From positions 39,922 to 103,921 of the forward strand of contig NZ_WHOB01000082.1 in NCBI RefSeq assembly GCF_013141775.1: a stretch of 64,000 bases of DNA. The letters run 5' to 3'. The stretch is from Paenibacillus phytohabitans (GTDB lineage: Bacteria > Bacillota > Bacilli > Paenibacillales > Paenibacillaceae). The notes under the pieces were generated by a model. The model did not search any database and was not told where the DNA came from. It saw nothing but the letters and a program-made list of their open reading frames with translations. This document shows, in pieces, positions 1-64,000 of this stretch. Both the position numbers and the translations under genes were made by a program. Positions within the stretch are counted from its first letter, which is position 1. Every line of letters begins with the position of its first letter.

Positions 1-206
1 GATGCCATTTATACGAAATGGATTGGTAAAGCTCCAGCGAAATAAGCATGTTCTAAGCTTCAGCTTACTTAACAACCTGCCTTATATTACTCGCAGAAAC
101 GGATGCCATCCCATGAGGATGGCACTGCCGTTTCTACTTGTTTATAGGAAGGATTCCTATATGGGGCAAGAATGAACTCATCTTTGGGCAAAGGCAGGTG
201 AAATCT

Positions 207-857
207 ATGGAATTTTCAATATTAACGAATTATTTCGGGCTGTATATGGAAGGGTTCTACGGCACCGTGCTGTCCAGTGTATTGGCCCTGATCGGCAGCT
301 TCCTGATCGGAGCGGTAATTGCGGTCTTCCGCATTACTACCGTGAGAGCGCTGCGCTGGTTCGGAACGGCGTATGTGGAGTTCATCCGCAATATCCCGCT
401 GCTGCTTGTAGTGTACATCTTCTATTATGGACCTTCTGCTCTGGGCTTTACGCTGGACGGCTTCAAGGCAGGAACGATCGGACTTGCGGTATACACCTCG
501 GCCTTCATCGCCGAAGCGATCCGTGCCGGAATCATGGCTGTTCCCAAGGGACAAATGGAGGCCTCACGTTCATCCGGCCTAAGCTACATACAGACGATGC
601 TGCATATCATCCTGCCGCAGGCGATCAAGCTGGTCATCCCGCCGCTCGGCAACCAGTTCATCAACCTGATCAAGAACTCCTCGGTACTGACGCTGGTAGC
701 CGGCCTTGATCTGATGTACTTCGCGGACAGTATCTCAACAGAGACTTACCGTACCTTCGACACCTATATCTTCGTGGCGTTGTTCTATCTGGTGCTTACC
801 CTTCCGCTCAGCTACGGCGTACGCGTGTGGGAACGCAGACTGCAGCGCAAATATTAA
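207..857 (+). CDS. Amino-acid ABC transporter permease (His/Glu/Gln/Arg/opine family). Likely start is ATG 207 (MEFSIL...) rather than 138.
   Basis: Multi-TM protein with the EAA-type permease loop 'IAEAIRAGIMAVPKGQMEASRSSGLS'. RBS-like AAAGGCAGGTG lies upstream of ATG 207. Confidence 0.85.
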   Translation: MEFSILTNYFGLYMEGFYGTVLSSVLALIGSFLIGAVIAVFRITTVRALRWFGTAYVEFIRNIPLLLVVYIFYYGPSALGFTLDGFKAGTIGLAVYTSAFIAEAIRAGIMAVPKGQMEASRSSGLSYIQTMLHIILPQAIKLVIPPLGNQFINLIKNSSVLTLVAGLDLMYFADSISTETYRTFDTYIFVALFYLVLTLPLSYGVRVWERRLQRKY

Positions 858-888
858 GAAGCCACTCAAAGCATAAAGGAGGGATATC

Positions 889-1539
889 ATGGATTTTATT
901 GGTGCATACTCCGCCGATAATTTGAAGTTTTTGCTGGACGGACTGTATATTACGCTGATCGTTGCCTTTGTATCAATCATTCTGAGTTTTGTCATTGGCT
1001 GTATTATTGGAGTCATCCGCTATTCGGAAGTGCCGGTATTGTCTCCGGTGATGTTCTACCTGGTCGAGCTGATCCGTAATCTGCCGCTGCTGCTGATCAT
1101 ATTCTTCATCCGCTTCGCTTTGCCGGAGGTAGGGATTAAGCTTGGACTGATTACGGCGGCGATTGCTGCACTAACGATATTCGAGGCGGCGATGATCGCT
1201 GAGATTGTCCGGGGCGGGTTGACGTCCATTGATAAAGGACAGATTGAGGCTGCACGTTCCTCCGGTCTCAGCAATTTTCAGACTCTGTGGCATATCGTGC
1301 TCCCCCAGGGACTGCGGCGGATGGTTCCGCCACTGGTCAGCCAGTTCATTTCGCTGCTGAAGGATACCTCGCTCGCGGTAGTCATTTCATTGCCGGAGCT
1401 GATGCACAATGCCAATATCGTAATCGGGCACAGCTATGGCTATGCTATACCGACGCTCGCGCTTGTGGCACTGATCTATTTCACCGTAAACTTCCTGCTG
1501 TCGATGCTCTCCAGAAGACTTGAGAACAAAACAGCATAA
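889..1539 (+). CDS. Second amino-acid ABC transporter permease, paralog of the previous gene.
   Basis: AAGGAGGG RBS at 874-881. Same permease signature 'IAEIVRGGLTSIDKGQIEAARSSGLS'. Five to six predicted TM helices. Confidence 0.85.
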   Translation: MDFIGAYSADNLKFLLDGLYITLIVAFVSIILSFVIGCIIGVIRYSEVPVLSPVMFYLVELIRNLPLLLIIFFIRFALPEVGIKLGLITAAIAALTIFEAAMIAEIVRGGLTSIDKGQIEAARSSGLSNFQTLWHIVLPQGLRRMVPPLVSQFISLLKDTSLAVVISLPELMHNANIVIGHSYGYAIPTLALVALIYFTVNFLLSMLSRRLENKTA

Positions 1540-1626
1540 ATAGGATAGAATCGGGGCAAAGCCGTATAAAATAAAGTGCGGGTATGATACTATAATTGTC
1601 AACATCTCTAGGCAGGAGCAGTGGCG

Positions 1627-2916
1627 ATGGGACAATCTATTCTGAGAATGAGAGTTGCACAGATTCTGCTGGTAGCGGTCGTTACGGCTGTAGCCGGTGA
1701 ATTCAAAATAAATCCGTTTGACGGGGACATCTTCCGGATCGCTATGGGCAGCAGCGCTTTTCTGCTGTTTTTGCTTTTAATGAGGCAGTTGCCGTATATC
1801 AGTACAGGCATTGCTACGGGTGTGGTCGTCCTGCTGTTCCGGACGGCAATGGATGCAGTGGAAGGAAGCGGACTGACGTTTGAGCAGAGCCTGAGCAGTC
1901 ATTTCTCCGCGATGGTCTATTATATTGTGTTCGCCTTGCTGATGCATGCCATCAAAAGCCGGCTGGATACCTTCCATCCGCTGGTGCTGGGCGCTGTTGC
2001 CGCGGTAATCGATCTTTTGTCGAATGAAATGGAGCTGCTGACGCGGCTGATTGTGCTGGATTCGGCCTCCTTCCGGCTGAACGAGTGGACTTATCTGATG
2101 GCGATTGCTGTCCTGCGTACGTATTTCACAACCGGGGTATACAGTAGTATCTCGGTCAGCCAGATGCGGATCAGAGCGCGTGAGCAGAATGAGCGGATTG
2201 AGCAGATGCTCGGATTCGGCTCCGGCCTGTACGGCGAAGTATTCTATCTGAAGAAATCCATCGGAACACTGGAGAATGTGACGCTAAACAGCTTCGAGCT
2301 GTACCGCAATCTGAAGGCCGGGGAAGGACCGGAGCCGTATAGCCGGCAGGTGCTGGATATCACCCAGCAGATTCATGAGGTGAAGAAGGATTCCCAGCGG
2401 ATTCTGGCCGGGCTTGTGAAGCTGGTGGAGCGCGAGGTTACCGGTGATATGCAGTTATCGGGAATTCTGCGGTTCACGGTCAAGAGCAATGCCAAATACG
2501 CCGAAATGCTGGACAAGCAGATCGATTTTCATATTCATATTACCTCCGATTACACAACCGACAGTTATATTCCTCTGCTGACTCTGCTTAACAACCTCAC
2601 TGCCAATGCGGTGGAAGTCATCAAACGTAAAGGCAGCATCAACCTGGATGCTTATGAGAAAGACGGCATGACCATTTTTACAGTGACCGATAGCGGGGCA
2701 GGGATTCAAAAGCGTGACCTGGAGCTGCTGTTCGAGCCGGGTTTTACTACGAAATTTGATGAAGAGGGAATCGCCGCTACGGGGATTGGACTCTCTCATG
2801 TACGGGATATAGTGAATATGTTCGGGGGAACGATTACCGTTCAGCCGGTGTCGCATGCCGGAGGGGCGATGTTCCAGATTATTGTGCCGAGTGCAAAGCT
2901 GCGGAAGGAGGAATAG
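1627..2916 (+). CDS. Membrane sensor histidine kinase. N-terminal multi-TM (5TM-Lyt-like) domain and C-terminal GHKL ATPase. GlnK/YcbA-like.
   Basis: Hydrophobic N-terminal ~160 aa, coiled linker, then C-terminal N/G boxes 'NNLTANAVEV', 'DSGAGI', 'GIGLSHV'. Followed 3 bp later by a response regulator. Confidence 0.75.
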   Translation: MGQSILRMRVAQILLVAVVTAVAGEFKINPFDGDIFRIAMGSSAFLLFLLLMRQLPYISTGIATGVVVLLFRTAMDAVEGSGLTFEQSLSSHFSAMVYYIVFALLMHAIKSRLDTFHPLVLGAVAAVIDLLSNEMELLTRLIVLDSASFRLNEWTYLMAIAVLRTYFTTGVYSSISVSQMRIRAREQNERIEQMLGFGSGLYGEVFYLKKSIGTLENVTLNSFELYRNLKAGEGPEPYSRQVLDITQQIHEVKKDSQRILAGLVKLVEREVTGDMQLSGILRFTVKSNAKYAEMLDKQIDFHIHITSDYTTDSYIPLLTLLNNLTANAVEVIKRKGSINLDAYEKDGMTIFTVTDSGAGIQKRDLELLFEPGFTTKFDEEGIAATGIGLSHVRDIVNMFGGTITVQPVSHAGGAMFQIIVPSAKLRKEE

Positions 2917-2919
2917 AGA

Positions 2920-3822
2920 ATGCCGCTTTCTTTCTGTATTGTAGATGATGACGCGTCGGCAAGAAGAATGCTGCAGCATATTATTGAGGATAGCGGACTT
3001 GGCGAAGTGGTGGGTACGGCGGAATGCGGGCAGGAGGGGGTAGCCCTGATCCTGAGTGAGACGCCGGATATTGTGCTGATGGATCTGCTGATGCCGGACC
3101 AGGATGGTATTGAGACGATCATTTCCCTTCAGGCGCAGGGCTGCCGTTCCAAGTTCGTGATGATCTCACAGATTGAGAATGGTGATATGGTCAGCCGCGC
3201 ATACAAAAGCGGAATTGAATTCTTCATCCGTAAGCCGATCAACAAGATTGAAGTCGAATCTGTGCTATACAAGGTGAATGAACGTTATGCGATGGGCCGT
3301 TATCTGGATGAGATCAAGCTGACGCTCGGCAAGCTGGAGGGTCTGCAGTTCGGAATGCCGCAGATGCCATCCGGTAAACGTACGGTCAAAGAGATTATCC
3401 AGCCGATACTGATGAATATGGGAATGATCTCGGAGAACGGCAGCAGGGATATTATCACGATCATGGAGCTGGCGGTAGCGGGCGGGAACAGCGGGAGCCT
3501 TCCTCCGCTGAAGGAATTATACGAAATGGCCGCCGCTACGTACAAGCCGGTGCCGGCTGATGCCGCCAAAGAAGTCAAAGCCATTGAACAGCGGCTGCGC
3601 CGCGCGCTCGCGGCCGGACTGGCGAACCTGGCTTCCATCGGTCTGACGGATTACGGCAATCCGAAGTTCGAGCATTATGCGCCGCTGTATTTCGACTTTG
3701 AAGAAGTGCGCCTGAAGATGAAAGAGATTGAACAGGGGCGCGACACCGGCAAGGTGAAGGTGAACATCAAGAAGTTCCTGCAGGTGCTTCATCTGGAGGT
3801 ACTGGAGGGTATGGGCCGCTAG
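2920..3822 (+). CDS. Response regulator with receiver domain plus an ~180-aa non-canonical C-terminal domain (GlnL/YcbB-like).
   Basis: AAGGAGGAA RBS. Receiver motifs 'IVDDD' and 'DIVLMDLLMPDQDG'. C-terminal domain is not OmpR/NarL-type. Paired with the upstream kinase. Confidence 0.75.
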   Translation: MPLSFCIVDDDASARRMLQHIIEDSGLGEVVGTAECGQEGVALILSETPDIVLMDLLMPDQDGIETIISLQAQGCRSKFVMISQIENGDMVSRAYKSGIEFFIRKPINKIEVESVLYKVNERYAMGRYLDEIKLTLGKLEGLQFGMPQMPSGKRTVKEIIQPILMNMGMISENGSRDIITIMELAVAGGNSGSLPPLKELYEMAAATYKPVPADAAKEVKAIEQRLRRALAAGLANLASIGLTDYGNPKFEHYAPLYFDFEEVRLKMKEIEQGRDTGKVKVNIKKFLQVLHLEVLEGMGR

Positions 3823-3864
3823 AGCGGAATTGATACGGAAAATGAAGCAAAAATAAACCTCCGG

Positions 3865-3897
3865 AACCGCTGCCAGCGGACTGGCGGTTATTTTTTT
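3865..3897 (+). terminator. Rho-independent terminator after the two-component operon.
   Basis: Imperfect hairpin AACCGCTGCCAG..CTGGCGGTT followed by TTTTTTT. Confidence 0.6.
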
Positions 3898-4025
3898 GAG
3901 ATAACAGGAGCCGGGGCGGATACAGAGGTTTCATAATAGTAGGCCTCATGCGTTACAATAGTAGCAGGCCGACAGGCAACGGGCTGTTGCAAGGCGGATA
4001 GCAGGATAAGGTGGAGGACTCATAT

Positions 4026-4985
4026 ATGATACGAACGCTTGCGGTAACACATAAGGGCGAGGTGCTGACTGACCTGCCGCTTCAGAGTATAGTGCTGGAT
4101 AACTATGCCTGGATTTGGGCGGATTTTGCCATGCCTACGGAAGAAGAGACATTGCTGCTGGACACTTATTTTCATTTTCACCCGCTGGCTATTGAAGACT
4201 GTATGCATGTGCTGCAGCGTCCGAAGCTGGATTATTACGAGGATGTGCAGTTCTTCGTGCTGCATGCGCTTAATGAGCGTACGCTGGAGGCGGAAGAGGT
4301 CGACCTTTTTCTCAGCAAAAAATTCCTCGTTTCCTACCATCACCAGAATAAATCGGAAATGGAGGAAGCGTGGCAGATGGTTCAAGCTGAAATTCATAGC
4401 CGTAAGGGCTGGTCGGGCGGGCCGATGGCTGCTGCTTACACTGTAATGGACAAGCTGGTCGACAGGTATTTCCCGTCACTGTACACCCTGGAGGATGAAC
4501 TGGCAGATCTGGAGAGCAAGAGTGACAGTGAATCGGTGGAAGAGCTGATGAGTCAGGTGTTCAACGTGCGCGGAAGACTGCTCAAGCTGCGCCGGACGAT
4601 CGTGCCGATGCGTGATCTGATGTACCGGATTGTCAACTCGCAGCATGTGCAGAGCAACGGGGAGGAGCGGATCTACTTCGGTGATATTTATGATCATCTG
4701 CTGAAGCTGACCGACATGATTGAAGTTGACCGGGAAATGACCGCCGATCTGCGTGACAGCTACATCTCGCTCAACTCCAACCGGATGAATTCCATTATGA
4801 AAACACTGACGGTAATCACTACCGTATTTATGCCGCTGACGCTGATCGCCGGAATCTACGGGATGAACTTCAGGGTAATGCCGGAGCTGGACTGGGATTA
4901 TGGTTATTTCGCGGTATTGCTGCTGATGCTGGTGCTGGGAGTAGGGATGTTCAGGTGGTTCCGGCGGAGCGGCTGGTTTAAGTGA
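4026..4985 (+). CDS. corA: CorA-family magnesium/cobalt transporter.
   Basis: GMN signature 'YGMNF' followed by two C-terminal TM helices. GGTGGAGG RBS sits 8 nt before ATG 4026. Confidence 0.9.
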   Translation: MIRTLAVTHKGEVLTDLPLQSIVLDNYAWIWADFAMPTEEETLLLDTYFHFHPLAIEDCMHVLQRPKLDYYEDVQFFVLHALNERTLEAEEVDLFLSKKFLVSYHHQNKSEMEEAWQMVQAEIHSRKGWSGGPMAAAYTVMDKLVDRYFPSLYTLEDELADLESKSDSESVEELMSQVFNVRGRLLKLRRTIVPMRDLMYRIVNSQHVQSNGEERIYFGDIYDHLLKLTDMIEVDREMTADLRDSYISLNSNRMNSIMKTLTVITTVFMPLTLIAGIYGMNFRVMPELDWDYGYFAVLLLMLVLGVGMFRWFRRSGWFK

Positions 4986-5100
4986 AACCGTGCGAGAACC
5001 GGACAAGGACCGGCGGTATAAAAGAATGGTTATGGCTGACGACGCATGGGTATTCATGGAATACAGCGGTCCGGCAGCAGAGAGAAAAGGCGTGTTAAAC

Positions 5101-5122
5101 GCCGCCGCTTAAGAACGGCGGC
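5101..5122. terminator. GC hairpin GCCGCCG-cttaagaa-CGGCGGC spanning the 3' end of the minus-strand gene. Possible bidirectional terminator.
   Basis: 7-bp perfect stem seen directly in the sequence. T/A runs are weak. Confidence 0.35.
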
Positions 5123-5659
5123 GCTTAACAGAGGAAGGGGCCCCGGTTTTGCGGCTCTTGGAGGTATTTTTGCGGCGCTGCGTGGTTGGGCGTCTTTTTT
5201 TGCGCCGTTTGGGGGTATACAGTGCCGCATCTTCTTCCGCCGCAAGTGCTCCCGCTGCGCTTCCCTTGCCTTTGCCGAATCCGCCCATCACCAGCTTCAC
5301 CATCGGAGCCATCTGTGAAAAGCCCTGCATGACCTTCTGTACCTTGCCCATGGAGTTGACGATTCCGTCAATCCCGCCCATCCGGTCGACAATTCCCTTG
5401 ATCTGCTCCATATTCGCGAGACTCCCGAGGTTGCCCAGCCCGCCCAGCAGACCGCCGGCTTTCGCAGTAGCAGCTTCGGCAGCGGGTATAGCAAGTGCAG
5501 TATCGGCAACTTCTGCACCGAAGGCAGGCAGTATTCCGGGTTCTCCGGGAAGCGGGGCAGGCGCGTAGGAAGAGAGGCCCGGATAGGGTGACGGATTGTA
5601 CGGCTCAGCCAGTGAACGCCCTTCCCTGCGGGAATGATTATAGTAATGCTCAGGCATAA
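5109..5659 (-). CDS. Hypothetical Pro/Gly/Ala-rich low-complexity protein with a strongly basic Lys/Arg C-terminal tail. Possibly spore- or nucleic-acid-associated.
   Basis: ORF with RBS-like AAGGAATGTGAT before ATG 5659. Composition 'GGLLGGLGNLGSL...' and C-terminal 'KRRKKRRPTTQRRKNTSKSRK'. No recognisable enzymatic motif. Confidence 0.5.
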
Positions 5660-6086
5660 TATCACATTCCTTCGTTAGTGGTTTGCTATACTGTATGTCA
5701 TGGGCGAACATACGGTATAGACGAATGCCCGGGTAACCGGGATACTAGCGGAAAAGGGCGAATGCCTACAAGAACCCTCTGGAAGTGAAGAAACCGTGTC
5801 CATGCTTGATTTCGTGAGGTTTTGTAGTACTATAGTTAAGGCGGTAGAACCTAGGAATCAGAGGAAGAAGGCCGTAAGCTCCATTAGTGGTGTGCGCCCG
5901 GGGTGGACGTTTGTCCATCATTTTCGTTCTTTACAGCGTGAAACCGTTAATGCTTGAAAAATGTGCTCCAGTGCAATATAGTAGAGGCAAGATAGTCACA
6001 TTAAGTTTATGCTTCCGAGTATCTAATTTGTACGAAGCTTAATCAGTGATGCTAATGCTGACCAAACTTTTAGGGGATGATTAACG

Positions 6087-6377
6087 ATGCAGCTTAAGAA
6101 GCTAAACGATAAAAGTATCGATCAATTATTTGAGGCTATTTTAACATTGAAAAATATGGAAGAATGCTATGTGTTCTTTGATGATTTGTGCACGGTGAAC
6201 GAAATTCAATCGCTCTCGCAGCGCCTTGAAGTCGCGCGGATGCTGGGCAAAGGGTCTACATACAATCAAATTGAAGCAGAAACAGGTGCCAGCACAGCAA
6301 CAATCTCCCGTGTGAAGCGCTGCCTGAACTACGGCAATGACGGCTACAAGCTCACGCTGGAACGTCTGGGACGTTAA
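6087..6377 (+). CDS. yerC: YerC/YecD-family TrpR-like DNA-binding protein.
   Basis: 96 aa with 'LSQRLEVARML..GSTYNQIEAETGASTATISRVKRCL', the characteristic YerC/YecD pattern. Sits upstream of dagK as in Bacillus. Confidence 0.8.
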   Translation: MQLKKLNDKSIDQLFEAILTLKNMEECYVFFDDLCTVNEIQSLSQRLEVARMLGKGSTYNQIEAETGASTATISRVKRCLNYGNDGYKLTLERLGR

Positions 6378-7151
6378 TTGATGCAGCCGGGTGTGCTGAT
6401 GATCAGTCACGGCTCCCGCGATAAGACCTGGGTGTCGATCGTAGAGGAAGCCGTGAGTCATTTATCGCTGGGGGAAGAGATTCCCGTGGCGGTATCTTTC
6501 CTGGAGCTGGTAGAAGGACGATTGATTCAGGACGGTATAGACGAGCTGGAACATGCAGGGGTCACAGATATTATTGTGATCCCCTTGTTTGTGTCCTCCG
6601 GCAGTACGCATATCGATGAGATAGAGTATGCACTGGGCGCTAAGCCGGTTCCAGAACGGGAGACGGATCTGGAACGGTTCCGGGTTACAGCGCAGATTCA
6701 CTTCGGCTATCCCGTTGACGACGATCCGGACATTGCGCTGATGATCTGGGATAAGCTCCGGGAACTCTCGAAGAATCCGGAGCGGGAGACCCTGCTGCTT
6801 GTCGGACACGGCAGCAGGCATGAGGGCTTCCGGCAGCGCTGGGAGCAGGGGATCTCCTCACTCGCGGCGCGGGTACGGGACATAAGCGGGCTGGCTGCGG
6901 CCGATTACGGGCTGCTGAACCCGGACAGCGTAAGAAGCAGAGTGGAGTATTGGCAGGAGCAGGGCCATGATGTACTGGTGGCTCCGCTCTTTTTAAGTGA
7001 GGGGTATTTCACCAAGGTTGTTATTCCGCAGCGGCTGGAAGGGCTCGAATATGCCTACTCCGGCCAGACCCTGCTGCCGCATCCGCTGCTGCCGCGCTGG
7101 ATTGAACGGCAGGTGGAGGCGGCGCTGCTGCGTCTGCGGGGCCGGGGTTAG
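6378..7151 (+). CDS. CbiX/SirB-family sirohydrochlorin chelatase, two-domain long form.
   Basis: Duplicated 'HGSR' motifs ('MISHGSRD', 'LLVGHGSRHE'). The start (TTG 6378 or ATG 6381) abuts the yerC stop. Confidence 0.75.
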   Translation: MMQPGVLMISHGSRDKTWVSIVEEAVSHLSLGEEIPVAVSFLELVEGRLIQDGIDELEHAGVTDIIVIPLFVSSGSTHIDEIEYALGAKPVPERETDLERFRVTAQIHFGYPVDDDPDIALMIWDKLRELSKNPERETLLLVGHGSRHEGFRQRWEQGISSLAARVRDISGLAAADYGLLNPDSVRSRVEYWQEQGHDVLVAPLFLSEGYFTKVVIPQRLEGLEYAYSGQTLLPHPLLPRWIERQVEAALLRLRGRG

Positions 7152-7453
7152 AAAATAACATATGCGAGAAGGATCGAAGGGGATTTTGGAACTGTAGGAG
7201 CGTTAGCGATCGCCTGAAAGCTTTCCGCAGGAAAGCTCGCTACGGAAGCGGCGTGCCCAGTCACCGGATATTCACCGTAGTGACGATTGAGCTTGAAGTT
7301 AGTATTTTAAGTTCAGCTTATATAGAAAAAATAGAATGCGTCCAGTATTTATTTTGGCAGCCGCCGCATACATATATCTATACTTTCTGCCGGGCTGAGG
7401 AGTCTTTGGCGCTGCACGGGAGTATAAATATAATCCTCTAAAGCTCCCTGACA

Positions 7454-7483
7454 TTGCTTGTGGGGTGCTGAATTGGGTATAAT
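7454..7483 (+). promoter_or_regulatory. Candidate sigma-A promoter for dagK: -35 TTGCTT, 18-bp spacer, -10 TATAAT.
   Basis: Hexamers read directly from the sequence about 45 bp upstream of the dagK ATG. Confidence 0.4.
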
Positions 7484-7524
7484 CAGTAAGGTTATCCATT
7501 ATATAAACAGGTGGCGTTCCGGTA

Positions 7525-8418
7525 ATGAAAACTGCGAGATTGATTTATAATCCCACTTCTGGTCGGGAAGAAATGAAAAGACGACTCGCCGATATTTTAG
7601 ACCGGCTGGATGTTGGCGGCATTGAAGCCTCCTGTCATGCAACAACCGGAGAGGGCGATGCCACAGCAGCCGCAGCTGAGGCTGTAGAGCGCGGTACGTA
7701 TGATCTGATCATAGCTGCCGGAGGCGACGGTACGCTCAATGAAGTAATCAACGGGATGGCTGAGAAGCCTAACCTTCCCCCGCTCGGCTTATTACCGCTC
7801 GGGACTACCAACGATTTTGCCAGGGCCATGGGCATTCCGAAGAATTGGGAGGATTCCTGCGACCTGATTCTGCGCCAGGAGTCGCGCCTGATTGACCTCG
7901 GCAAAGCCAATGACCGTTATTTCATTAATATAGCCGGCGGCGGCCAGCTGACGGAGCTTACCTATGAGGTTCCCAGTAAGCTGAAGACCATGATGGGCCA
8001 GCTTGCCTATTACCTGAAGGGTATTGAGAAGATGGCCAGCCTTGCTCCGCAGGAGCTGTACATCCGCGCGAACGGCCAAGAGATGATCCATGACGAGTTC
8101 ATGCTCTTCCTGATCGCCAATACGAACTCCGTCGGCGGCTTCGAGAAGCTGGCTCCGGGTGCCAGAATCGATGACGGTCTGCTCGATGTAATTGCCGTCA
8201 AGAAATGCAACCTGGCCGAATTCATCCGGCTGGTCCGGCTTACGATCCGCGGCGATCATCTGAATGACAAGAAGGTTATCCATTTCCGCACGGATGCGAT
8301 GGAGGTTACCTCCCCAGGCTACGTCCAGCTTAATCTGGACGGCGAACTCGGCGGCACGCTGCCGGGCAATTTCAGTATTCTGCCGCATCATCTGCGGATC
8401 TTCGCGCAGAATAATTAA
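7525..8418 (+). CDS. dagK: Diacylglycerol kinase (DagK/YegS lipid-kinase family).
   Basis: 'AAGGDGTLNEVING' DAGK catalytic motif. ~300 aa. Followed by rlmCD, as in B. subtilis yerQ-yefA. Confidence 0.85.
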   Translation: MKTARLIYNPTSGREEMKRRLADILDRLDVGGIEASCHATTGEGDATAAAAEAVERGTYDLIIAAGGDGTLNEVINGMAEKPNLPPLGLLPLGTTNDFARAMGIPKNWEDSCDLILRQESRLIDLGKANDRYFINIAGGGQLTELTYEVPSKLKTMMGQLAYYLKGIEKMASLAPQELYIRANGQEMIHDEFMLFLIANTNSVGGFEKLAPGARIDDGLLDVIAVKKCNLAEFIRLVRLTIRGDHLNDKKVIHFRTDAMEVTSPGYVQLNLDGELGGTLPGNFSILPHHLRIFAQNN

Positions 8419-8461
8419 CAAGATTAATAGTGAAGATAATGAAAGAAGTGAACCTATACAC

Positions 8462-9925
8462 ATGAGTAAACACCGCAGCGGGCGCAGCGCAAGCCGCCGG
8501 GAACAAGGACCGGCTTCTGTCGCCGGACTGCCAGTGAATAAGAATGATGAGGTCCTGCTCGATATTATCGGCATGACGCATGAAGGTGAAGGGGTAGGCC
8601 GTGTAGAGGGCTTTACCCTTTTTGTGCAGGGTGCTCTTCCCGGTGAGAAGGTCCGCGCCAGAGTGCTGAAGACCAAGAAGCAGTATGGCTATGCCAAGCT
8701 GATGGAGCTGGTGCAGGCTAGTCCCGACCGAATAGGGCCGCCATGCCCGATCTATGATCAATGCGGCGGCTGCCAGCTGCAGCATATGGACTATACCGCC
8801 CAGCTGGCGTGGAAACGGCAGCTGGTGGTGGACAACCTGCAGCGGATCGGGAAGCTGCAGGTGGCGGATGCGGCTGACGGTAATGCCGCAACAGCTGAAG
8901 GGACCCGAGTCCTGCCTACCCTTGGCATGGACGAGCCTTGGCGTTACCGCAACAAGGCTCAGGTGCCAATTGGCGTGACCGATGGCGGCCTGGTCGGCGG
9001 CTTCTACGCACGCGGCAGCCACCGGATCATCGACATGGAGACCTGTCTGATTCAGCATGAAGATAATGACAAGGTCGTCGCCACCGTGAAGAGCCTAGGC
9101 CGTGAGCTTGGCATTACCGCCTATGACGAAGAGACCGGCCGCGGGCTGCTGCGCCACGTTGTGGTGAAGAAGGCCTTCCGCACCGGGCAGATGATGCTGG
9201 TGCTGGTAACCAATGGCCGGGATATCCCGCATCTGGATGCCTGGCTCGGCAGTATCCGTGAGCAGCTTCCTGAAGTGGCGAGCATCTGCCAGAACATTAA
9301 CATCCAGAAGACCAATGTAATCTTCGGTAACGATACCCGCGTCTTATGGGGCAGCGATGTGATCTACGACTACATCGGAGATGTGCAGTTCGCTATCTCA
9401 GCACGATCCTTCTATCAGGTGAATCCGGTACAGACCGAGGTACTGTACGGCAGAACCCTGGACTACGCTGCGTTAACCGGCAGCGAGACCGTAATCGACG
9501 CCTACTGCGGCATCGGAACCATCTCGCTGTTCCTGGCCCAGCATGCCGACCAGGTCTACGGTGTAGAAATTGTGCCCGAAGCTATTGAAGACGCCCGGGC
9601 CAATGCCAAGCTTAACCACATGACCAATGTGAAGTTTGAAGTCGGCGCTTCAGAGGATGTCATCCCCGCCTGGAAAGAGCAGGGCATCACCCCGGACGTT
9701 ATCGTCGTCGATCCGCCGCGCAAGGGCTGCGACCCGCGTCTGCTGGAAACGATCCTGCTGATGCAGCCGGAGCGTGTGGTGTATGTATCGTGCAACCCGT
9801 CCACCCTGGCCCGCGATTTGCGGGTCCTGGAAGATGGCGGGTACAGAACCGTGGAGGTCACTCCGGTGGATATGTTCCCGCATACGGTGCATGTGGAGTC
9901 GGTGGCTTGGCTGGAGCGGAAGTAG
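8462..9925 (+). CDS. rlmCD: 23S rRNA (uracil-C5)-methyltransferase RlmCD/RumA: TRAM domain, 4Fe-4S cysteines, SAM methyltransferase. Start ATG 8462 (MSKHRSG...).
   Basis: Cys cluster 'CPIYDQCGGCQLQH', SAM motif 'DAYCGIGTISL', and C-terminal 'DPPRKG'/'VYVSCNP' motifs. Confidence 0.85.
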   Translation: MSKHRSGRSASRREQGPASVAGLPVNKNDEVLLDIIGMTHEGEGVGRVEGFTLFVQGALPGEKVRARVLKTKKQYGYAKLMELVQASPDRIGPPCPIYDQCGGCQLQHMDYTAQLAWKRQLVVDNLQRIGKLQVADAADGNAATAEGTRVLPTLGMDEPWRYRNKAQVPIGVTDGGLVGGFYARGSHRIIDMETCLIQHEDNDKVVATVKSLGRELGITAYDEETGRGLLRHVVVKKAFRTGQMMLVLVTNGRDIPHLDAWLGSIREQLPEVASICQNINIQKTNVIFGNDTRVLWGSDVIYDYIGDVQFAISARSFYQVNPVQTEVLYGRTLDYAALTGSETVIDAYCGIGTISLFLAQHADQVYGVEIVPEAIEDARANAKLNHMTNVKFEVGASEDVIPAWKEQGITPDVIVVDPPRKGCDPRLLETILLMQPERVVYVSCNPSTLARDLRVLEDGGYRTVEVTPVDMFPHTVHVESVAWLERK

Positions 9926-10126
9926 TACAGGGGGAATCCTTTGTGTATCAAGGGTTGTTGCGATGATACAGATGCGTGGAAGTTAGTAGGACAGTGTGTC
10001 CAATTGTACATTGGTGCAAATGTGGTGCAAAAAATAAAGATAATCGCCAGTAACTGGTGATAATTCGACATAAAAGCAAGCAAGAAGACGCTCGGGAATT
10101 GTTCTCCGCAGCGTCTTTATTTTTGC
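9888..10126 (+). repeat. Direct repeat copy A (~239 bp): last 37 nt of rlmCD, its ~190-nt 3' UTR and the terminator. Copy B lies at 12397-12634.
   Basis: The two copies align at roughly 88% identity by eye. They flank the 2.27 kb segment that carries the serine-hydrolase gene. Confidence 0.85.
10085..10125 (+). terminator. Rho-independent terminator AAGACGCT..AGCGTCTT + TATTTTTG.
   Basis: 8-bp perfect stem followed by a T-run. Same left arm 'AAGACGCTCGGGA' as the terminators at 12594 and 32325. Confidence 0.75.
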
Positions 10127-10285
10127 GATTTTGATTTGTTGAGGTATGGCGCAGATCGTGGAAGCGGATATAGCGTAGGTTGTTATTCTGAATGAACTGC
10201 CTGAACCATAGGTAAGTTCGCTCATGATGGAACGGCGATCCGTAGGCTTCTTTGCGTTCTGCGAAGTTCTCATTTCATGAGCAAT

Positions 10286-12163
10286 CTAAAAGTACAAATC
10301 CCAGCCGATGATAAGGGCGCTGAACAGCAATGCTGAAAAGCCGGACAGTGCATATAAGATTGTTCTTCGTTTGCCGTTCTTTTGCTTCCTGAGTTTAAGT
10401 CCAAGCAGTACGATATAACCCGCTGTCAGCACAACATAAACGATGTTCAATATTAGGTGAATGCGAAGGGATGAATAGGTCGACAGGATCAAGGTTCTAT
10501 AGCCCAGGATTGCAGTATTCGCAATAAAGGCAAGTCCTGCAGCATTCATCCAAAGATGGTATTTGTTCAACGGTGCTGGCATTTTTGGTGTTTTTTTAAA
10601 TCTGTGAATGATCCATTTGATCAGGCCGCCAAGAAGAGAAAAGATTATGATTGCTGTACCAAGACTGAATGCAACCAGGGTTATTCGAATACTTTGTGCG
10701 GACAGGCCTGTGAGCGAAAAAAAGTCGTTATACGGGTTCGAGAATTTGATCACTGCTCCCCCGGCATCCCGCACAAAATACATAAATCCAGAACTATAGA
10801 CCGGAACATAAGCATCAGGCGATATTTGGCTCAAGGGCTGGCCGTTATGATTTATATAGGAAGGGTTACTAGCGGTAATCTTCTCAGTATAAAAGAAGTC
10901 ACGGATTTTGGTGAATCCGTGGACCACTCTTCGCGCAGTTATATATTCACCAGCCACCTGTGAACTATCCGGAAGCTCGCCGCTGTAGACTGCGGGCAGG
11001 TAGTTGCCGAACACCTTGTCGACAAGGCCGGTGGTATAGTTCGACTCATTATACTGGTTGGTCATCACTACCATGCCGAAGCCGGATTGCGGGTCCAGCA
11101 CGAACTTGCTTGTGAAGCCGAGCGTATTCCCGGCATGTTCCAGCGCAGGAACAGCATAATTCACTGCAAAAAAACCGTGGGCAATTCTTGGAATGTCAGT
11201 CCCTTCATAGTACAGGCTGGGGGACAGCATTTCCTGTAATGTGGCATTATCGTGGAATAACGGACTGTTACGGCCCGCTGGAGGCAATAGAGCCGCCACG
11301 AATTTCGCTGCGTCCTTTGCTGTTCCTATGGTACTTCCTGCCGGATAAATACTGAGATAGGCTCTATTCTTCTTAATCAGCTTCAGCTTCGTTGTGTATC
11401 CTTGAATTCGGCTTCTCCCTTCGGCAACTGCCGGATTGTCCTGTTGCGCCCAGTGAATGGAGGTATGGTCCATGCCAAGCACTTCAAAGATATGCTTTTG
11501 CACATAGGTATAAAAGGGCATGCCGCTCTGCAGTTCCACAATATAGCCGGCCAGCGCTACTCCGAAATTGGAATAAGCTACAACCTTGCCTGGCGGGTTG
11601 ATCTGCCGGGGTTCAAGGCGCTGAAGTGCGTCTCCAAGTTCAGGGACATCTTCCTCTGCAAAATACCACAAATCAGTGCTCAGCTCCTGCCAGCCCGCGT
11701 TGTGATTCATCAGGTTCAGCAGAGAAACAGGCGTCTCATATTCTAGCTTGCTGAGAAAGCCTTCAGGAAGATATTCACGGATATCCGTCTCCAGATTAAG
11801 CTTCCCCTGCTCAACCAGCTGCATCACGCTGGTCCATACCAGCAGCTTCGTGCAGGAGCCCCACTCAAACACAGTATCTGTATCTGCAGGAACCTGACGC
11901 TCTATGTCTGCAAATCCATACGCTTTATCGAAGAGGGTGTCGCCATCGTTAACCACCGCCACAGACACGGCTGCAGTCGTCGGCTCATAGACAGTTTCAT
12001 GATTATCGGTCAACCCCTCAAGCGAAGACAAGGGTGAGCCGGAAGGAAGCAGAGCTTGCCCTTCCTCAGCTGCATATGCAGGAACTGCCAGCATCAGCAT
12101 AATGACAACAAGCATACTGGCGGAGAACTGCTTAACTCTGTTCCTTCTGTTTTGTTCTCTCAT
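10286..12163 (-). CDS. Serine hydrolase of the beta-lactamase/PBP (class C-like) fold with a signal peptide and C-terminal multi-TM anchor.
   Basis: S-x-x-K motif 'SCTKLL'. N-terminal signal peptide and four hydrophobic C-terminal helices. 625 aa. Confidence 0.7.
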   Translation of the reverse strand: MREQNRRNRVKQFSASMLVVIMLMLAVPAYAAEEGQALLPSGSPLSSLEGLTDNHETVYEPTTAAVSVAVVNDGDTLFDKAYGFADIERQVPADTDTVFEWGSCTKLLVWTSVMQLVEQGKLNLETDIREYLPEGFLSKLEYETPVSLLNLMNHNAGWQELSTDLWYFAEEDVPELGDALQRLEPRQINPPGKVVAYSNFGVALAGYIVELQSGMPFYTYVQKHIFEVLGMDHTSIHWAQQDNPAVAEGRSRIQGYTTKLKLIKKNRAYLSIYPAGSTIGTAKDAAKFVAALLPPAGRNSPLFHDNATLQEMLSPSLYYEGTDIPRIAHGFFAVNYAVPALEHAGNTLGFTSKFVLDPQSGFGMVVMTNQYNESNYTTGLVDKVFGNYLPAVYSGELPDSSQVAGEYITARRVVHGFTKIRDFFYTEKITASNPSYINHNGQPLSQISPDAYVPVYSSGFMYFVRDAGGAVIKFSNPYNDFFSLTGLSAQSIRITLVAFSLGTAIIIFSLLGGLIKWIIHRFKKTPKMPAPLNKYHLWMNAAGLAFIANTAILGYRTLILSTYSSLRIHLILNIVYVVLTAGYIVLLGLKLRKQKNGKRRTILYALSGFSALLFSALIIGWDLYF

Positions 12164-12396
12164 AGGTAAACTCCCTTATATAATTCACATGAATTGAAAC
12201 GTTCTTGAGTATTTCCACAAAATTACATCATATTCCTTCTTTTCTTTATCAGGTTGAACGGTCCAGGTGATAACGAAGAAACTTTTTGATAGGATAGGCC
12301 TTGCCGGGTTTTTGAAAAGCTCCGTATTTATTAGCATCGCGTGGGTTTAGGCATCCCCGTTAATTGTTATTAAATGTGTTGACTCTGCTTACTCTA

Positions 12397-12634
12397 CACA
12401 TGTGGAGTCGGTGGCTTGGCTGGAGCTTAAATAGTACAGTGGAGGGAATCTTTGTGTATCAAGGGTTGTTGCGATGCTACAGATGCGTGGAAGTTAGTAG
12501 AACAGTGAGCCTAAATGTACATTGGTGCAAATGTGGTGCAAAAATCAAGATAATCGCCAGGAACTGGAGATATTTCGACATCAAAGCAAGTAAGAAGACG
12601 CTCGGGAATTACTCCTGAAGCGTCTTTATTTTTG
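12397..12634 (+). repeat. Direct repeat copy B, carrying a 12-codon relic of the rlmCD 3' end and its own terminator copy (12594-12633).
   Basis: See copy A. Contains 'catgtggagtcggtggcttggctggagc' and the AAGACGCTC...GAAGCGTCTT + T-run terminator. Confidence 0.85.
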
Positions 12635-12696
12635 CACTGGTGTTAACATTCGTTAATCTCTGAGGTTAGTAAAAGCAGAATGAGCGTACAATGCAA

Positions 12697-12721
12697 AAAA
12701 AGCCGTGCGCTAACACGGCTC
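12697..12721 (-). terminator. Minus-strand terminator downstream of the LRR gene.
   Basis: Plus-strand A7 followed by hairpin GCCGTG-cgctaa-CACGGC, which reads as hairpin then U-run on the minus strand. Confidence 0.5.
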
Positions 12722-12853
12722 TCTTTGCAATAGCCACTTTTAAGGGCGGTAGGCCGCAACAAACAGGACACGACAGATAGACCGCAACCCCTTGCTGGGA
12801 GAGCGGTCTATTTACGTTTATTGGACAGTAATTTCAGCAGGTATTTTCTGAAA

Positions 12854-14755
12854 TCAATACACGAGCACGCCCGCACCAAGCACGGATGTGTTCAACACGG
12901 AATTGCCGGCCAGAAATACCTTTTGCAGATTAGGCAAGCGGCTTAAGGTTTCTATATTGGAAATGGCATTGTTCTCCAGATGAAGCTCTTCGATGGCCTG
13001 CCACTTGCTCATGAACTCCAGAGAAGCCAAATTGCTGTCTTGCAGGGTGAAGGAACGCAGAGCGGACAGGTTGGAGAAATAAGGAAGCGCCTGGTCAACT
13101 TCACTGACGGAGTTATTGTTTATGCTAAAAGAGGGCCGGTCTAAGGTCAAATGCTCAAGCACGCTGTTCGCCGCGCCTGCCTTTTGGACGAAATCGAGAC
13201 GGCATTCCGAGCATACCAGCGTATTCACCTGCTTCAAACGAAATAAGGCATCGCTCTCCTTATACAGCGACGAATCGTAGATGCTTAGTGTCTTCAGGCG
13301 GGTCAAGTCGTCCAGGGCGTCAAGCTGGGCCATTTCGTCGATGTCCCAGAGGGAAAGCTGCGCAAGCTCCGGAAATTTCCTGAGAGCGGCCATATCGAGC
13401 TCCGCACTTCCGCCCCGGATTGTCAGGGCGGTTACGGCAGGCGCTTTCAGTCCGGGGAGAAAGTCGCCGGGTATTTCGACCTGCCTTACGCCCGGCAATG
13501 TCAGCGCTTCTGCCTTCTCGTAGTACCCGGACAACGTGAATTCCCGCAAAGAGGGCAGGCTGTTCACGGCCGCTACCGAGCTAAGCTGGCTTAAGGAAGC
13601 CAGGCGGAGTGTGGTAATGGAAGTCTTTCCGGCCAGAGGCTTCAGATTGGAAAAATTCAAATTTTCCGTGTCAAGCATTTGCAGAGCAGGCATGTTTTGC
13701 ACAAAGTCGATGGACTTTACATTGGTCAGATAAGAAAGGTGAAGCTCCTGAAGCTGGGTTAAGGCGTACAGCGGCTGCAGGTCTGTGGCTTCACTGTGAT
13801 GGATGGCCAGGGATGACAGCCCGGTCATGGACGATAACCACCCCAGTTCATCGACAAAGGTAAGCGACAGGGACTTCAGCGGCAGCTTATTCAATAAATG
13901 AAAATCCGTCACAGACTCATCCACATAGGTAATGGCCAGAGAGCTTAGATTGGGGAATTCCAGCAACATCGCCAATTCCTGATTGCTGCGAAGCTGGGTG
14001 GTTAGCTCCGTAATTTTAGACTTATCGCCAAAGTAGCGGGAAAATGTGCTGAAGGATTCGTTAAAGGCACCGCCATAGCTTTTTAATCCGGCCATATGGG
14101 CAAACGTTGTTTGGTCCGCCTGGGAGATTTCGTAGGTATCCATCAGGTTCAGTGCCGTCAGCCCCTTAAAGGCTTCGAAATCCCGCTGATCGATCCGCTG
14201 GGTATTCAGTCTTTTGTCCTGGGTAACATAAGTGATCTTCTCGGCCCGCTCATTGCTGAAGGGGTCGGAGAGGCTGTAGGTGAAACGCCACTGGTCATTC
14301 TCCGATTGATCTACGCTTAAATAGCGCAGACGGGCCAATTCTTCTTCTGTCGGCATTGCAGAGCCTTTATCCAAGATCTCCCGCAAAAAGGAGAGCAGGA
14401 CCTCGCTTTCGGGCATCTTCCGCACAGACAGATTGGCTTCTGTTGTGTGCTGAGGGGAGTCTAAGCCGTAATAGAAATAAGTACCGATAGCGCCTGATAT
14501 GACGAGCAACAGGATAAGTACCAGCCTTAGGGGGACGGAGACAGAGACGGACGGCTTTGGCGTGGCCGTGGCCTCAGGAACTGTCCCGTGATAATGGTTA
14601 ATGGTCTGATCCACATAGTAGACATGATTTTGCTTCAATAGAAGCTCTGTATGGCAATAGGGACACTTGAGGATCGTACCTTCCTTGTATTCAATTCTTC
14701 CGCTGCAATTGGGACAGTTTAACGGAATAAATGCCACGAATGCCTCCTCCTTCAT
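12854..14755 (-). CDS. Membrane-anchored leucine-rich-repeat (internalin-like) protein with an N-terminal zinc ribbon.
   Basis: 'CPNCSGR...CPYCHTEL' zinc ribbon, one TM helix, then ~20 LxxLxL LRR units. An alternative GTG start at 14737 has a better RBS. Confidence 0.6.
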   Translation of the reverse strand: MKEEAFVAFIPLNCPNCSGRIEYKEGTILKCPYCHTELLLKQNHVYYVDQTINHYHGTVPEATATPKPSVSVSVPLRLVLILLLVISGAIGTYFYYGLDSPQHTTEANLSVRKMPESEVLLSFLREILDKGSAMPTEEELARLRYLSVDQSENDQWRFTYSLSDPFSNERAEKITYVTQDKRLNTQRIDQRDFEAFKGLTALNLMDTYEISQADQTTFAHMAGLKSYGGAFNESFSTFSRYFGDKSKITELTTQLRSNQELAMLLEFPNLSSLAITYVDESVTDFHLLNKLPLKSLSLTFVDELGWLSSMTGLSSLAIHHSEATDLQPLYALTQLQELHLSYLTNVKSIDFVQNMPALQMLDTENLNFSNLKPLAGKTSITTLRLASLSQLSSVAAVNSLPSLREFTLSGYYEKAEALTLPGVRQVEIPGDFLPGLKAPAVTALTIRGGSAELDMAALRKFPELAQLSLWDIDEMAQLDALDDLTRLKTLSIYDSSLYKESDALFRLKQVNTLVCSECRLDFVQKAGAANSVLEHLTLDRPSFSINNNSVSEVDQALPYFSNLSALRSFTLQDSNLASLEFMSKWQAIEELHLENNAISNIETLSRLPNLQKVFLAGNSVLNTSVLGAGVLVY

Positions 14756-15072
14756 GATGTGATGATGATAAGCTCATCTGAGCTGGCATCTGAGTTTATT
14801 ATACTTCTTTTATTCTATTACACTTTCCAGAGAGGATAGAGCCAGCTGTTGTCAAAAAGCAAGTGATTTGTAGGTGGCTTGGTTGGTGAGGGCAGGTAAA
14901 GGTGATACAGATGGCGGGAGACAGATTTGACATAATATTAATGTGGAAATCCACCAATTTCAACCTATTTCCCCCAAAATGAAAAGAAGCCCCCAGGAAA
15001 CTGCAAGTCCTGGGGGCTTCTTTTTTGTACTTATGTTTCATCATAGAGAATTAATAATGCTTGTTAACGAAC

Positions 15073-16059
15073 TTACCAGGCCCGTCCAGCCTGCATCGTC
15101 AATTGTACCAATTCCTCCAGCAGCTGCTCCTCCAGACTGATGATTTCACACATTCTTCTATGAATCTTCTCCCGCCCGGCCGGCTTATTGCCGGAGCACA
15201 TCACCTTGATCATGAATTGATTAATCAGATCCCACTGCTCTCCTGCATGACGGTAGCCCTCCGCGGCCCGGGAGAGTGCAGGTACAGAAGCCTCGCGGTT
15301 AAGCAGCTGCAGGAACTGGCTGAACCGGATCCGGCTGATGGGCAGGGCGTTGGCGTACAGCTTGAAGCGGGAACCGGCCTCGGCAGAATTATCGGCGGGG
15401 ATTCCTGTATGCAGATAGGTCCCGGCATAGGATCTGAGGTTAGCAGGAACCTCGCCCGGCTGAACCTGATTGGTTGGATCTGTCAGCATTCCTTGAAGCG
15501 TAGTCTGCCAATCCGTGTATGAATGCGTAGACTCACAACGGTCAAATAAGGCATAGAAATGGCAGGCCTGCTCAAGGATATCGAAATCTATTGCTTCAAG
15601 CTCTTTGCCATAGTAGGCATCCGTCAGATAGATGATGTTACCGGGCCGGTCCAGTCCAACAGCGAGACAGGCATGGCTGGTATGCAGCCTGCGGAAGGCC
15701 ACACACCAGGGGCAGTCATAAGAATCGAAGCCGACCAGCACCGGCATTCCCGAAGACAGCCGGCTCTCCAGAAGGTCAAGCATAAAGTCCTTATCCATCG
15801 CCGGCCCCTTCCGTTCAATATAATGGAATAGAAGGCCATGATACGCAGATAGGGATTCTGTACTGATCCGCGGCAGCACTAACCGCTCAATTAACGGCTG
15901 ATCCGGGGACTGCTGTTCTGCAAAGGACATCTGCCAGGCATTGCCGTACATGCACTTGCTGTCCTTGCCCTGCCACTCTGCAACAGACTGGATACAGTCA
16001 TCAATACAGCTGCGCAGGGTAGGATAGGGCGTACTTTTAATGGGAGCAATGTTCAGCAC
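15073..16059 (-). CDS. Hypothetical protein, possibly BtrH_N/DUF4872-like (papain-like acyl/aminoacyl transferase fold). Overlaps the 3' end of the AraC gene by 23 bp.
   Basis: ~330 aa with an N-terminal Cys-containing segment 'LRSCIDDCIQS'. The family call comes from length, architecture and context (adjacent carrier protein plus ATP-grasp). Not verified. Confidence 0.35.
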   Translation of the reverse strand: MLNIAPIKSTPYPTLRSCIDDCIQSVAEWQGKDSKCMYGNAWQMSFAEQQSPDQPLIERLVLPRISTESLSAYHGLLFHYIERKGPAMDKDFMLDLLESRLSSGMPVLVGFDSYDCPWCVAFRRLHTSHACLAVGLDRPGNIIYLTDAYYGKELEAIDFDILEQACHFYALFDRCESTHSYTDWQTTLQGMLTDPTNQVQPGEVPANLRSYAGTYLHTGIPADNSAEAGSRFKLYANALPISRIRFSQFLQLLNREASVPALSRAAEGYRHAGEQWDLINQFMIKVMCSGNKPAGREKIHRRMCEIISLEEQLLEELVQLTMQAGRAW

Positions 16060-16996
16060 TGCTCATCATCTCCTTTGCCGACAAAAAGTGACTCTGCAAC
16101 CGGTTTCGATAAGAGGCAGGAGTCATACCGCTATATTCACGAAATAGCCGGTAAAAATATTTCATGTCATAAATTCCGACCTCCAGGGCAATGGACTGTA
16201 TCCCAAGCTCTGTGAACATCAGCAGGAGGCAGCTATATTTCATGCGGATTTCCTGGAGCATCTGGATATAGGACCTGCCGGTCTTAATTTTGAATAATCT
16301 CTGAAACTGGCGGGAGCTCACCGCAATCTGGCGGCTCATCTCCTTCAGTGTGATTTTCTCTCTGAAATGACTGATCATATACAGGATGACGTCATGCAGC
16401 GGATCATAGTCTATTTCGGGCTGCTGAGCGAACGGAAGGGCGGCTGCGGGCATTATGAGGTCTGCGAGTTCAAATAGCAACGGGTATAGCTGCTGTTCGT
16501 CCCCAAGTGAGCCGCAGCTCTGCATCTCATGCATACGGCGGAGCAATAAGGCCAGCTCCATGCTGCTCTCCCTATACCCGAACCATTGCTTGACCTCCAG
16601 AAGCTCCAGGAGCGGGAACATCTCTTCTTCAGAAAAGGGTTCCGGCAGCCTCCTGAGCATCCTGCCAAGCTCAGGCCTGAGCATACAATTGTAGATGAGG
16701 AGCGGCTCTGCACCGGTCAGATCCTGCGGCTGGAAGACATGGGAAACCCCGGGCGGTATAACTAACAAATCCCCTTGCATAACCTGCATTTTATCCTCAT
16801 CCGCTTGGTGGATGCCTTCCCCCTGAACCACATAGGCGAGCTCTACAAAATCGTGCTGATGACGTACGGAAGTGACCGTTTCCTGAGTCAGGAGCATTTG
16901 TACCGGCGAACAGGAGTCAAATAGATATTCCCCAGTAAAGACCGGAAAAACTTCCATAACACAAACCTCCGTTTCCTGCTTCCTTAAGATAGACAT
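16037..16996 (-). CDS. AraC-family transcriptional regulator with an N-terminal cupin ligand-binding domain and C-terminal HTH.
   Basis: Cupin segment 'HQHDFVELAYVVQGEG'. C-terminal AraC HTH 'ITLKEMSRQIAVSSRQFQRLFK...YFYRLFREYSGMTPASYR'. Confidence 0.85.
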   Translation of the reverse strand: MSILRKQETEVCVMEVFPVFTGEYLFDSCSPVQMLLTQETVTSVRHQHDFVELAYVVQGEGIHQADEDKMQVMQGDLLVIPPGVSHVFQPQDLTGAEPLLIYNCMLRPELGRMLRRLPEPFSEEEMFPLLELLEVKQWFGYRESSMELALLLRRMHEMQSCGSLGDEQQLYPLLFELADLIMPAAALPFAQQPEIDYDPLHDVILYMISHFREKITLKEMSRQIAVSSRQFQRLFKIKTGRSYIQMLQEIRMKYSCLLLMFTELGIQSIALEVGIYDMKYFYRLFREYSGMTPASYRNRLQSHFLSAKEMMSSAEHCSH

Positions 16997-17114
16997 CTGG
17001 AATCCATCCTAGTATATCTGAATATTTTGGCGTATTCAACCATATATTAACAGTCTGCTATTTGGTATATTCATCCTATTCATTCCTATCATGCCTACTG
17101 AAAGGGGTATACAC

Positions 17115-17357
17115 ATGCAGCAAAAGGTTATTGAGATTATCGCGGAAATCAAGGAGGAGCCGGGCCTGCGTCAGACGCTGAGCGGAGCTTCCGATCTGAC
17201 GCTGGACGCCGCACTGGATTCGCTGCAAATCATCAACTTTATTCTGAGAATCGAAGATGAATTCGATGTCGAAGTAGACTTTGATACCTTTGATCTTGAG
17301 CATTTGAAATCGGTGGACCGCTTCTCCGCGTATGTCGCCGAGCTTGCTGTACGATGA
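17115..17357 (+). CDS. Acyl/peptidyl carrier protein with a phosphopantetheine attachment site.
   Basis: 80 aa, acidic, with 'LDAALDSLQI' (DSL serine). AAAGGGG RBS. Its stop overlaps the next gene's ATG (ATGA). Confidence 0.75.
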   Translation: MQQKVIEIIAEIKEEPGLRQTLSGASDLTLDAALDSLQIINFILRIEDEFDVEVDFDTFDLEHLKSVDRFSAYVAELAVR

Positions 17358-18703
17358 AGCACGCTGTACACTGCGGCAGCCTGGAGTCGGAACGGTACTG
17401 GCGGGAGGAAGACCTGGCTGCGCTGCCATCCGTTCCTGATGCGAAGGCTCTGGCTATCGTGCAGGCCATGGATGAACTGCTGTTTGTCTTCTGCGGGAGC
17501 GGAGATATTCTATTAACCCGCCATGGGATGGACAAGGCTCAATATGACTATCTGCAATCTCTCAATTATTCATTCAAGACCAATATGAATCCTTTAACCC
17601 TGGGCGTGGAGGCACCTGGCACAGCACAGAACGCACTGAATGCAATGAATGTATTCGAGCTGCTGGGCAGGCTGAACCCCGGGCAGGAGCCGGACAGGTT
17701 AATACCGGAAGGAGCATGGCTTGAGCCCTTTGCCGTGCTTCCCGGAACGCATGAGGCGGTTAAGCGGTATAAGCTTCAGCCCGCTCTCCCGGATGAACAG
17801 ACTGTGCGCAAAGTGAACACCAAAACCTACTCTGCTGCTATGCGGGACAGGCTGCTGCTGCCGAATATCGCTGTTGTTGTCCATAGCGCGGAAGAGCTGC
17901 TGCAATCCGGACAAGCGCTGCTGGAGAAGGGGGCTTTTCTGATCAAGGATGAGTATGGTGTATCCGGCAAAGGCAATCAGCTCGTGGACACTGAGCGGAT
18001 ATTGCGCCGGATTGCCGGGTACCTGGAATCCAGCCGGAACCAGGACAAACGAATAAAGTTTGTGCTCGAACCGCTGCTGGACCGGGAGACCGACTTCTCC
18101 TGCCAATTTCACATTGATCCGGAAGGCCGGATCTCGATATTGTCCGTTCAGCAGCTGGTCAACCATGGCTTTGCCTTCGGAGAGTCCCACTCCCCGGAGC
18201 CGGCTCTGCTCGAAAGGCTGGACCGGGAAGACTATTGGGAGATCATGCACAGCATTGGGCGGGAGCTGTATGCAGACGGTTACTTCGGTGATGTATGCGT
18301 GGATTCCATGCTGCTGCGTGACGGAAGCCTCGCCCCTCTGGTCGAGATCAATGCCCGGAAGTCGATGAGTCTGATCAAGCATAATGTAGACCGCCAGCTC
18401 AAGCAGGAAGGAATGCATACCTGCCTGTTACAGGTGCCGCTGGCAACCATGGGCGAGGTTCATTATGCAGAGCTGCTGGGGCGGCTTGAGCGGGAAGGCA
18501 TATTATTTTCGCTGGGAGCGGGGGAAGGCGTGATTCCGTTGGCTTCGGGCACACTCCAGCCTCCTGACCCGTCCCGGTCTGCCGGTTCCACTAAGGGCAA
18601 GCTGTATGCCGCACTCGCTTACCGGGATGAAGACAGCAAGCACAGACTCACCCGCAAGCTGGACGAATCGCTTCTGCGCTCGGGCTACACTATACTGCGA
18701 TAA
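17354..18703 (+). CDS. ATP-grasp family ligase, putative carrier-protein aminoacyl/carboxylate ligase (BtrJ-like role).
   Basis: Glycine-rich loop 'LIKDEYGVSGKGNQL' and Mg-binding 'LVEINARKSMS' (E-x-N-x-R). 449 aa. Translationally coupled to the carrier protein. Confidence 0.6.
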   Translation: MKHAVHCGSLESERYWREEDLAALPSVPDAKALAIVQAMDELLFVFCGSGDILLTRHGMDKAQYDYLQSLNYSFKTNMNPLTLGVEAPGTAQNALNAMNVFELLGRLNPGQEPDRLIPEGAWLEPFAVLPGTHEAVKRYKLQPALPDEQTVRKVNTKTYSAAMRDRLLLPNIAVVVHSAEELLQSGQALLEKGAFLIKDEYGVSGKGNQLVDTERILRRIAGYLESSRNQDKRIKFVLEPLLDRETDFSCQFHIDPEGRISILSVQQLVNHGFAFGESHSPEPALLERLDREDYWEIMHSIGRELYADGYFGDVCVDSMLLRDGSLAPLVEINARKSMSLIKHNVDRQLKQEGMHTCLLQVPLATMGEVHYAELLGRLEREGILFSLGAGEGVIPLASGTLQPPDPSRSAGSTKGKLYAALAYRDEDSKHRLTRKLDESLLRSGYTILR

Positions 18704-18719
18704 AGAAAGGGACCCTCCA

Positions 18720-19841
18720 ATGAATAACACCGTGACGATTCTATGCTCTGGTTTTGGTCTGGGCTTCTATGTCCCCGGCCTGCTGATGGAACGGAGACTT
18801 ACCGCACTTGGCATCCAGGCGGAGATTGAGGTTTTTGAAACACTCATGTCCGACAGCAAAAAACAGCAGACAGACAACAGCCGCAAAGCGTACCAGCAGA
18901 GCTTTGCCGTAGCCTTGACCTCGCAGAAAATACCGGGTGATATCCGGGGCAGCCTGGATGCTGCGGCCGTGGAACATTTATTACAGCAATGGAAGCAGGA
19001 AGAACGGCAGCGCTTCATTGTATTATCCGGGCATTGGGTGCATGTCATGGACAGGTACCGTGAACTGGCCGGCTTTCCTGTGGAGGCTGACCTGCTCTAT
19101 ATTGATGCCGACCTCTCGCCGTCATGGAAGAATCTCCGCAGGCTGAATCCCGGTTACGCGGAAGGCTACCGCGAAGTAATTATGTATGACCCTGCGGCAA
19201 GGGAGATTCTATGCAGCATAGATGCCGGACCCGCGGAGGCATTGCCCGCTGCGGCCAGGAACGGGAGACTGGTTGTTCATGGCGGCGGCTGGGGAATTGG
19301 CACCTTCCGTGAGAAGTTTGATAGCCTGGAGTCGGCAGGGTATGAACTGGATATAGCCTCATACAGTCCTCAGGAGATTGGAGAGGCCGTCCATGGAAGA
19401 CGTTATTATATGAACGATCCGGAGTGGCGGACCTGGAAGCGTGACAGCAGCGGGCAGTATACCTTCCCGCCTTTTGCAGAAGTAACCGTCAGCCAGCCGG
19501 ACCGCTATCCGCCCTGCCGTAACTACCAGGACGGGATGTATGGCGTCATCCGTCAGGCATTCGCAGTTATCAGCAAGCCCGGTGGAGGCGCCCTGATTGA
19601 TTCACTGGCCTCAGGCACACCGCTGGTGCTGCTGGACCCTTTCGGCCCGCATGAGAAGATTAACAGCGATCTGTGGGTAGAGCTTGGGTACGGCATCCGG
19701 TACGGGGAGTGGGCCGAGATGGGCTTTGACCGTGAGGCACTGCGGAAGCTGGCGGACAACCTCCAGTCAGCCAAGGGCCGGTACCCGGATTATGCGGCAA
19801 GCTATGCGGAGCAGCTATCCGCAGCAGAAGGGAGAAGCTAA
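18720..19841 (+). CDS. GT-B glycosyltransferase, GT28/MGDG-synthase/UgtP-like.
   Basis: C-terminal 'ISKPGGGALIDSLASGTPLVLLDPFGPHEKINSDL' matches the MurG/UgtP donor-binding region. The N-terminal 'ILCSGFGLGF' occupies the position of the GxGH loop but lacks the His. Confidence 0.6.
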   Translation: MNNTVTILCSGFGLGFYVPGLLMERRLTALGIQAEIEVFETLMSDSKKQQTDNSRKAYQQSFAVALTSQKIPGDIRGSLDAAAVEHLLQQWKQEERQRFIVLSGHWVHVMDRYRELAGFPVEADLLYIDADLSPSWKNLRRLNPGYAEGYREVIMYDPAAREILCSIDAGPAEALPAAARNGRLVVHGGGWGIGTFREKFDSLESAGYELDIASYSPQEIGEAVHGRRYYMNDPEWRTWKRDSSGQYTFPPFAEVTVSQPDRYPPCRNYQDGMYGVIRQAFAVISKPGGGALIDSLASGTPLVLLDPFGPHEKINSDLWVELGYGIRYGEWAEMGFDREALRKLADNLQSAKGRYPDYAASYAEQLSAAEGRS

Positions 19842-21034
19842 TGCAGCCTACCAGTAGAGTGAGCCTGGACGCCAAGTCCTTTGAGGCCCTGAAACGTACG
19901 ATTAAGAATGTGGTGGTCCCGCACAGGGAACGCAAGCTAGATCCAGGGTTCAAAACCGTTATGCCGGAGATTATGTCCCTGAAGCTGACCAACCGCTGTA
20001 ATCTCCGCTGCAAGCATTGCTACCAGTGGAATGAATCCGGCTATCATCATGATATGGACACCGCCGAGCAGAACCTCGATATGGATGTGGAGATGATCCG
20101 GAGGCTGCTGGAGGAGACGGATGAAGCGCAGTCCCGCCTGTATTTATGGGGCGGCGAGCCGCTGTTTCACCGGGATACCAAGCAGATTCTGGAGCTCCTG
20201 CAAGAGCATCCCCGGGACACCACGATCTGTACCAATGCCTATCTGATTCCTAAGTATGAAGAGGAGCTGTGTGCAATCTCCGACAACCTGGAGCTGCTGA
20301 TTCCGATCGAGGGGTTCGAGGCGGAGCATGATTTGCTGCGCGGCAAAGGTTCCTTTCAGAAGGTGATCGAGAGCGTCGAACGGCTGCTCGAGCTGCGCAG
20401 GCAAGGCCGCTTCCGCGGCCGGATCTCTGTGCACAATGTGATTAATGACAATATGATCGGCAGATTGTATGAGCTGGTGGAGTTTTTTGAGCACAAGGGC
20501 GTCGATCTGGTACTGCTCTGCTTCCCGTGGTATATCTCTGCGGACACCAGCCTGGAAATGGACCGGTTCTACGATGAGCACTTCCAGTGGCTGGCGGAGC
20601 TTCCGCCGGATCACCGGAGCAGCTGGCATGCCTTCAAATACCATATCAAACCGGAGAATGTCACAAGGCTGACCGAAGACCTGAAGCGGATCAACAGCAA
20701 CACCTGGCATAATACCCGAATCCGTTACCAGCCGGGGCTCGACTTTGATGAAATCGAGGATTTTGTGGCGGGCAAGCCGATGCTCTCCCGCAGTACATCG
20801 AAATGTCTGGCGCTCAGTACCCGGGTGGATATTGCTCCGAACGGGATGGTGAGTGCCTGCAAATTTTTTGGCGAGCTGGCCATTGGCAATGTGAAGGAGC
20901 AACCGCTGACGGAAATATGGAATTCAGCCCGCTACGACAGGCTGCGGCGGATTCTGGATGAAGGCTTGTCGCCGGCCTGCTCCAAATGCAATGTGCTGTA
21001 CCTGAATACCTATGCTGCCCTGACGCATGTATGA
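19841..21034 (+). CDS. Radical SAM enzyme with a C-terminal SPASM/twitch auxiliary-cluster domain.
   Basis: 'CNLRCKHCY' CxxxCxxC motif. C-terminal Cys-rich 'SACKFF...CSKCNV'. Start overlaps the upstream stop (TAATG). Confidence 0.8.
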   Translation: MQPTSRVSLDAKSFEALKRTIKNVVVPHRERKLDPGFKTVMPEIMSLKLTNRCNLRCKHCYQWNESGYHHDMDTAEQNLDMDVEMIRRLLEETDEAQSRLYLWGGEPLFHRDTKQILELLQEHPRDTTICTNAYLIPKYEEELCAISDNLELLIPIEGFEAEHDLLRGKGSFQKVIESVERLLELRRQGRFRGRISVHNVINDNMIGRLYELVEFFEHKGVDLVLLCFPWYISADTSLEMDRFYDEHFQWLAELPPDHRSSWHAFKYHIKPENVTRLTEDLKRINSNTWHNTRIRYQPGLDFDEIEDFVAGKPMLSRSTSKCLALSTRVDIAPNGMVSACKFFGELAIGNVKEQPLTEIWNSARYDRLRRILDEGLSPACSKCNVLYLNTYAALTHV

Positions 21035-22044
21035 AGAACGGGTGTGATCAGCCTGCCTATAGGCTCGGTATCCTGGGTGCCTCGAATATTGCTGTACCCG
21101 CCATGCTGGAGCCAGCGCGGGTTGTGGAGAAGGTGCGGATAGCTGCAATCGCCAACCGGACATTGGAAAAGGCAGTGAAACTGGCGGAGGCTTACCAGAT
21201 TCCTTATGTGGCGGGCAGTCTGGAGGAGCTGCTGGAGCTTGGCGGTCTGGATGGGGTATATATTGCACTCAGCAATGAGCTTCATGCAGAATGGGCATTC
21301 CGGGCATTGGAGGCGGGGAAGCATGTATTGGTAGAAAAGCCGATGTGCCTGCATCCCGAAGAAGCTGAACGGTTACGGCTGGTAAAAGAAAGCTCCGCCG
21401 CTCCGAAGCTCGCCGAAGGTCTCATGATTGCCTTCCACCCCTGGCAGCAGGCGCTTAAGTCCATAGTCGACTCCGGGCAATTCGGCCCGCTCTATAAGAT
21501 CAGTACAAGAATATCCGTACCTGCCAAGGACAGATATGCCGGGAATTACCGCAGTGTCAAGGCGAAGGGCGGAGGTGCTTTTGCCGATCTGGGCTGCTAT
21601 TGGCTGCAGTTTCTGCAGACCCTTATCGGTCTTCAGCCCAGTGAAATCAGGGCGAAGTCTGCTTTTGACGGGCCGGAGGGCTGTGATTGGACCTTTCAGG
21701 CGGCGCTGCAATATGAGAACGGTCTGGAAGCTGAATGTCTGACTTCCTTCGAGCTGCCCTTCCGGGCTTCGCATACCCTGCATTTCGCGCAGACAGTGCT
21801 GACGGTCCCGGATTTCTTCCGGCCGGTCAAAGGCTTCTACAAAATCAAAATACGGCATGATCTGCCGGACAACCGCAGCACCCTGTGTGAATTCGAGCCG
21901 ATGAACTATTATGTCAATCAGCTGGAGGCTTTCGCAGAAATAATGAGCGGGCAAAAGGCGGAGAAGCTGGAAGCTACATGGGAACGGGTACACCTGCAAT
22001 CCCTGATCATGGCCGAGGCGCAGCAGCACCGGGTTTATCTATGA
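21031..22044 (+). CDS. Gfo/Idh/MocA-family NAD(P)-dependent oxidoreductase.
   Basis: Rossmann N-terminus 'LGILGASNIAVPA' and 'GKHVLVEKPM' motif. ATGA overlap with the radical SAM gene. Confidence 0.8.
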   Translation: MKNGCDQPAYRLGILGASNIAVPAMLEPARVVEKVRIAAIANRTLEKAVKLAEAYQIPYVAGSLEELLELGGLDGVYIALSNELHAEWAFRALEAGKHVLVEKPMCLHPEEAERLRLVKESSAAPKLAEGLMIAFHPWQQALKSIVDSGQFGPLYKISTRISVPAKDRYAGNYRSVKAKGGGAFADLGCYWLQFLQTLIGLQPSEIRAKSAFDGPEGCDWTFQAALQYENGLEAECLTSFELPFRASHTLHFAQTVLTVPDFFRPVKGFYKIKIRHDLPDNRSTLCEFEPMNYYVNQLEAFAEIMSGQKAEKLEATWERVHLQSLIMAEAQQHRVYL

Positions 22045-22114
22045 AGTAGCAATCTGCCCCTGGCCCAAACGTCAAAACAGCGATTCTCCATCATCGGAGA
22101 GTCGCTGTTTGTTG

Positions 22115-22912
22115 TTAACGGTCCTGCAAGGAAGGAGGCTGCTCTATCCAAGAGCGCTCGTTGCTCACCACATAAATGCCCAGCGCCTGCTCGAAGGTAA
22201 GGCCGTGATTATAGAAAGCCAGCACCTTCGCGGCGAAGCGCATACTCTTATCTGCGCCGGGCGACTGCAGCAGCTCTGCAGCGAGCTTACGGAAGTCCTT
22301 CGGCTTAGCTTCTGCAGCCTCAACAGCATCCAGCAGCCCCTTGTGGCTTGGAAAGAGCATCCGGTTATAGGCCAGGATCATTCGCCCGCTGAAGAAGACC
22401 AGGTTGCTGGCCGTGTGAGCGAGCAGGTAGGCGTCGTTCTTCCGGGCCGCTTCTTTGGCGAAATAGAAAGCATACAGGAAGATCTGGGCGCAAAAGTCCC
22501 GCAGATTGTGTTCCCGGTTCTCTTCAGGATAGATTGGGATTCGGGCAACCAGCTCGCCCAGCTCCGGGATTCTGGAGAATAGTACATCCGATCCGGTAAA
22601 AGCATACCTCGTCGGCTCGTTGCCCCGCCCCGCGGCAAGCTCCAGGAACCGGAGGTTGATCACTTTGATATCGGCGTAACCGCCTTCATAGGTACTGACT
22701 TCCCGGTCTACGTAGGACAGCCTATTCTTCCGGTCATACTCTTCATAGGCCTCATCGGTGAATACCAGATGAACATCCACATCCGAGGTCTCCTTGGCGG
22801 TTCCCTGGGCTACCGAACCGCTGGTGATTACTGCCAGGCAGGAAGGGTCCTTCGCCTGCTTCTCCACCAGCTTCTCCAGCGTCTGTCTATGGTGCGCATA
22901 CATCTCTTTCAT
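22115..22912 (-). CDS. Pol-beta-superfamily nucleotidyltransferase (aminoglycoside/lincosamide nucleotidyltransferase-like).
   Basis: 'ITSGSVAQGTAKETSDVDVHLVF' matches the G[SG]...SD[IV]D nucleotidyltransferase signature, followed by a helical C-terminal domain. Confidence 0.6.
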   Translation of the reverse strand: MKEMYAHHRQTLEKLVEKQAKDPSCLAVITSGSVAQGTAKETSDVDVHLVFTDEAYEEYDRKNRLSYVDREVSTYEGGYADIKVINLRFLELAAGRGNEPTRYAFTGSDVLFSRIPELGELVARIPIYPEENREHNLRDFCAQIFLYAFYFAKEAARKNDAYLLAHTASNLVFFSGRMILAYNRMLFPSHKGLLDAVEAAEAKPKDFRKLAAELLQSPGADKSMRFAAKVLAFYNHGLTFEQALGIYVVSNERSWIEQPPSLQDR

Positions 22913-22984
22913 CCTCCCTTAACGTGCTCCTGCACATTAAGCGTAACCATTAGACAGCTCACCAGCTATGGTCAATTCAGACAT

Positions 22985-24649
22985 TTAGGGTTCAATTCCG
23001 TAGATCAGCTGGCCTTGATGATAAATCGTGATGTGGTCATTCGCGGCGTAGCTGATGATGGCGGGCTGGAATGAGTAGTCATTAGCCTGGTTGAGATTCG
23101 CCCAATTCGTGTTGTGAATGCGGAACTGAATATCTCCGGTTGTGCCGGAAGCTGCGAGTGAGCCAGCACCTGCCGTGAACCCGATCTCCGCATAAGTATC
23201 TGCACCTGTTCGCGGTGTAGCCAAGGGGACGATTTGCGTCAGCAATTTTTCTTTGCCGATGACCGCGTAATCAAATTCCAGGGTCTGTGCAGCATTCCCA
23301 TCTCTGTTGTACCAATAACGTATCGTAAGCTCATTCAGCGGAATAGAGGTGCCGGATTCGTTCTTCAGCTGTAGACTCGCCCGGATTGAGCCCACGGCCG
23401 TCCCCGTCTCACCGGCACGGTAGAGCAGTGTGGCATGAGGGTCGCCAGATCCGGGGCCTTCACCGGGTCCGCCAGGATCACCAATAGGGGTGAAGGTGAC
23501 CGGCTTCATAATAAGGTCCAGCATAGCCTGCTTCGGCGCATTCCAGGAGGTCCAGTCATCCAGCAGCAGTCCGCCGGTGTCTCCGCTGTTCGGATTCAGA
23601 CTCCAGTACGTCCAGTAGAGATTGTTCTGGCCGATGTAGCTTACAAGCGCATGCTGCCATTTCCCTTCCGCCGAGAGGGTATCTACGCTGCGCCCGCCGA
23701 ATTCTCCGGCAAGAACCGGGGCAATTTGTTCCTTGCTGATGTATCCCCAGGTATCATCCCACAGCTTCGGCAGATTATTGGGGAAGTCGGCAGCACTGAA
23801 CCAGGTCTGTGAGGCAACGCCGGGACCATAATCATGCGGGGAATAGACCACCCGGTCCGGTACAGTAAGCGTGACCGGGTAATTACGCACGCCTGTCAGA
23901 TTACCGCCCCACCAATAGCTGCTGGAGTTGCCCTGAACGTTGGTCTCAATGCCTTCGACAATAATGAGCCAGTTCGGATTCGCGGCGAGAATGGCATTGC
24001 CTGCCCGTTGACTGGCCAGCCGCCAGTCTGTGGCAGGATTACCTGTTCCCCAGCTTGCCGTACCATGCGGTTCGTTATGCAGGTCGGCTCCAATGACGGT
24101 AGGATTATCTGCATAGCGCTGGGCCAGCATCACCCAGTCACTGATCCAGCGGGTTTCGGGATAGGCCGCAGTATACCACAGCGCTGATTGTCCGCCGGAG
24201 TCCGGCCGGTGCCGGTCAAGGAAGATCCGGATGCCGCGGTTTCCGGCTTTCTCAATCAGTTTATCCATAATCTGCACCGGCGTAAGGCCGGCCAGATCAG
24301 GATTTTTGGCATAATCGATACTATTGGCTGCAGAGCCTGCATCGAACATCTGGTTGCAGTAGGGCAGCCGGATCAGGTTATAGCCTTCCGTCTTGATCTG
24401 GTCGAGCACATCATCCATGGAACGGGACCACAGCCCATGCGGAGAGTAATTCGCGGTTTCGAAGCCAAACCAGTTCAGTCCGTTGAATACGGCCGGATTC
24501 CCGGCGGAATCCACGATTTTGTTGCCTGAGGTGTGATAATAGCCTGCTGCACCTTCAGCCTTCACTTCATAACCCGGATACGCATAAGCACCTGCCAGCA
24601 ATATCAAAGCTGCAAACCATACACCCAACTTCCGGAACCCGAACGACAT
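22985..24649 (-). CDS. Secreted GH5 endoglucanase (cellulase) with a C-terminal CBM3 module.
   Basis: Signal peptide, catalytic 'HNEPHG' (acid/base) and 'LAGEFGG' (nucleophile). C-terminal 'LTIRYWYNRDG' CBM3 hallmark. Confidence 0.85.
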   Translation of the reverse strand: MSFGFRKLGVWFAALILLAGAYAYPGYEVKAEGAAGYYHTSGNKIVDSAGNPAVFNGLNWFGFETANYSPHGLWSRSMDDVLDQIKTEGYNLIRLPYCNQMFDAGSAANSIDYAKNPDLAGLTPVQIMDKLIEKAGNRGIRIFLDRHRPDSGGQSALWYTAAYPETRWISDWVMLAQRYADNPTVIGADLHNEPHGTASWGTGNPATDWRLASQRAGNAILAANPNWLIIVEGIETNVQGNSSSYWWGGNLTGVRNYPVTLTVPDRVVYSPHDYGPGVASQTWFSAADFPNNLPKLWDDTWGYISKEQIAPVLAGEFGGRSVDTLSAEGKWQHALVSYIGQNNLYWTYWSLNPNSGDTGGLLLDDWTSWNAPKQAMLDLIMKPVTFTPIGDPGGPGEGPGSGDPHATLLYRAGETGTAVGSIRASLQLKNESGTSIPLNELTIRYWYNRDGNAAQTLEFDYAVIGKEKLLTQIVPLATPRTGADTYAEIGFTAGAGSLAASGTTGDIQFRIHNTNWANLNQANDYSFQPAIISYAANDHITIYHQGQLIYGIEP

Positions 24650-24863
24650 CCATTTTCCTCCTCTTAGTGATTTCAGTGAGGTCAGACTTTATAGCATACG
24701 ATCCGAATGTTAACGTATTCATCTGGATTAGGATGAATTATGAATAATTGGAAACGTTTATGTTAATTCGCATTTGGGATATATTCGGAAATTGAAAAAG
24801 CACAGGGCAGCCGTAGAGCCGCCCTGTGCTAATTGCAGTTGGGGTAAGTTGGGGGAGAAGAAG

Positions 24864-26162
24864 CTATTCCTCCAACCTCCAGATATGTTTGTCCGCCCGG
24901 AACGGCAGACAAGATAATGCACCGGTGATTCCGATTACCAGGAATAGCAAAGCTGCTCCGGAGCCTTTGCCTGTTCCGACCAGTGCGACCCACAGGCTGC
25001 CTAGCGGCTGCCCTGCCATAAAGGGTTCAAACACCCTGTCTACCAATATACCGCCGCACAGATATCCCAATGGAATGGTGAAAAACTGCAAGGTATTCCT
25101 TGCCGAATAGACACGCCCCTGCATCTCAATAGGAATTGTGGAGCGGAACAGCACATCCATATTAGCGTTCATAACAGGAATGAATATCCATCCGAGGATT
25201 GCACCCAAACACCATATAGGCGTGCTTCTGCCAAAGGCAAGGAAGAAATTCTCGGTGCTCATGGAAAAAAGCAGGCAATTACAAATGACCCGGACCCGGC
25301 TTCTGGGCGGCGGCAGGATAGCAACCGAAATACTCCCAAGCATCAGGGCTATCCCTGTAACGGTGTTGACCATCCCCAGCGCCAGCTCTCCGCCACCCGT
25401 CCGTGAGAGCATCATTGCGGGCAGGGCAGCATTGAAAATGGAGGCGGTGAAATTGATCAAGGCCAAAAAAAGGATCAAATCCAGAATGCCACGGTTATCC
25501 CTGAGATACCGCAGGCCGCTTGAAGCCGATTGCAATATCGTCTCGCTATCGGTGCTGCTCCGCTTAGGAACCTGCGGGATATGGACACAGCATAGCAATG
25601 CCGTGAACGCTGTGGCAAAGGTAATCAGATCAAACAGAATCACAACCCGGACACTGGTGAAGGAAAGTATTGAAGTAGCGAGTATAGGCGTCAATATGGT
25701 AACCAGTGAGTTGGAAAAGGAACGCATTCCGCTAACCTTCTGATAATGTTGCTGCGGAGCCAGCAGGCTGATCGCTACATCCGACGCCGGCTGCTGTACA
25801 GTGTTCATTACGCCAGTCAAGGTATTAATCAGATACAGATGCCAGATCTGGAGTTTACCCATTGTCATCAGTATAAGGACCGTGACGGTACAAAGTGCCG
25901 CAAAGCTGTCACTGATCAGCATCGTAGCCTTCTTGTTCCAGCGGTCGCTCAGTGCACCTGCGAAGATACTGAGCAGCACATAAGGTGCGTAGGAACAGAT
26001 AACCAACAGAGAGCTGGTTAGAGCCGATCCATTCTGCTGATAAGACCAGATCACCAGGGCAAAGGCGGTCATTGCACTGCCCAGTGCCGAGAAGGACTGT
26101 GTAATCCATAAAATCAGGAAAGTACGAAGCTCCCTGAGGTTGACTTTGAATTTTGTTATCAT
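24864..26162 (-). CDS. MFS transporter (12 TM, EntS/macrolide-efflux-like).
   Basis: 12 hydrophobic segments, 432 aa. GAGGAG RBS. Confidence 0.75.
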   Translation of the reverse strand: MITKFKVNLRELRTFLILWITQSFSALGSAMTAFALVIWSYQQNGSALTSSLLVICSYAPYVLLSIFAGALSDRWNKKATMLISDSFAALCTVTVLILMTMGKLQIWHLYLINTLTGVMNTVQQPASDVAISLLAPQQHYQKVSGMRSFSNSLVTILTPILATSILSFTSVRVVILFDLITFATAFTALLCCVHIPQVPKRSSTDSETILQSASSGLRYLRDNRGILDLILFLALINFTASIFNAALPAMMLSRTGGGELALGMVNTVTGIALMLGSISVAILPPPRSRVRVICNCLLFSMSTENFFLAFGRSTPIWCLGAILGWIFIPVMNANMDVLFRSTIPIEMQGRVYSARNTLQFFTIPLGYLCGGILVDRVFEPFMAGQPLGSLWVALVGTGKGSGAALLFLVIGITGALSCLPFRADKHIWRLEE

Positions 26163-26470
26163 GACTCTGCTCCTCTTTCAATGAATTCTTAACGATTCAA
26201 TGAAAGTGCAAAGCCGAACGGACGAGTTCAATCCGCTCCGTGCAGTTTCGTCCGGTTCAGACTTTGCACGGAGCGTTGTCACTGCATATTCTCATATTCA
26301 TTCTCCTTCTTGATCGCTTGAAGTTACATTCACCTGGAAAGTAAATTCTTCTTTATTTTACCATATGCGAGTCGTTCCGTCTTACATGAATTAATTGGGT
26401 AAGTATGTTTCCTCCGGGATTATGATATAATTTGCTTTAATATCTTGCTATTTATAGAGAGGTTTTTAAT

Positions 26471-27460
26471 ATGATGAATAATTTCTGGCGTGAACTACCA
26501 CGCCCTTTTTTCATACTGGCACCCATGGAGGATGTGACGGATGTCGTGTTTCGCCATGTCGTAAGTGAAGCGGGCAGACCGGATGTGTTCTTCACGGAGT
26601 TTGCGAATTCAGAGAGCTATTGTCACCCGGAGGGGCACCATGCTGTGCGCGGGCGTCTGACTTATACAGAGGATGAACAGCCGATTGTCGCTCATATCTG
26701 GGGGGATAAGCCGGAATACTTCCGGCAGATGAGCATCGGCATGGCTGAGGAAGGCTTCAAGGGCATCGATATAAATATGGGGTGTCCTGTAGCGAATGTA
26801 GCCGAGAACGGGAAGGGAAGCGGCCTGATCTGCCGTCCCGAACTCGCAGCAGAGATCATCCAGGCGGCGAAAGCCGGAGGACTACCCGTCAGTGTGAAGA
26901 CAAGACTCGGGTTCACTGACCTGGGAGAATGGCGCGGCTGGTTAACCCATATTTTGCAGCAGGACATTGTGAATCTGTCGATTCATCTGCGTACCCGGGA
27001 GGAAATGAGCAAGGTGGATGCCCACTGGGAGCTGATTCCGGAGATCAAGAAGCTTCGTGATGAGATCGCACCGCATACCCTGCTGACTATTAACGGGGAT
27101 ATCCCCGACCGTCAGACCGGCCTGAGGCTCGCTGAAGAGTATGGTGTGGACGGGATTATGATCGGGCGCGGGATTTTTCAGAATCCGTTTGCGTTCGAGC
27201 AGGAGCCGAAGGAACACAGCAGTGCGGAACTACTTGATCTGCTGCGGCTGCATCTGGATCTCTATGATGAGTATTCGGAACAGAAGCCACGTTCATTCAG
27301 TCCGCTTCAGCGGTTCTTCAAAATCTATGTCCGCGGCTTCCGCGGGGCCAGTGAATTAAGAAATAACTTAATGAACACGAAGTCGACAAGTGAAGTGCGT
27401 GCGCTGCTGGAGGAGTTCGGGAGCAGGGAGCAGGACGGGGCGGACGAGCTTGGGAATTAG
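26471..27460 (+). CDS. dus: tRNA-dihydrouridine synthase (Dus family).
   Basis: '[15 protein letters not shown]' and 'DINMGCP' Dus TIM-barrel motifs. Confidence 0.9.
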
Positions 27461-27501
27461 ACGGCCAGGATTCTAGAATTCCGTGTGGAAGGTGGGATTA
27501 C

Positions 27502-28071
27502 ATGTCCTGGAGCAAATTGAAGCAGCAGCTGGAGGGCTTTCTCAGTCCTGCGTTAGAGGGCAGGGTAGAATACCGCGCGCCGGGTTACCGTTATCTGCCT
27601 GATAAATCGGGAATCTGTTACATCTCAGTAGACAGAAGGAACATACTCAATATGGGCGATAAAACGAACACGATCCGATGGTATCAGACAGAGCTGGAGA
27701 TTAAGAATGATCCGGAAATCCGCATTCCTGTCAGTAAGGACGACATTGAAGCGGTCAGACAAGCTGCCAAGGGACCCGTGCCGGAGGATCGCCTAATCAT
27801 AATGGCCAGAAGCAGATTAAGTACAGAGCATGCCAAAGAGCTAATGTCCGCACAGGCAACACTCGTTAAATCGAATTTCATCGTGGCCGCGAATAAGTTC
27901 CTGACTACTCCTATTGAGGAGAGCCTGGAGAGCAGGGACATGGTACTTAATATTCTTGCGCTGGTGGATCGAAGAGTCGGGAAAAAGCGGATTTTGAGTA
28001 TGACGGAGAAGATGGAGTTGAAGCATCCGGTGGTGCAGTATTTCTATGAGCTGCGGCGGGGGGCGCTCTGA
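27502..28071 (+). CDS. Hypothetical protein (189 aa). A degraded paralog fragment lies at 37340-37690.
   Basis: Good coding statistics. No motif I can name. Confidence 0.6.
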   Translation: MSWSKLKQQLEGFLSPALEGRVEYRAPGYRYLPDKSGICYISVDRRNILNMGDKTNTIRWYQTELEIKNDPEIRIPVSKDDIEAVRQAAKGPVPEDRLIIMARSRLSTEHAKELMSAQATLVKSNFIVAANKFLTTPIEESLESRDMVLNILALVDRRVGKKRILSMTEKMELKHPVVQYFYELRRGAL

Positions 28072-28136
28072 ATAGTATGCCAAAGGTTCAAGCGAGAGTT
28101 CATGCTTGAACCTTTATTATGGGAACATTGCTATGC

Positions 28137-28829
28137 TCAACGCTTGCCGGCAACCAGCATATATCCGGCCCCCCGAATCGTAAGGATTCTCTCCGGATTG
28201 ACAGGATCTGCCTCGATTTTTTTGCGTAAATTACTGATGTGTACGGCGACCGTTCTCGTATCCTCCAGACTCTTCATTCCCCAGATGAGATGAAACAACG
28301 TATCGACCGTGACGACTTGATTAACGTTTTGTGCCATATAGGACAGTAGACTGAACTCTTTCTTCGATAAAAAAATCGTTTTACTGCCCATGTTGACGGA
28401 CTGTGCGTAGAAATCCAGCGTCAAGCCCGGTAACTCCAGCAGCTGTTCCCTTCTGCCCGTCGATACTCTGCGAAGGTGAGCCTTAATCTTGGCCATGAGG
28501 ACTCCCGGACTGAACGGCTTGGTCACATAATCATCGCCGCCATAAGATAATGCGCTGATCTTCACCTCGTCTTCCTCCTGACTGCTCAGAAACACAATCG
28601 GCGCATTCGTGTAGCTGCGTGCGTTCCTACACCAGTCAATGCCGTTCTCATTAGCGAGCAGTACATCCAGTACAATCAGATCCGGATTAAACGATGCAAG
28701 CAGCAGCATGGCTTCTGTCCCGCTATGGCTATACGAGGATACGAAGCCTTCCCGTTCGCAATACGCCTGGACAATCTCACAGATATGGGGATCATCATCG
28801 ACGATCATAATTTTGTACGTGTCCATCAT
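28137..28829 (-). CDS. OmpR-family response regulator (receiver plus winged helix). Start is ATG 28829.
   Basis: 'IMIVDDD', 'DLIVLDVLL' receiver motifs and a C-terminal wHTH. Its start overlaps the kinase stop (ATGATGA). Confidence 0.85.
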   Translation of the reverse strand: MMDTYKIMIVDDDPHICEIVQAYCEREGFVSSYSHSGTEAMLLLASFNPDLIVLDVLLANENGIDWCRNARSYTNAPIVFLSSQEEDEVKISALSYGGDDYVTKPFSPGVLMAKIKAHLRRVSTGRREQLLELPGLTLDFYAQSVNMGSKTIFLSKKEFSLLSYMAQNVNQVVTVDTLFHLIWGMKSLEDTRTVAVHISNLRKKIEADPVNPERILTIRGAGYMLVAGKR

Positions 28830-30988
28830 GTTGTCACCTTCCTGCTTCCCGGATACAAAGGCAGCGATACATAGAATAACGACCCCGTCTTGCCGTCGCT
28901 CTCCGCCCGGACCGTTCCGCCATGCGCTTGTACGATTTCCCTGCAAATCGCCAGCCCAAGCCCGCTGCCCTCTACTCCCATGTCCATACCCGGCCGCTCA
29001 ACCCTGTAATTGCGGTCGAAGATTTGCTCGAGCTGCTCAGGGGGAATGCCCGTACCAGAGTCTTGTACGCTAATGATTGCAGAGCGGGTATCCTTCACCT
29101 CATCCCAGGTTAGAGCAAGACGCACCATCCCGCCGCTAGAGGTGAACTTCATCGCATTCGACACCAGATTAAATAGCGCCTGCGTTAATCTTTGCGCATC
29201 GATCCCGGCAACAGGCAAGAAGGCTCCCAGATCCTCCGTATGTCCGGTATCCAGGTTGAAATCAAGCCCCGCGTCACGCACTACCAGCTCATATTGTTCA
29301 TAGAAACCGCGCAGGAAGTGAATCACATGAACCGGCTCCATACGATATTCTACCTGCCCCGTCTCCAGATGCGACAAGAAGGACAACTCCCCGATCATGC
29401 GGTTAATCCTTACCGTGTTATCCCGGATATACTCCAGGTACTGTTCATTGCGTTCCGGCTTAACCATGTCGATCACAGCCTCGACATATCCAAGCATGCT
29501 GGACAGCGGCATACGCAGATCATGTGTAATGTAGGCAAGCAGCTTCTTCCTGCCTTGCTCGGATTGAAGTAACCGCTCATACGACATGCGGAGGTCTTCG
29601 TGGGCTGCGGATAAGGCATGTGTACGCTCCATTACGAGCTGCTCCAGATTGGAATTCATTTCAGTCAGCTTGTTATTGGCTTCGTACAGCTCACGTGCAA
29701 TTCTCTCTTCGTTCGTTACCGCCCGCGTATATCTGGAAGACAGCAGAATCATCTGTGCGATCGTGAATATGAGCAGCCCAAACGGAGAGGTATTACCGAT
29801 GAGTGACCATTCATTGAAATACAGGAAATCGTTGATCACCGTTACCAGAGCAACCATCGACACGAGCAGGAAGATCAGCGCACCCTCCATACGCCGCACA
29901 GCCGCTTCAGCCAGACCCACCATCAGATACACCATGTGAAGAACAACGATTACACCGATCAGCAGTAACATTCTTGAATATATAATTGCAGGGGTCAGTA
30001 CAACAACCAGACAGAGCGCGCTCGTTACGATCCGGCTGCCCAGACGAAACCACCGCGACACATAATTCGGGAAAATGCATTCAAAATACATGGTGATGAT
30101 ATAACCACTGACACATAGAATCAGATACTCGAGCTTGAACTGCAATTCCCACGGAAAACGGGGAAACCATTGTGTGAACATGAGCTCGCCGACCAGCAGG
30201 GACCGGATACCGAACAACACAGTGAATAGTCCAAAATAAAGCGGTGCCCTGTCCTTGCGCCGCAGCATGTAGAGTAGCAGATGATACACGCCGATGACCA
30301 GCAGGCTTGCGGTTATGAACATCTCTGCGGCAACCTTCCGAGTGGTCTTGGCCGCTAATACGTTACTGCCACCCAGCTCTATAGACGTGGTGATGCCGCC
30401 CCGCTTATGATGGAAGTTTGCAACTTGTATAACCAGCTCTACGGTATCGCTCCCGGGCTGGAAGAACACCAGCTTCGTTGCCAGACGCGGTGTCACGCTA
30501 CTCTTGTCCTGACCAACCTCGCCAACTTCCGCCAGCAGATCTCCATTCACCCATAATTTATATGCATGAAAAATGGTAGGCAGCCGCAGCGCAAGCCGCT
30601 CATTCCTGTCCTGTTCACTAAGCCGGGTGACCAGCCGAAAGGTTGCATAGCCTTGCCCTTCCAGCTCTTGACCATCAAGCTTGTAGCCCAGCCAGGAGCT
30701 GGGGATGCTGATATACTGGTCAGCCCTTTCCCCGCTTGCCATCCGGCTCCGTATATCCTCTGGCGAGAGCAGCTCCTGCCAGTAGAATTCCCATTCCCCC
30801 TGCAACTTTAGCGGAGTCTTAAGGATAGAATCCTGCGTTAGATCCAGAACGCCTTCTTCGCTTCGAAGCTTGGGGGCGCCTGGCGTTACAGGCACGATGG
30901 CATAGCTTATGGCGAGACCGATAACAACGGCAACCGCTATGTGAAAGAAGATATTACGAGAAACGAACCTTAGAATACCCCTCATCAT
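28826..30988 (-). CDS. 7TMR-DISM-type sensor histidine kinase: extracellular DISMED2-like domain, 7 TM helices, HisKA, HATPase.
   Basis: Signal/TM, ~180-aa extracytoplasmic domain, seven hydrophobic helices, H-box 'ITHDLRMPLSS', G-box 'DSGTGI...GSGLGLAI'. Confidence 0.8.
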   Translation of the reverse strand: MMRGILRFVSRNIFFHIAVAVVIGLAISYAIVPVTPGAPKLRSEEGVLDLTQDSILKTPLKLQGEWEFYWQELLSPEDIRSRMASGERADQYISIPSSWLGYKLDGQELEGQGYATFRLVTRLSEQDRNERLALRLPTIFHAYKLWVNGDLLAEVGEVGQDKSSVTPRLATKLVFFQPGSDTVELVIQVANFHHKRGGITTSIELGGSNVLAAKTTRKVAAEMFITASLLVIGVYHLLLYMLRRKDRAPLYFGLFTVLFGIRSLLVGELMFTQWFPRFPWELQFKLEYLILCVSGYIITMYFECIFPNYVSRWFRLGSRIVTSALCLVVVLTPAIIYSRMLLLIGVIVVLHMVYLMVGLAEAAVRRMEGALIFLLVSMVALVTVINDFLYFNEWSLIGNTSPFGLLIFTIAQMILLSSRYTRAVTNEERIARELYEANNKLTEMNSNLEQLVMERTHALSAAHEDLRMSYERLLQSEQGRKKLLAYITHDLRMPLSSMLGYVEAVIDMVKPERNEQYLEYIRDNTVRINRMIGELSFLSHLETGQVEYRMEPVHVIHFLRGFYEQYELVVRDAGLDFNLDTGHTEDLGAFLPVAGIDAQRLTQALFNLVSNAMKFTSSGGMVRLALTWDEVKDTRSAIISVQDSGTGIPPEQLEQIFDRNYRVERPGMDMGVEGSGLGLAICREIVQAHGGTVRAESDGKTGSLFYVSLPLYPGSRKVTT

Positions 30989-31280
30989 GAAGCCGACTCC
31001 AATCTACAAAATTCGCTATAAATGAGTTGATTGTTTCATGATAGCATCATTACAGGAAGCTGTGTTGATAGCGTGAAGTAAAAGTTATGTAAAAATTTCA
31101 TGAATGCGTTAAATCACCAGGATGGAACCAAATGTAAGGAGTGAAAACGCGGAATTTGTCATAACAGCAAGGGGTTGGGGAGTAAAATTGATGGAATTAT
31201 TTTCACAAACGACAATACAATATACCTGTGGTTCGCCTAATGGGCGAAACCGGTAAATTAAATAAAGGAGGTTTAAGAGA

Positions 31281-32297
31281 TTGATTAAAAAAGTTCCAGC
31301 CAGAGCCTTATCCCTTTTGGTAGTTGCAGCCATATTCCTGTCCCTGTTCTTCACAGCCTTACCGCAGGCAAACGCGGCCACCAGAGGAGCATGGGCTCCT
31401 AATACGGCATATGCAGTAAATGATACAGTAACCTATAGCGGAGGTACGTATACCTGTCTTCAGGCACATACTTCCCTCACAGGCTGGGAGCCGCCTAATG
31501 TTCCTGCACTATGGAAGAGCGGAACAACAACAACACCGACCCCTACACCAACCACACCCCCATCAACAAACGGAGTCACATTCTATGCAGATATCAACTA
31601 TGGCGGGAAGGCAGTAACCCTTGGAGTAGGCAATTATGTACTGTCCCAGCTGAATGCTGCAGGCATTCCGAATGACTGGATGTCCTCGCTCAAGGTTCCC
31701 GGCGGCTGGACGGTTGAAGTCTATGAGAATGATAGCTTTGGAGGAGCCAAATGGACCTATTCGGCAGATTCCTCCTGGGTTGGCGACAGTGTCAACGACA
31801 AGATGACCTCGGTTAAGATCTATACCGGATCACAGCCTCCTTCTGTAACCAAGCCTGCTGAGGTTCCAAGCCAAATCTGGACCTATGTCGTGAATGCAGA
31901 CAATGCTTATGGCAAGGGTGGAGATTTCGCACTGCTGCTGAGTGCGGTGATTAAGAAGGAGAGCAGCTTCGGAGCAGGCCTGCCCGGCAGCCCATCCGCC
32001 GGCGACGGATTAATGCAGGTCGAACCGAACACCCGGGGTGCCTATGCCTCACAATTCAGCGCCAAATTCGGCCGCGCGTATAATCACAGCAGCGAACAGG
32101 ATCAGGTATACCTGGGCGCATTGATCCTGAATGAGAAGATTGTCAGATTCGGAGATATCTATAACGGATTGCTGCATTATAACGGAGGCGACAACTGGTA
32201 TCCGGGCGCTACCGACTCCTATGGCCGTCCTATCCTGGCAGATCAATATGCCAATGCCGTATACGCTACATATAAGGGGTATGGGGGGAAGAATTAA
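31281..32297 (+). CDS. Secreted three-domain protein: CBM5/12 chitin-binding domain, Thr/Pro linker, beta/gamma-crystallin-like domain, and an SLT-type lytic transglycosylase domain. TTG start.
   Basis: Signal peptide ending 'ANA'. 'AWAPNTAYAVNDTVTYSGGTYTCLQAHTSLTGWEP' (CBM5/12). 'FYADINYGG...YENDSFGG' (crystallin-like). 'ESSF...GLMQV' (SLT catalytic Glu). Confidence 0.7.
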   Translation: MIKKVPARALSLLVVAAIFLSLFFTALPQANAATRGAWAPNTAYAVNDTVTYSGGTYTCLQAHTSLTGWEPPNVPALWKSGTTTTPTPTPTTPPSTNGVTFYADINYGGKAVTLGVGNYVLSQLNAAGIPNDWMSSLKVPGGWTVEVYENDSFGGAKWTYSADSSWVGDSVNDKMTSVKIYTGSQPPSVTKPAEVPSQIWTYVVNADNAYGKGGDFALLLSAVIKKESSFGAGLPGSPSAGDGLMQVEPNTRGAYASQFSAKFGRAYNHSSEQDQVYLGALILNEKIVRFGDIYNGLLHYNGGDNWYPGATDSYGRPILADQYANAVYATYKGYGGKN

Positions 32298-32324
32298 TAG
32301 GGTTATCTTCATAAAAGAAGGAGA

Positions 32325-32366
32325 AAGACGCTCGGGAGGAGTCTCGGAGCGTCTTTGTTATATGTT
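32325..32366 (+). terminator. Rho-independent terminator, third copy of the AAGACGCTCGGGA-type hairpin.
   Basis: AAGACGCTC..GAGCGTCTT stem followed by a T-rich run. Confidence 0.6.
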
Positions 32367-32371
32367 CAGCT

Positions 32372-32412
32372 AAAATAGCTTCACTGACAGCAGCTGTCAG
32401 TGAAGCTATTTT
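32372..32412. promoter_or_regulatory. 41-bp perfect palindrome (20-bp arms) immediately before a TATAAT box and 36 bp before the DJ-1/PfpI start. Candidate operator.
   Basis: AAAATAGCTTCACTGACAGC-A-GCTGTCAGTGAAGCTATTTT, exact in the sequence. Confidence 0.5.
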
Positions 32413-32447
32413 ATAATACAGGAAAGGACTTGAAGGAGGACGTACAA

Positions 32448-33065
32448 ATGAATAATAAGGTATATCTATATGTGCTCGACACCATGGCAGACTGGGAGAT
32501 AGGGTATTTAACTGCCGAACTGAACTCGGGAAGATACTACAAGAAGGGGCAAGCCCCATCTAAAATAGTTACCGTAGCCAATGAGAAGACGCTTATCACT
32601 ACAATGGGCGGACTGGCAATAATGCCTGACATCACGGTGGATGAGTGCAGCATTACAAGCGCAGATGCCTTGATTCTACCCGGTGGAGAGACATGGACCG
32701 AAGCCATTCATAAGCCCATCCTCGGGCTTGCCGCGAGATGTATACAGGAAGATATATTAGTGGCAGCGATTTGTGGGGCTACAATGGGGCTTGCCCAGGC
32801 TGGACTATTGAATTCACGCCCACATACAAGCAATGATCTGGAGTACCTCAAAATGATCTGTCCCGCGTACACTGGCGAAGAGCTCTACCAGATGCAGTCT
32901 GCTGTAACGGATGGCAAGCTGATCACTGCCTCTGGAATAGCGCCGCTAGAATTCACTGTACATGTCTTGAAAGCCCTGGATGTAATGGCTCCAGAAAAAT
33001 TGAAGGCCTGGTATAGTCTCTACAAGACTCAGGAAGCTAAGTATTTCTATGAGTTGATGGGATAA
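32448..33065 (+). CDS. DJ-1/PfpI-family protein (class I glutamine-amidotransferase-like fold).
   Basis: Nucleophile elbow 'AICGATMGLA'. GAAGGAGG RBS. Confidence 0.8.
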   Translation: MNNKVYLYVLDTMADWEIGYLTAELNSGRYYKKGQAPSKIVTVANEKTLITTMGGLAIMPDITVDECSITSADALILPGGETWTEAIHKPILGLAARCIQEDILVAAICGATMGLAQAGLLNSRPHTSNDLEYLKMICPAYTGEELYQMQSAVTDGKLITASGIAPLEFTVHVLKALDVMAPEKLKAWYSLYKTQEAKYFYELMG

Positions 33066-33077
33066 GAGTAGTTAATG

Positions 33078-33112
33078 AAGCGCCCTCTCTTTACGGAGAG
33101 GGTTTTTCTGTT
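33078..33112 (+). terminator. Rho-independent terminator at the left edge of the AT-rich island.
   Basis: CCCTCTC-tttacg-GAGAGGG followed by TTTTTCTGTTT. Confidence 0.65.
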
Positions 33113-33196
33113 TGTCCGGCCAGGGATGGCAGGACATCTTCTGGACATCTATAAGTAGTTGTGGGGGGATTTGCCGTGCTCCACTATAGGGTGAAT

Positions 33197-33760
33197 TTAA
33201 GTTGCAGTTTTCATGTTACTGCGTAGAATTTTGAAATCTTCTAATATATTGGAGATTCTTAGAATCATATCTCTATTCATATCTTGTTCTGTAGGGTTAT
33301 TTGGTAAGTACAAGCCCCACTGCTGAAACTTGCCCTCTAATAGAACAAATCCGGATACATGAGCTCCAAAACCATTTATTCTTGCAGATTCAAGAGTTAA
33401 TCTGTCGTCATGAAATACATTCACCAGTAGATTCTCAGTCCCCATGAAAAATACCGGATACGTTATGTTACTGAAAAAATCTTTATATTCCTGCTTGGCT
33501 GCTTCAGCCAGATAATCCTTTGCAATGATTAAGCCATCATAATTTATATTATGATCTTCAATAATATCTTTGAGGCTTTTGGGTATGTAGCTTAGATTTC
33601 TAATGTTATCAAAAGGAACATCACCAACAACTGCAATTTCTAACTGGATTGAAGGGGGATTATAAAGCTCCTCCGTCTGAGGCTCATTTACAATTTTGAT
33701 GTCACAGCTTACAAACAACACGGATAACAATATAAGAAGTAATAACATTTTGTTTTTCAT
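33197..33760 (-). CDS. Putative lipoprotein, hypothetical.
   Basis: Signal peptide with lipobox 'LFVSC'. AT-rich. Confidence 0.5.
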   Translation of the reverse strand: MKNKMLLLLILLSVLFVSCDIKIVNEPQTEELYNPPSIQLEIAVVGDVPFDNIRNLSYIPKSLKDIIEDHNINYDGLIIAKDYLAEAAKQEYKDFFSNITYPVFFMGTENLLVNVFHDDRLTLESARINGFGAHVSGFVLLEGKFQQWGLYLPNNPTEQDMNRDMILRISNILEDFKILRSNMKTAT

Positions 33761-33882
33761 TAGTGAGTATCCTTTTTTGTTTTATTATAATGGTTACTTT
33801 ATATTTAAAAATATAGAAAAATAATCCTTTTTGCAAGTGGATAATTAACTCGTTTGAGCCTCGAATGATAGGAGGAAGGAAA

Positions 33883-34191
33883 ATGAATGAAATAACCTCT
33901 CATAATTGTAATCTGAATATTTGGGCTCATCTGCCTGATGAAGTATGGAATACAGTTGCTAATATTTATGAGCGTATGCCTGGTTGGAGAGGGTACATAG
34001 ATGGGATTCCACACTGGTTTGGGCAGGAAGATGAGGATGTTTATATTCAGGCATCCGTTGAGCCAAGTGGATTATCATTCTTTGCTCGAATGAATCAGAG
34101 TGATTGGGATTCTTGGATTGGAGCGTTTAAATCAGAAGCAACTAAAGTGTTAGGGTTTGAGGTGGGGGAGCCTGAGGATGGGTTTGTGTAG
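33883..34191 (+). CDS. Hypothetical small protein.
   Basis: ORF with GGAGGAAGG RBS. No recognisable motif. Confidence 0.4.
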   Translation: MNEITSHNCNLNIWAHLPDEVWNTVANIYERMPGWRGYIDGIPHWFGQEDEDVYIQASVEPSGLSFFARMNQSDWDSWIGAFKSEATKVLGFEVGEPEDGFV

Positions 34192-34246
34192 TATGAAATT
34201 TTAGAAGGTAAGGCAATTCATAGATAACTCGAAAGCGGGTGTAAAC

Positions 34247-34819
34247 ATGAATATAAACCAAGCGATTAACGTTATAGATAAGGAATTATCTCAAACATTA
34301 AGTGACTACCAACACTGGTTTACTTTAAATCCCGAAGAACTATCCTTTAAACCTCAGACCGGATGGAGTATTGAACAAATATTAGAGCATGTAACACTAA
34401 CCAATCACTTTTTATTGATCCTAATAAGAAAAGGGACTCGGAAAGCAATAGAACTATCAACAAAGAAAGATTTAAATACAATAATAGAATCAAGCCAAAT
34501 TAATTTACAAGAGCTTGATGCGATAGCTATACATAAGTCTTTTGATTGGATCAGACCAGAACATATGGAGCCTAAAGGAGAAACAGAACTAGGACAAATA
34601 AGCGCATTACTAGATAATCAAATTAACGAATGTAAAGAGCTTTTGAAAGAGATGAGAAACGGTGAAGGAATACTTTATAAAACTACAATGACGGTAAATA
34701 GCTTAGGCAAGATTGATGTTTATCAATATATCTATTTTCTGTGCCAACATGCCAAACGCCACATTGTACAAATGCAAAAAGTAACGGATGAGTATAGCAA
34801 ATTAAGTGAGGCTGAGTAA
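34247..34819 (+). CDS. DinB/YfiT-like (DinB_2 superfamily) metal-dependent four-helix-bundle protein.
   Basis: His triad context 'EQILEHVTLTNHF' and C-terminal 'CQHAKRHIVQMQ'. Confidence 0.45.
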   Translation: MNINQAINVIDKELSQTLSDYQHWFTLNPEELSFKPQTGWSIEQILEHVTLTNHFLLILIRKGTRKAIELSTKKDLNTIIESSQINLQELDAIAIHKSFDWIRPEHMEPKGETELGQISALLDNQINECKELLKEMRNGEGILYKTTMTVNSLGKIDVYQYIYFLCQHAKRHIVQMQKVTDEYSKLSEAE

Positions 34820-35000
34820 TTCAGATTCATGGAATCAGCATTTGATTTGGTGAATTGAGTTAAGGACTTCTGATTATCAGGAGTCCTTTTCTGTGTAATT
34901 TTAGGAATTTCATGGATTTACATTGAGGATTGGGCTATCATTATTTTGTGCAGAGCAAGTGTTAGAGATTGAATTAGATCAACATGAAGAGGTGCTAGAA

Positions 35001-35330
35001 ATGGACGAACTAATCGAAAAAATCATCCAATTCCGCGACGACAGGGACTGGAAGCAATTCCACGATCCCAAAGATCTGGCGCTCTCTATCTCGCTAGAGT
35101 CTAGCGAACTGTTGGAACTCTTCCAATGGAAGAACAGCCAGCAAGCCATAGAGCAACATTACTCCGACATGCAGGACGAAATCGCTGATATTCTCATCTA
35201 CACGCTAACGCTCGTTCATGATTTGAATATCGACGTAAAGGAAGCTGTCCTTCAGAAAATAAACAAAAACGCGGAGAAATATCCGGTATCCAGTTCCAAG
35301 GGAAGTTCGCAAAAAAGTAAGCGGCAGTGA
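35001..35330 (+). CDS. MazG-like nucleotide pyrophosphohydrolase (small YpjD-type).
   Basis: 'ESSELLELFQW' and 'EIADILIYTLTLVHDLNIDV' MazG helices. GAAGAGGTG RBS. Confidence 0.65.
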   Translation: MDELIEKIIQFRDDRDWKQFHDPKDLALSISLESSELLELFQWKNSQQAIEQHYSDMQDEIADILIYTLTLVHDLNIDVKEAVLQKINKNAEKYPVSSSKGSSQKSKRQ

Positions 35331-35349
35331 ATGAATAGGGGAGAACTCC

Positions 35350-37242
35350 ATGATTATCTATGAATCGACCAAGCAGCAATTTATGAATGATGTGACCGAA
35401 GACAGCATTGCGGTAAAGATTCATAACCAGTACGTCCAAAAAGTCGGCAGAGTTTCCATGGGCGAAATCAACGCATGGAACAATTCCATGAACTACCTTT
35501 ATAAGGTATTAAACACATCAACCATTCCAGATGACGTAGGAATCGCGATTGAATATAAAATTCCAGCGACCTCGAGAAGAGTCGACTTCATGATTACGGG
35601 CTTGAATGAACAGGATCAATACTCTGTAGTTATCATTGAGCTTAAGCAATGGACAGAAGTTGAAACGGTTGAGGACGCGGATGGTCTTGTTAAAACCTAC
35701 TTTAATCGAACAAAGACTAGAACGCCGCATCCTTCTTTTCAAGCATGGTCTTACGCCAGGTTGATTAGCGAATATAACGAAACCGTGCAGAATGAAGCGG
35801 TCCAACTCTATCCTTGCGCTTATTTACATAACTATGTACAGACCGATAACGATCCTCTATTGCATCCTGTCTACAATCAATATCTGGAGGATGCTCCTGT
35901 CTTCTCTAAGGGAGATGCTCTAAAGTTAAGAGGGTTTATTTCGACTTTCATTAAAAAAACCGATAGAAGCAAGTCGCTTTACCTCATTGAACATGGCAAA
36001 ATTAAACCTTCTAAATCGCTGCAGGATTCACTCCTCAGTATGCTACAGGGAAATCAAGAATTCATTATGATAGACGATCAGAAGGTAGTATATGAAGAAG
36101 CATTAAGATTGGCTCAGCAAGCACAGTCGGGCAAGAAACAGGTCCTGATTGTCGAAGGCGGACCAGGGACAGGGAAGTCGGTTCTCGGAATTAATCTTTT
36201 GGTAGAGCTTACGGCAAGAGAACTAGTCTGCCAATATGTAACCAAGAATAGTGCGCCTCGTGCCGTGTACATGAAAAAGCTACAGCAAAACGTGAAGAAA
36301 TCGTTCATAGATAACTTATTTAAGGGATCAGGTGTGTACTATGAAGCATTGCCCGATGAATTCGGTTGCTTGATTGTTGACGAGGCGCATCGCTTAAATG
36401 AGAAGTCAGGCCTGTTCAAAAATAAAGGGATTAATCAGACGATGGAGATTATCCGCGCTGCCCGGTTTTCTGTATTTTTCATTGATGAATATCAGAAAAT
36501 CGCCATGCATGATGTGGGCAGCAAAGAGCAGATTAGACATTATGCCGAACAAATGGATGCGGATATTACTGAACTGACATTGGCTTCTCAATTCAGGTGT
36601 AATGGCTCCGACGGATATCTGGCATGGCTCGATGATGTGCTTGATATCCGTGAAACGGCAAATGCAGATGGGTTCGATTTCGACTATGATATCCGACTCT
36701 ATGATGACCCAAATGAATTACGGGATGAAATCTTCAGCAAGAATCAGATCAATAATAAGGCAAGAATGCTTGCCGGATACTGCTGGGATTGGAAGACGGA
36801 TGGCAAGAACAATCCTGGCGTTCATGACATTCAGCTAGATCAGTATCAATTCTTCATGAGCTGGAACCTTAACAATACGACGACCTGGGCGATCGACCCT
36901 GAATCCATCGAACAAGTGGGCTGCATACATACCTCACAGGGACTTGAATTTGACTATGTCGGAGTTATCATTGGCGAAGATATGCGTTACGAGAATAACC
37001 GTATCATCACCGACCCGTTCAAACGAGCGAAGACGGATAAGTCCCTTTCAGGCTTCAAGACCTTGTATAAGAAAGATAAGGACGAGGCGCTCCGAATGGC
37101 CGATCAAATTATACGAAACACCTACCGGACGTTAATGACCCGGGGAACGAAGGGGTGCTATATCTACTGTGTGGACCCTCATCTGAAGGCGTACTTGCAA
37201 AGGCGATTGGCTTTGCAAAGTTCGGCGGTAATTTCGGGATAA
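35350..37242 (+). CDS. DUF2075-family (Schlafen-like) ATPase with an N-terminal PD-(D/E)xK-like nuclease motif. Defense-island-associated.
   Basis: 'RRVDFMI...VVIIELKQW' (D...ELK), Walker A 'VEGGPGTGKSVLGINLL', Walker B 'LIVDEAHRL'. 630 aa. Confidence 0.55.
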   Translation: MIIYESTKQQFMNDVTEDSIAVKIHNQYVQKVGRVSMGEINAWNNSMNYLYKVLNTSTIPDDVGIAIEYKIPATSRRVDFMITGLNEQDQYSVVIIELKQWTEVETVEDADGLVKTYFNRTKTRTPHPSFQAWSYARLISEYNETVQNEAVQLYPCAYLHNYVQTDNDPLLHPVYNQYLEDAPVFSKGDALKLRGFISTFIKKTDRSKSLYLIEHGKIKPSKSLQDSLLSMLQGNQEFIMIDDQKVVYEEALRLAQQAQSGKKQVLIVEGGPGTGKSVLGINLLVELTARELVCQYVTKNSAPRAVYMKKLQQNVKKSFIDNLFKGSGVYYEALPDEFGCLIVDEAHRLNEKSGLFKNKGINQTMEIIRAARFSVFFIDEYQKIAMHDVGSKEQIRHYAEQMDADITELTLASQFRCNGSDGYLAWLDDVLDIRETANADGFDFDYDIRLYDDPNELRDEIFSKNQINNKARMLAGYCWDWKTDGKNNPGVHDIQLDQYQFFMSWNLNNTTTWAIDPESIEQVGCIHTSQGLEFDYVGVIIGEDMRYENNRIITDPFKRAKTDKSLSGFKTLYKKDKDEALRMADQIIRNTYRTLMTRGTKGCYIYCVDPHLKAYLQRRLALQSSAVISG

Positions 37243-37339
37243 GGCAATTGGGGGCGATAGAGAGTTATATTATTGATTTGAAAAGATTGAGGAAAGATTG
37301 ATTGGAGAGGGGGTAACCCGGAGCCATTCTGCCGATCCT

Positions 37340-37690
37340 CTGTTTTGTTATGGATGGGGATTAAAAGTCCTTGAGCAAACTGAAGCAATCACTGGAGGAC
37401 TCTTTCTATATCTTGCGTTAGAGAGAGAGGGGGAATGTGGCACCAGGATACCGTTATCTGCATGATAAATCAGGGATTTGTTATATCACGTTAGATAAAA
37501 AGAACATGCTCAAACATGAGTGATAATACAAATGCTATCTGATGGTATCAAACAGAGCTGTAGGTTAAGGATGATCCAGATACCCAAATCCCTATCACTG
37601 TGACGAGGTTGAAGCGATCAGACAAGCAAAGGGCCAGTGCCAGAGGATCTCTAATAGTAAGGGGCAGAAGCAAAAAAAGGACTTAAATTG
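37340..37690 (+). pseudogene. Degraded paralog of the 27502-28071 gene, including its RBS region, at about 75-80% nucleotide identity with in-frame stops.
   Basis: Direct alignment to 27490-27810, for example 'ccgttatctgcatgataaatcagggatttgttatatc' versus 'ccgttatctgcctgataaatcgggaatctgttacatc'. Stops 'tgagtgataa' and 'tag'. Confidence 0.75.
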
Positions 37691-37841
37691 GATATATCCA
37701 TACTGTTTTTTGCTAGTTATAAGACTATCGATAAAAGGGGAATATTCCATTTTTATATTCAAAGTAGAGCGACAGAGTTATAATACTTTCAGGTGTTACG
37801 GTTTAGAAAAGTATTACTAATAGTAAATACAGGGGATAAAT

Positions 37842-40800
37842 ATGGATAATGAATTCTTTAAAAGGCCTATACTCAATTCGCCTTATGAATATCCCGCAAG
37901 ATATTGGGAGTTAGATGAACAGGGTCAGCCTACGCATCAAATTATTAAAAATAGAAGGCCTGCTGAGTTTATCACACCGATTCCGAAACCTAGAAAAAGG
38001 AAAGAATCAGTCGAACAAATACAGATAGTATTTGATGAAGGCAGGGGGCTTTCAAATGAGGAACAACAGTACGATCCGACTTCAATTATCAATGCCATAA
38101 GGCGCCATGTGGATCACTGGAGAAACCTTCCGAATCCTGCTGATTGGCACGTCACTCCGGAAACCGCTCGCTTGCTCCAACATTGGCGTAATCATAAGTT
38201 CAGCAATACGCGCCCATTTTTTTGTCAGGTTGAGGCGGTTGAAACAGCCATTTGGTTAATAGAGGTAGCTCCAAAGATAGGTAAAACGGGGAAAGATTTT
38301 CTCGACCATCTTGTTAATGCTAGTAATGATGCGAATCCAGAACTGATAAGGCTTGCTCTTAAACTCGCAACTGGTGCAGGTAAGACGACTGTTATGGCAA
38401 TGGTCATAGCTTGGCAAACAATTAATGCAGTTCGTCGACCTACAAGCAACAACTTTACGCGTGCCTTCTTAATTGTTGCGCCTGGATTAACCATTCGTGA
38501 TCGGCTTAGGGTTCTTCAACCTAACGATCCTGATAGCTACTATAAAAGCCGGGAACTTGTCCCTAATGATATGCTTGGAATTTTGGATCGCACCAAGATT
38601 GTAATTACTAACTACCATGCGTTCAAGCTGCGCGAGCGGGTAGAACTTTCGAAGAGTGGTCGCGCACTTCTTCAGGGAAGAGGTGATGAACTCAATACCT
38701 TAGAATCTGAAGGGCAAATGCTCCAACGTGTACTACCGGAACTTATGGGTATGAAAAATATCATGATCATTAACGATGAAGCGCATCACTGCTATCGCGA
38801 GAAAAGGAGTTCAGATTCCGAAACGGAGATGACTCCGGATGAGAAGAAAGAGGCTGAGCTAAATAACGAGGCTGCTCGGTTATGGATTTCGGGTCTCGAA
38901 ACAGTTAATAGGAAAATCGGCATTAGACGAGTCATTGATTTATCAGCAACGCCGTTTTTCCTTAGTGGGTCGGGATATGCCGAGGGAACGCTGTTCCCTT
39001 GGACTGTGAGTGATTTTTCTCTAATGGACGCAATCGAGTGCGGTATAGTAAAACTCCCTCGTGTTCCCGTGGCTGACAATATCCCAGGAGGGGAGATGCC
39101 AAAATTTCGTAACCTTTGGGAGCATATTCGTGCTCGAATGCCGAAGAAGGGTCGAGGCAAAGCAAATTCACTCGATCCACTCAGCTTACCGGTTGAATTG
39201 TTAACCGCTTTAGACGCATTGTACGGTCACTACGAAAAAACCTTTGAGCTGTGGAAAGCTAGTGGTATTAAAGTGCCTCCGTGTTTTATTGTTGTTTGCA
39301 ATAATACTTCAACTTCTAAATTGGTCTATGATTATATATCTGGTTTTCAGCGTTTACATGATGATGGGTCTACAACTCTTGAGAATGGACGTTTAAAGCT
39401 TTTTCGTAATTTCGATGACATGGGAACCCCAATTGCACGTCCACGTACTCTTTTGATCGATAGCGAACAACTGGAATCTGGCAATGCATTAGACAAAGAC
39501 TTTCGGAATATGGCTGATGATGAAATACAACGTTTTCGTAGAGAAATTATAGAACGAACTGGTGATCGCCGACGGGCTGAGGCGCTCTCCGATCAAGAAT
39601 TGCTTCGCGAGGTCATGAATACAGTAGGTAGAGAAGGTCGCCTTGGCGAGTCAATCCGGTGCGTTGTATCAGTATCCATGCTTACAGAAGGGTGGGACGC
39701 TAACACGGTGACACATGTGTTAGGCGTTCGCGCTTTCAGCACTCAGCTTTTATGTGAGCAAGTTATCGGCCGTGCTTTGCGTCGACAATCATACGAATTA
39801 AATGAAGAAGGTCGTTTTAATGTGGAGTATGCGGATGTACTGGGAATACCGTTTGATTTTACAGCTAAGCCAGTTATTGCACCTCCACAGCCTCCTCGGG
39901 AAACAATTCATGTTAAAGCTGTTCGTCCTGAGCGTGATCATCTTGAGATAAAATTTCCACGGGTAGAAGGCTATCGAGTGGAACTTCCTGAAGAACGACT
40001 TTCTGCCATATTCGATACAGATTCCATTCTGGAACTAACTCCAGATATTGTTGGTCCTTCAATCACGAAAAACGCAGGGATTATAGGTGAAGACGTTGAC
40101 TTGAGTTTAGGACACTTAAAAGATATACGTGACTCGACACTACTTTTTAATATTACTAAACGTTTGCTCTACACGAAGTGGCGGGATAGTGGAGAAGATC
40201 CTAAACTTCATCTTTTTGGACAGCTCAAGAAGATAACTACGCAATGGCTTGACACTTGCTTGCTCTGCAGAGGGGGAACTTACCCAGCGCTGTTAATGTA
40301 CCAAGAATTGGCGGATATGGCCTGTAATCGTATTACTGCTGGCATTACCCGATCCTTGATAGGTGACAGGCCTGTCAAGGTTGTGCTTGACGCCTATAAC
40401 CCTAGTGGATCTACGAAGTATGTAAGTTTCAATACGTCGAAAGTAACACGTTGGGAAACAGATGTTAGGAAAAGTCACGTAAACTGGGTGATATTGGACA
40501 GCGACTGGGAAGCTGAATTTTGCCGTGTTGCCGAGTCACATCCATTGGTAAAGTCATATGTCAAAAACCATAATCTTGGGATGATGGTTCCGTACCGTTA
40601 TGGTTCTGAGCAAAGGAAGTACATTCCTGACTTTATTGTTCTCGTTGATGATGGACGTGGAGATGAAGATTTGCTACATTTGGTAATTGAAATAAAAGGG
40701 TATAGGCGTGAGGATGCTAAAGAAAAGAAAACTACAATGGATACCTACTGGATTCCTGGAGTTAATAACCTTGGCCGATATGGTCGTTGGTCTTTCGCTG

Positions 40801-40898
40801 AATTTACACAGGTTTACGAGATCGAATCTGATTTTGAGGCAAGATTACGGTCCGAATTCAATGAAATGATTATTTCAGCTACAACTCGAACGATGTAA
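37842..40898 (+). CDS. Type III restriction enzyme Res subunit-like SF2 helicase/endonuclease.
   Basis: Motif I 'LATGAGKTTVMAMV', motif II 'IINDEAHH', C-terminal PD-(D/E)xK 'IPDFIV...LVIEIKGY'. 1018 aa. Confidence 0.75.
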   Translation: MDNEFFKRPILNSPYEYPARYWELDEQGQPTHQIIKNRRPAEFITPIPKPRKRKESVEQIQIVFDEGRGLSNEEQQYDPTSIINAIRRHVDHWRNLPNPADWHVTPETARLLQHWRNHKFSNTRPFFCQVEAVETAIWLIEVAPKIGKTGKDFLDHLVNASNDANPELIRLALKLATGAGKTTVMAMVIAWQTINAVRRPTSNNFTRAFLIVAPGLTIRDRLRVLQPNDPDSYYKSRELVPNDMLGILDRTKIVITNYHAFKLRERVELSKSGRALLQGRGDELNTLESEGQMLQRVLPELMGMKNIMIINDEAHHCYREKRSSDSETEMTPDEKKEAELNNEAARLWISGLETVNRKIGIRRVIDLSATPFFLSGSGYAEGTLFPWTVSDFSLMDAIECGIVKLPRVPVADNIPGGEMPKFRNLWEHIRARMPKKGRGKANSLDPLSLPVELLTALDALYGHYEKTFELWKASGIKVPPCFIVVCNNTSTSKLVYDYISGFQRLHDDGSTTLENGRLKLFRNFDDMGTPIARPRTLLIDSEQLESGNALDKDFRNMADDEIQRFRREIIERTGDRRRAEALSDQELLREVMNTVGREGRLGESIRCVVSVSMLTEGWDANTVTHVLGVRAFSTQLLCEQVIGRALRRQSYELNEEGRFNVEYADVLGIPFDFTAKPVIAPPQPPRETIHVKAVRPERDHLEIKFPRVEGYRVELPEERLSAIFDTDSILELTPDIVGPSITKNAGIIGEDVDLSLGHLKDIRDSTLLFNITKRLLYTKWRDSGEDPKLHLFGQLKKITTQWLDTCLLCRGGTYPALLMYQELADMACNRITAGITRSLIGDRPVKVVLDAYNPSGSTKYVSFNTSKVTRWETDVRKSHVNWVILDSDWEAEFCRVAESHPLVKSYVKNHNLGMMVPYRYGSEQRKYIPDFIVLVDDGRGDEDLLHLVIEIKGYRREDAKEKKTTMDTYWIPGVNNLGRYGRWSFAEFTQVYEIESDFEARLRSEFNEMIISATTRTM

Positions 40899-40912
40899 AG
40901 GAGAAGTATTAA

Positions 40913-43708
40913 TTGGACGAATATACAACAAGGAGAACGGTTGAAATTCTTAGACACGATGAGGCAACCCGCAAGAATATTCCTACGGTGGAATACCATT
41001 CTGTCATGTCTAAGGAAGAGCAAGAGACTATTCGAGTTTCCTATAATCGTCGGAATGTTGATCTTGATCCACAATTGGTTTGGCGTGGGAAAGACGATCA
41101 GGATTGGTCCGATCTGGTGGTTCAAACACCGCCTCTTTATATTCAGGAGAAGGTTCATCCCAAATTCTTGATCGATGATCTGCAGCGTCGTTCCGATAAT
41201 GAGGAGAAATTGGACGACCTCCAGCTTGATTTATTTGACGATTTTAATGGTTTGCTAAATGAAAATGCAAAAACTGAGTTTTATCAGCATAATGCCAACT
41301 GGACAAATCGAATGATACTCGGTGACAGTCTTCAAGTCATGGCCTCACTTGCAGAACGTGAGGGCTTGCGCGGCAATGTGCAATGTATCTATATTGATCC
41401 GCCTTATGGTATAAAGTTTAATTCAAACTTCCAGTGGTCGACTGCGAACCGAGATGTAAAAGATGGAAACACAGGTCACATCACTCGCGAACCAGAGCAA
41501 GTTAAGGCTTTTCGAGATACTTGGCGAGATGGGATTCATTCTTACTTGACTTATTTAAGGGACAGACTAACTGCTGCACGAGATTTGTTGAGTGATACTG
41601 GTTGTGTTGTTCTTCAAATCGGAGATGAAAACGTCCATCGGGCTAGGGTGCTTCTTGACGAAGTTTTTGGTGATAGTAATTTTGTCTGTCTCATTACTGT
41701 AAAGAAGACACATCACCAAGAATCCAACTACGTTCCGTCAGTGTCTGACTATTTGGTCGTGTATGCTAAGTCTAAGACTCAACTTAAGTATCGTCCTATT
41801 CGCCCTAAAAAGGCGTTGGACGGAATAGATTTCTCAAAATTTAACAAGACGCTAGACTCAGAACTACGTGTGAACTCGATTCCAAAGGAATGGAAGGAAA
41901 ATCCGGAGTTAATTCCAGAAGATCGCGTACCAATTCGAACAGACATTACTTTAACGCAGGATGGGGATTCTCAGAACTCGCAGGTGCCTTGGAATGTCTT
42001 TTCCAAAGAATACTATCCAGGTAAAGGGCGGCACTGGAGAACACATGAGGAAGGACGGCGGCGTCTAGAATATGCTGGCCGAGTTTCCAAAGGTACTACT
42101 AGACCATTCTATATCGAACCGTGGAACGATAAACCGGCTGCACCAAACAACAACATCTGGACCAAGAATCTTGCAGGTGCACAGCATAAGGTTTATGTTG
42201 TTCAGACAAACGTAAGGATTGTTGAACAAATACTCTTGATGTTTAGCGATCCAGGTGATCTCATACTTGATCCTACATGCGGCTCTGGAACTACTGCATA
42301 CGTTGCGGAGCAGTGGGGACGTCGTTGGATTACGATTGACACTTCACGAGTAGCCCTTGCTTTAGCGCGCGCAAGGGTAATGGGAGCAACATACCCGTAT
42401 TATTATTTGGCCGACAGTAGGGATGGTCAAATTAAAGAGGCTGAGTTAACTCGCACCGCACTTTCTGAAGGACAGACACACAATGACATACGTCATGGTT
42501 TTGTCTATGATCGAGTACCGCATATCACGTTAAAATCGATTGCCAACAATTCAGAGATTGATGTTATTTGGGAGAGATTTGACGATATTCTTGAACCAAT
42601 TCGGAAAGCCTTAAATCGAGAAACTGGGAATGAGTTTAAAGAATGGGAGATTACACGAGAGGCTGACGAGAAATGGTCAGTAGGTGCGAAGGAACTGCAT
42701 GCTGAGTGGTGGAATCACCGTATCGCCCGGCAAAAAGAAATAGACGCATCTATTGCAGCAAAGGCTGAATTCGAATATCTCTATGATAAACCGTTTGAAG
42801 ATAATAAGAAAATTCGTGTTGCAGGGCCATTTACCGTAGAGAGTCTGTTGCCGCACCGTGTTCTAGCGGTGGATGAGAATGACGAGTTGATTGATTTCAT
42901 TGTAGAATCAAAGGAAAGTTATGATGAGGTGCAGGATTTCATAATGATGATTCTTGAAAATCTGAGGACTGCGGGCGTGCAACAGGCCAATAAAGAAGAC
43001 AAAATTAATTTCTCCTCTGTTACGCCTTGGCCTGGAGATTTAATATGTGCTGAAGGACGTTTTGCCGATGAATCTGGGGATTCGGTTATTGAAAAGCGTG
43101 CTGCAATCTTTGTTGGGCCTGAATTTGGAACTGTTTCGAGACCTGATCTTGTTGCCGCTGCACGTGAGGCAGGTGACGCAGGCTTTGATATACTCATTGC
43201 CTGTGCTTTTAATTATGATGCTCATTCTTCAGAGTTTCATAAGATTGGACGTTTACCGGTACTTAAAGCACGTATGAACGCAGATTTGCATATGGCCAAT
43301 GATCTCAAGAATAATGGAAAAGGCAATTTATTTGTAATTTTTGGCGAGCCAGATATAGACCTCGTATATAGCGGGGATGATAAAGTTCAGGTAAAGATTA
43401 ACGGAGTTGATGTCTTCCATCCAAGCACAGGTGAGGTACGTAGCGACGGGGCTGACGGGATTGCTTGTTGGTTTATCGATACTGATTATAATGAGGAAAG
43501 TTTTTTTGTACGCCATGCCTATTTCTTGGGGGCCGATGATCCCTATAAGGCTCTCAAAAATACACTCAAGGCTGAAATTGACATAGAATCATGGGAAACA
43601 TTAAACAGTGATATATCGCGAACTTTTATTAAACCTAAAAGTGGACGCATAGCCGTCAAGGTTATCAACCATCTTGGGGATGAAGTGATGAAAGTCTTTC
43701 GTTTATAG
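40913..43708 (+). CDS. Beta-class N6-adenine/N4-cytosine DNA methyltransferase (Type III Mod-like) with a long C-terminal extension. TTG start.
   Basis: Motif IV 'IYIDPPYGI' precedes motif I 'ILDPTCGSGTTAYVA'. AAAGGAGA RBS sits 8 nt before TTG. 931 aa. Confidence 0.75.
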   Translation: MDEYTTRRTVEILRHDEATRKNIPTVEYHSVMSKEEQETIRVSYNRRNVDLDPQLVWRGKDDQDWSDLVVQTPPLYIQEKVHPKFLIDDLQRRSDNEEKLDDLQLDLFDDFNGLLNENAKTEFYQHNANWTNRMILGDSLQVMASLAEREGLRGNVQCIYIDPPYGIKFNSNFQWSTANRDVKDGNTGHITREPEQVKAFRDTWRDGIHSYLTYLRDRLTAARDLLSDTGCVVLQIGDENVHRARVLLDEVFGDSNFVCLITVKKTHHQESNYVPSVSDYLVVYAKSKTQLKYRPIRPKKALDGIDFSKFNKTLDSELRVNSIPKEWKENPELIPEDRVPIRTDITLTQDGDSQNSQVPWNVFSKEYYPGKGRHWRTHEEGRRRLEYAGRVSKGTTRPFYIEPWNDKPAAPNNNIWTKNLAGAQHKVYVVQTNVRIVEQILLMFSDPGDLILDPTCGSGTTAYVAEQWGRRWITIDTSRVALALARARVMGATYPYYYLADSRDGQIKEAELTRTALSEGQTHNDIRHGFVYDRVPHITLKSIANNSEIDVIWERFDDILEPIRKALNRETGNEFKEWEITREADEKWSVGAKELHAEWWNHRIARQKEIDASIAAKAEFEYLYDKPFEDNKKIRVAGPFTVESLLPHRVLAVDENDELIDFIVESKESYDEVQDFIMMILENLRTAGVQQANKEDKINFSSVTPWPGDLICAEGRFADESGDSVIEKRAAIFVGPEFGTVSRPDLVAAAREAGDAGFDILIACAFNYDAHSSEFHKIGRLPVLKARMNADLHMANDLKNNGKGNLFVIFGEPDIDLVYSGDDKVQVKINGVDVFHPSTGEVRSDGADGIACWFIDTDYNEESFFVRHAYFLGADDPYKALKNTLKAEIDIESWETLNSDISRTFIKPKSGRIAVKVINHLGDEVMKVFRL

Positions 43709-45214
43709 CAAATGATTCAAATGTGGGCAACATTAAGGACAAAAACATTCTAACCTTTAAGTTAATAATCTATGTAGAGTGAACTTAAAAATCTAACTTG
43801 CTGTATGGACGAAATCCTGGGTAGCAAGGAAGGCGTCTATCAGCTGGCCATCATTCTTAAGTTCTTCTTAATATAGTAGGGACTCATAAACTTAAATTAC
43901 TGGCCTAAGCGAATAGACGAAATACTAAGATACTGCAATTCATATGAGCGCCTTTTGGTGGGTGTGGTGGAATGGAAAAAAGACCGAATCAATATTAAAT
44001 TATTACCAAAGACCAAGCGTTAAAGGAAACATATGAAGTTTTAAGAAATAAACACATCCCAGAAGGGTGAAAAAAGATTTTCACAATTTAATAATGGTGA
44101 AAACTACCAAACAAAGTTTTCCTGGAAATTATTAGGAAATAAGTGTTGGTCACAAGGTGCTCTACTCAGTACATTGATAGTAGTAAAAAAGGATTGCATC
44201 ACGAGCTCGTAACCACAAAAAACTTAATTTATAAGAATCATTTGCCGATTCATTTTTTGGAGGTGGATTTAGAGGAACCTGAGTATTGGTTGGATGTGTG
44301 TATTCGCTTGCATGATTACTGATGAAGAGAATAAACTGTATTTGGGTGGGAAACTAACAACAAACATTAATGGTTTATGAGAAAATGGGCGAGTTACCTT
44401 AAGGCAGGTCTTACAGACATTTGGATTGTTAAATGGGAGGAAAGAACCTCAATTCAAACATAAAAAAAGACCTGATTTACGGAAAAAATTATATAAATTT
44501 ATAATTCATGATACCTCCTTAAAAGCGTGATCCATACGCTACAGCGAAACGAGGATTTGAACTTTCACGGTTCGCCGCTTTAGACCACATACAACTATAG
44601 AAGGATGCCCAATCGGGTATCCTTTATTTCGCTTTATAGAATCGTATCATAAATAGTAGTTAAGTAGAGTGGAGAATAATTATTATTTTTTTATTTTTAA
44701 TTATGATTTCACTTTCATTCCCCCAACACCTCCCCAACAGAAACCTCCAACGCTCTCGCAATAGCAACCACCTCATAATCCTGCATAAGTCTATATTGAC
44801 CTTCCAATCGCTATAAACTGGTTGGGCTACTTTCTAAGCCGAAGGTTTGTAACCTGGCGAGAAAATCCTTTTGCTTCATTCGCTTAGCTTTTTGAATGGA
44901 CCACTCGGGTTCTGATGATATTTTTGTCACCTGGTGGTTCTGGGCAATGCTTCATTTCGAAGTCGCCTCACAATATTTTATTTTATTTCGATATTCGCAT
45001 TAAAATAATACTTACCTCGCATACAATTGGATTAATACGCACTGAAATTTCTATATATCGTCTATAGACATACCCTTCCAGAAAGGAGGGAGTGTAATTC
45101 AACAACTAATGCACAAATACGAGGAGGAAAAGCGCAAGTTGAATGAACTCGGGCAGTGGTCACTGGAGCAGGGTATTTCGTTAAGCGGCAATGTAGCAAG
45201 CCCAGAGTCGTAGA

Positions 45215-45589
45215 GTGGATGAACTTATTAATCAGATGTATCAAGAAAAGAACGGATATTCACATGCGTTTCGGTTAAACTTCTGTCGTGGAGGAGATGT
45301 GGTGAGCTTTCCAGTATGGTTTATAGAAACGATTCGAGGTCGATTGGATGAGGTGAGCGCACGGATTGAACGTCAATCGGAGCCTAGACAAGCTTTTGAA
45401 GAAGAGCAAAAAGCTTTTCAAGCGTTGTTTGTCTCCATGGATATTGCACGTAAGCCAGAGTTTGAGTATTGGGAAGATAAGCTTTCTTTAAAGCACTCCG
45501 TTATTTATGAACGTCTATATCTACAAGGGTTTAAGGATGGAATGCAGCTTGCTAATGCATTTGCTGCTCCTTCTATTCTCTCAGATTAA
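45215..45589 (+). CDS. Hypothetical protein (GTG start), preceded by a 34-codon ORF at 45109-45213.
   Basis: ORF only. No motif I can name. Confidence 0.3.
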   Translation: MDELINQMYQEKNGYSHAFRLNFCRGGDVVSFPVWFIETIRGRLDEVSARIERQSEPRQAFEEEQKAFQALFVSMDIARKPEFEYWEDKLSLKHSVIYERLYLQGFKDGMQLANAFAAPSILSD

Positions 45590-45733
45590 GACGGAATCCA
45601 AGGTATACGTTAACTTTATGTTGGGGCTGTCCATGCGACAGTCTTTTTTTGTTGTGTATTTTTGGAAGGTAATCCTTCCCATATTGTCGAATTACCATAC
45701 ATATTGTAAATCCAGATGATATGAGGTTGGGCT

Positions 45734-46423
45734 ATGTTTAAAGCACTGTTGTCTCTCTTCAAAAAGTCAGACGCTAAACCGTCACTGGCTGTGCGTAAGG
45801 CACCAACTCCAAAGTCGAAGCCGAAGGTAGCCCCCACACGAATTGGAGAGTTAGGCGAGCATAAAATCAATATCCAACTTGACCAACTACCCAAGGAGTG
45901 TAAACCGTTAAGCGATCTGTTGCTCCCTAATTCTAGGTCACGAACAGGTTACACCCAGGTAGATCATGTTGTTATTTCTCCATATTGCTTATTTGTCATC
46001 GAGACGAAAAACTACAATGGGTAAATTAAGGGTGGACGGACGGATCAGCAATGGTCAGTGAGCAATCGTTATAAGATGTATAATCCGCTGAAGCAGAACT
46101 ACGGGCATATCAGGGCCATTGAGAGTCTGATAAAAGGTGTAGCAGTAGTGAAGTTTGTCTCTATGATCTCATTCACAATGAGATGTCGGTTTAGTATTGA
46201 TCCTGAGCTTCGGAAGATTCATTCGGACGAGCTGGTTGTCTATGATGTGGAACTAAGTGAGTTTATCTCTAGGAAGCTGATTAGTTTGAAGAATGGAACT
46301 CCTGAGCCTCCCATTTCTGTGGCGCAGGCCCAGACCATATACGATCATTTAGTTCAGGCTAATATCACCGATCCCGAGATTCGTAAGCTTCATATACAGA
46401 GAATAAAGGGGAATAAGGTGTAG
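45734..46423 (+). pseudogene. NERD-domain nuclease-related gene interrupted by an in-frame TAA at 46022-46024.
   Basis: 'QVDHVVISPYCLFVIETKNYNG' then TAA then 'IKGGRTDQQWSV...YNPLKQNYGH' in the same reading frame. This is the NERD pattern hVvis..gifviEtKn..G.i.G......W. Confidence 0.6.
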
Positions 46424-46466
46424 CAACAGTAAAATACCTATCATTGGACTAAGGGAGTTAACATAC

Positions 46467-48656
46467 ATGATCAAACAACTACGAAGCTGGTGGAAGGATA
46501 CAGAGATATCTAACTTAATCGGCCGCAAAAAAGTGGACTTTTCCATCTTTCGTGATGGTACGCATATTCCCGTTGAGTTTCATCCGGATTTCCTGGAAGC
46601 GAATCAAGGTCAACAGCCTAACCTGGGTGAAGGAATAAAGGTTAAGCTCTTCTATGAAGATCGAGACTATGAAGCCACGCTATTTAAAATTGATCAAGCA
46701 TCCGCTAGTCGGGAAGCTCTTCAACTTCGCTATAACGGAAATCAGACGTTGAAGGAGTTGTTAATTGAAGTCTTCAAGCATTCCTATTCCTACATTATGC
46801 AAGAGAGAACGAATCAACTAGCAGATGATGCGAAGCGACCTCAGGTTGTTGTTCCTGAAGATCAAGCCGAATACATAGATTTCTTTGCGACAGGAGTTCC
46901 TTTCGAATACCGTTTAGAGTTCATAACGTATCAGCCGAAGCCTAATGTATGGTGGGTGAATCAGGGAACCACCATTCAAGCGGAGAAGGAAGCGGGGATT
47001 CTGTGGGCACCTCTACTGAATACTCAAGGCCGTAAGCTATATCACTGGGAGACGATGAAGGAGGTTAAACAAGGAGATATCATCCTTCATTACTCCAATA
47101 AGGCTATTCGTTATGTTAGCCAGGTTACAGATGCGGCAGTAGAAGCACCGAAACCAGGCTCTATGGCTAATACGGGTTGGCAAGAGGAAGGAAGCCTGGT
47201 TCGCACCAATTACGTAGAACTCATTCCGTTCATTGCGTTACAACAGTTCAATCAGCAAATTATGCAACTGAATATCACCCAAGGACCGCTCCATACTGGA
47301 GGCGGAGTGAATCAAGGGTATTTGTTCCGCTTTTCAAGACAAGGGCTTCAAGTGCTTCAGTCACTCACGACAGAAGTGAATTGGCCTAATTTTACTATTC
47401 TAGAGCAAGATGAGGTTGCCTCCAGTATGGAGAGCTTGCGTGAGGTGATTCCTATTCTACCACCATCCGATTCTAGCATTACAGCTTTTCTCCACCAAAT
47501 CCAATCCCACATCCGCCGCCAAGGCTTCTTTTTCCCAGAGCACCTGATCGAGAACTTCTACCTCTCGCTGAAGGCGAAGCCGTTTGTCATTCTGGCGGGG
47601 ATATCGGGGACGGGGAAGACACGCCTGGTGAAGCTGTTTGCGGAGGCGCTGGGGGCGACGCGGGATAATGAACAGTATACCTTGATTCCGGTGCGGCCGG
47701 ATTGGAGTGATCCTGCGGATCTGCTGGGGTATAAGGATCTGTCGGGCAGGTTCCAGCCGGGTCCGATGACGAAGGTGTTCGTGGAGGCGCGGCAGCCAGA
47801 GAATCGGCATAAGCCTTATTTTATCTGCCTGGATGAGATGAATTTGGCCCGGGTGGAGCATTATTTCAGTGATCTGTTAAGTGTGCTGGAAACGCAGGAG
47901 TGGCGGGACAGTGAGATTCAGACGCAGGAGCTTATCTCTCGTGCCTTGCTGGGTACACCTGAGGATCGAGAGATATATGGCGGCCTGGGCATCCCGGAGA
48001 ATGTGTTCCTGATCGGGACGGTGAATATGGATGAGACTACGCATCCTTTTAGCAAAAAAGTTCTGGACCGTGCAAGCACCCTGGAGTTCAATTACATCAA
48101 TCTGCAGCAGTATCCGCAAGGGGCTGAGCAGGACGCGGGTGATCCCGCTGATCTTAATGAGCTGAATCATCTCTTCCTCCGTTCCGATTATTTGCAGCTG
48201 GTGGATGCCTATGATACTCATCAGGAGCTCGTTGTGCGGACAACGGAGAGACTGGTTCAGATTAATACGCTGCTGGAGGATATCCATGCTCATGTGGGCT
48301 TCCGGGTGCGGGATGCGGTTTGCTTCTATATGATCTATAACGAGCGCTATGGTCTGATGGTTGAGGAAGAGGCGTTTGACTGGCAACTGCTGCAAAAGAT
48401 TCTGCCGCGTATCCAGGGAAGTCATTCCTCCGTGCGCCGGGTGCTGCTTAATCTGATGAAGGTTGCGATAGGTAGCAGTGCCGGCATTACGGTTAATGTT
48501 CGAGAACTCATGGACGATGATGCTTCGCCACTCTATCTGAGATGGGCTGCCGGGCAGAATCCGCCTGGGGTCAAGCATCCGCAAAGTGCCCGTAAATTGG
48601 CTTATATGCTTAGGAGGCTGGAGGAAGATGGATTCACCTCATACTGGCTCTCTTAA
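46467..48656 (+). CDS. McrB-like AAA+ GTPase (Type IV restriction) with a ~330-aa N-terminal putative DNA/modified-base-binding domain.
   Basis: 'FVILAGISGTGKTRL' (Walker A), 'FICLDEMNLARVEHYF' (Walker B/NxxR region), 'FLIGTVNMDE..LDRAST'. 729 aa. Confidence 0.8.
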   Translation: MIKQLRSWWKDTEISNLIGRKKVDFSIFRDGTHIPVEFHPDFLEANQGQQPNLGEGIKVKLFYEDRDYEATLFKIDQASASREALQLRYNGNQTLKELLIEVFKHSYSYIMQERTNQLADDAKRPQVVVPEDQAEYIDFFATGVPFEYRLEFITYQPKPNVWWVNQGTTIQAEKEAGILWAPLLNTQGRKLYHWETMKEVKQGDIILHYSNKAIRYVSQVTDAAVEAPKPGSMANTGWQEEGSLVRTNYVELIPFIALQQFNQQIMQLNITQGPLHTGGGVNQGYLFRFSRQGLQVLQSLTTEVNWPNFTILEQDEVASSMESLREVIPILPPSDSSITAFLHQIQSHIRRQGFFFPEHLIENFYLSLKAKPFVILAGISGTGKTRLVKLFAEALGATRDNEQYTLIPVRPDWSDPADLLGYKDLSGRFQPGPMTKVFVEARQPENRHKPYFICLDEMNLARVEHYFSDLLSVLETQEWRDSEIQTQELISRALLGTPEDREIYGGLGIPENVFLIGTVNMDETTHPFSKKVLDRASTLEFNYINLQQYPQGAEQDAGDPADLNELNHLFLRSDYLQLVDAYDTHQELVVRTTERLVQINTLLEDIHAHVGFRVRDAVCFYMIYNERYGLMVEEEAFDWQLLQKILPRIQGSHSSVRRVLLNLMKVAIGSSAGITVNVRELMDDDASPLYLRWAAGQNPPGVKHPQSARKLAYMLRRLEEDGFTSYWLS

Positions 48657-51042
48657 TCAGGCGGTGGAATTGCTCCGTATCGAGACGGAGCTTTTTACGC
48701 TATATGTGCAGGGGCGGCCCTATCATCCTACGGTGGAGACGTTGCAGCTTCATCGCTCCCCGCAGCAGGAGTGGGTGAATGCTCAGCTTGGAATTACCTG
48801 CTCGCAACGGCTTGGGGAAGTGCAGATTAAGGTGTTCTCGCCTGAAGCCTATGGGCTGGTAGACTGGCAGCCGGGAGAGTCGTCCTTTCCTTGCTTTTAT
48901 GAGACGCAGCCGTATGAACTGGTGATTCAGAACAAGACAACGGATAACCTAACTTTTTACCATGAAAATGTGCTGCTACGGCAGGCGGTTAAGCCGCTGG
49001 GTGAGTCTATCCTTGCAGGTGTGCTGAACTTTGGGAATGAGGTTGGGCTGACGGAATGGGAAGTTCGTAGTAATGGACAGACCTTGTTGCGGGTGGAGAT
49101 GGAGATTTTCCCCTCAAAGCTGGATTATAAGCTGGATTACCAGAACCTTCTGCATGAGGTGAATGCACAGATCTATAATTTGGCCTTTGATTTTCTGCGC
49201 CGGACCTACCAGCTAACTGGCCTTAAGGAGACGCAGCATCAGAGCCTGACGGAGTTCTTCGCCATCCTACAGCATGTATTCAGACAGCTCTTGGATGCCG
49301 TTGAGCGGATCAACAAGAATCCTAATGTTGCACTGCTCCAGGAACGCCGATTAATGGATGCAGGCCGGGTCAAAAAAGCCGGAAGAGAGAACATTCGCGA
49401 GCTCGCGAAGCATCCTGAACGGTTAAGAGAAGACATGGACCATGGCTTCTTAACGATCGGCAACCGGACCTACACAGCATCGCACTTAATAGAGACACGG
49501 AAGCGCCTTGCCTATGATACAAGTGAGAACCGGTTCATCCGCTGGATGCTGGAACGTATTCACGGGAAGCTGAAGGAGCTTAAAAGCCGCTGGAAAGAGA
49601 ACAGCCGAACCTCAGATTCGCTACTCATCCGAAGAATCGACACATTGCTCACTCAGCTAGAGCGGGTACTTAAGATTGATTTCCTGCGGGAGGCTGGAGC
49701 ACTGAAGCAGATGTCCGTTACGCTGGTGCTGCAGATGGCCCCCGGATACCGGGAGGTCTATCGCTGTTATCTCATGCTGCTCAAAGGCCTGTCGATCCAA
49801 GGCGACTTGCTTCGCCTATCCATGAAGGATGTCGCGCAGCTCTATGAATACTGGTGCTTCCTTAAGCTGAATCAGCTTCTGGGGCAGAAGTATAAGCTAG
49901 TGAAGCAGGATATTATTAAGGTGAACCGGAATGGGATCTTTGTGACGCTGGATCGCTCGCAGAGCGCTCAGATGGTCTATGAGAATCCGCTCAACGGGGA
50001 ACAGTTCATCCTGTACTACAATGCGATTCCTGGAACAGACAGGACCCCGACGCTCAGTCAACGTCCTGACAATGTGCTTACCTTGAAGAAGAAGGATGCG
50101 GGTCAGATCAAGGAGTATAAGTATGTGTTCGATGCGAAGTATCGGTTGAATCCGGCGTATGAGGGGACTTCCTATCAGCAGAAATATAGACAGCCTGGAC
50201 CGGAAGAGGATGATATTAATACGATGCACCGCTACCGGGACGCGATAGTCTATCAGGAGACAGGTTCCGGGGAATACGAGCGAAGCATGTTCGGGGCGTA
50301 TGTGTTATTTCCGTATCCTGATGAGGAGCGGTACAAGACCCACCGTTTCTACAAAAGCATCGGGCTGCTGAACATTGGCGCCTTGCCGTTCCTGCCGAAT
50401 TCTACAAGCCTGGTGGAGCAATTCTTAGCTGAGATTATTCAGGATAGTCCGGAAAAAGCTTACGAACGCTCGACACGTCCGCGCGGCACGAAGGAATACT
50501 ACGTCAATCAGCTTGCGGGCAAAAATGTGCTGGTCGGATCTGTCCGGGGGCCGGAGCAGGTGGCGGTGGCGGTGCGGAAAGCTTTTTATCATATGCCGCT
50601 TAAGAATCTTGCCAGCCAGAAGCTCCTAACCCAGATCGAATACATTGCTATGTGCCAATCTCGAAAGAAGTTCATTGATCCCGCCAAAACAGGCATTCAC
50701 TGGGTAGGGAAGGTAGCGGATTGGAAGGTGCTGCGGCGTAAGGAGATTCAGGAAATCCCTTGTCGGCCGGGTACCGAGGAGGAGCTGTATGTACGCTTCA
50801 CGATTGAGGAATGGAAGAACATAGCCGTTCCTATTACGCTGGGGGGCCAAGGGATCTACACAGTGCTCTATACCAGTAAGTATATCCTGGACCGGGCTTT
50901 GGAGATTGCCGAGCTCCGTCTAGAAACAGAGGAAGCGCTGCGGGAATGGCGGGAGAAGCGTCGCAAGGGCCGGGTGAAGGTAAAGCTGGATCATGAGGAG
51001 TATGTGGATTTGGGTAGGGTTGTGGAGGTTAGGAATATATAG
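48628..51042 (+). CDS. McrC-like PD-(D/E)xK nuclease partner with a long N-terminal extension, possibly DUF2357-type.
   Basis: Overlaps the McrB 3' end by 29 nt. 'PDNVLT...YKYVFDAKYR' D..D-A-K nuclease motif. 804 aa from ATG 48628. Confidence 0.65.
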   Translation: MDSPHTGSLNQAVELLRIETELFTLYVQGRPYHPTVETLQLHRSPQQEWVNAQLGITCSQRLGEVQIKVFSPEAYGLVDWQPGESSFPCFYETQPYELVIQNKTTDNLTFYHENVLLRQAVKPLGESILAGVLNFGNEVGLTEWEVRSNGQTLLRVEMEIFPSKLDYKLDYQNLLHEVNAQIYNLAFDFLRRTYQLTGLKETQHQSLTEFFAILQHVFRQLLDAVERINKNPNVALLQERRLMDAGRVKKAGRENIRELAKHPERLREDMDHGFLTIGNRTYTASHLIETRKRLAYDTSENRFIRWMLERIHGKLKELKSRWKENSRTSDSLLIRRIDTLLTQLERVLKIDFLREAGALKQMSVTLVLQMAPGYREVYRCYLMLLKGLSIQGDLLRLSMKDVAQLYEYWCFLKLNQLLGQKYKLVKQDIIKVNRNGIFVTLDRSQSAQMVYENPLNGEQFILYYNAIPGTDRTPTLSQRPDNVLTLKKKDAGQIKEYKYVFDAKYRLNPAYEGTSYQQKYRQPGPEEDDINTMHRYRDAIVYQETGSGEYERSMFGAYVLFPYPDEERYKTHRFYKSIGLLNIGALPFLPNSTSLVEQFLAEIIQDSPEKAYERSTRPRGTKEYYVNQLAGKNVLVGSVRGPEQVAVAVRKAFYHMPLKNLASQKLLTQIEYIAMCQSRKKFIDPAKTGIHWVGKVADWKVLRRKEIQEIPCRPGTEEELYVRFTIEEWKNIAVPITLGGQGIYTVLYTSKYILDRALEIAELRLETEEALREWREKRRKGRVKVKLDHEEYVDLGRVVEVRNI

Positions 51043-51255
51043 GGGAGTAAAGGATGCGTAATAGTAAGTGAAATAGAAAACGCAGCGGTACAGAGTTTAT
51101 CTGTATCGCTTTTTTTGGTGTATAACGATGAAGATTTAGTGAGATCTATTACAAATATTCCTATTCTAGGTATACTTAATGGCAGAGCTCTTAGGGAGCA
51201 GCCTTGTTTACGAAGCTGGATTACTGTGTGTTCTTAAGCGAACTAGCTTTTTACG

Positions 51256-54246
51256 ATGGAGATCAAATATATATTTCAGGAGTCTGATATGAACAGAGAA
51301 GCAGAAAGTGTTACAAAGTATTTCAGAAGTGCTGTGGCGGCCCAGGCAAATACAGGCTTGGATTTTAAAAACGATACCTTTTTTATTATTGAGCCCTCTC
51401 AATTGTTGGAGGGAAGAATTCATAGTGAGGTGTGCGAGAAGGTCTTTGTTGAAGCTAATAAGGATTCCAATGATGAGGGTTACAAGCCTAAAAAAACATC
51501 TATTAACGTCATTGCTTGTATTAAAACAGTAAAGACAATATATGAAGCAAGTGCCAAAATACAAGATGATATTGACGAGTTGACAGGACTGTTTTTTGTA
51601 CCTGCAAAATTAAACGATAACGGCTACCTTTCATTCGACTCTGATAATAAAAAGCTGCCATGGTTCCCCAGAGAGTACTTGCAACCGATGATAGAACCTA
51701 AATTAGCTATCGGTAGTGCAAGTAATGTTGATTCTTATATAAGTGACCATGTTGATCAAGTACAGTTGATTAAAACATGGGACGATTATCTCTCGTTTGT
51801 TATAGAGTTTTATGAAAAGATAACGAGTAGTAAATTTGAAGATAGCAGCATTACTAATGAAGAAGAGCATACTCAGATTGAACTGGAAAAGAATATGTAT
51901 CTTTTTATTGATAGCACAGTTAATGCTACATTCAATATTATGAGGCTGTATAATCACATCCTTGAAGATTCACAGGCTAAGCCCCTATATGATACCTTCA
52001 TTTCAACATCAGAAGCGATCTCGGAGCCATTGATTCCTAATTCACTGTCTAATATGTATTTGCATGCTGGACAAATGGGTGGAGAGTACCCACTATCTCC
52101 TTCTCAAAGAGAAGCCATTAATCATTACAATAATATGAATAACGGTGAAGTGCTGGCTGTCAACGGGCCCCCGGGAACCGGGAAAACCACGCTCTTACAA
52201 TCTATAGTTGCTGATACATATGTGAAAAGAGCAATTTCAGAAGACAAGCCGCCTCTGATTGTAGCAACATCAACCAATAATCAAGCTGTTACGAATATTA
52301 TTGCCTCCTTTGGCAATATTAAAAAAATGTTTGATTCGAGTCTTGAAGAACGTTGGGTAGAAGGTGTTCATAGCTTTGCTACTTATTTCCCTTCTGGAAT
52401 GAAAGTGAAGGAGGCGGCACAAGGCTATCAAATCACCAATAATAAAGGCGAATACTTTTTATCAGATATCGAGACGGAAACGAATATTAATAATTCCAAA
52501 GCTAAAATAATAGATCAATGCGGGAAACATTTTAGTAAAGAATTCAATACAGTGGGGGAGTGCCGCATTGCTCTTCACCAAGAGTTATTGTTCTTGGAGG
52601 AAAAGAAAAAAAATCTACTTGCCCTATGTGAGGAATCTAAACAATTCCATAATCCTGATTTCCCCATAAATCTGCAGTTAGATAAGCTTAAGGAAAAGAT
52701 AGATGGTTTCGAAGAGCAAATTCATAGATATCAAGATAGAGTATCTGGGTGGGAAGCGACATATAGCAAAGTACCTTACTTGGTTAGACTTTTCTCGAAA
52801 ATAATTAGAAAAAATCTCAAAAGAATTCAAACGGAATTCAGGCTATTTATTTCCACGGATGAGCTTACGATTCTTAATGAATACATGACTGTTGAAGACA
52901 TCAAGGAAATATACAGTCTCAAAATTTCTGAACTCCGGAGTTCATCTGTATCCTTACAAAAAGATGCACAATTCATTGAGGACTGGATTAAGAGTTATGA
53001 CGAACAATTGAAAATACTGAGAGAGCACGGGGTCACCCTCCATGATCACGAATCTGATATGTATAAGATTTCGATGGATACAATCAATGAACTAATTGAT
53101 AAGAAAATTCGTTACCATGAGTTTTGGTTAGCGGTTCATTACTTCGAATGTAGGTGGGCAAGCGGCGAAGATGAACTGAGTGACAAGCAAAAAGGCAGAA
53201 ATTATGAAAATGTACTTGTTAAATTGTATAACAGACTCTCTTTGATTACTCCTTGCTTAGTAATGACTTTCCACACGCTTCCCAAGCAATTCTTGGCATA
53301 TACAGGTCAGAAGAATACTTTTCTCTACAACTTTATTGATTTGTTAATTGTAGATGAAGCTGGACAAGTATCACCGGAACTTGCCGCTGGCGCATTCGCA
53401 CTCGCAAAGAAAGCGGTTGTCGTTGGGGATGTTTATCAGATTGAACCTGTATGGAGTGTTAACAAGTCGTTGGATAATACATTGGCTCTGACTAGCGGGT
53501 TAATCCAATCAGCTGACGAATACAGTAATTTAGAAGAGCTTGGTTTGACCAGCTTCGGATCAAGTGTAATGAAGGTTGCCTCAAAAAGCTGTAAATATGA
53601 AAAATATGATGAGAAGGGTTTGTTTCTATCCGAACATCGGCGTTGTTATGATGAAATCATAGATTATTGCAATAAGCTGGTGTATAGAGGAAACCTCATT
53701 CCTATGAGAGGAAGAGGAGCTAACCGTAAGAATCGTCTGCAAGCTTGGCCGCAAATGGGATTTCATCAAATTGAAAGCGATAAATCAAAGAAACAAGGAG
53801 CCAGTAGGTATAACCATACGGAGGCAGCTGAAATCGCTGAATGGGTGCATCAACATTTTGATACAATCCGTAGTGCATACCCGGAAGATGCGGAGAATAA
53901 TCTGATTGGAATAATAACGCCGTTTAAATCTCAAGTAGGATATATAAAAGCAGCATTAAAGAGAAAAATGCCTCAATTATGGAAAAAAATAAGTGTGGGC
54001 ACTGTGCATGCATTTCAGGGGGCTGAACGGAATATAATCATACTCTCAACAGTATATGGTGTGAATGATGGATGCTATTTTATTGATGCTAATAAGAGCC
54101 TCATGAACGTAGCCGTATCGCGGGCCAAAGATCATTTCTTTGTATTTGGGGATACTCGTTGCTTGAAAAATAACCAAAGTAGCGCTAGCGGACTGCTTAA
54201 ATCGGTTATGCAGGGAACAGTGAACGCTAAGGAAGTGAAAATATAA
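51256..54246 (+). CDS. Upf1-like SF1 helicase (AAA_11/AAA_12) with a ~300-aa N-terminal domain of unknown function. Alternative start at ATG 51289.
   Basis: Walker A 'VNGPPGTGKTTLLQ', Walker B 'LLIVDEAGQ', motif V/VI 'GTVHAFQGAERNIIIL', 'AVSRAK'. Large coiled insertion inside the RecA1 domain. Confidence 0.7.
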   Translation: MEIKYIFQESDMNREAESVTKYFRSAVAAQANTGLDFKNDTFFIIEPSQLLEGRIHSEVCEKVFVEANKDSNDEGYKPKKTSINVIACIKTVKTIYEASAKIQDDIDELTGLFFVPAKLNDNGYLSFDSDNKKLPWFPREYLQPMIEPKLAIGSASNVDSYISDHVDQVQLIKTWDDYLSFVIEFYEKITSSKFEDSSITNEEEHTQIELEKNMYLFIDSTVNATFNIMRLYNHILEDSQAKPLYDTFISTSEAISEPLIPNSLSNMYLHAGQMGGEYPLSPSQREAINHYNNMNNGEVLAVNGPPGTGKTTLLQSIVADTYVKRAISEDKPPLIVATSTNNQAVTNIIASFGNIKKMFDSSLEERWVEGVHSFATYFPSGMKVKEAAQGYQITNNKGEYFLSDIETETNINNSKAKIIDQCGKHFSKEFNTVGECRIALHQELLFLEEKKKNLLALCEESKQFHNPDFPINLQLDKLKEKIDGFEEQIHRYQDRVSGWEATYSKVPYLVRLFSKIIRKNLKRIQTEFRLFISTDELTILNEYMTVEDIKEIYSLKISELRSSSVSLQKDAQFIEDWIKSYDEQLKILREHGVTLHDHESDMYKISMDTINELIDKKIRYHEFWLAVHYFECRWASGEDELSDKQKGRNYENVLVKLYNRLSLITPCLVMTFHTLPKQFLAYTGQKNTFLYNFIDLLIVDEAGQVSPELAAGAFALAKKAVVVGDVYQIEPVWSVNKSLDNTLALTSGLIQSADEYSNLEELGLTSFGSSVMKVASKSCKYEKYDEKGLFLSEHRRCYDEIIDYCNKLVYRGNLIPMRGRGANRKNRLQAWPQMGFHQIESDKSKKQGASRYNHTEAAEIAEWVHQHFDTIRSAYPEDAENNLIGIITPFKSQVGYIKAALKRKMPQLWKKISVGTVHAFQGAERNIIILSTVYGVNDGCYFIDANKSLMNVAVSRAKDHFFVFGDTRCLKNNQSSASGLLKSVMQGTVNAKEVKI

Positions 54247-54277
54247 AATTCTACAACTGGAAATAAACTGAATCCCC

Positions 54278-54330
54278 AAAAAAAGCTCAAGCGCAGGCTT
54301 CCCATCCCTGCCTTTGAGCTTTTTTCTATG
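54278..54330. terminator. Bidirectional-looking terminator AAAAAAGCTCAAG...CTTTGAGCTTTTTT.
   Basis: 11-bp outer stem with A-run and T-run on either side. Confidence 0.6.
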
Positions 54331-54894
54331 CAGTTCAAGACTCCCCTCTGGAAATTTATTCTTCCGTCGTAATACTTTCGCCATGTTCGTTCGGGGGGAT
54401 ATCAGCGATGATAGAACCTGTAAGATGATAACGCCGAGCGCGTTCATCCTACATCCGGTTCTTATCCGGGCGGGCGTAACGAGGCGGGGATCTCAGGTGA
54501 TCCCGCAGTGCCGGCATGTATGTTACGGTATCCTGTACGGTCCGTTTCGGTAAGAGTCCCTAATCGCCTTCTAAGCGACGTTGGTACAGTACTCGATTTC
54601 CATCGAGCGACAATTGAAGCGCAATCTGAGTAAGGAAACCAATGGACAGAATCTCTGGCGGCTAGTAGAGCGCACTGCGGAAGGGCTTTGCAATCCGTGG
54701 ATACCGATGGTGCGGCAACTGGGGAGGCTGTGGCAAGGATTGAAGGGAACGAAGGCCGGCTGAAGTAGGGTTAGCCTCGGACCTCAAGTAGTCCTCCCGG
54801 ACCTCCCGGCAGGGCCGCCTGTCTCAAACGTGATTCCGCCTGAGCTGCAGCGGGATTCTGTCAGCCATTGGTCAAACATGAAGGAGGCATACAT

Positions 54895-55998
54895 ATGTTG
54901 AAGCAAATAACGATTCAAGCGGACCAGCGCGGTCTGCTCTTTCATAAGGGAAGTTATGTGAAGCGGCTGCTGCCGGGAACCTACCGTTACTTATCATGGT
55001 CGCAGCATACAGTGGCAGTACTGAATATTGCCAAACCGTTTGGTGTCGAGGGCAAAGACCTGCAGCTGTTCCTACAGGATGATGAACTCCTCCGGGAGCT
55101 CGATGTCGTACGCGTACAGGATCATGAGATTGTTCTGCACTATGAGGATGGCCAATTCATGCAGCTGCTGAAGCCGGGTGTGTATGCTTATTGGAACCTC
55201 CTGAGAAAGCACACCTTCGTACATACGGATATAGGGCAGCCGGAGCTGCCTGCCGGGATCGACCGCTCGATTATCTCGAAGCTTACTCCGTATGTGCAGT
55301 GCTGCGAAATCGCGAGCTACGAGCAGGGATTCCTGTTCTATGATCATACGCTCAAGCGGGAGCTTACGCCTGGTAAGTATTATTTCTGGAAGGGTCCGGT
55401 CTCGGTGCTGACGAAGACGGTCGATCTAAGACAACAGCAGATGGATCTGGTTGGCCAGGAAATGATGACAGAAGATAAGGTCTCGCTGCGTCTGAACTTC
55501 GTATGCCAGTACACCATCGTAAGTCCGCACCGCGTTCTGGAGATGAAGGCTTTTGACGAGCAGATACACATCCAGCTACAGCTCCTGCTCCGGGAATATG
55601 TCGGGACGCTGAAATTGGACGATCTCCTGAAACGAAAAGAGGATGTTGCCACATTCATTCTGTCCCGTATCCAGGAGAAGGAAGAGGCGTTCGGGGTGCG
55701 TTTCCTCGGGGCGGGGGTGAAGGATGTAATTCTGCCGGGGGAAATGAAAGACATCCTAAACACCGTGCTGCTCGCAGAGAAGAAGGCGCAGGCGAACCTG
55801 CTTACCCGCCGGGAAGAGACGGCTTCCACGCGCAGCCTGTTGAATACAGCGAAGCTGATGGATGAGAATCAGACACTGTTCCGTCTGAAGGAGCTGGAAT
55901 TCCTCGAGAAAATATGCGACAAAATCGGCTCTATCTCTGTAACCGGCGGTGGAGACCTCCTGGAGCGGTTAAGCTCGCTTATCGGCAGTAATAAGTAG
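54895..55998 (+). CDS. SPFH/band-7 (stomatin/prohibitin-like) domain protein with a ~180-aa N-terminal soluble region and no TM helix.
   Basis: AAGGAGG RBS. C-terminal half has the SPFH pattern and a coiled-coil tail ('VKDVILPGEMKDILNTVLLAEKKAQANL'). N-terminal half unassigned. Confidence 0.55.
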   Translation: MLKQITIQADQRGLLFHKGSYVKRLLPGTYRYLSWSQHTVAVLNIAKPFGVEGKDLQLFLQDDELLRELDVVRVQDHEIVLHYEDGQFMQLLKPGVYAYWNLLRKHTFVHTDIGQPELPAGIDRSIISKLTPYVQCCEIASYEQGFLFYDHTLKRELTPGKYYFWKGPVSVLTKTVDLRQQQMDLVGQEMMTEDKVSLRLNFVCQYTIVSPHRVLEMKAFDEQIHIQLQLLLREYVGTLKLDDLLKRKEDVATFILSRIQEKEEAFGVRFLGAGVKDVILPGEMKDILNTVLLAEKKAQANLLTRREETASTRSLLNTAKLMDENQTLFRLKELEFLEKICDKIGSISVTGGGDLLERLSSLIGSNK

Positions 55999-56134
55999 AT
56001 CGCCTCCTGGCGGTCTATTTTAGTGCGGATAGATAGAATTAAGCTTAGTCAAAGTTCCGGAAAACAGGTAATTACATAGAAGCTATAGAACTAAGCTATA
56101 GAGCGGATTAAGCCAAACCCGAGGAAGTGACTCC

Positions 56135-56929
56135 ATGGACAACAAAGCAAAGAAAATCCTCATGAACACCTTCTGGACCTCCGCTGGCTGGAAAAGCAGC
56201 CCTGCTGCCTTCACCGGTGAGGATTTCGACTATGCCAAAAGCAAAGGCCTGATGTTCGATCCTGTGACAATTACTCATGACGAGATTGTCTTGCGGCTGC
56301 ATGAGCTGCATGGGGCGATTACCAAGGAGCGGGCAGCGGCCGCGTTCCTGCACAGTCTGTCGACGAAGAAGGTCTATTTGCGGAGCGCCCTGTCAAGCTG
56401 GGTTCTGACTTCCGCGCTACCAGTACATACTTATGAGCAGCGGAGTGTTGTCCGGCCCAATTATAGCAGCTGCGGGGATTGTAACTTTTACAGATTAATG
56501 TCAGACCGGGAATATATAAATAATGATCTGAATGTGCTGAATTTCGAACGGGTCAAATGGGGCGGTATTCGTCTGAACTGGCTTTTATACTGCTGGATGG
56601 ACCTTGAATTATTAAGTAAAGAAGAAGAGTTCGAGGTTACCACCGAGGATACTGCCATACTCTCCGGGATGCTCGAAGCGATACGGGATTGTGCGGACCA
56701 TGAGAGTGCGCGGATGCTGGAGAAGCGGTGGAAGGACGTAATTCCCTCCAGTAAGAATGAACGGGATGTGTTGATGGAGGTCTGGGGCTATGCCGGATTG
56801 CTGGTACCGCGGGACACACCCCGGAAGCGCAAAGGCGGGAGTCATGATTTTAACTCTATGGCGGAGTGGCAGGGAGAAGACGGCTATTCTCAGGAGGCGG
56901 TAGAGTTGTATTTCGGCGCGTTTTTGTAG
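56135..56929 (+). CDS. Hypothetical protein (264 aa) immediately upstream of the NADAR gene.
   Basis: ORF with GAGGAAG RBS. No motif recognised. Confidence 0.45.
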   Translation: MDNKAKKILMNTFWTSAGWKSSPAAFTGEDFDYAKSKGLMFDPVTITHDEIVLRLHELHGAITKERAAAAFLHSLSTKKVYLRSALSSWVLTSALPVHTYEQRSVVRPNYSSCGDCNFYRLMSDREYINNDLNVLNFERVKWGGIRLNWLLYCWMDLELLSKEEEFEVTTEDTAILSGMLEAIRDCADHESARMLEKRWKDVIPSSKNERDVLMEVWGYAGLLVPRDTPRKRKGGSHDFNSMAEWQGEDGYSQEAVELYFGAFL

Positions 56930-56986
56930 ATTTACTATGAACTTGAATGACGGTTAGATAATATAGGACAAGGAGGCACGCTCATT

Positions 56987-57730
56987 ATGAACACCCCGGA
57001 ACACATCCAGAAGATACTTGAAGACAACAGAAGAAAGCTGCTGGCTCTCAATCCCGAAGAACGCTTTATACGCTTCTATGAAACAGATAAGCCTTACGGT
57101 TGTTTCTCTAATTTTGCCAAGTACCCCATTGTGTTAAAAGGCAAGGCGTGGGCAACCACGGAACATTATTTTCAGGCGCAGAAGTTCACAGGCACTGAGC
57201 ATGAGGAAGAGGTCCGGCTCGCCGGAACGCCGATGGAGACAGCACGGTTGGGGCGGGACCGGAGTAAGCCGCTTCGTTCCGATTGGGAAGAATGCAAGGT
57301 TGAGGTCATGAGAGAAGCGCTGATGGCTAAGGTTGAGCAGCATCCCGCTATAAAGTCCATCCTGTTGTCGACGGGCGATTGTACCTTAGTTGAACATACG
57401 GCCAATGATGCCTACTGGGGAGACGGCGGTAACGGCCAAGGCGGCAATATGCTGGGCAAGCTGCTGATGGAGATTCGGAACGGATTAGATGAATATGTGC
57501 CGGAATTCTTGCTGCCGCAATGGCTGGTGTATCCTGAAATTGAGCCGTTCAGCATTGGCTGGAGAATGGGGTATGGTGAAGATTACTTGATTCATTTACG
57601 GGAATGGAGAGAGCAGCAGTCGCCGGAGGCGCTGAAGGAGTACGATGCGTACTTCACTCCGCCGGAGGAGTGGGCTGAGGCTAAAAGAATCCAAGAGGAA
57701 TATAGGAAAAAGAATAAGGATCAGGACTGA
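56987..57730 (+). CDS. NADAR (YbiA/DUF1768) family ADP-ribose-processing hydrolase with a ~70-aa C-terminal extension.
   Basis: 'YGCFSNFAKYPI', 'TTEHYFQAQKF', 'NDAYWGDGGNGQGGNMLGKLLMEIR'. AAGGAGG RBS. Confidence 0.8.
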   Translation: MNTPEHIQKILEDNRRKLLALNPEERFIRFYETDKPYGCFSNFAKYPIVLKGKAWATTEHYFQAQKFTGTEHEEEVRLAGTPMETARLGRDRSKPLRSDWEECKVEVMREALMAKVEQHPAIKSILLSTGDCTLVEHTANDAYWGDGGNGQGGNMLGKLLMEIRNGLDEYVPEFLLPQWLVYPEIEPFSIGWRMGYGEDYLIHLREWREQQSPEALKEYDAYFTPPEEWAEAKRIQEEYRKKNKDQD

Positions 57731-57757
57731 ACCCCGTAGACAATCCATTACTTCATG

Positions 57758-57790
57758 CCGCCACCCTTCGTGGCGGTTTTCTTGTTTATT
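57758..57790 (+). terminator. Rho-independent terminator after the NADAR gene.
   Basis: GCCGCCAC-cctt-cGTGGCGG followed by TTTTCTTGTTTATT. Confidence 0.7.
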
Positions 57791-57857
57791 CTACGTTTAG
57801 CGCTGTCGTGTAGAATAAATTGATGTAGAAAAAATGAAAATAATGGAGGAAAAGGCA

Positions 57858-60800
57858 TTGAGATTTAAACGGATAATCGCCTTGTTGCTAGTGTTTGCCA
57901 TGGTCATACCGACGGGCTTGATACATGCGGCTGATCTGGTATTGAAAGAGGATGCAAATATAGTGAAGCAGATGCCTTCTGGTTTGACAGAGCTGGAAGG
58001 TATTATTGATGTTACGGATGAACCGTATGAGGCAGAGATAATTGTTACCTCTGCGTATGGGATATTGGCTTATAGTCCACAATCTGTCCAATTATCAATT
58101 GAGGAAGAAAATCCGGTAGGCAAGCGGATTGTGGGCAACAAACTGCTCATTGATCAAGGAGCTCCAGCTGGAACGATTACCATCAAAGCTGTATTGCCTG
58201 GGAATTATTACACTACTCATACTATTACTGTGAATTCAGGTGGGGGTACTCAGCAACCGGCGCAGCCAAGAATAGCCCATACGCTGCTGGATACAAGTGA
58301 TCTTAATCATCTCATCGTAAGTGCAACGGCACTGGATGGCGGAATTCACAATGTACAGATAAGAACATTTTATAAGAATGCCTCAGGAATGGTAGGGGGA
58401 GACATTTCCAATCTGACCCGGGAAGGCAATAGTTCAGTATTTTCTGCAGACATTACCGATCAGGTCTCCAGTAAGATGAGAGATTCCAATGCCTATGAAA
58501 TGACTTATTTCTTCACGATGTCTAATGAAGATGAGGAATTCCTGCAATATCCCGAGGTTATTGACATGAACTCGTTGGAGGGTGCTTTGACGGTTAAGCT
58601 GGCTGATCCACCGGATTTATCCACAGCAGCTATAGTCGAGCATACCCCGCCTGTTGTTACCAGTTTCGACAACATACCCGCTACATTCAAGATTACGCAG
58701 TTGCAGGAAGGCGAAGTTCCAACAATCAATGTCTATTACAGATCAGAATTAAATTCCAACAGTTTAAGTATAGTGAAGGGAATGGGCCAATTAACCCATG
58801 TGGACGGTGATACGTATACCGTTAATTTAGCTGACCCCGAATTTAAACAATTGAAAGCCCATACGATAGAGTACTTTATATCCACGAATCGGGGAAACCA
58901 ATGGGTTTATTACCCGCAGGGCATGAATCCTTCTGCTCTTACCGGCTTATATAGCACCTCCATCCCACGCGAATTATACGGTTCGGAGGAACCGGAAGAG
59001 CCGGAAGAACCGGAGATAAAAAAGGCTGACTTAGAATCCAAAATTTTCGAAGCGTCCGACCTTTGGTTTAATAGCATTGAGGGGAACGGTGTAGGAGAAT
59101 ATTCTAGACAAGCAAGAGACGCTTTACTCGATGCCCTTATGCAAGCAGAAGATGTGTACTACTTTTCAGAAAATCAAATGCAAATTAACAATGCATATCA
59201 AATGTTATCCGATGCAATAGAGATATTTCGCGCGGCAGCAGTGACTCCGCTTCAGGCTATTATTAACGATGCACAATGGCAATATGACTATTACCCGATA
59301 GGGTCAGATTTCGATCAATATCCGGCTGAGGCAAAAAATGCGTTAGGAGCTGCTATTACTTCGGCTAAAGAATGGAATAATCCGACCTCTACCGAAGCTG
59401 AGCTAGATGCTGCCTATCAAGCTTTAGATGCCGCAATTACAAAATTCTTAGACTCCATAATTAAGAGGGGAGATCCCTCGGTACTCCAGGAGAAAATTGA
59501 TGAAATTCACAACATTTTGATATTTACTTCGGAAGGGGATGGACCAGGACAGTATCCTTACTCAGCATACAGAGATTTGGATAGTGTCATCGATGCCGCA
59601 AATCATTTGATTTTTTATTCAGGAACCCAAGCACAAATTAATGAGGCATACGAGAATTTGAAGGACGCATTTCAAATTTTCCTGGATGCCAAAAATCCCG
59701 ATGCAGATAAAGTCGCGCTCCAGGCTGCGATTGAGACTGCCAAGGCATTTTTGAACAACAATGTGGTAGGTACCAAAGTTGGACAATATCCGGAAAATTC
59801 GAAGAACATCCTCCAAGGTTCCATAGATGCTGCGTGGGAGACGTTAATCAACCTGATGTCTACACAAATTGAGGTTGATCAAGCGTTAACTTCTGTGAAT
59901 AATACATTGGCGGATTTCAAGGCATCTGTCCTCGTACAAGGAAATCAGCTATTCCTTCACGTAACCATCATTGATGCGAAAGAGCTCCTGGATAATAGTC
60001 CAGTAGGAGAGGGTGCTGGTCAATTCCCATCTGATGCTATGCATGCACTTGAAGCAGCAATTGGTGTGGCGGAAACGGCAATCAGCGGACCGATGACGCA
60101 AGTCGAGCTTGATGAAGCGCGGCAAGTGCTGGAAACAGCAGTCACGACCTTTAAAGCTGCAGAAATCAAGGCAGTAGATAAAACAGCGTTACAGGGCAAA
60201 ATTGACGACGCGACATCTGCTTACAATATGAGCCGGGTTGGCACTGATTTTGGAGAATATCCGGCTGAAGCAAAAACGGCTTTGAAGGCAGCCATTGACG
60301 CTGCTAAAGTTCTGATCGACAAGTCAGCAGCTTCGCAAGCTGAGATTGACGCGGCAACTCAAACACTAAATGCTGCAATTACAACCTTTTATGCTGCAGC
60401 GGTCGAAATGGGAGATTACCTTAAACTTCAAGAAAAAGTTATAGAAGCGCGATCCCTATATCGGGAAAGTCCACGAGGCGATGGGATCGGTGCATACCCA
60501 GATGCGGCATTTAATGACTTTGATGAAGCTATAGAGCTAGCTAATGAAATAGCGACCTATCTAGCCAGCCAAACCAAACTGGATAAGGCCCTCCAGGCAT
60601 TATCGGATGCAATGGAGAAATTCGAAGAATCTGTAATTAAGGCGGGAGACAATACAGCACTACAAGCCGCAATTACTGAGGCGAAAATCCTCCTGGAGGG
60701 AAGTACTGAAGGAAATGCTGTAGGAGAATATCCGCTAGAAGCCATGGACTTACTGGCATCCGCGATTACAGATGCAGAAAACTTGGCAAATGAAGAAGCG

Positions 60801-63800
60801 ACTCAAGTAGCAATGGATGAGGCTATCCTAACTCTGAACAACGCAGTTGCAGCTTTTGAAGCTGCGGTGATCAAGGAAGGGAACAGCACAGAGCTCCAAC
60901 TCAAAATTGAAGCAGCAAGAAATCTTTTGAGTTTTAGCGCAGAGGGTGATCGTCCTGGAGAGTATCCGTCAGAAGCCTTCGATGCTTTGGATAAGGCTGT
61001 TGAAGCTGCCGAGACTCTGATGGATTCCCCCGGGACACAGCAACAGATTGATGATGCCCATCATGATTTGGTACAAGCAATCGAAGCTTTCGAAAATGCT
61101 AAGATTCAGGAGGGCGAGTATGCCCCGCTTCTAATGGCGTTATCGGAGGCAATGACACTCTATGATACTAGCCCGGAGGGCTACGGTGCAGGGCAATATT
61201 GGCCGGAGGTCAAAGAGTTGTTCATGACAGCCATTGAGGAGGCAAACATAGTAGCAGGCGGGCCGTCAACTCAAGAAGAAATAGAGGAAGCACTTCAAAC
61301 ACTTGCGGATGCGGTTGAAGATTTTCAGAAATCTGTAGTTCGTGCCGGGGACAGCACAAATCTTCAATTGGCCATTACGGAATTGACCACTCTTTTGAGC
61401 AACAGCAAAGAGGGGGATGACGCAGGAGAATATCCGGCAGGTTCAAAAGCGATTTTGCAGGCAGCGGTTACGGCAGCATCGAATGTGATCAGCGAACCGG
61501 CTACCCAGCAGGAGATTGACCAGGCTTATGAGGAACTGATAGATGCGGCAGGTATTTTCATCGCTAAAATAATTCCAGCGGGCAATATCTCGAAAGCTCT
61601 CGAAAAAATTTATGAGGTAGGCAGGCTTTTGGAGGCCAGCAAAGCAGGAACCGGAGTTGGACAATATCCGGCTGAGGCAATAGCAGCATTGGAGGCAGTA
61701 TTTGATGCAGCGATTATTGTGGTCGATAAACCTTCTTCGCAAGTGAAGCTTGATGCTACTTACCAAGCCCTTGTAGACGCGGTCGATGTGTTTAAGAAGG
61801 CGCAGATACAGGCTGGCGATACTGAAGAAGCTGATGTGGTAGTGAGCAGCGCAGAAACGCTGCTGAGAGACAGCGTTGTAGGCGAAGGCGTAGGCGAATA
61901 TCCGCTGGCAGCCAAAACGACACTGGAAGCAGCGATTGCAGCAGCCAAAGAAGTGTTTGAACAACCAGCGACACAAGCGCAGATTGATACAGCTAAAGCG
62001 GCGTTGGAAGCAGCGATCACAACTTTCAAGAATACAGTGAATAAAGAAGGCAGCAGCGAAGAAGCTGACGCAGTCGTGAGCGAAGCGGAAACGCTGCTGA
62101 GAGACAGCATTGTAGGCGAAGGCGTAGGCCAATATCCACTGTCTGCCAAAACAACACTGGAGGCTGCGATTGCAGCAGCCAAGGAAGTGTTTGAACAACC
62201 GGCAACACAAGCGCAGATTGATACAGCCAAAACAACATTGGAAGCAGCAATCAAGGCATTTGAAGCTGGGGTGAATAAAGAAGGCAGCAGCGAAGAAGCT
62301 GATGCGGTAGTGACCGAAGCAGGAACGCTGCTGGAAGACAGCGTTGTAGGCGAAGGCGTAGGCGAATACCCGCTGGCAGCCAAAACAACACTGGAAGCTG
62401 CTATTGCAGCAGCTAAGGAAGTGCTGGAACAACCAGCGACACAAGCGCAGATTGATACAGCTAAAGCGGCGTTGGAAGCAGCGATCACAACTTTCAAGAA
62501 TACAGTGAATAAAGAAGGCAGCAGCGAAGAAGCTGATGCAGCTGTGACCGGCGCAGAAACGCTGCTGAGAGACAGCATTGTAGGCGAAGGCGTAGGCCAA
62601 TATCCACTGTCTGCCAAAACAACACTGGAGGCTGCGATTACAGCAGCCAAGGAAGTGTTTGAACAACCGGCAACACAAGTGCAGATTGATACAGCTAAGG
62701 CGGCGTTGGAAGCAGCGGTCGCAACTTTCAAAAATGCAGTGAATAAAGAAGGCAGCAGCGAAGAAGCTGATGTGGTAGTGAGCAGCGCAGAAACGCTGCT
62801 GAGAGACAGCATTGTAGGCGAAGGCATAGGCCAATATCCACTGTCTGCCAAAACATCACTGGAGGCTGCGATTACAGCAGCCAAGGAAGTGTTTGAACAA
62901 CCGGCAACACAAGCGCAGATTGATACAGCTAAGGCGGCGTTGGAAGCGGCAATTACCGCATTTGTAGCTAAGGTAAATGGAGCAGGTAGCAGTGAAGAAG
63001 CTGATGCGGTAGTGATCGGCGCAGAAACGCTACTGAAAGACAGCGTTGTAGGTGAAGGCATAGGTGAGTACCCGCTGGCAGCCAAAACAACACTGGAAGC
63101 AGCGATTGCAGCAGCCAAGGAAGTGTTCGAAAACCCTGCAACGCAGGCTCAGATTGATGAAGCCAAAGCAACGTTGGAAGCGGCAATCAGTACATTTGAA
63201 GCTGAAGTGAATAAAGAAGGCAGCAGCGAAGAAGCTGATGCAGCTGTGACCGAAGCAGAAGCTTTGTTGGTTGATGTGCCAGTAGGGGAAGGCGTAGGCC
63301 AATATCCGTCAGAAGCGGTCGACGTGTTAAAAGCAGCTATCAAGGCAGCCAAGGAAGTGTTCGAAAACCCTGCAACGCAGGCTCAGATTGACGAAGCCAA
63401 AGCAACATTGGAGGCGGCAATTACCGCTTTTGAAGCTGCAGTGAATAAAGAAGGCAGCAGCGAAGAAGTTGATGCAGCTGTGACCGAAGCAGAAGCTTTG
63501 TTGGTTGATGTACCAGTAGGCGAGGGCGTAGGCCAATATCCGTCAGAAGCTGTCGACGTATTGAAAGCAGCAATCAAGGCAGCGAAAGAAGTGTTCGAAA
63601 ACCCGGCAACGCAGGCGCAGATTGATGCAGCCAAAGCAACATTGGATGCAGCAATCACGACATTTGAAGCTGCAGTGAATAAAGAAGGTAACAGCGAAGA
63701 GGCTGACGCAGCTGTGACCGAAGCAGAAACATTGCTGGTCGACGTGCCAGTAGGCGATGGCGTAGGTCAATATCCGTCAGAAGCAGTCGACGTATTGAAA

Positions 63801-64000
63801 GCAGCAATCAAGGCAGCGAAAGAAGTGTTCGAAAACCCGGCGACACAAGCGCAGATTGATGCAGCCAAAGCAACATTGGAAGCAGCAATGACGACATTTG
63901 AAGCTGCAGTGAATAAAGAAGGCAACAGCGAAGAGGCTGACGCAGCTGTGACCGAAGCAGAAACATTGCTGGTCGACGTGCCAGTAGGCGATAGCGTAGG
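57858..64000 (+). CDS. Giant secreted surface protein, 5' partial. The ORF is open to the window end, at least 2047 codons. Built of signal peptide, ~380-aa N-terminal region, then at least 21 tandem 78-aa FIVAR-like repeats. Alternative ATG starts at 57834 and 57843.
   Basis: GGAGGAAAAGG RBS, then TTG 57858. Signal peptide 'RFKRIIALLLVFAMVIPTGLIHA'. Repeats of the form 'GD.T.LQ.AI..A..LL.GS.EG..VGEYP..A...L..AI..A......ATQ..ID.A...L..A...F'. Not in the ORF track because there is no stop within the window. Confidence 0.8.
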   Translation, partial: MRFKRIIALLLVFAMVIPTGLIHAADLVLKEDANIVKQMPSGLTELEGIIDVTDEPYEAEIIVTSAYGILAYSPQSVQLSIEEENPVGKRIVGNKLLIDQGAPAGTITIKAVLPGNYYTTHTITVNSGGGTQQPAQPRIAHTLLDTSDLNHLIVSATALDGGIHNVQIRTFYKNASGMVGGDISNLTREGNSSVFSADITDQVSSKMRDSNAYEMTYFFTMSNEDEEFLQYPEVIDMNSLEGALTVKLADPPDLSTAAIVEHTPPVVTSFDNIPATFKITQLQEGEVPTINVYYRSELNSNSLSIVKGMGQLTHVDGDTYTVNLADPEFKQLKAHTIEYFISTNRGNQWVYYPQGMNPSALTGLYSTSIPRELYGSEEPEEPEEPEIKKADLESKIFEASDLWFNSIEGNGVGEYSRQARDALLDALMQAEDVYYFSENQMQINNAYQMLSDAIEIFRAAAVTPLQAIINDAQWQYDYYPIGSDFDQYPAEAKNALGAAITSAKEWNNPTSTEAELDAAYQALDAAITKFLDSIIKRGDPSVLQEKIDEIHNILIFTSEGDGPGQYPYSAYRDLDSVIDAANHLIFYSGTQAQINEAYENLKDAFQIFLDAKNPDADKVALQAAIETAKAFLNNNVVGTKVGQYPENSKNILQGSIDAAWETLINLMSTQIEVDQALTSVNNTLADFKASVLVQGNQLFLHVTIIDAKELLDNSPVGEGAGQFPSDAMHALEAAIGVAETAISGPMTQVELDEARQVLETAVTTFKAAEIKAVDKTALQGKIDDATSAYNMSRVGTDFGEYPAEAKTALKAAIDAAKVLIDKSAASQAEIDAATQTLNAAITTFYAAAVEMGDYLKLQEKVIEARSLYRESPRGDGIGAYPDAAFNDFDEAIELANEIATYLASQTKLDKALQALSDAMEKFEESVIKAGDNTALQAAITEAKILLEGSTEGNAVGEYPLEAMDLLASAITDAENLANEEATQVAMDEAILTLNNAVAAFEAAVIKEGNSTELQLKIEAARNLLSFSAEGDRPGEYPSEAFDALDKAVEAAETLMDSPGTQQQIDDAHHDLVQAIEAFENAKIQEGEYAPLLMALSEAMTLYDTSPEGYGAGQYWPEVKELFMTAIEEANIVAGGPSTQEEIEEALQTLADAVEDFQKSVVRAGDSTNLQLAITELTTLLSNSKEGDDAGEYPAGSKAILQAAVTAASNVISEPATQQEIDQAYEELIDAAGIFIAKIIPAGNISKALEKIYEVGRLLEASKAGTGVGQYPAEAIAALEAVFDAAIIVVDKPSSQVKLDATYQALVDAVDVFKKAQIQAGDTEEADVVVSSAETLLRDSVVGEGVGEYPLAAKTTLEAAIAAAKEVFEQPATQAQIDTAKAALEAAITTFKNTVNKEGSSEEADAVVSEAETLLRDSIVGEGVGQYPLSAKTTLEAAIAAAKEVFEQPATQAQIDTAKTTLEAAIKAFEAGVNKEGSSEEADAVVTEAGTLLEDSVVGEGVGEYPLAAKTTLEAAIAAAKEVLEQPATQAQIDTAKAALEAAITTFKNTVNKEGSSEEADAAVTGAETLLRDSIVGEGVGQYPLSAKTTLEAAITAAKEVFEQPATQVQIDTAKAALEAAVATFKNAVNKEGSSEEADVVVSSAETLLRDSIVGEGIGQYPLSAKTSLEAAITAAKEVFEQPATQAQIDTAKAALEAAITAFVAKVNGAGSSEEADAVVIGAETLLKDSVVGEGIGEYPLAAKTTLEAAIAAAKEVFENPATQAQIDEAKATLEAAISTFEAEVNKEGSSEEADAAVTEAEALLVDVPVGEGVGQYPSEAVDVLKAAIKAAKEVFENPATQAQIDEAKATLEAAITAFEAAVNKEGSSEEVDAAVTEAEALLVDVPVGEGVGQYPSEAVDVLKAAIKAAKEVFENPATQAQIDAAKATLDAAITTFEAAVNKEGNSEEADAAVTEAETLLVDVPVGDGVGQYPSEAVDVLKAAIKAAKEVFENPATQAQIDAAKATLEAAMTTFEAAVNKEGNSEEADAAVTEAETLLVDVPVGDSV
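59000..64000 (+). repeat. Tandem coding repeat array with a 234-bp period. Copies from about 61806 onward are near-identical at the DNA level. Two sub-types are present (A: ...RDSIVGEGVGQYPLSAKTTLEAAIAAAKEVFEQPATQAQIDTAK..., B: ...VDVPVGEGVGQYPSEAVDVLKAAIKAAKEVFENPATQAQIDEAK...).
   Basis: Unit start anchors measured at 62040, 62274, 62508, 62742, 62976, 63210, 63444, 63678, 63912, each 234 bp apart. Confidence 0.9.

Follow-up and report, generated by a model that had tools for sequence, protein, structure and literature searches.

Investigation of the window, the 64,000-nt stretch of Paenibacillus phytohabitans DNA analysed here (NZ_WHOB01000082.1:39922-103921), together with a survey of 80 Paenibacillus species loci at rlmCD (loci are labelled L and a number), revealed an intact rlmCD gene, whose start follows that called in the near-identical locus L086, followed by two direct repeats enclosing a serine hydrolase gene and then by a gene encoding an LRR protein (Table 1). 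The synteny cbiX-dagK-rlmCD is kept in the 80 species loci, bar a few in which cbiX or dagK was undetected or the contig was cut. The hydrolase gene is the sole intact gene between the repeats; the original prediction, made from the sequence of the window, that nothing else lies there has to be corrected, as an integrase relic (10134-10250) and a P arm (12342-12398) are also present.

Table 1. Features of the rlmCD region, in positions of the window.
Feature	Position	Strand	Basis or content
rlmCD, 23S rRNA uracil-5-methyltransferase, intact	8462..9925	+	Pfam TRAM and tRNA_U5-meth_tr
Repeat copy A	9890-10126	+	Core and P' arm, opening in the last 12 codons of rlmCD
Core (O), copy A	9890..9917	+	28-nt block, identical in both copies
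P' arm, copy A	9918..10126	+	Profile matches; intact integrase next in relatives
Tyrosine-integrase relic, 39 codons, EAYGSPFHHERTYLWFRQFIQNNNLRYIRFHDLRHTSTN	10134..10250	-	tblastn against L054 integrase
PF00144 serine hydrolase, beta-lactamase/PBP fold, 625 aa	10286..12163	-	Pfam E 3e-55
Hydrolase upstream region	12164..12341	-	Homology to L082 and L081 upstream DNA
P arm, GGGTTTAGGCATCCCCGTTAATTGTTATTAAATGTGTTGACTCTGCTTACTCTACA	12342..12398	+	Abuts copy B core
Repeat copy B	12399-12636	+	Core (12399-12426, relic HVESVAWLELK*) and P' arm with terminator
Spacer, copy B to LRR gene	12637..12853		Collinear with L091
LRR protein gene	12854..14755	-	Pfam LRR_4, LRR_8
dus, tRNA-dihydrouridine synthase	26471..27460	+	Conserved core gene, right edge of variable region

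Direct repeats of about 239 bp bracketing the hydrolase gene, as originally predicted, are indeed present at 9890-10126 and 12399-12636, with 89% identity over 240 aligned positions (blastn E 6e-85), no differences in their first 28 nt and 2272 nt separating them. A 24-nt probe derived from the repeat matched only copies A and B in the 64-kb window, where shuffled sequences give an expectation of 0. The repeats at both ends of the unit open with the last 12 codons of rlmCD; in copy A these are the final codons of the gene itself, followed by about 200 nt and a strong hairpin with a T-run (10084-10125), and in copy B they form a relic (CAT GTG GAG TCG GTG GCT TGG CTG GAG CTT AAA TAG), with a terminator at approximately 12594-12635. 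This relic had been recognised before, but the string given for it had lost the K of HVESVAWLELK*.

Regarding the region downstream, the distance from rlmCD to dus, which lies downstream of it, is 0.6-9 kb in 12 of the 80 species loci and merely about 580 nt in L057, where the site is unoccupied, and the stretch between the two genes (9926-26470 in the window) is a variable hot-spot interval, at which serine recombinases were also found in Paenibacillus (L061, L066). The LRR gene is the resident downstream neighbour of rlmCD in this clade: it follows the rlmCD stop directly in L016, L023 and L029, and in L091, L089 and L095 no gene is called between the two, bar ORFs of 16 and 90 aa. Empty-site alleles exist in relatives, since in the close relative L091 (CP009285.1) rlmCD is followed by one repeat copy, the spacer and the LRR gene, in DNA collinear with window positions 12399-16100 at 93.9% identity; L089 and L095 likewise have rlmCD followed by the LRR gene and lack the hydrolase. 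These are the hydrolase-free relatives which the original prediction had proposed to look for, and its proposal of an insertion or duplication event capturing the hydrolase stands insofar as, compared with L091, L089 and L095, the segment is an insertion between rlmCD and the LRR gene, but not insofar as it involves duplication of a native tail (see below).

The left edge of the repeats coincides with a site that recurs in other species loci. The minimal shared core, CATGTGGAGTCGGTGGC, occupies 9890-9906, within the last 12 codons of rlmCD and about 36 nt before the stop. Approximately 18 of the 80 species loci have displaced rlmCD relics starting at exactly CATGTGGAG, the same base as the core; the left-hand arms of these relics are of at least four kinds, and the islands with such relics contain recombinases and defence genes. 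Where DagK is identical and the dagK-rlmCD DNA 97-98% identical, strains part from the window sequence at 9903-9923 and continue in at least five different tails. Judging from where the identity blocks start and stop, the exact crossover would lie at 9877-9906, and the best explanation is that the conserved rlmCD end around CATGTGGAGTCGGTGGC is the attB site for temperate phages and related elements of Paenibacillus with tyrosine integrases. A single cargo gene bracketed by direct repeats could also suggest a transposon or IS footprint, either a target-site duplication or the terminal repeats of a composite transposon carrying the hydrolase. However, this left edge is the one used by many unrelated islands (the approximately 18 of 80 species), and such an origin, which has next to no probability, is effectively refuted by the length of the repeats (239 bp at 89% identity, far beyond the target-site duplication range, as had been pointed out originally), by the lack of a transposase gene between them and by the absence of significant inverted repeats at the segment ends.

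The P' arm of copy A contains the motif (T)ACAG three times (9926-9930, 9967-9971 and 9991-9994), the hairpin CCTTTGTGTATCAAGG (approximately 9938-9953), the tandem TGGTGCAAA (10012-10020 and 10023-10031), a second hairpin (10043-10061), the sequence ATAATTCGACATAAAAG (10060-10076) and a terminator (10084-10125) that could act on both strands; by their architecture, the three (T)ACAG motifs and the tandem 9-10-mer are putative binding sites for proteins (Int/Xis). In 13 of the 80 species loci, a profile of this stretch, taken originally for a 3' UTR, has a match that immediately follows either the stop codon of rlmCD or a displaced rlmCD relic. Four other Paenibacillus species (L054, L074, L078 and L037) have an intact tyrosine integrase gene (PF00589 and PF14659, E 1e-29 to 1e-31) on the opposite strand immediately after the arm of about 190 nt, and the stop codon of the L054 integrase lies inside the terminator part of the arm. 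Integrases of the same family also adjoin rlmCD in L046, L013, L006 and L002, and are located farther downstream of it in L007 and L061. The two intact-integrase elements examined for gene content look like prophages, that of L054 having genes for a cI-like HTH protein, a primase/DUF3987 protein, an HNH protein, a small terminase subunit and ClpP, and that of L074 for Phg_2220_C and DnaB. Among deposited phages, the closest integrases are those of the Brevibacillus phages Abouo and Davies (52%), and the Abouo DNA beside the integrase gene has three copies of TATAACAG, a hairpin and a tandem 9-mer, which is the layout of the P' arm.

Given that an intact integrase gene comes right after this arm in L054, L074, L078 and L037, the copies are not a duplicated native UTR; each consists of the core and the P' arm of about 210 nt of an rlmCD-targeting element with a tyrosine integrase. 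The original prediction had instead regarded the repeat as the genuine rlmCD tail, 3' UTR and terminator, which would have undergone segmental duplication during insertion or capture of the hydrolase, without a site-specific recombination system. The insertion of the hydrolase segment relative to L091, L089 and L095 would fit such an event, but the linkage of the supposed UTR to intact integrase genes in other species argues against it, as does the divergence of the two copies, which are 11% apart, against 97-98% identity among strains in the flanking rlmCD DNA, so that they are not a recent duplicate of one native sequence.

The stretch of about 190 nt might alternatively be a small-RNA gene or a structured 3' UTR present in two paralogous copies, possibly phage-encoded, which would be compatible with an att function; the repeat would then result from duplication of an RNA gene or from selection on it. 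Folding of the two copies is more stable than that of shuffled sequence (z = -3.6 and -2.9), local hairpins are kept with some G-U to A-U and two-sided changes, and an intrinsic plus-strand terminator ends each copy. However, Rfam 15 gave no gathering-score match in the window and, with lax filters and E up to 10, none over the repeat body, the lone match being a chance-level one over the copy B terminator (mir-4850, E 3.3), and a promoter search upstream of the repeat found none. The consensus fold of six species is weak (-6.6 kcal/mol, with an unfavourable covariation term), and what co-varies between lineages are short primary-sequence blocks and direct repeats (TGATGTGAA, TGGTGCAAA, TTGTTGACG); conservation as short blocks and direct repeats that change jointly is more typical of protein-binding DNA, and an RNA is therefore a quite improbable primary identity for the repeats.

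Further parts of an element with an rlmCD attachment site are found between the copies. The integrase relic beside copy A matches the L054 integrase over residues 318-353 at 80.6% identity (tblastn, E 2.7e-14), keeps the HDLRHT box, holds the position of the intact orthologues in L054, L074, L078 and L037, and is in the orientation expected of an integrase next to copy A. L081, with a hydrolase 92% identical, has another piece of this integrase, the C-terminal end with an in-frame stop, at the same hydrolase junction, followed by a terminator of the copy A type; neither an intact integrase nor an excisionase was detected in the 64-kb window. At the other end, the P arm has 87-88% identity to L004 18308-18364 and L001 19714-19767, which directly precede a displaced rlmCD relic opening with CATGTGGAG and are on that account attR sequences; the recognisable arm is about 57 nt only, or about 130 nt in L004 and L001. 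In L004, attL (11597-11833) and attR (18308-18385) enclose a 6.7-kb island without an integrase. Both arms are thus common to other members, P' in 13 of 80 species loci and P at the attR of L004 and L001.

As the P arm abuts copy B, the two form a P-O-P' junction resembling an attP site, and the window has the layout attL, integrase relic, hydrolase, P-O-P' junction; this junction indicates that the 2.5-kb unit is a gutted integrated element with cores still on both sides. The relic and the conserved P arm lie exactly where an integrated element has them, which again speaks against duplication of a native tail. In the spacer beyond copy B, a hairpin at approximately 12697-12730 could terminate both strands and an additional hairpin is found at approximately 12768-12812; 12752-12828 is homologous to DNA after a displaced rlmCD relic in L010, and no integrase relic was detected in the spacer by tblastn with integrases at E up to 10.

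On the left, all 13 informative sites of the single L091 copy are of the A type, and on the right 9 of 11 are of the B type (Fisher p = 4e-5); the right half of copy B has 97.9% identity to this single copy. As an A-left/B-right hybrid, it indicates that the L091 and window alleles differ by one crossover within the repeat, located between approximately 10005 and 10036. Since this exchange point is mid P' arm and not in the presumed integrase core, either the latest event was homologous or gene conversion has blurred the record; the last exchange may have been a homologous pop-out in the L091 lineage, or a circle may have entered the window lineage by Campbell-type homologous insertion. That homologous recombination does work on the repeat would also fit duplication of a native rlmCD tail, which, on the evidence of integrase linkage, copy divergence, relic and P arm, nevertheless appears improbable.

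Regarding the cargo, the PF00144 domain spans residues 64-372 of the hydrolase, and the motifs GSCTK (SxxK) and YSN can be read from the translation, which further shows a hydrophobic anchor at the N-terminus and several hydrophobic segments (probably membrane) towards the C-terminus. By domain and SxxK/YxN motifs the protein is a putative hydrolase of the PF00144/MEROPS S12-like family. In the PDB it is closest to 'beta-lactamase family' proteins, LACTB, D-aminopeptidase-like enzymes and ClbP, with D-amino-acid amidase and FmtA as further relatives, and database annotations for the family differ (e.g. D-aminopeptidase, PbpX, CubicO peptidase). The family with C-terminal hydrophobic segments is widespread in Paenibacillus in at least three unrelated genomic contexts, and a description of the gene as a captured beta-lactamase is therefore overstated. 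The DNA upstream of the gene has 69.5% identity over 223 nt to its L082 counterpart and 81% over 91 nt to that of L081, 12164-12341 travelling with the gene. A homologue with 78% amino-acid identity in L004 lies outside the island bounded by attL and attR, and those of L082, L085 and L097 are in other genomic contexts, so that the hydrolase may or may not have been original cargo of the element.

Thus, the repeats are very probably attachment-site scars of integrase-carrying phage-like elements, with the hydrolase lying in the gutted remnant of one of them. Each integrating element would supply a replacement rlmCD tail together with the P' arm, which separates the crossover point by about 210 nt from the integrase gene of the element; this gene would converge on rlmCD, and the arm terminator could serve both. 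Copy B would be the arm of an older element whose integrase was wholly lost, beside the resident LRR gene, and copy A that of a second element of the same family, reduced to P' arm, 39-codon integrase relic, hydrolase transcription unit and P arm. This is the layout that marks tandem accretion with subsequent decay, as in a CIME (cis-mobilizable element), which lacks its own integration and transfer genes; here, cores are present at 9890 and 12399 and the integrase is down to 39 codons. The order of the integration events would be that given above.

Many phages and islands use the 3' ends of tRNA, tmRNA or protein genes as integration sites, restoring the gene. The Phi-m46.1 phage family targets the rumA/rlmCD gene. 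As in lambda-type (Campbell) integration, the core lies within a gene 3' end with the tail coming from the element, the integrase gene adjoins the P' arm, both arms have repeated short motifs, and the direct repeats are imperfect, their left edge marking the crossover zone; unlike in lambda, integrase binding to the motifs is deduced here and the element is merely a 2.5-kb relic. The rlmCD homologue rumA is a known integration target in Firmicutes, used by streptococcal and clostridial ICEs and IMEs (Ambroset et al., 2016, PMC4701971; Guedon et al., 2017, PMC5704250), so the same housekeeping gene family is targeted. Those ICEs and IMEs have serine integrases, produce direct repeats of 2-21 bp and alter or disrupt the gene (PMC4701971), whereas the main family at rlmCD has tyrosine integrases acting about 36 nt from the stop codon, and its elements supply an in-frame replacement tail and carry long arms.

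CIMEs and tandem accretion are treated in PMC5704250, which cites Pavlovic et al. (2004) and Bellanger et al. (2011), and att-site accretion is described there, as cited, for ICESt1/ICESt3-related islands at the fda 3' end of Streptococcus thermophilus. Like the ICESt1/ICESt3 CIMEs, the present unit is flanked by att-type repeats, has lost its integrase, carries cargo between the att sites, forms, with another element's scar, a tandem array at the 3' end of a conserved gene and has an internal junction of the P-O-P' form; it differs in that the parents look like temperate phages or satellites and not ICEs, in host (Paenibacillus) and target (rlmCD), and in that the last detectable exchange was probably homologous, inside the arm and not the core. 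Accretion and decay at att sites is an ordinary, well-known route of genomic-island formation. The rlmCD-type target as well as CIMEs and accretion are in the literature already, and phage-like elements would be repeatedly inserting at the rlmCD end in Paenibacillus.

Comparison of the two repeat copies by blastn revealed 89% identity over 240 aligned positions (E 6e-85), the initial 28 nt being the same in both, and a 24-nt repeat probe detected only two sites in the 64-kb window, copies A and B, where shuffles are expected to give none; the direct repeat of about 239 bp in two copies described in the original prediction was thus confirmed. Past the rlmCD stop codon copy A continues for 200 nt, ending in a strong hairpin and T-run; a consensus promoter and terminator scan was uninformative, missing this obvious terminator with its loop of more than 8 nt. 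Copy B starts with an rlmCD relic, HVESVAWLELK*, and the 2272 nt separating the copies include the gene encoding a PF00144 serine hydrolase. The repeat is too long and too divergent for a transposon footprint, which is also excluded by the lack of significant terminal inverted repeats and of a transposase.

Coordinates of features in the window and in the comparison loci (L numbers; rlmCD or hydrolase regions of Paenibacillus species or strains, except L096)
Sequence	Feature	Position	Strand	Remarks
Window	rlmCD	8462-9925		Intact; TRAM and U5-methyltransferase domains; final 12 codons inside copy A
Window	Crossover zone	about 9877-9906
Window	Copy A	9890-10126
Window	Variable hot spot	9926-26470
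Window	Integrase relic	10134-10250	minus	39 codons; EAYGSPFHHERTYLWFRQFIQNNNLRYIRFHDLRHTSTN
Window	Serine hydrolase	10286-12163	minus	625 aa; PF00144, E 3e-55
Window	P arm	12342-12398
Window	Copy B	12399-12636
Window	Segment collinear with L091	12399-16100		93.9% identity
Window	Accessory cluster	15073-22912
Window	554-aa ORF	22985-24649	minus	Between nucleotidyltransferase and MFS transporter
Window	dus	26471-27460
Window	Terminator-like segment	32310-32359		50 nt, 79% similar to terminator part of copy A; probably another intrinsic terminator
L004	attL	11597-11833
L004	attR	18308-18385
L004	P-arm match	18308-18364		87-88% identity to window P arm
L001	P-arm match	19714-19767		87-88% identity to window P arm
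L061	Multi-layer accretion	11551-20868
L002 (P. silagei)	Multi-layer accretion	11524-18570
L084	Accessory cluster	1181-8995
L087, L089	P' arm variant	about 12390-12400		Compared with window 9914-9983
L093	Candidate defence genes	7151-10905
L090	Candidate defence genes	13821-17808
L086	Candidate defence genes	14470-20049
L052	Candidate defence genes	12138-13121
L061	Candidate defence genes	16685-20232
L002	Candidate defence genes	14621-16826
L096 (Brevibacillus phage Abouo)	Arm-like region	2340-2760		KC595517.1, about 24367-24787

Regarding the genomic setting, scanning one genome per species with the RlmCD protein yielded 80 Paenibacillus loci (best identities 90-91%), across which the upstream order cbiX-dagK-rlmCD is kept, bar a few in which cbiX or dagK was undetected or the contig was cut, and all that lies downstream of rlmCD varies between species. 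Conservation resumes with the core gene dus, which in 12 of the 80 loci is 0.6-9 kb past rlmCD, the distance shrinking to about 580 nt in L057; the interval between rlmCD and dus in the window is therefore a variable hot spot and not core genome. Displaced rlmCD tails starting exactly at CATGTGGAG are present in about 18 of the 80 loci, and the left-hand arms preceding them fall into at least four unrelated classes. Only L078 and L072 yielded attL/attR pairs; in these the block of identity between attL and attR is CCGCATACG, just upstream of CATGTGGAG, which places the crossover zone at about 9877-9906 of the window.

Islands at this hot spot encode recombination enzymes, namely serine recombinases (L061, L066) and tyrosine integrases, as well as type I restriction-modification, an AbiEii-like ATPase, a pPIWI-associated nuclease and a WYL regulator. 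Multi-layer accretion was observed in two loci: in L061 an older relic, with its P' arm and integrase, is separated from rlmCD by an island that encodes a serine and a tyrosine recombinase and type I restriction-modification, and P. silagei has two rlmCD relics in succession, the distal one with a short arm that runs from the stop codon straight into GTGATAATTCGACATAAAAG and lacks the 135-nt (T)ACAG/tandem-repeat section. Candidate anti-phage genes at the site comprise OLD-TOPRIM with UvrD (Gabija-like), GmrSD_N, a gene for a 1859-aa AAA_22 protein and those for the pPIWI-associated nuclease, type I restriction-modification and the AbiEii-like ATPase, and with these candidates the rlmCD site behaves as a defence-island hot spot in relatives.

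A profile of the P' arm (P' and P being the arms of the integrated element), built from the approximately 190 nt after the rlmCD stop codon, matched 13 of the 80 species loci, each time directly after the rlmCD stop codon or a displaced rlmCD tail. In L054, L074, L078 and L037 the gene right after the arm encodes, on the opposite strand, a full-length tyrosine integrase (PF00589 and PF14659), the stop codon of which sits in the terminator part of the arm in L054. The same integrase family also adjoins rlmCD in L046, L013, L006 and L002 (split in the last) and is found further downstream in L007 and L061. The elements behind the integrases of L054 (cI-like HTH protein, primase/DUF3987 protein, HNH, small terminase subunit and ClpP) and L074 (Phg_2220_C and DnaB-like helicase) look like prophages; no attR was detected within the 10-kb flanks of the intact prophages in L054, L074, L037, L046, L013 and L006, presumably because it lies beyond the fetched DNA. 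The suggestion that the repeat duplicates a native rlmCD UTR was therefore rejected, the 'UTR' being an element arm linked to integrase genes.

Conserved along the arm are, in order, (T)ACAG three times, the first two flanking a hairpin; a direct repeat in tandem; a second hairpin; ATAATTCGACATAAAAG; and the terminator. The tandem repeat varies by lineage, both units changing together (TGATGTGAA, TGGTGCAAA or TTGTTGACG), and the repeated motifs are putative protein-binding (arm-type) sites. An arm variant shorter by 62 nt occurs in the sister strains L087 and L089, where the loss falls exactly between two GGAAGT direct repeats and the rlmCD C-terminus is altered; L089 additionally lacks the terminator hairpin. 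Among deposited phage genomes, a protein search identified the integrases of Brevibacillus phages Abouo and Davies as the closest (52% identity). In Abouo, three occurrences of TATAACAG, a hairpin and the tandem 9-mer TTGTTGACG lie in the non-coding DNA beside the integrase gene, in the layout of the Paenibacillus arm. This arm-like region also contains ACGGGTTGCTATGGCA, resembling the rlmCD-tail core. On sequence grounds, the comparison suggests that Abouo may target rlmCD in Brevibacillus too. Alternatively, the repeat could be a structured RNA, a reading with modest support from conserved local hairpins and fold z-scores of -3.6 and -2.9 for the copies; against it, the consensus fold that RNAalifold derived from six species is weak, Rfam searches at gathering and lax thresholds placed the repeat in no RNA family, and the arm sequence is tightly linked to integrase genes.

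The window also carries an integrase relic, in the gap separating the terminator of copy A from the stop codon of the hydrolase gene, with 80.6% identity to residues 318-353 of the L054 integrase (E 2.7e-14); no such relic was found after copy B. In L081, a 3.6-kb Logan contig carrying the closest hydrolase homologue (92% identity), another piece of this integrase, its C-terminal end interrupted by an in-frame stop, is joined to the hydrolase at the same point and followed by a copy-A-type terminator. The P arm preceding copy B matches sequences in L004 and L001 which are attR junctions, since each runs directly into a displaced rlmCD tail starting CATGTGGAG; the P-arm profile search drifted into rlmCD coding sequence and only its top matches were used. 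In L004, attL and attR enclose a 6.7-kb island without an integrase. The window thus reads rlmCD, core (O, the recombination site at the rlmCD end), P' (copy A), integrase relic, hydrolase together with its own upstream DNA (about 180 nt, homologous to the hydrolase upstream region of L082), P, core, P' (copy B), spacer and the leucine-rich-repeat protein gene (LRR). P-O-P' is the junction expected where two elements have integrated in tandem; blastn of this junction against deposited phage genomes gave no match, the phage relatives coming from the integrase protein search only, at no more than 52% identity. The structure is what is left of an integrative element after gutting, placed in tandem with the att scar of an older one, at an rlmCD attachment site that sees heavy use. 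A plain segmental duplication leaves the 11% divergence between copies, the integrase relic and the P arm unaccounted for.

Regarding close relatives, searching public assemblies for exact matches to the hydrolase and LRR proteins of the window gave none, and the corresponding search with DagK supplied the key conspecific loci, ten loci encoding an identical DagK. Nine show 97-98% identity to the window across dagK and rlmCD until 9903-9923, past which the rlmCD tails and the DNA beyond them fall into at least five different types, as predicted by gene-end replacement through different integrated elements. In these loci the cargo between rlmCD and LRR varies, being GNAT, GH32 with a methyltransferase, the 1859-aa AAA_22 protein, a GmrSD-like protein and OLD/TOPRIM with UvrD (Gabija-like). 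The tenth locus, L091 (CP009285.1, which we take to be Paenibacillus borealis DSM 13188), is more distant (95.5% identity through dagK, about 90% through rlmCD) and has rlmCD, a single repeat copy, the spacer, LRR, a 328-aa gene, AraC and the radical-SAM cluster, collinear with the window from copy B onwards. L091 is the empty-site allele that the original prediction had proposed seeking in relatives, and relative to it the hydrolase segment is, as had been supposed, an insertion. The order hydrolase, 328-aa gene, AraC, radical-SAM cluster and MFS, common to the window and L004, had raised the idea of the hydrolase as a native rlmCD neighbour, which was rejected because closer relatives show LRR as the resident neighbour.

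The single L091 copy agrees with copy A at all 13 sites differing between A and B within 9918-10004, and with copy B at 9 of 11 such sites within 10036-10109 (Fisher p = 4e-5), its right half having 97.9% identity to copy B. One reciprocal crossover, placed inside the P' arm and not at the integrase core, therefore separates the single-copy from the two-copy state. This pattern fits loss of the island in the L091 lineage by homologous recombination between A and B, and also entry into a single-copy ancestor, through homologous (Campbell-type) recombination, of a circle bearing P-O-P' with the integrase relic and the hydrolase. Integration by the integrase with later gene conversion is a possible but less economical route.

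In the hydrolase translation, SxxK (GSCTK) and YSN motifs can be seen along with an N-terminal anchor and, towards the C-terminus, several hydrophobic, probably membrane, segments. In the PDB the protein is related to beta-lactamase-family proteins, LACTB, D-amino-acid amidase, ClbP and FmtA. Paenibacillus has many homologues (1090 matches at E up to 1e-30), which occur in at least three unrelated gene contexts, namely GntR, XFP, hydrolase and MatE (L085, L097); dus, MazEF, MFS, hydrolase, GNAT and APH (L082); and the rlmCD-dus hot spot (window, L081, L004). The hydrolase gene is accessory DNA outside the core genome. As the L004 homologue sits outside the att-bounded island, the hydrolase may be either original element cargo or a later capture. 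Downstream of LRR, an accessory cluster encodes the 328-aa protein, AraC, a small PP-binding (carrier) protein, proteins of 449 and about 373 aa without assigned function, a radical-SAM/SPASM enzyme, a GFO/IDH/MocA oxidoreductase and a nucleotidyltransferase; this set has the appearance of a small biosynthetic cluster, possibly for a RiPP or modified metabolite, is kept in L084, L087, L089, L091 and L095, and has 85-94% identity in Paenibacillus sp. 22594. The 554-aa ORF beyond it lacks a counterpart in the otherwise syntenic L084 and is thus another local insertion in the hot-spot interval.

ICEs and IMEs of streptococci and clostridia are documented to integrate at rumA/rlmCD; they use serine integrases, have repeats of 2-21 bp and alter the gene end (PMC4701971, PMC5704250), and decay to att-flanked CIMEs (cis-mobilizable elements, remnants without their own integrase) and tandem accretion at att sites are established (PMC5704250, citing Pavlovic 2004, Bellanger 2011). 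The Paenibacillus case follows the same logic in another genus, involves a phage family with tyrosine integrases and has the gene end restored in frame; no new mechanism is revealed by the rlmCD repeat and element. It is conceivable, though improbable, that the 2.5-kb unit (core, P', integrase relic, hydrolase, P and core) is a still-active miniature cis-mobilizable element, with the P' arm additionally serving as a phage-supplied 3' UTR or sRNA that alters rlmCD expression in lysogens. Integrases of resident or infecting rlmCD-targeting prophages would then excise and reinsert the unit, and a membrane-anchored beta-lactamase-fold hydrolase would be shuttled between Paenibacillus strains.

For annotators, the rlmCD 3' UTR and last codons are element-supplied and strain-variable, and the core CATGTGGAGTCGGTGGC on the left and dus on the right are exact landmarks for delimiting Paenibacillus islands. 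The 239-bp repeat is a readable record of events, and in Paenibacillus the rlmCD end is where phages and islands often land, at least four arm classes and both tyrosine and serine recombinases being in use there.

Follow-up and report, generated by a model that had tools for sequence, protein, structure and literature searches.

We consider it fairly likely that a gene cluster of Paenibacillus phytohabitans encodes an orphan, noncanonical thiotemplated pathway that would make an acylated glycoside by the mechanism proposed below. The cluster lies in a window of 64,000 nucleotides, which is the whole stretch of DNA that was analyzed, and comprises the following features.

15073..16059, minus strand: orfX, 328 amino acids, GTG start
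16037..16996, minus strand: AraC-family regulator, cupin ligand-binding domain and HTH_18 (Pfam)
16997..17114: divergent intergenic region, presumed promoters and AraC operator
17115..17357, plus strand: predicted carrier protein, 80 amino acids from the ATG at 17115 (ORF opens at 17091)
17354..18703, plus strand: predicted divergent ATP-grasp ligase (profile comparison, relatives)
18720..19841, plus strand: predicted GT-B glycosyltransferase (profile and fold comparison)
19841..21034, plus strand: predicted twitch-type radical SAM enzyme (Pfam, Cys motifs)
21031..22044, plus strand: predicted Gfo/Idh/MocA oxidoreductase (Pfam, EKP motif)
22075..22110: 15-bp hairpin, likely a shared terminator (read from sequence)
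22115..22912, minus strand: Pol-beta-superfamily nucleotidyltransferase (NTP_transf_2, E = 4e-6)

The ORF list and direct reading of the sequence return the first seven genes with the coordinates and junctions that a first-pass annotation of this DNA had given. The likely start of the carrier protein is the ATG at 17115, which follows a ribosome-binding site (GAAAGGGG, 17100-17107). Its gene meets the ATP-grasp gene in an ATGA at 17354, the next gap has only 16 nucleotides (18704-18719) with AAGAAAGGG preceding the ATG of the glycosyltransferase, and the last two junctions are a TAATG at 19839-19843 and an ATGA at 21031. These junctions show translational coupling throughout the five plus-strand genes. 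On the opposite strand, the 3' end of the AraC gene overlaps the start of orfX by 23 nucleotides. A hairpin with arms AAACAGCGATTCTCC and GGAGAGTCGCTGTTT separates the convergent oxidoreductase and nucleotidyltransferase genes and is likely a shared terminator that marks the end of the operon; it is absent from the output of a consensus terminator scan. The divergent intergenic region contains a single minus-strand match that looks like a promoter (17039-17011), with no excess of such matches over the shuffle expectation, and no Rfam element. No membrane segments are predicted in any cluster protein. Just past the cluster, the downstream DNA encodes a GH5/CBM3 cellulase and an MFS transporter.

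At least 80 species share this gene set. In 80 species-representative loci from Paenibacillus and some Clostridia (81 with the window included), tblastn detects genes for the carrier protein, the ATP-grasp enzyme, and the glycosyltransferase without exception, and the glycosyltransferase gene is always directly downstream of the ATP-grasp gene. The radical SAM gene is present in 79 to 80 of the 80 loci depending on the count (45-96% identity in 79), where one locus, L017, is a short contig and another, L068, has a match of only 24%. The core of the block that had been proposed from the window is thus conserved in relatives, and the cellulase, the MFS transporter, and an upstream LRR gene do not share this conservation. 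About 60 loci have the oxidoreductase (58/81), and a papain-like ligase occurs in 67 of 81 with the window counted (none within 10 kb in the other 14). Gene content is otherwise patchy and differs among species. Variant clusters add a second, PGM1-type ATP-grasp enzyme (21 loci), a second carrier protein (26), a BtrK-like PLP decarboxylase of the Orn/DAP type (20), an AMP-ligase (15), methyltransferases, and, by sequence motifs only, NDP-sugar-enzyme-like genes that include UDP-glucose 6-dehydrogenase-like (9) and NAD-dependent epimerase/decarboxylase-like (23) genes. ABC-2 type exporters are found in 52 of 81 loci, and clostridial variants have a KASIII-like gene in place of the papain-like ligase.

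The product of 17115-17357 is identified by its sequence as a stand-alone phosphopantetheinyl carrier protein. It matches Pfam PP-binding above the gathering score (E = 4e-7), weakly resembles ACP, DltC (E = 1.8e-7), and AsbD, and has a predicted attachment serine (Ser36, in an LDSLQ motif) that all 55 family members share. The ATP-grasp and glycosyltransferase proteins have no Pfam or NCBIfam match above threshold, so profile and fold evidence is needed for both. The ATP-grasp family numbers 358 representatives of 50% identity clusters at E <= 1e-30. Family members weakly match PGM1_C, PreATP-grasp, and ATP-grasp models, and a KD-GVSG-GN loop and E331-x-N333 are invariant. The window protein aligns over 385 amino acids with the PGM1-type ATP-grasp enzyme of a related locus, L045 (24% identity, E = 2e-20), which carries PreATP-grasp and PGM1_C domains, and the family profile reaches an 'ATP-grasp peptide ligase' (PDB 8ynd, E = 1.4e-8). 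These comparisons bear out the original assignment and identify a divergent ATP-grasp enzyme with a predicted PGM1-like layout. The window cluster offers no other candidate for loading the carrier protein. Because the carrier protein gene adjoins the ATP-grasp gene in only ~53 of 80 loci and the radical SAM gene in ~27, aminoacylation of the carrier protein by this enzyme is not the sole reading.

The glycosyltransferase was initially described as UgtP/MGDG-synthase-like. It is a predicted GT-B enzyme whose sequence likeness to UgtP (PDB 9wde, E = 5e-6 for the family profile) is limited to the C-terminal domain. An AF2 model (pLDDT 89) most closely matches CalG3, SnogD, SpnG, CalG1, and MurG in Foldseek (E ~1e-9) and resembles soluble natural-product GT1 enzymes such as the first three. 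Glyco_tran_28_C is weakly matched by 12 of 30 relatives. NCBI labels relatives 'UDP-glucuronosyltransferase'. Profile and model together assign the protein to an unclassified subfamily of the GT1/GT28 clan with a predicted GT-B fold.

The radical SAM enzyme matches Pfam Radical_SAM (E = 1e-18) and SPASM (E = 9e-14) above gathering thresholds. Its NCBIfam matches, of which a twitch-domain radical SAM family is the best, are all far below their cutoffs. All 79 orthologues retain the seven cysteines of the CX3CX2C motif (C53, C57, C60) and of a predicted four-cysteine auxiliary cluster site (C322, C340, C380, C383), and the family profile matches both the core of SkfB (E = 2.9e-12) and the C-terminal domain of BtrN (E = 2.3e-9). 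By its sequence, this is a BtrN-like twitch enzyme with one predicted auxiliary cluster and no full SPASM motif, so that the radical SAM part of an earlier radical-SAM/SPASM assignment holds and the SPASM part does not. The product of 21031-22044 matches GFO_IDH_MocA (E = 3.5e-19) and GFO_IDH_MocA_C3 (E = 2.8e-17) above the gathering threshold and is classified on this basis as an NAD(P)-dependent sugar oxidoreductase. Its family profile aligns at full length with PDB 4had (E = 1e-50) and with a 'sugar 3-ketoreductase' (PDB 3rbv, E = 6e-44), to which we liken it most.

OrfX appears to be a papain-like, carrier-protein-dependent transacylase or ligase of the BtrH/CtaG/CcbD fold class, as the first-pass annotation had suspected from a resemblance to BtrH_N. 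The Pfam BtrH_N match is below the gathering cutoff (E = 8.6e-4, 20 bits versus 29.7), but an AF2 model (pLDDT 83, pTM 0.83) matches AziU3 (E = 2e-9) and CcbD (E = 3.5e-6) over its full length in Foldseek. C18, D21, H126, H129, and D147 are invariant in the family alignment, and Cys18, His129, and Asp147 are candidate catalytic residues. AziU3, the best structural match, is no transacylase, which counts against this chemistry. The orfX gene lies outside the five-gene operon in the window, and its HMM cross-hits ligase families that lie within the operons of relatives (c9 and c16). The orfX subfamily itself (c11) occurs in 18 of 80 related loci, and the others have distant paralogues or none. 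The AraC protein (HTH_18, E = 2e-18; AraC_binding, E = 9e-10; both above gathering thresholds) is present in 17 of 81 loci, and the nucleotidyltransferase in 16, each time with AraC and in three different arrangements. Both are co-conserved with orfX in the clade of the window. The nucleotidyltransferase sequence has no match in the PDB; self-resistance and tailoring are possible roles.

These assignments suggest a pathway in which an unlinked phosphopantetheinyl transferase would modify Ser36 to give the holo-carrier protein. The ATP-grasp enzyme, as the sole ligase of the minimal gene set, would then turn a carboxylate into an acyl phosphate for thioesterification to the carrier protein. The analogy to BtrJ and CtaD makes an amino acid the most likely substrate, with a uronic acid from the neighboring glycosyltransferase as an alternative. 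The glycosyltransferase, radical SAM enzyme, and oxidoreductase, whose folds and motifs are evident, could build and redox-tailor a glycoside on which, for example, one sugar carbon may be oxidized and then re-reduced. Cys18 of orfX would receive the carrier-bound acyl group, which would then move on to an amine or perhaps a hydroxyl group of this glycoside, a transfer modeled on BtrH and CcbD acting with amino sugars. The divergent AraC protein, presumably co-transcribed with orfX, would control expression, and the nucleotidyltransferase may serve in tailoring or in self-protection. We expect a small, soluble, acylated glycoside as the product, in which the acyl group is probably that of an amino acid. 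Since the glycosyltransferase model is soluble-GT1-like and the cluster proteins lack membrane segments, the sugar is preferred over the glycolipid in an original guess that named both. No aminotransferase or deacetylase gene is present in the cluster, which leaves the source of an amine acceptor without explanation and counts against this reading.

A different use of the ATP-grasp enzyme is conceivable but unlikely. It could activate the carboxylate of a uronic-acid glycoside for tethering to the carrier protein or for direct ligation to an amine, after which the radical SAM enzyme and oxidoreductase would tailor the carrier-bound sugar acid and the papain-like ligase would off-load a uronamide. 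The invariant ATP-grasp/glycosyltransferase adjacency, the carrier protein genes beside radical SAM genes, and the motif-based dehydrogenase-like and epimerase/decarboxylase-like genes of the variants are consistent with this route, but the window cluster has no UDP-glucuronate genes, and the characterized carrier-protein-linked ATP-grasp enzymes (BtrJ, CtaD) all load amino acids. The NCBI family label also favors it, yet this is an automated name, and a weak match of the window radical SAM enzyme to a glucuronide decarboxylase (PDB 7vob, E = 8e-4) disappears in a profile search at E <= 0.001. We find it quite improbable that the cluster serves the cell envelope by a Dlt-like scheme with ATP-grasp replacing DltA, in which the UgtP-like glycosyltransferase would make a glycolipid or a teichoic-acid-linked sugar that is aminoacylated from a DltC-like carrier protein. 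Such a role would agree with the weak DltC likeness, with the frequent exporters, and with a processive diacylglycerol glucosyltransferase being the best PDB sequence match of the glycosyltransferase. However, this match covers only the nucleotide-sugar domain, the model is nearest to soluble GT1 enzymes, and a DltB/MBOAT-like or DltD-like membrane protein is missing from a cluster whose proteins have no membrane segments. The patchy, species-dependent gene content and the AMP-ligase, PLP decarboxylase, methyltransferase, and KASIII-like accessory genes are instead typical of secondary metabolism.

Paenibacillus sugar loci often contain AraC regulators along with Gfo/Idh/MocA enzymes and glycoside hydrolases, and the downstream cellulase and transporter would fit an AraC-controlled operon of carbohydrate or primary metabolism, in which the oxidoreductase and cellulase act on sugars and the carrier protein, ATP-grasp, and radical SAM genes are unrelated neighbors. 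Translational coupling of the five genes makes this very doubtful, as does the fact that they travel together across Paenibacillus and Clostridia without GH5, MFS, or LRR genes and mostly without AraC. RiPP pathways can include ATP-grasp enzymes and glycosyltransferases, and the radical SAM core is most like the peptide maturases SkfB and CteB, with several peptide-maturase families among its weak NCBIfam matches. It is nonetheless hardly credible that the enzyme matures a ribosomal peptide that the ATP-grasp enzyme and glycosyltransferase then modify, given that those matches are far below their cutoffs, that the auxiliary domain has four cysteines rather than the seven of the SPASM motif, and that the co-conserved partner is a predicted carrier-protein-dependent ligase. 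There is no small precursor ORF in the cluster, where the sole small gene encodes the carrier protein with its invariant phosphopantetheine serine.

The thiotemplated pathway that we favor is carrier-protein-based without NRPS or PKS, as are the butirosin side chain and closthioamide pathways. CtaG, BtrH, and AsbE belong together in a single class of papain-like ligases that act in thiotemplated assembly (PMC12865890; PMC7183216). The carrier-protein-dependent ligase CcbD uses Cys19/His131 to acylate an amino sugar (PMC12945683), with Cys19 read from the title of the PDB entry for its C19S mutant. The second ATP-grasp enzyme, second carrier protein, and decarboxylase of the variant clusters are typical of the BtrI/J/K/H and CtaD-I cassettes, and their presence in relatives strengthens the butirosin analogy drawn at the outset from the window. 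Approximately 400 orphan clusters that combine an ATP-grasp enzyme, a carrier protein, and a CtaG/BtrH-like ligase, often with a glycosyltransferase, were flagged in 2020, and KASIII-like genes mark the other orphan family named in the same work (PMC7183216). The general class had therefore been recognized already, but the initial view that this is not a described pathway holds for the gene combination and its product, as no characterized cluster with the same genes appears among database names or in the literature that could be searched. The assembly logic is thus known from butirosin and closthioamide, while the core gene combination is new to that literature.

The logic of this cluster is that of the non-canonical thiotemplated (NCT) pathways, which are already recognised, and the cluster itself belongs to a well-defined and widespread orphan family. 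The seven genes described in the first-pass annotation are borne out by the ORF list and by the junctions, which were read directly from the sequence.

Genes and junctions of the cluster
15073-16059, minus strand: orfX, the papain-like ligase candidate, 328 aa, GTG start
16037-16996, minus strand: AraC-family gene, whose 3' end overlaps the GTG start of orfX by 23 nt
118 bp between the AraC and carrier-protein genes: divergent intergenic region, sequence read
from 17091, plus strand: carrier protein; the ORF opens at 17091 and the likely start is the ATG at 17115, preceded by GAAAGGGG
17354-18703, plus strand: ATP-grasp protein, 449 aa, ATGA overlap with the carrier-protein gene
18720-19841, plus strand: glycosyltransferase, 373 aa; the preceding 16-nt gap contains a ribosome-binding site
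19841-21034, plus strand: radical SAM protein, 397 aa, TAATG overlap with the glycosyltransferase gene
21031-22044, plus strand: Gfo/Idh/MocA oxidoreductase, 337 aa, ATGA overlap with the radical SAM gene
22075-22110: 15-bp hairpin between the oxidoreductase gene and the convergent nucleotidyltransferase gene
22115-22912, minus strand: Pol-beta-type nucleotidyltransferase, 265 aa, convergent with the operon

The five plus-strand genes are translationally coupled. A scan for promoter and terminator consensus sequences gave counts not above those of shuffled controls, and an Rfam search of the entire window detects neither a riboswitch nor any other RNA.

Four of the cluster proteins exceed their Pfam gathering scores, which are curated thresholds, and the three others are divergent. 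The AraC protein does so with HTH_18 and AraC_binding, and the carrier protein with PP-binding. All 55 relatives retain the attachment serine of the carrier protein (Ser36, within LDSLQ).

The assignment of the divergent 17354-18703 protein, for which no Pfam or NCBIfam model reaches its cutoff, to the ATP-grasp enzymes is upheld by homology and motifs. BLASTP aligns it with a Paenibacillus peoriae protein that bears PreATP-grasp, PGM1_C and ATP-grasp Pfam domains (24% identity over 385 residues, E = 2e-20), and its family profile matches PDB entry 8ynd, an "ATP-grasp peptide ligase" (E = 1.4e-8). The Gly-rich loop (K198-D-x2-G-V-S-G-x-G-N) and the Mg-binding E-x-N motif (E331-x-N333) are both invariant. 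The family comprises 358 representatives (50%-identity clusters, E <= 1e-30) among 1.84 billion proteins. The relatives nearest to the window protein, at 85-90% identity, come from Paenibacillus sp. 22594, P. helianthi, P. jilunlii and the riograndensis/sonchi group, and one metagenome record names an 83%-identical homologue after BtrJ. Its gene shares an overlapping stop and start with the carrier-protein gene, and it is the sole ligase of the minimal six-gene set; from this context the enzyme may thioesterify the carrier protein, as BtrJ and CtaD do.

The 373-aa protein also has no Pfam or NCBIfam match above threshold. Its profile matches UgtP (E = 5e-6) in the C-terminal, nucleotide-sugar domain and leaves the N-terminal domain unmatched, and 12 of 30 relatives match Glyco_tran_28_C weakly. 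The structures closest to its confident model (pLDDT 89) are MurG and the GT1 natural-product enzymes CalG3, SnogD, SpnG and CalG1, and the protein is a GT-B glycosyltransferase.

The two redox enzymes both have Pfam matches above the gathering scores. The first had been annotated as a radical SAM/SPASM protein, and it shows Radical_SAM above the gathering score and an intact CX3CX2C motif. SPASM also exceeds its gathering score, but only four C-terminal cysteines are invariant (C322, C340, C380 and C383, spaced C-x17-C-x39-C-x2-C), the seven-Cys SPASM motif that holds two auxiliary clusters is absent from the protein, and the family profile matches the auxiliary-cluster domain of BtrN (E = 2.3e-9). 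The four-Cys pattern and the BtrN match therefore indicate a single-cluster twitch domain rather than a two-cluster SPASM domain. The second enzyme has the features expected of the sugar-type dehydrogenase that was proposed: the Rossmann and C-terminal alpha/beta domains of the Gfo/Idh/MocA family (both GFO_IDH_MocA Pfam domains above gathering score) and an invariant EKP motif (E102, K103, P104). Full-length PDB matches of its family profile reach E = 1e-50 and E = 6e-44, the latter to 3rbv, a "sugar 3-ketoreductase", and by sequence the protein resembles sugar ketoreductases.

The 328-aa product of orfX, which had been placed in the BtrH_N/DUF4872 class, scores 20 bits against BtrH_N (PF14399), below the 29.7 cutoff and over profile positions 74-133 only. 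Its paralogues in two larger variants of the cluster (L045 and L023) likewise fall below the BtrH_N threshold. A single-sequence PDB search returned nothing but hints at E > 0.5 to Azi29 and AziU3, and the PDB matches of the family profile were rejected as coiled-coil noise from the C-terminal helices. As these sequence searches are uninformative, a structure model was needed. An AF2 model built with 16 database homologues as input (pLDDT 83, pTM 0.83) matches AziU3/U2 (E = 2e-9) and CcbD (E = 3.5e-6) over its full length in Foldseek, with TM-scores of 0.59-0.65. Across 15 sequences with identities as low as 20%, the residues C18, H129 and D147 do not vary, nor do H126 and D21, and in the model C18 lies at a helix N-terminus while H129 and D147 lie on two adjacent strands. 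We infer which His and which acid are catalytic, with C18, H129 and D147 as the candidate triad. The class assignment is consequently correct at the level of the fold, on the Foldseek matches and the invariant Cys/His/Asp, and fails at the Pfam threshold, for which the family is too diverged.

The paper on the CtaG structure reports the same trio of structures as those matched by orfX, and it assigns BtrH, AsbE and MllDE to the same class of papain-like ligases that depend on a carrier protein (PMC12865890). CcbD, of which a C19S mutant structure is present in the PDB, forms the lincosamide amide bond by joining a carrier-protein-bound amino acid to an amino sugar, and it uses a Cys-His-Glu triad that includes His131 (PMC12945683).

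A scan of one genome per species yielded 244 tblastn-confirmed relatives of the ATP-grasp protein, and the best 80 of these 244 loci were examined. They come from Paenibacillus and several Clostridium/Clostridia, with one Lacrimispora and one Eubacteriales genome. In tblastn searches with the window proteins, the carrier protein, ATP-grasp protein and glycosyltransferase are found at all 80 loci, the radical SAM protein at 79 (45-96% identity) and the oxidoreductase at about 60 (about 58 of 81 by ORF clustering, with the window counted). The genes are thus conserved in relatives as a block. Clustering of all ORFs places the glycosyltransferase gene directly after the ATP-grasp gene in every examined locus. 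About 53 loci have the carrier-protein gene beside the ATP-grasp gene, and about 27 have it beside the radical SAM gene. The protein cluster at 90% identity to which the 397-aa radical SAM orthologues belong (L004:12479-13672, from one related locus) includes the 337-aa Gfo/Idh/MocA proteins encoded next to them as well, apparently an artefact of clustering that may stem from a fused or overlapping gene call.

A BtrH-like papain-fold gene, from the orfX family or from the ligase families c7, c9 and c16, is present at 67 of 81 loci with the window counted. HMM cross-hits tie c9 and c16 to orfX; c7 gave no cross-hit in the HMM searches, and its one link is a BtrH_N match of its own below threshold (E = 2e-4). 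Beyond the folds, motifs and families of its proteins, the core is co-inherited with carrier-protein-dependent ligases. An NCT cluster, in the sense of PMC7183216, is marked by a CtaD-type ATP-grasp gene co-located with a stand-alone carrier protein and by a CtaG-like transacylase and/or a CtaF-like decarboxylase nearby. A transacylase is present, as orfX in the window; an ATP-grasp gene and a stand-alone carrier protein are co-located at 80 of 80 loci, and this ATP-grasp may be of the CtaD type.

Several variants of the locus are apparent. Exactly the six functions of the window occur in one operon in some loci, such as L018. The variant in the P. polymyxa group (L045) adds a PGM1-type ATP-grasp protein, a second carrier protein and an Orn/DAP-type PLP decarboxylase resembling BtrK and CtaF; such a decarboxylase is found in 20 relatives and is absent from the window. 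The variant in the P. amylolyticus group (L023) adds an AMP-ligase, a carrier protein and a ligase that resemble AsbC/D/E or CtaI/H/G, as well as a second radical SAM enzyme and methyltransferases. ABC-2 exporters accompany 52 loci, and the larger variants include genes that, on sequence motifs alone, resemble NDP-sugar enzymes. In Clostridium a KASIII-like gene replaces the papain-like ligase, which suggests that it is an alternative enzyme for off-loading the carrier protein. This KASIII-like family (c46) is present in six loci from Clostridium/Clostridia and Lacrimispora (L054, L055, L063, L066, L075 and L079). Five of the six have no papain-like ligase, and in these the KASIII-like gene lies directly after or near the core; L079 has it together with a papain-like gene of the c9 type, encoded on the other strand.

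The AraC gene, orfX and the Pol-beta-type nucleotidyltransferase form a sub-module that is specific to the clade of the window and occurs in three arrangements. Sixteen loci conserve the nucleotidyltransferase (22115-22912, minus strand) together with AraC and orfX. It has no sequence relative in the PDB and only generic NTP_transf_2 matches, and a resistance-like or tailoring role is possible.

The flanking genes for a leucine-rich-repeat (LRR) protein, a beta-lactamase-like protein, a GH5 cellulase and an MFS protein are not conserved with the cluster. The first of these, a 633-aa internalin-like protein with an N-terminal zinc-ribbon motif (12854-14755, minus strand), lies just upstream of orfX, and no relative examined has it beside the cluster. 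Farther upstream, at 7525-9925, a gene resembling those for diacylglycerol kinases is accompanied by one for a TRAM/U5 RNA methyltransferase. In the P. amylolyticus/xylanexedens group (L026, L029, L039, L040, L042, L044, L051, L053 and L064) these two genes are also found upstream of the larger, L023-type variant, so different variants of the cluster seem to occupy the same chromosomal site.

Other features of the window are separate from the cluster. Low-GC islands at about 33000-46000 and 51000-54000 (GC 0.36-0.45, compared with about 0.52 elsewhere) contain a 1018-aa ResIII/RE_endonuc protein (37842-40898) and a 996-aa AAA_11/AAA_12 helicase (51256-54246). Both are probably restriction or defence islands gained by horizontal transfer. 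A 234-bp (78-codon) tandem repeat of 9.1 copies with 83% matches extends along the plus strand from 61851 to 63971, reaching the window end. Two long ORFs on the minus strand (61443-62834 and 61760-63118) appear to be antisense artefacts of a repetitive gene on the plus strand that leaves the window, an interpretation consistent with the strong AT skew at 62-64 kb.

The closest characterised systems share parts of this logic. The butirosin AHBA side-chain cassette of Niallia circulans, considered here together with BtrN, consists of the BtrI carrier, BtrJ ATP-grasp, BtrK PLP decarboxylase, BtrO/V, the BtrH transacylase and BtrG. The window has in common with these a stand-alone carrier protein, an ATP-grasp enzyme, a BtrH-fold papain-like ligase, presumably for a sugar-type acceptor, and a twitch radical SAM enzyme whose four-Cys auxiliary domain is like that of BtrN. 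Relatives of the cluster add a BtrK-like decarboxylase. Unlike the butirosin cluster, the window lacks a 2-deoxy-scyllo-inosose synthase, aminotransferase, decarboxylase, monooxygenase and gamma-glutamyl cyclotransferase, and its glycosyltransferase, oxidoreductase and ATP-grasp protein belong to different, unclassified subfamilies. The lack of the synthase and of aminotransferases, already remarked from the sequence, holds for all ORFs at 10-26 kb, which include no BtrK/BtrO/BtrG side-chain enzymes either; the product cannot be a 2-deoxystreptamine aminoglycoside.

Closthioamide biosynthesis employs the CtaE/CtaH carriers, CtaD ATP-grasp, CtaF decarboxylase, CtaG papain-like ligase and CtaI AMP-ligase. 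It matches the window in pairing a stand-alone carrier protein with an ATP-grasp enzyme and a CtaG-like ligase, and the AMP-ligase, second carrier protein and ligase of relatives mirror CtaI/CtaH/CtaG. The window differs in having a single carrier protein and no thioamide synthetase or decarboxylase. Because the defining aminocyclitol and thioamide genes are absent, the cluster belongs with neither the butirosin nor the closthioamide clusters.

Lincosamide and petrobactin biosynthesis offer narrower parallels. CcbD/LmbD, acting with the CcbZ/LmbN carrier domain, N-acylate an amino sugar in a carrier-protein-dependent manner, and Cys19 and His131 of CcbD fall at nearly the same positions as Cys18 and His129 of orfX. 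However, the two proteins share only 12-15% sequence identity and differ in the third triad residue (Glu in CcbD, Asp in orfX), the lincosamide carrier is loaded by an NRPS-type adenylation domain rather than by an ATP-grasp enzyme, and the cluster has no thiooctose or ergothioneine genes. In petrobactin biosynthesis an AMP-ligase (AsbC) goes with a stand-alone carrier protein (AsbD), and AsbE, a ligase of the CtaG class, acylates a free amine. Exactly such a trio is present in the L023-type relatives, and the window carrier protein matches AsbD weakly, but the window has no AMP-ligase or siderophore synthetase genes and does have sugar enzymes.

A previous survey mined about 400 orphan clusters that pair a CtaD-like ATP-grasp enzyme with a carrier protein, and it noted large orphan families in which a glycosyltransferase or a KASIII-like gene occurs (PMC7183216). 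Both genes occur among the loci examined here, but that survey does not describe a core that joins a glycosyltransferase to a twitch radical SAM enzyme and, in most cases, a Gfo/Idh/MocA oxidoreductase. The combination of carrier protein, ATP-grasp, GT-B, twitch radical SAM and usually oxidoreductase is described in no searchable paper or database name. The database names of relatives are generic (hypothetical, radical SAM protein, Gfo/Idh/MocA, "peptide ligase PGM1-related" and "UDP-glucuronosyltransferase").

By analogy with BtrI/J/H and CtaE/D/G (PMC7183216), the ATP-grasp enzyme would attach an acid as a thioester to the holo-carrier protein, an amino acid being the likeliest choice. A glycoside would be made and redox-tailored by the glycosyltransferase, the twitch radical SAM enzyme and the ketoreductase-like oxidoreductase, and orfX would pass the acyl group to it through an acyl-Cys intermediate at Cys18. 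The AraC protein may regulate expression. The data also allow a different substrate, in which the ATP-grasp enzyme activates a uronic-acid product of the glycosyltransferase that is always encoded beside it.

Other interpretations of the locus fit less well than such acyl transfer to a glycoside. If the cluster decorated the cell envelope, membrane partners might be expected, but these are absent, and no cluster protein has a membrane segment. A catabolic operon is likewise less likely, as sugar-utilisation neighbours are not conserved. The radical SAM enzyme might instead belong to a RiPP cluster, yet the only small ORF in 15-22 kb is the carrier protein, there is no precursor gene, and the four-Cys twitch domain also argues against this less likely assignment. 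A more ambitious proposal is that the cluster performs unprecedented carrier-protein-templated glycoside chemistry, in which a tethered sugar unit is tailored by the BtrN-like radical SAM enzyme and the ketoreductase and is then off-loaded by the papain-like ligase or, at some loci, by the KASIII-like enzyme. The product would be a new natural-product class widespread in Paenibacillus and some Clostridia, with the nucleotidyltransferase as a self-resistance or pro-drug enzyme. We regard this complete picture as unlikely.

Few examples have been characterised of NRPS/PKS-free thiotemplated assembly by an ATP-grasp enzyme, a stand-alone carrier protein and a papain-like ligase. Butirosin and closthioamide use all three parts; in petrobactin a ligase of the papain-like type is combined with an AMP-ligase. 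The orphan family is tractable, with a compact six-gene version in the window and many natural variants across at least 80 species, and its ATP-grasp and glycosyltransferase subfamilies lie outside the coverage of Pfam and NCBIfam. Solving the cluster would give a new metabolite class from a plant-associated Paenibacillus, substrates for BtrN-like twitch radical SAM enzymes beyond the aminoglycoside pathways, and one more carrier-protein-dependent ligase with which to form amides on sugars by biocatalysis.

Follow-up and report, generated by a model that had tools for sequence, protein, structure and literature searches.

A 64,000-nucleotide stretch of a Paenibacillus chromosome (the window, whose coordinates are used throughout) probably carries, at odds that we put near 85%, a chromosomal defence hotspot: a fixed core-genome slot between a DJ-1/PfpI family gene and a hypothetical gene, orf264, in which accessory cassettes were acquired independently and exchanged by recombination, with no integrase of their own. 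Here the slot would span about 23 kb and hold five or more cassettes (A to E), each acquired independently. Within Paenibacillus, the host belongs to the P. jilunlii/graminis neighbourhood. The earlier note saw almost exclusively defence-type or decayed genes in this region, and Pfam, PADLOC and NCBIfam confirm its gene calls.

Borders and base composition of the slot

The features that delimit the slot are as follows.

32448..33065, + strand: DJ-1/PfpI family gene, left anchor (Pfam DJ-1_PfpI, 100 bits)
33082..33103, + strand: terminator-like hairpin 3' of DJ-1, from which GC falls
33197..33760, - strand: lipo187, a 187-aa lipoprotein-like ORF on a 0.7-kb indel
33865..34191, + strand: orf108, semi-conserved neighbour of DJ-1
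56135..56929, + strand: orf264, hypothetical 264-aa gene, right anchor, conserved across relatives
56987..57730, + strand: NADAR/YbiA-type gene (TIGR02464 N-glycosidase domain, 140 bits; cut-off, 73.7)
about 57831 to beyond the window end: surface-protein ORF of >2060 aa

The DJ-1 homologues are 75 to 91% identical at the amino acid level across 80 genome loci, with P. jilunlii (L001) the closest, and the homology of the relatives running from this gene stops at 33092-33162. The lipo187 gene, with no Pfam or PADLOC match, is missing from P. jilunlii, P. silagei and FSL K6-1217, and P. tritici carries it at 94% nucleotide identity, exceeding that of its DJ-1 gene (87%). The product of orf108 also lacks a family match (Pfam, PADLOC); it is 82 to 84% identical (amino acids) and encoded immediately 3' of DJ-1 in L001, L002 and L004.

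The 264-aa gene at the other end has 255 homologues in Paenibacillus, Cohnella, Fontibacillus, Saccharibacillus and Lysinibacillus, nearly all of about 262 to 287 aa (a few are shortened to 226 to 242 aa), and no Pfam match. The gene 5' of it is McrC in L021, the helicase in L082, the SPFH gene in L083 and an McrC remnant after DISARM in L086, and homology picks up again at 56119 (L021, L082) or 56009 (L086). Judged from these alignments, it is orf264 (56119/56135) that forms the conserved right border, not the FIVAR surface-protein gene up to which the island had been drawn before; the DJ-1 edge stands. The NADAR gene had been correctly identified but lies past orf264, outside the interval. 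It exceeds the cut-off solely for the YbiA-type N-glycosidase domain and looks YbiA-like, its match to the anti-phage NADAR model DS32_2 (88.5 bits) being below threshold (240). This gene is kept in L085, and a 147-bp remnant is left in L083 and L084.

Base composition was compared with that of 25 flanking genes at 1-33 kb (mean GC, 53.1% [SD, 2.9]; mean GC3, 62.8% [SD, 4.9]). GC is about 52% up to the terminator of the DJ-1/PfpI gene and drops to 33-46% beyond it, and 33101-57800 has 44.0% overall versus 51.9% for 1-33100. The sharp but patchy drop described in the earlier note is thus borne out by the values per gene, although the terminator that it put at 33078 is the hairpin at 33082-33103. 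Cassettes A, B and D and the 5' part of the McrB gene have z scores of -3 to -7. Gene by gene, GC is 34% in lipo187 (z = -6.6), 33% in the DinB gene (z = -7.0), 43.5% in DUF2075, 43.6% in Res, 43.0% in Mod and 37.9% in the MkoC-like helicase gene (z = -5.3), and a spacer at 43.7-44.7 kb has 34%. Two blocks (47.5-51.1 and 54.4-57.7 kb) retain host-like GC; the McrB C-terminal part, McrC, SPFH, orf264 and NADAR have 51 to 53% (z of about 0). The region contains at least three GC classes, and its composition is shown to be foreign and heterogeneous at the level of single genes.

Cassettes A and B: a candidate nuclease-helicase and a Type III-like restriction-modification system

34247..34819, + strand: DinB_2 superfamily protein (Pfam DinB_2, 39 bits)
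34923..35330, + strand: MazG-like nucleotide pyrophosphohydrolase (Pfam MazG-like, 63 bits)
35350..37242, + strand: DUF2075/SLFN-g3 (Schlafen-group-3) helicase (Pfam SLFN-g3_helicase, 342 bits)
37288..37682, + strand: 5' fragment of an SF0329-family paralogue, truncated pseudogene (74% nucleotide identity to 27494-27814)
37842..40898, + strand: Res subunit, BPTD_3080 family restriction endonuclease (NCBIfam NF046055, 1379 bits)
40913..43708, + strand: Mod subunit, N6/N4 DNA methyltransferase (PADLOC MTase_III PDLC03632, 1315 bits)

The DinB_2 gene is common to P. jilunlii only (90% amino acid identity). The MazG-like gene always adjoins DUF2075 where the latter occurs, and the pair is also found in L001, L002 and L034. 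The translation of DUF2075 has a Walker A motif (GGPGTGKS), DEAH and VDF...IELK, with a PD-(D/E)xK-like motif at the N terminus, and the gene gives partial PADLOC matches to PDC-S41 (63 bits), AbiO (45 bits) and Nhi (39 bits); it is a candidate nuclease-helicase defence gene. The SF0329 fragment, whose paralogue lies at 27502-28071 (Pfam SF0329, 199 bits), marks the end of cassette A; L001 has similar sequence at the corresponding place, and L003 has it downstream of orf108.

The Res protein matches NF046055 over its full length (profile positions 2-968 of 970; cut-off, 800), carries the Pfam domains ResIII and RE_endonuc, and has homologues all of about 1013 to 1025 aa. Mod covers positions 74-982 of 983 of PDLC03632, matches Pfam N6_N4_Mtase, has DPPY and FxGxG-type motifs and equals the P. 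polymyxa Mod in length (931 aa). By these matches, the two-gene Type III-like cassette is intact. At an unrelated locus of P. polymyxa, 37836-43715 is matched at 80% nucleotide identity, with homology stopping a few bases beyond the Res and Mod genes, and this alignment shows the cassette to be a self-contained 5.9-kb unit. It is also carried by 26 plasmids, 14 of them predicted to be conjugative or mobilizable.

Cassettes C, D and E: McrBC, an MkoC-like helicase and an SPFH protein

43716..44718, no strand: AT-rich 1.0-kb stretch, 34% GC, no ORF of ≥60 aa
44719..44955, - strand: XRE-like divergent gene, pseudogene of an 81-aa ORF by alignment with intact copies
45097..45589, + strand: Spo0E-like (weak) 165-aa gene, pseudogene by alignment with intact copies
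45734..46423, + strand: NERD-domain pseudogene (Pfam NERD on both halves, 45734-46024 and 46058-46423)
46467..48656, + strand: McrB-like GTPase, EVE-like domain and AAA_5 motor (Pfam AAA_5; PADLOC PDC-M26A, 185 bits)
48586..51042, + strand: McrC-like protein, DUF2357 and PD-(D/E)xK nuclease (PDDEXK_7; Pfam, 219 and 171 bits)
51256..54246, + strand: Upf1/Senataxin-like SF1B helicase (PADLOC Mokosh MkoC, 967 bits)
54868..55998, + strand: SPFH/Band-7 protein (Pfam Band_7, 65 bits)

The McrB-like protein has an EVE-like domain (residues ~160 to 323) that matches PDB 6YEX (E = 1.5e-10), the EVE domain of VcaM4I (PMC7897488), and is a predicted reader of modified cytosines. The gene is a GC chimera: its halves have 44.6% and 53.4% GC, with a junction at about 47481. 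An MrcB_N domain takes the place of the EVE-like one in L082. McrC has 804 aa in L081 and L082; a terminator (51084-51110) follows the gene, and the homology of L021 stops at its end (51042).

The helicase, an orphan SF1 helicase in the earlier note, does belong to SF1 but is not anonymous, since its best PADLOC match is MkoC of Mokosh. It differs from that system in lacking the PLD nuclease, as does the whole family of full-length proteins (about 980 aa) to which it belongs; its N-terminal 280 aa have no assigned fold. The SPFH gene lies on a 1.9-kb indel (54225-56118), being present in L081 and L083 and missing from L021, L082 and L086.

The three genes 5' of McrBC are demonstrable pseudogenes. 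The XRE-like gene, with weak HTH_3/HTH_26 matches below the Pfam cut-offs, has a frameshift from the loss of 2 bp after 44899 and is intact in L058, L081 and L082. The Spo0E-like gene has lost its start codon (ATG to ATT) and 5 bp after 45196, leaving a 124-aa GTG ORF (45215-45589); the 165-aa ORF is intact in L058, L081, L082 and L083. The NERD gene, rightly called a pseudogene before, is inactivated by a single in-frame nonsense codon (GAA to TAA, 46022-46024) and is intact (228 to 238 aa) in L021, L058, L081, L082 and L083; codon comparison ruled out a frameshift, as both halves share the frame. What had been described as gene debris is thus two pseudogenes in 44719-45589, whereas 43716-44718, which includes a terminator-like hairpin (44600-44625), matched nothing in any fetched locus or, as six-frame fragments, in Pfam.

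Such decay would fit a neutral landing pad, a sink that collects selfish and junk DNA such as addictive restriction-modification modules and decaying genes, instead of an immune locus under selection; its defence flavour would then stem from the self-spreading of restriction-modification and toxin-like genes. The four inactivated genes (these three and the SF0329 fragment), the 1 kb of unmatched AT-rich DNA, the remnants in L086 (PDDEXK_7, 273 aa) and L083 (MrcB_N, 279 aa) and the several genes lacking a defence-family match (none for DinB, MazG, orf108 and SPFH, the last without any PADLOC match) all point that way. We nevertheless hold this explanation unlikely, as Res, Mod, McrB, McrC, the helicase and DUF2075 all retain their full length and their catalytic motifs, and in each relative whose cargo was examined the slot holds defence genes, either recognised or candidate. 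Enrichment in defence genes is the accepted signature of defence islands, and the enrichment here is of that kind. Within a defence hotspot, part of the content may still be neutral cargo, including the four genes without such a match and the four decayed ones.

Content of the slot in related Paenibacillus

We compared 80 DJ-1-anchored genome loci (flanks of ≤10 kb), describing the cargo of those with the closest DJ-1 genes, and further loci anchored on the helicase or orf264. In P. jilunlii, orf108-DinB-MazG-DUF2075 is followed by an OLD/GajA-like ATPase and part of an integrase gene. The cargo of P. silagei comprises a Dcm-type Type II methyltransferase with an adjoining 245-aa ORF, the MazG-DUF2075 pair, a second methyltransferase, which is Dam-like, and a STALD/SIR2-like gene. 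A Type I restriction-modification system is found in P. tritici, and an Hhe-like DUF4011 helicase of 1965 aa in Paenibacillus sp. NFR01. The smallest occupied version found, in P. ihuae, is NERD-McrBC alone (6.2 kb), with orf264 directly after. Type I restriction-modification replaces the Type III-like cassette in L081, L082 carries Mrr_cat and a different McrB N-terminal domain, and L086 has DISARM at the slot. No empty site, with DJ-1 directly followed by orf264, was found among the loci compared. With flanks of this length, L021 alone of these loci includes both anchors, and the rest are anchored on one side.

Core DNA of unusual composition, conserved in all relatives, which the earlier note had set as its own null hypothesis, is hardly credible: orf108 and orf264 are conserved beside the anchors and the 3' part of McrBC, SPFH and NADAR have host-like GC, but Res, Mod, SPFH, NADAR and a full-length copy of the helicase are all missing within 10 kb from each of the 80 DJ-1-anchored loci, and content differs in every relative examined. 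The region is thus accessory, as the earlier note proposed.

The alignments also show a mosaic ancestry. L081 is 94.4% identical to the window across the entire 44719-56502, the closest DNA compared being 94% identical and from short-read assemblies; L083 is 94.5% identical over 50879-56977 and just 80.9% over 44723-46396. A homology breakpoint at 44718/9 is common to L058, L081, L082 and L083, and others lie at about 47481 (L082), 51042-51051 (L021, L086), 54224 (L082) and 56119 (L021, L082). As aligned, breakpoints are shown to recur at cassette edges in independent relatives. Together, the different cargo and the mosaic in relatives show a mosaic, accessory, defence-enriched island.

Mobile elements sometimes land in the slot, as seen from the integrase fragment in L001 (a tyrosine integrase; Pfam Phage_integrase, 56 bits) and an IS66 transposase in L083. 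Both would be in keeping with a single integrated element (a genomic island, an ICE/IME or a degraded prophage) that arrived as a unit and was afterwards stripped of integrase and att sites, and the abrupt onset of low GC directly past the terminator would also suit such an origin, for which E. coli offers a precedent in that most of its defence islands ride on mobile elements (PMC10121019). Yet the window yielded no tRNA, no Rfam match, no integrase or transposase in the ORFs of the island or in the 20 large ones of 1-26 kb, and no repeats, att-like or other, flanking the region or its modules, in line with the earlier view that no mobilisation mechanism is evident. Phage structural and conjugation genes are absent from the region, its GC classes are several, relatives carry different cassette subsets at unequal identities, and the restriction-modification cassette occurs alone elsewhere, with homology stopping at its own gene edges. 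We therefore consider a single element very improbable.

A proposed history and function of the hotspot

As a core-genome defence hotspot, the slot resembles the immigration control region of E. coli. Cassettes would have entered by horizontal transfer, with plasmids as a possible vehicle for restriction-modification. The breakpoints suggest that lineages gain, lose and exchange cassettes by recombining homologously at the conserved anchors and at internal cassettes that they share, with occasional illegitimate insertions and deletions at cassette edges. On this view the island would not travel whole by means of an integrase of its own. The defence roles are predicted from family matches. DinB, MazG-like and DUF2075 (A) would form a candidate system; in B, Mod would mark self DNA and Res, a helicase-nuclease, would cut unmarked DNA; C, with three inactivated genes at its 5' side, would be a Type IV, modification-dependent system in which the EVE-domain McrB GTPase reads modified cytosines and the DUF2357/PD-(D/E)xK McrC cuts; D would be a single-gene Upf1-like relative of MkoC; and E would consist of the SPFH protein.

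Composition, borders, and gene content of the island

The genes in the first 33 kb of the window are of the usual chromosomal kinds, among them those for ABC permeases, two-component systems, CorA, a tRNA methyltransferase, a cellulase, and Dus. The 25 genes of this left flank average 53.1% GC (sd 2.9) and 62.8% GC3 (sd 4.9). Directly 3' of a terminator-like hairpin at 33082-33103, GC falls to 33-46% and stays low until ~47.5 kb. It then rises to 50-60% at 47.5-51.1 kb, falls to 33-42% at 51.1-54.3 kb, and is host-like at 54.4-57.7 kb. The earlier note had described a sharp, patchy drop in composition after the terminator, and both parts of the description are borne out: the per-gene deviations in the low-GC parts reach z = -3 to -7, far beyond noise, and they are interrupted by the two host-like stretches. 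The first return to host-like GC lies inside the McrB gene and not at a gene boundary.

The left flank, otherwise at 51-57% GC, contains two 1-kb bins of 44% GC within 10001-13000. A beta-lactamase-family gene (10286-12163) lies there, as does the stretch that precedes the gene of an LRR protein (12854-14755); this is possibly another small accessory patch. A four-gene cluster at 17354-22044, made of ORFs of 449 and 411 aa, a radical-SAM/SPASM enzyme, and a GFO/IDH/MocA oxidoreductase, may be a peptide- or sugar-modification cluster; the Pfam search gave no match for the 449- and 411-aa ORFs. A promoter scan gave counts not above the shuffled expectation.

Homology between the window and loci of independent relatives (L-numbers) has breakpoints at 44718/9 (L058, L081, L082, and L083), at ~47481 (L082), at 51042-51051 (L021 and L086), at 54224 (L082), and at 56119 (L021 and L082). 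These recurrent breakpoints, together with the ends of homology of the restriction-modification (R-M) cassette, set the limits of the modules. The genes within them, for which matches to Pfam, PADLOC, and NCBIfam profiles confirmed the inventory of the earlier note, are given from left to right.

Modules and genes of the island and of its right border
33.1-37.7 kb: module A
Minus strand, leftmost island gene: lipoprotein-like ORF, 187 aa
Right of the lipoprotein-like ORF: orf108 (33865-34191), DinB_2, and MazG-like genes, in that order
Module A: DUF2075/Schlafen-group-3 helicase, 630 aa, with Walker A, DEAH, and an N-terminal D...ExK motif
37288-37682: fragment of an SF0329-family paralogue, 395 bp, a truncated 5' piece with 74% nucleotide identity to the gene at 27502-28071
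37836-43715: module B, the R-M cassette
37842-40898: Res, 1018 aa, NCBIfam BPTD_3080 family restriction endonuclease
Right of Res: Mod, 931 aa, PADLOC MTase_III
43716-44718: spacer between B and C, AT-rich, 1 kb without ORFs, between Mod and three damaged genes
44719-51042: module C
46467-48656: McrB-like, 729 aa, AAA_5
Overlapping the end of the McrB gene: McrC-like, DUF2357 and PDDEXK_7
51.05-54.22 kb: module D, helicase
51256-54246: SF1 helicase, 996 aa
54225-56118: module E, SPFH
From 56119: orf264 anchor
Right of the helicase: SPFH/Band-7, orf264 (264-aa hypothetical protein), and NADAR, in that order
Running past the window end: surface-protein (FIVAR-type) ORF, >2060 aa

The right border is set by orf264. 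We found 255 homologues of this protein, nearly all of ~262-287 aa, in Paenibacillus, Cohnella, Fontibacillus, Saccharibacillus, and Lysinibacillus, and none of the 255 has a Pfam domain. By its behaviour it resembles a conserved chromosomal gene, and the defense slot proper therefore extends from the DJ-1/PfpI gene (32448-33065) to orf264, ~23 kb. Recognized defense systems cluster within these 23 kb: a Type III-like R-M cassette, an McrBC-type Type IV system, a helicase matching the MkoC profile, and NERD, along with DUF2075 candidates.

The spacers at 43716-44718 and 54247-54867 gave no match in tblastx and blastn searches against all retrieved loci or with Pfam on six-frame fragments. The stretch at 54247-54867, ~620 bp located 5' of the SPFH gene, has host-like GC (~53%) and no ORF, Pfam, or Rfam match. 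It is conserved in both L081 and L083 (94%) and could represent an unannotated small gene, an RNA, or a long leader. SF0329-like fragments were also observed 3' of DJ-1 in P. jilunlii (after DUF2075) and in P. tritici (after orf108), and they resemble relics of an earlier organization of this region. No usable match came from sequence searches of the PDB with DUF2075, orf264, or McrC.

The slot holds different cargo in each relative examined

A DJ-1-anchored scan of species-representative genomes retrieved 80 loci with 10-kb flanks, and homologues of the helicase and orf264 led to further loci. The DJ-1 protein of the window is closest to that of P. jilunlii (91% aa identity), followed by those of P. 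silagei, P. tritici, and Paenibacillus sp. FSL K6-1217 (87-88%). In these closest species, the region 5' of DJ-1 is syntenic (SF0329, response regulator and histidine kinase, CBM5/12-SLT) and the DNA 3' of it is different in each. The slot of P. jilunlii contains orf108-DinB-MazG-DUF2075 at 89% nucleotide identity to the window and, after DUF2075, an OLD/Gabija-GajA-like ATPase, a second large gene, and a tyrosine-integrase fragment. In P. silagei, a Dcm-type Type II methyltransferase adjoins a 245-aa ORF, and the slot further contains MazG-DUF2075, a Dam-like methyltransferase, and a STALD/SIR2-like gene. The slot is occupied by the lipoprotein ORF and a Type I R-M system in P. tritici, by a different McrBC-like pair in FSL K6-1217, and by a 1965-aa DUF4011 (Hhe-like) helicase and NERD in Paenibacillus sp. 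NFR01. Res, Mod, SPFH, NADAR, and the full-length helicase were found in none of the 80 DJ-1-anchored loci with their 10-kb flanks.

The smallest version of the slot is that of P. ihuae (L021), where only NERD-McrB-McrC (6.2 kb) is present and orf264 follows directly. The L081 locus, from a Logan assembly, is 94.4% identical to the window at the nucleotide level over 44719-56502 and carries a Type I R-M system in place of the Type III-like cassette. Paenibacillus sp. IHBB 3054 (L082) has an extra Mrr_cat gene and an McrB with an MrcB_N N-domain, and lacks SPFH, so that its helicase is followed by orf264, a 386-aa gene, and iron-uptake genes. In L083, we found an IS66 transposase, a truncated McrB, and an McrC deleted save for its last ~160 bp; its helicase-SPFH-orf264 part is 94.5% identical to the window and its NERD block only 80.9%. 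In L086, a DISARM system precedes a 273-aa McrC remnant and then orf264. This gene is the anchor in L021, L082, L083, and L086, and L021 is the only retrieved locus in which both anchors fall within the 10-kb flanks. No fully empty site was found among the retrieved loci. Cargo differs in every relative examined; conservation across all relatives clearly fails, which supports the proposal of the earlier note that the island is accessory and mosaic.

The segment at 33036-33709, which carries the lipoprotein ORF, is 94% identical at the nucleotide level to positions 12255-12926 of the P. tritici locus (L003), while the adjoining DJ-1 gene is only 87% identical. Because of this difference, a recent exchange of the segment between species is suggested.

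The DUF2075 gene of module A gives partial PADLOC matches to Nhi, AbiO, and PDC-S41 (39-63 bits) that cover part of the helicase core only. A full-length profile match to Nhi or AbiO is absent, these matches reaching 39-45 bits over ~150 profile positions. The gene resembles the Nhi, AbiO, and Schlafen-like systems in its DUF2075 (SLFN group 3) helicase core and its N-terminal PD-(D/E)xK-like motif, but it differs from Nhi and AbiO in being always paired with a MazG-like gene at the loci where it is present. To our knowledge, a MazG-like gene is no part of Nhi or AbiO systems. In L083, a 109-aa MazG/PRA-PH-like gene (3610-3939) adjoins NERD; small MazG-type pyrophosphohydrolases therefore recur in two cassettes of the hotspot.

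A Type III-like restriction-modification cassette

Res matches the NCBIfam BPTD_3080 family restriction endonuclease with 1379 bits (cut-off, 800) over profile positions 2-968 of 970. It has ResIII and RE_endonuc domains and reaches only ~18 bits on the PADLOC REase_III profiles. Mod scores 1315 bits on PADLOC MTase_III and 109 bits on Pfam N6_N4_Mtase, and its translation contains DPPY and an AdoMet motif. Since the profile matches are full length, the expected motifs are present, and the lengths of both proteins equal those of the P. polymyxa copies (1018 and 931 aa), the cassette looks intact. It is 80% identical at the nucleotide level to the P. polymyxa cassette, which lies at an unrelated locus, with homology that extends only 6-7 bp beyond the gene pair. 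Plasmids of Proteobacteria and Cyanobacteria, 26 in all, carry related cassettes. These features make the cassette a compact mobile unit.

The system resembles classical Type III R-M of the EcoP15I-like mod-res kind in its N6_N4_Mtase-class Mod and in its large Res, which joins an SF2 helicase motor (ResIII, DEAH) to a PD-(D/E)xK endonuclease at the C terminus, and both JGI and NCBI label Res homologues as "type III restriction enzyme." It differs in gene order, which is res -> mod here, and in that Res belongs to the separate BPTD_3080 family. Res is also 79-87% identical in amino acid sequence to more than 100 proteins, all of ~1013-1025 aa, from Bacillota, Proteobacteria, Nitrospirae, Armatimonadota, and others, a conservation across phyla that is unusually tight for a restriction enzyme.

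An McrBC-type system with an exchanged reader domain

The McrB and McrC of module C are both full length. McrB matches Pfam AAA_5 (34 bits) and PADLOC PDC-M26A (185 bits), with a weak match to McrB PRK11331 over the motor, and McrC matches DUF2357 (219 bits) and PDDEXK_7 (171 bits). Residues 160-323 of McrB match the EVE domain of VcaM4I (PDB 6YEX; E 1.5e-10). VcaM4I is a 5mC/5hmC-dependent endonuclease, whose EVE domain flips 5mC/5hmC (PMC7897488). With this match, the pair is best read as a putative Type IV restriction enzyme that is driven by GTP, depends on base modification, and uses an EVE reader. It resembles E. coli McrBC in having an AAA+ (AAA_5) McrB-type motor and a PD-(D/E)xK McrC-type nuclease encoded by overlapping genes, and VcaM4I in having an N-terminal reader homologous to the 5mC/5hmC-flipping domain. 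In contrast to the E. coli proteins, McrB here has an EVE-like reader instead of the N-domain of E. coli McrB, and McrC, of 804-818 aa, carries DUF2357. On the equivalog profile of E. coli McrB, the window protein scores 29 bits against a cut-off of 637.

Codons 1-338 of McrB have 44.6% GC and 43% GC3, and the remainder of the gene has 53.4% and 62.5%, with a junction at ~47481. This is also the point at which L082 and L083 switch to an MrcB_N reader. The coincidence of the discontinuity in GC with the switch in relatives indicates that this specificity domain was swapped by recombination within the gene (EVE-like versus MrcB_N).

The genes left of McrB are damaged, as seen in an alignment with L081, L058, and L082. 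A 2-bp deletion after 44899 disrupts the divergent 81-aa XRE-like gene. In the 165-aa Spo0E-like gene, the start codon is destroyed by a change from ATG to ATT at 45097, and 5 bp are deleted after 45196. The NERD ORF, intact in five relatives, is split by a single in-frame change from GAA to TAA at 46022-46024. Module C is thus half decayed. Between the XRE-like and the 165-aa genes, a 55-bp segment (44974-45028) is inverted relative to L058, L081, L082, and L083: its match to them (89-91% identity) lies on the opposite strand, and those of both flanks lie on the same strand. The inversion could be mutational, or the segment could be a small invertible promoter or operator segment.

A large helicase family related to Mokosh

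The SF1 helicase of module D is the best match of the PADLOC profile for Mokosh MkoC (967 bits; positions 1-963 of 1136). It contains AAA_11 and AAA_12 domains and matches UPF1, SETX (Senataxin), and IGHMBP2 both by sequence and by predicted fold. Mokosh systems are defined by an RNA helicase and a PLD nuclease (bioRxiv 10.1101/2022.12.12.520048), and in the MkoC of type II, a Upf1-like RNA helicase is fused to the PLD nuclease. The window protein shares with MkoC the Upf1/Senataxin-like fold, the COG1112-type helicase domain, and the arrangement as a single-gene cassette in a defense context, but it has no match to the last ~170 positions of the profile. The PLD domain of Pfam is absent from it and from the 120 homologues listed. 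The defining feature fails, so we do not file the helicase as Mokosh type II, though it is related to the Mokosh helicase and would work like it.

One explanation for the missing part is that the gene is a 3'-truncated MkoC that lost its PLD at the GC junction at 54.3 kb. We rejected this, because nearly all of the 120 listed homologues, from a family of more than 2,000 proteins at E <= 1e-10, have ~960-1010 aa and no PLD, and because the end of the ORF is marked by a hairpin (54279-54325) that is also conserved in relatives. The listed homologues come from Paenibacillus, Brevibacillus, Clostridia, and others. Phage records gave only 6 distant, partial matches, and the helicase is not evidently phage borne.

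A tentative reading, to which we give a probability of about 0.3, is that the helicase is a widespread PLD-less Mokosh relative acting as a stand-alone, single-gene antiphage system. Its effect would then come not from a PLD but from the conserved 280-aa N-domain or from the helicase activity alone, e.g., by remodeling of RNA or R-loops. The N-domain matched no nuclease-like or other PDB fold, and no HxK motif was found among its conserved residues.

A second variable segment to the right of orf264

NADAR and the surface-protein gene lie beyond the orf264 anchor, and are present in L085 at 91-98% nucleotide identity. The metagenome relatives L083 and L084 are otherwise without both genes and keep a 147-bp remnant of NADAR (L083 10850-10996 and L084 1606-1752, corresponding to window 57092-57238), located after orf264 and directly before the 386-aa gene. 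Because of this remnant, NADAR and the FIVAR-type gene constitute a second variable segment, separate from the defense slot. The only cut-off passed by NADAR is that of the YbiA-type N-glycosidase domain TIGR02464 (140 bits; cut-off, 73.7). It fails the antiphage model DS32_2 (88.5 bits; cut-off, 240), its only other mark is a weak PDC-M42C match, and it has no DarT-like toxin as a neighbor. The earlier note had included NADAR among the defense-type genes; since it fails this model and lies outside the anchors, we do not count it as defense. The surface-protein gene differs by ~680 bp from that of its closest relative, L085, which skips from window position 59929 to 60607, consistent with variation in repeat number inside the gene.

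A chromosomal defense hotspot without integration machinery

Neither the island ORFs nor the other large ORFs of the window include an integrase, transposase, or recombinase, and the whole window has no tRNA, tmRNA, or Rfam family. At the island and cassette borders, the search for direct or inverted att-like repeats gave only matches of 16-28 nt, at chance level. The island combines a fixed slot, a heterogeneous foreign composition, breakpoints at cassette edges, and mosaic identities with this lack of integration machinery. We infer that the cassettes would arrive by horizontal transfer and would then be shuffled by homologous recombination through the anchors and the shared cassettes. Remnants, such as the SF0329 fragment, the pieces of McrC and MrcB_N seen in relatives, and what is left of NADAR, would stem from occasional illegitimate deletions. 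Mobile elements are sometimes present at the slot (the integrase fragment of P. jilunlii and the IS66 of L083) and are not needed to explain the island of the window. These results support the interpretation as a defense island, more precisely as a chromosomal defense hotspot.

The immigration control region of E. coli contains the hsd Type I R-M system, mcrBC, and mrr. This region, hotspot #37, is the closest analogue of the island. Both are fixed slots between conserved genes, nearly always occupied (for the Paenibacillus slot, as far as the retrieved loci show), with contents that vary between strains, and they share a similar mix of classical R-M, McrBC-type Type IV, and Mrr/NERD-type nucleases; Type I R-M (L081) and Mrr_cat (L082) are found at the very slot of the window, as in the E. 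coli region. They differ in phylum, in anchors (here DJ-1/PfpI and the 264-aa hypothetical protein), and in gene families (BPTD_3080 Res, EVE-McrB, and DUF2357-McrC, plus the Mokosh-like helicase, DUF2075, and SPFH). Hotspot #37 is occupied in 97% of genomes with 31 system types and is exceptionally diverse (PMC10121019). The island is also like the core defense hotspots (cDHS) of Pseudomonas aeruginosa in having integrase-free cassettes between conserved genes, but the organism and flanks are others, and the comparison here is of individual loci and not at population scale. In the cDHS, cassettes lie between core genes without hallmarks of mobile elements, and their turnover is attributed to recombination through the flanks.

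Swapping of defense cassettes at integrase-free hotspots is already well documented for E. coli, Pseudomonas, Vibrio, and Acinetobacter, and as a defense island the locus adds little conceptually. It does show exchange at the level of both cassettes and domains at base-pair resolution (the swap of the McrB reader at ~47481). Paenibacillus is of agricultural importance and has a poorly charted immune repertoire; DJ-1/PfpI and the 264-aa hypothetical protein are a usable pair of anchors for mining defense cargo across it. The slot between them could be mined for unrecognized systems, including the MazG-DUF2075 pair, the SPFH gene, the XRE/Spo0E-like/NERD trio, and the unannotated genes of L034, another locus of a relative. 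The most novel element of the locus is the PLD-less MkoC-like family, the rest being the expected biology of a defense island. Automated defense-annotation tools would mislabel this family as "Mokosh type II," though it is without the defining nuclease. The family therefore matters for the accuracy of annotation, and it may point to a different effector logic.
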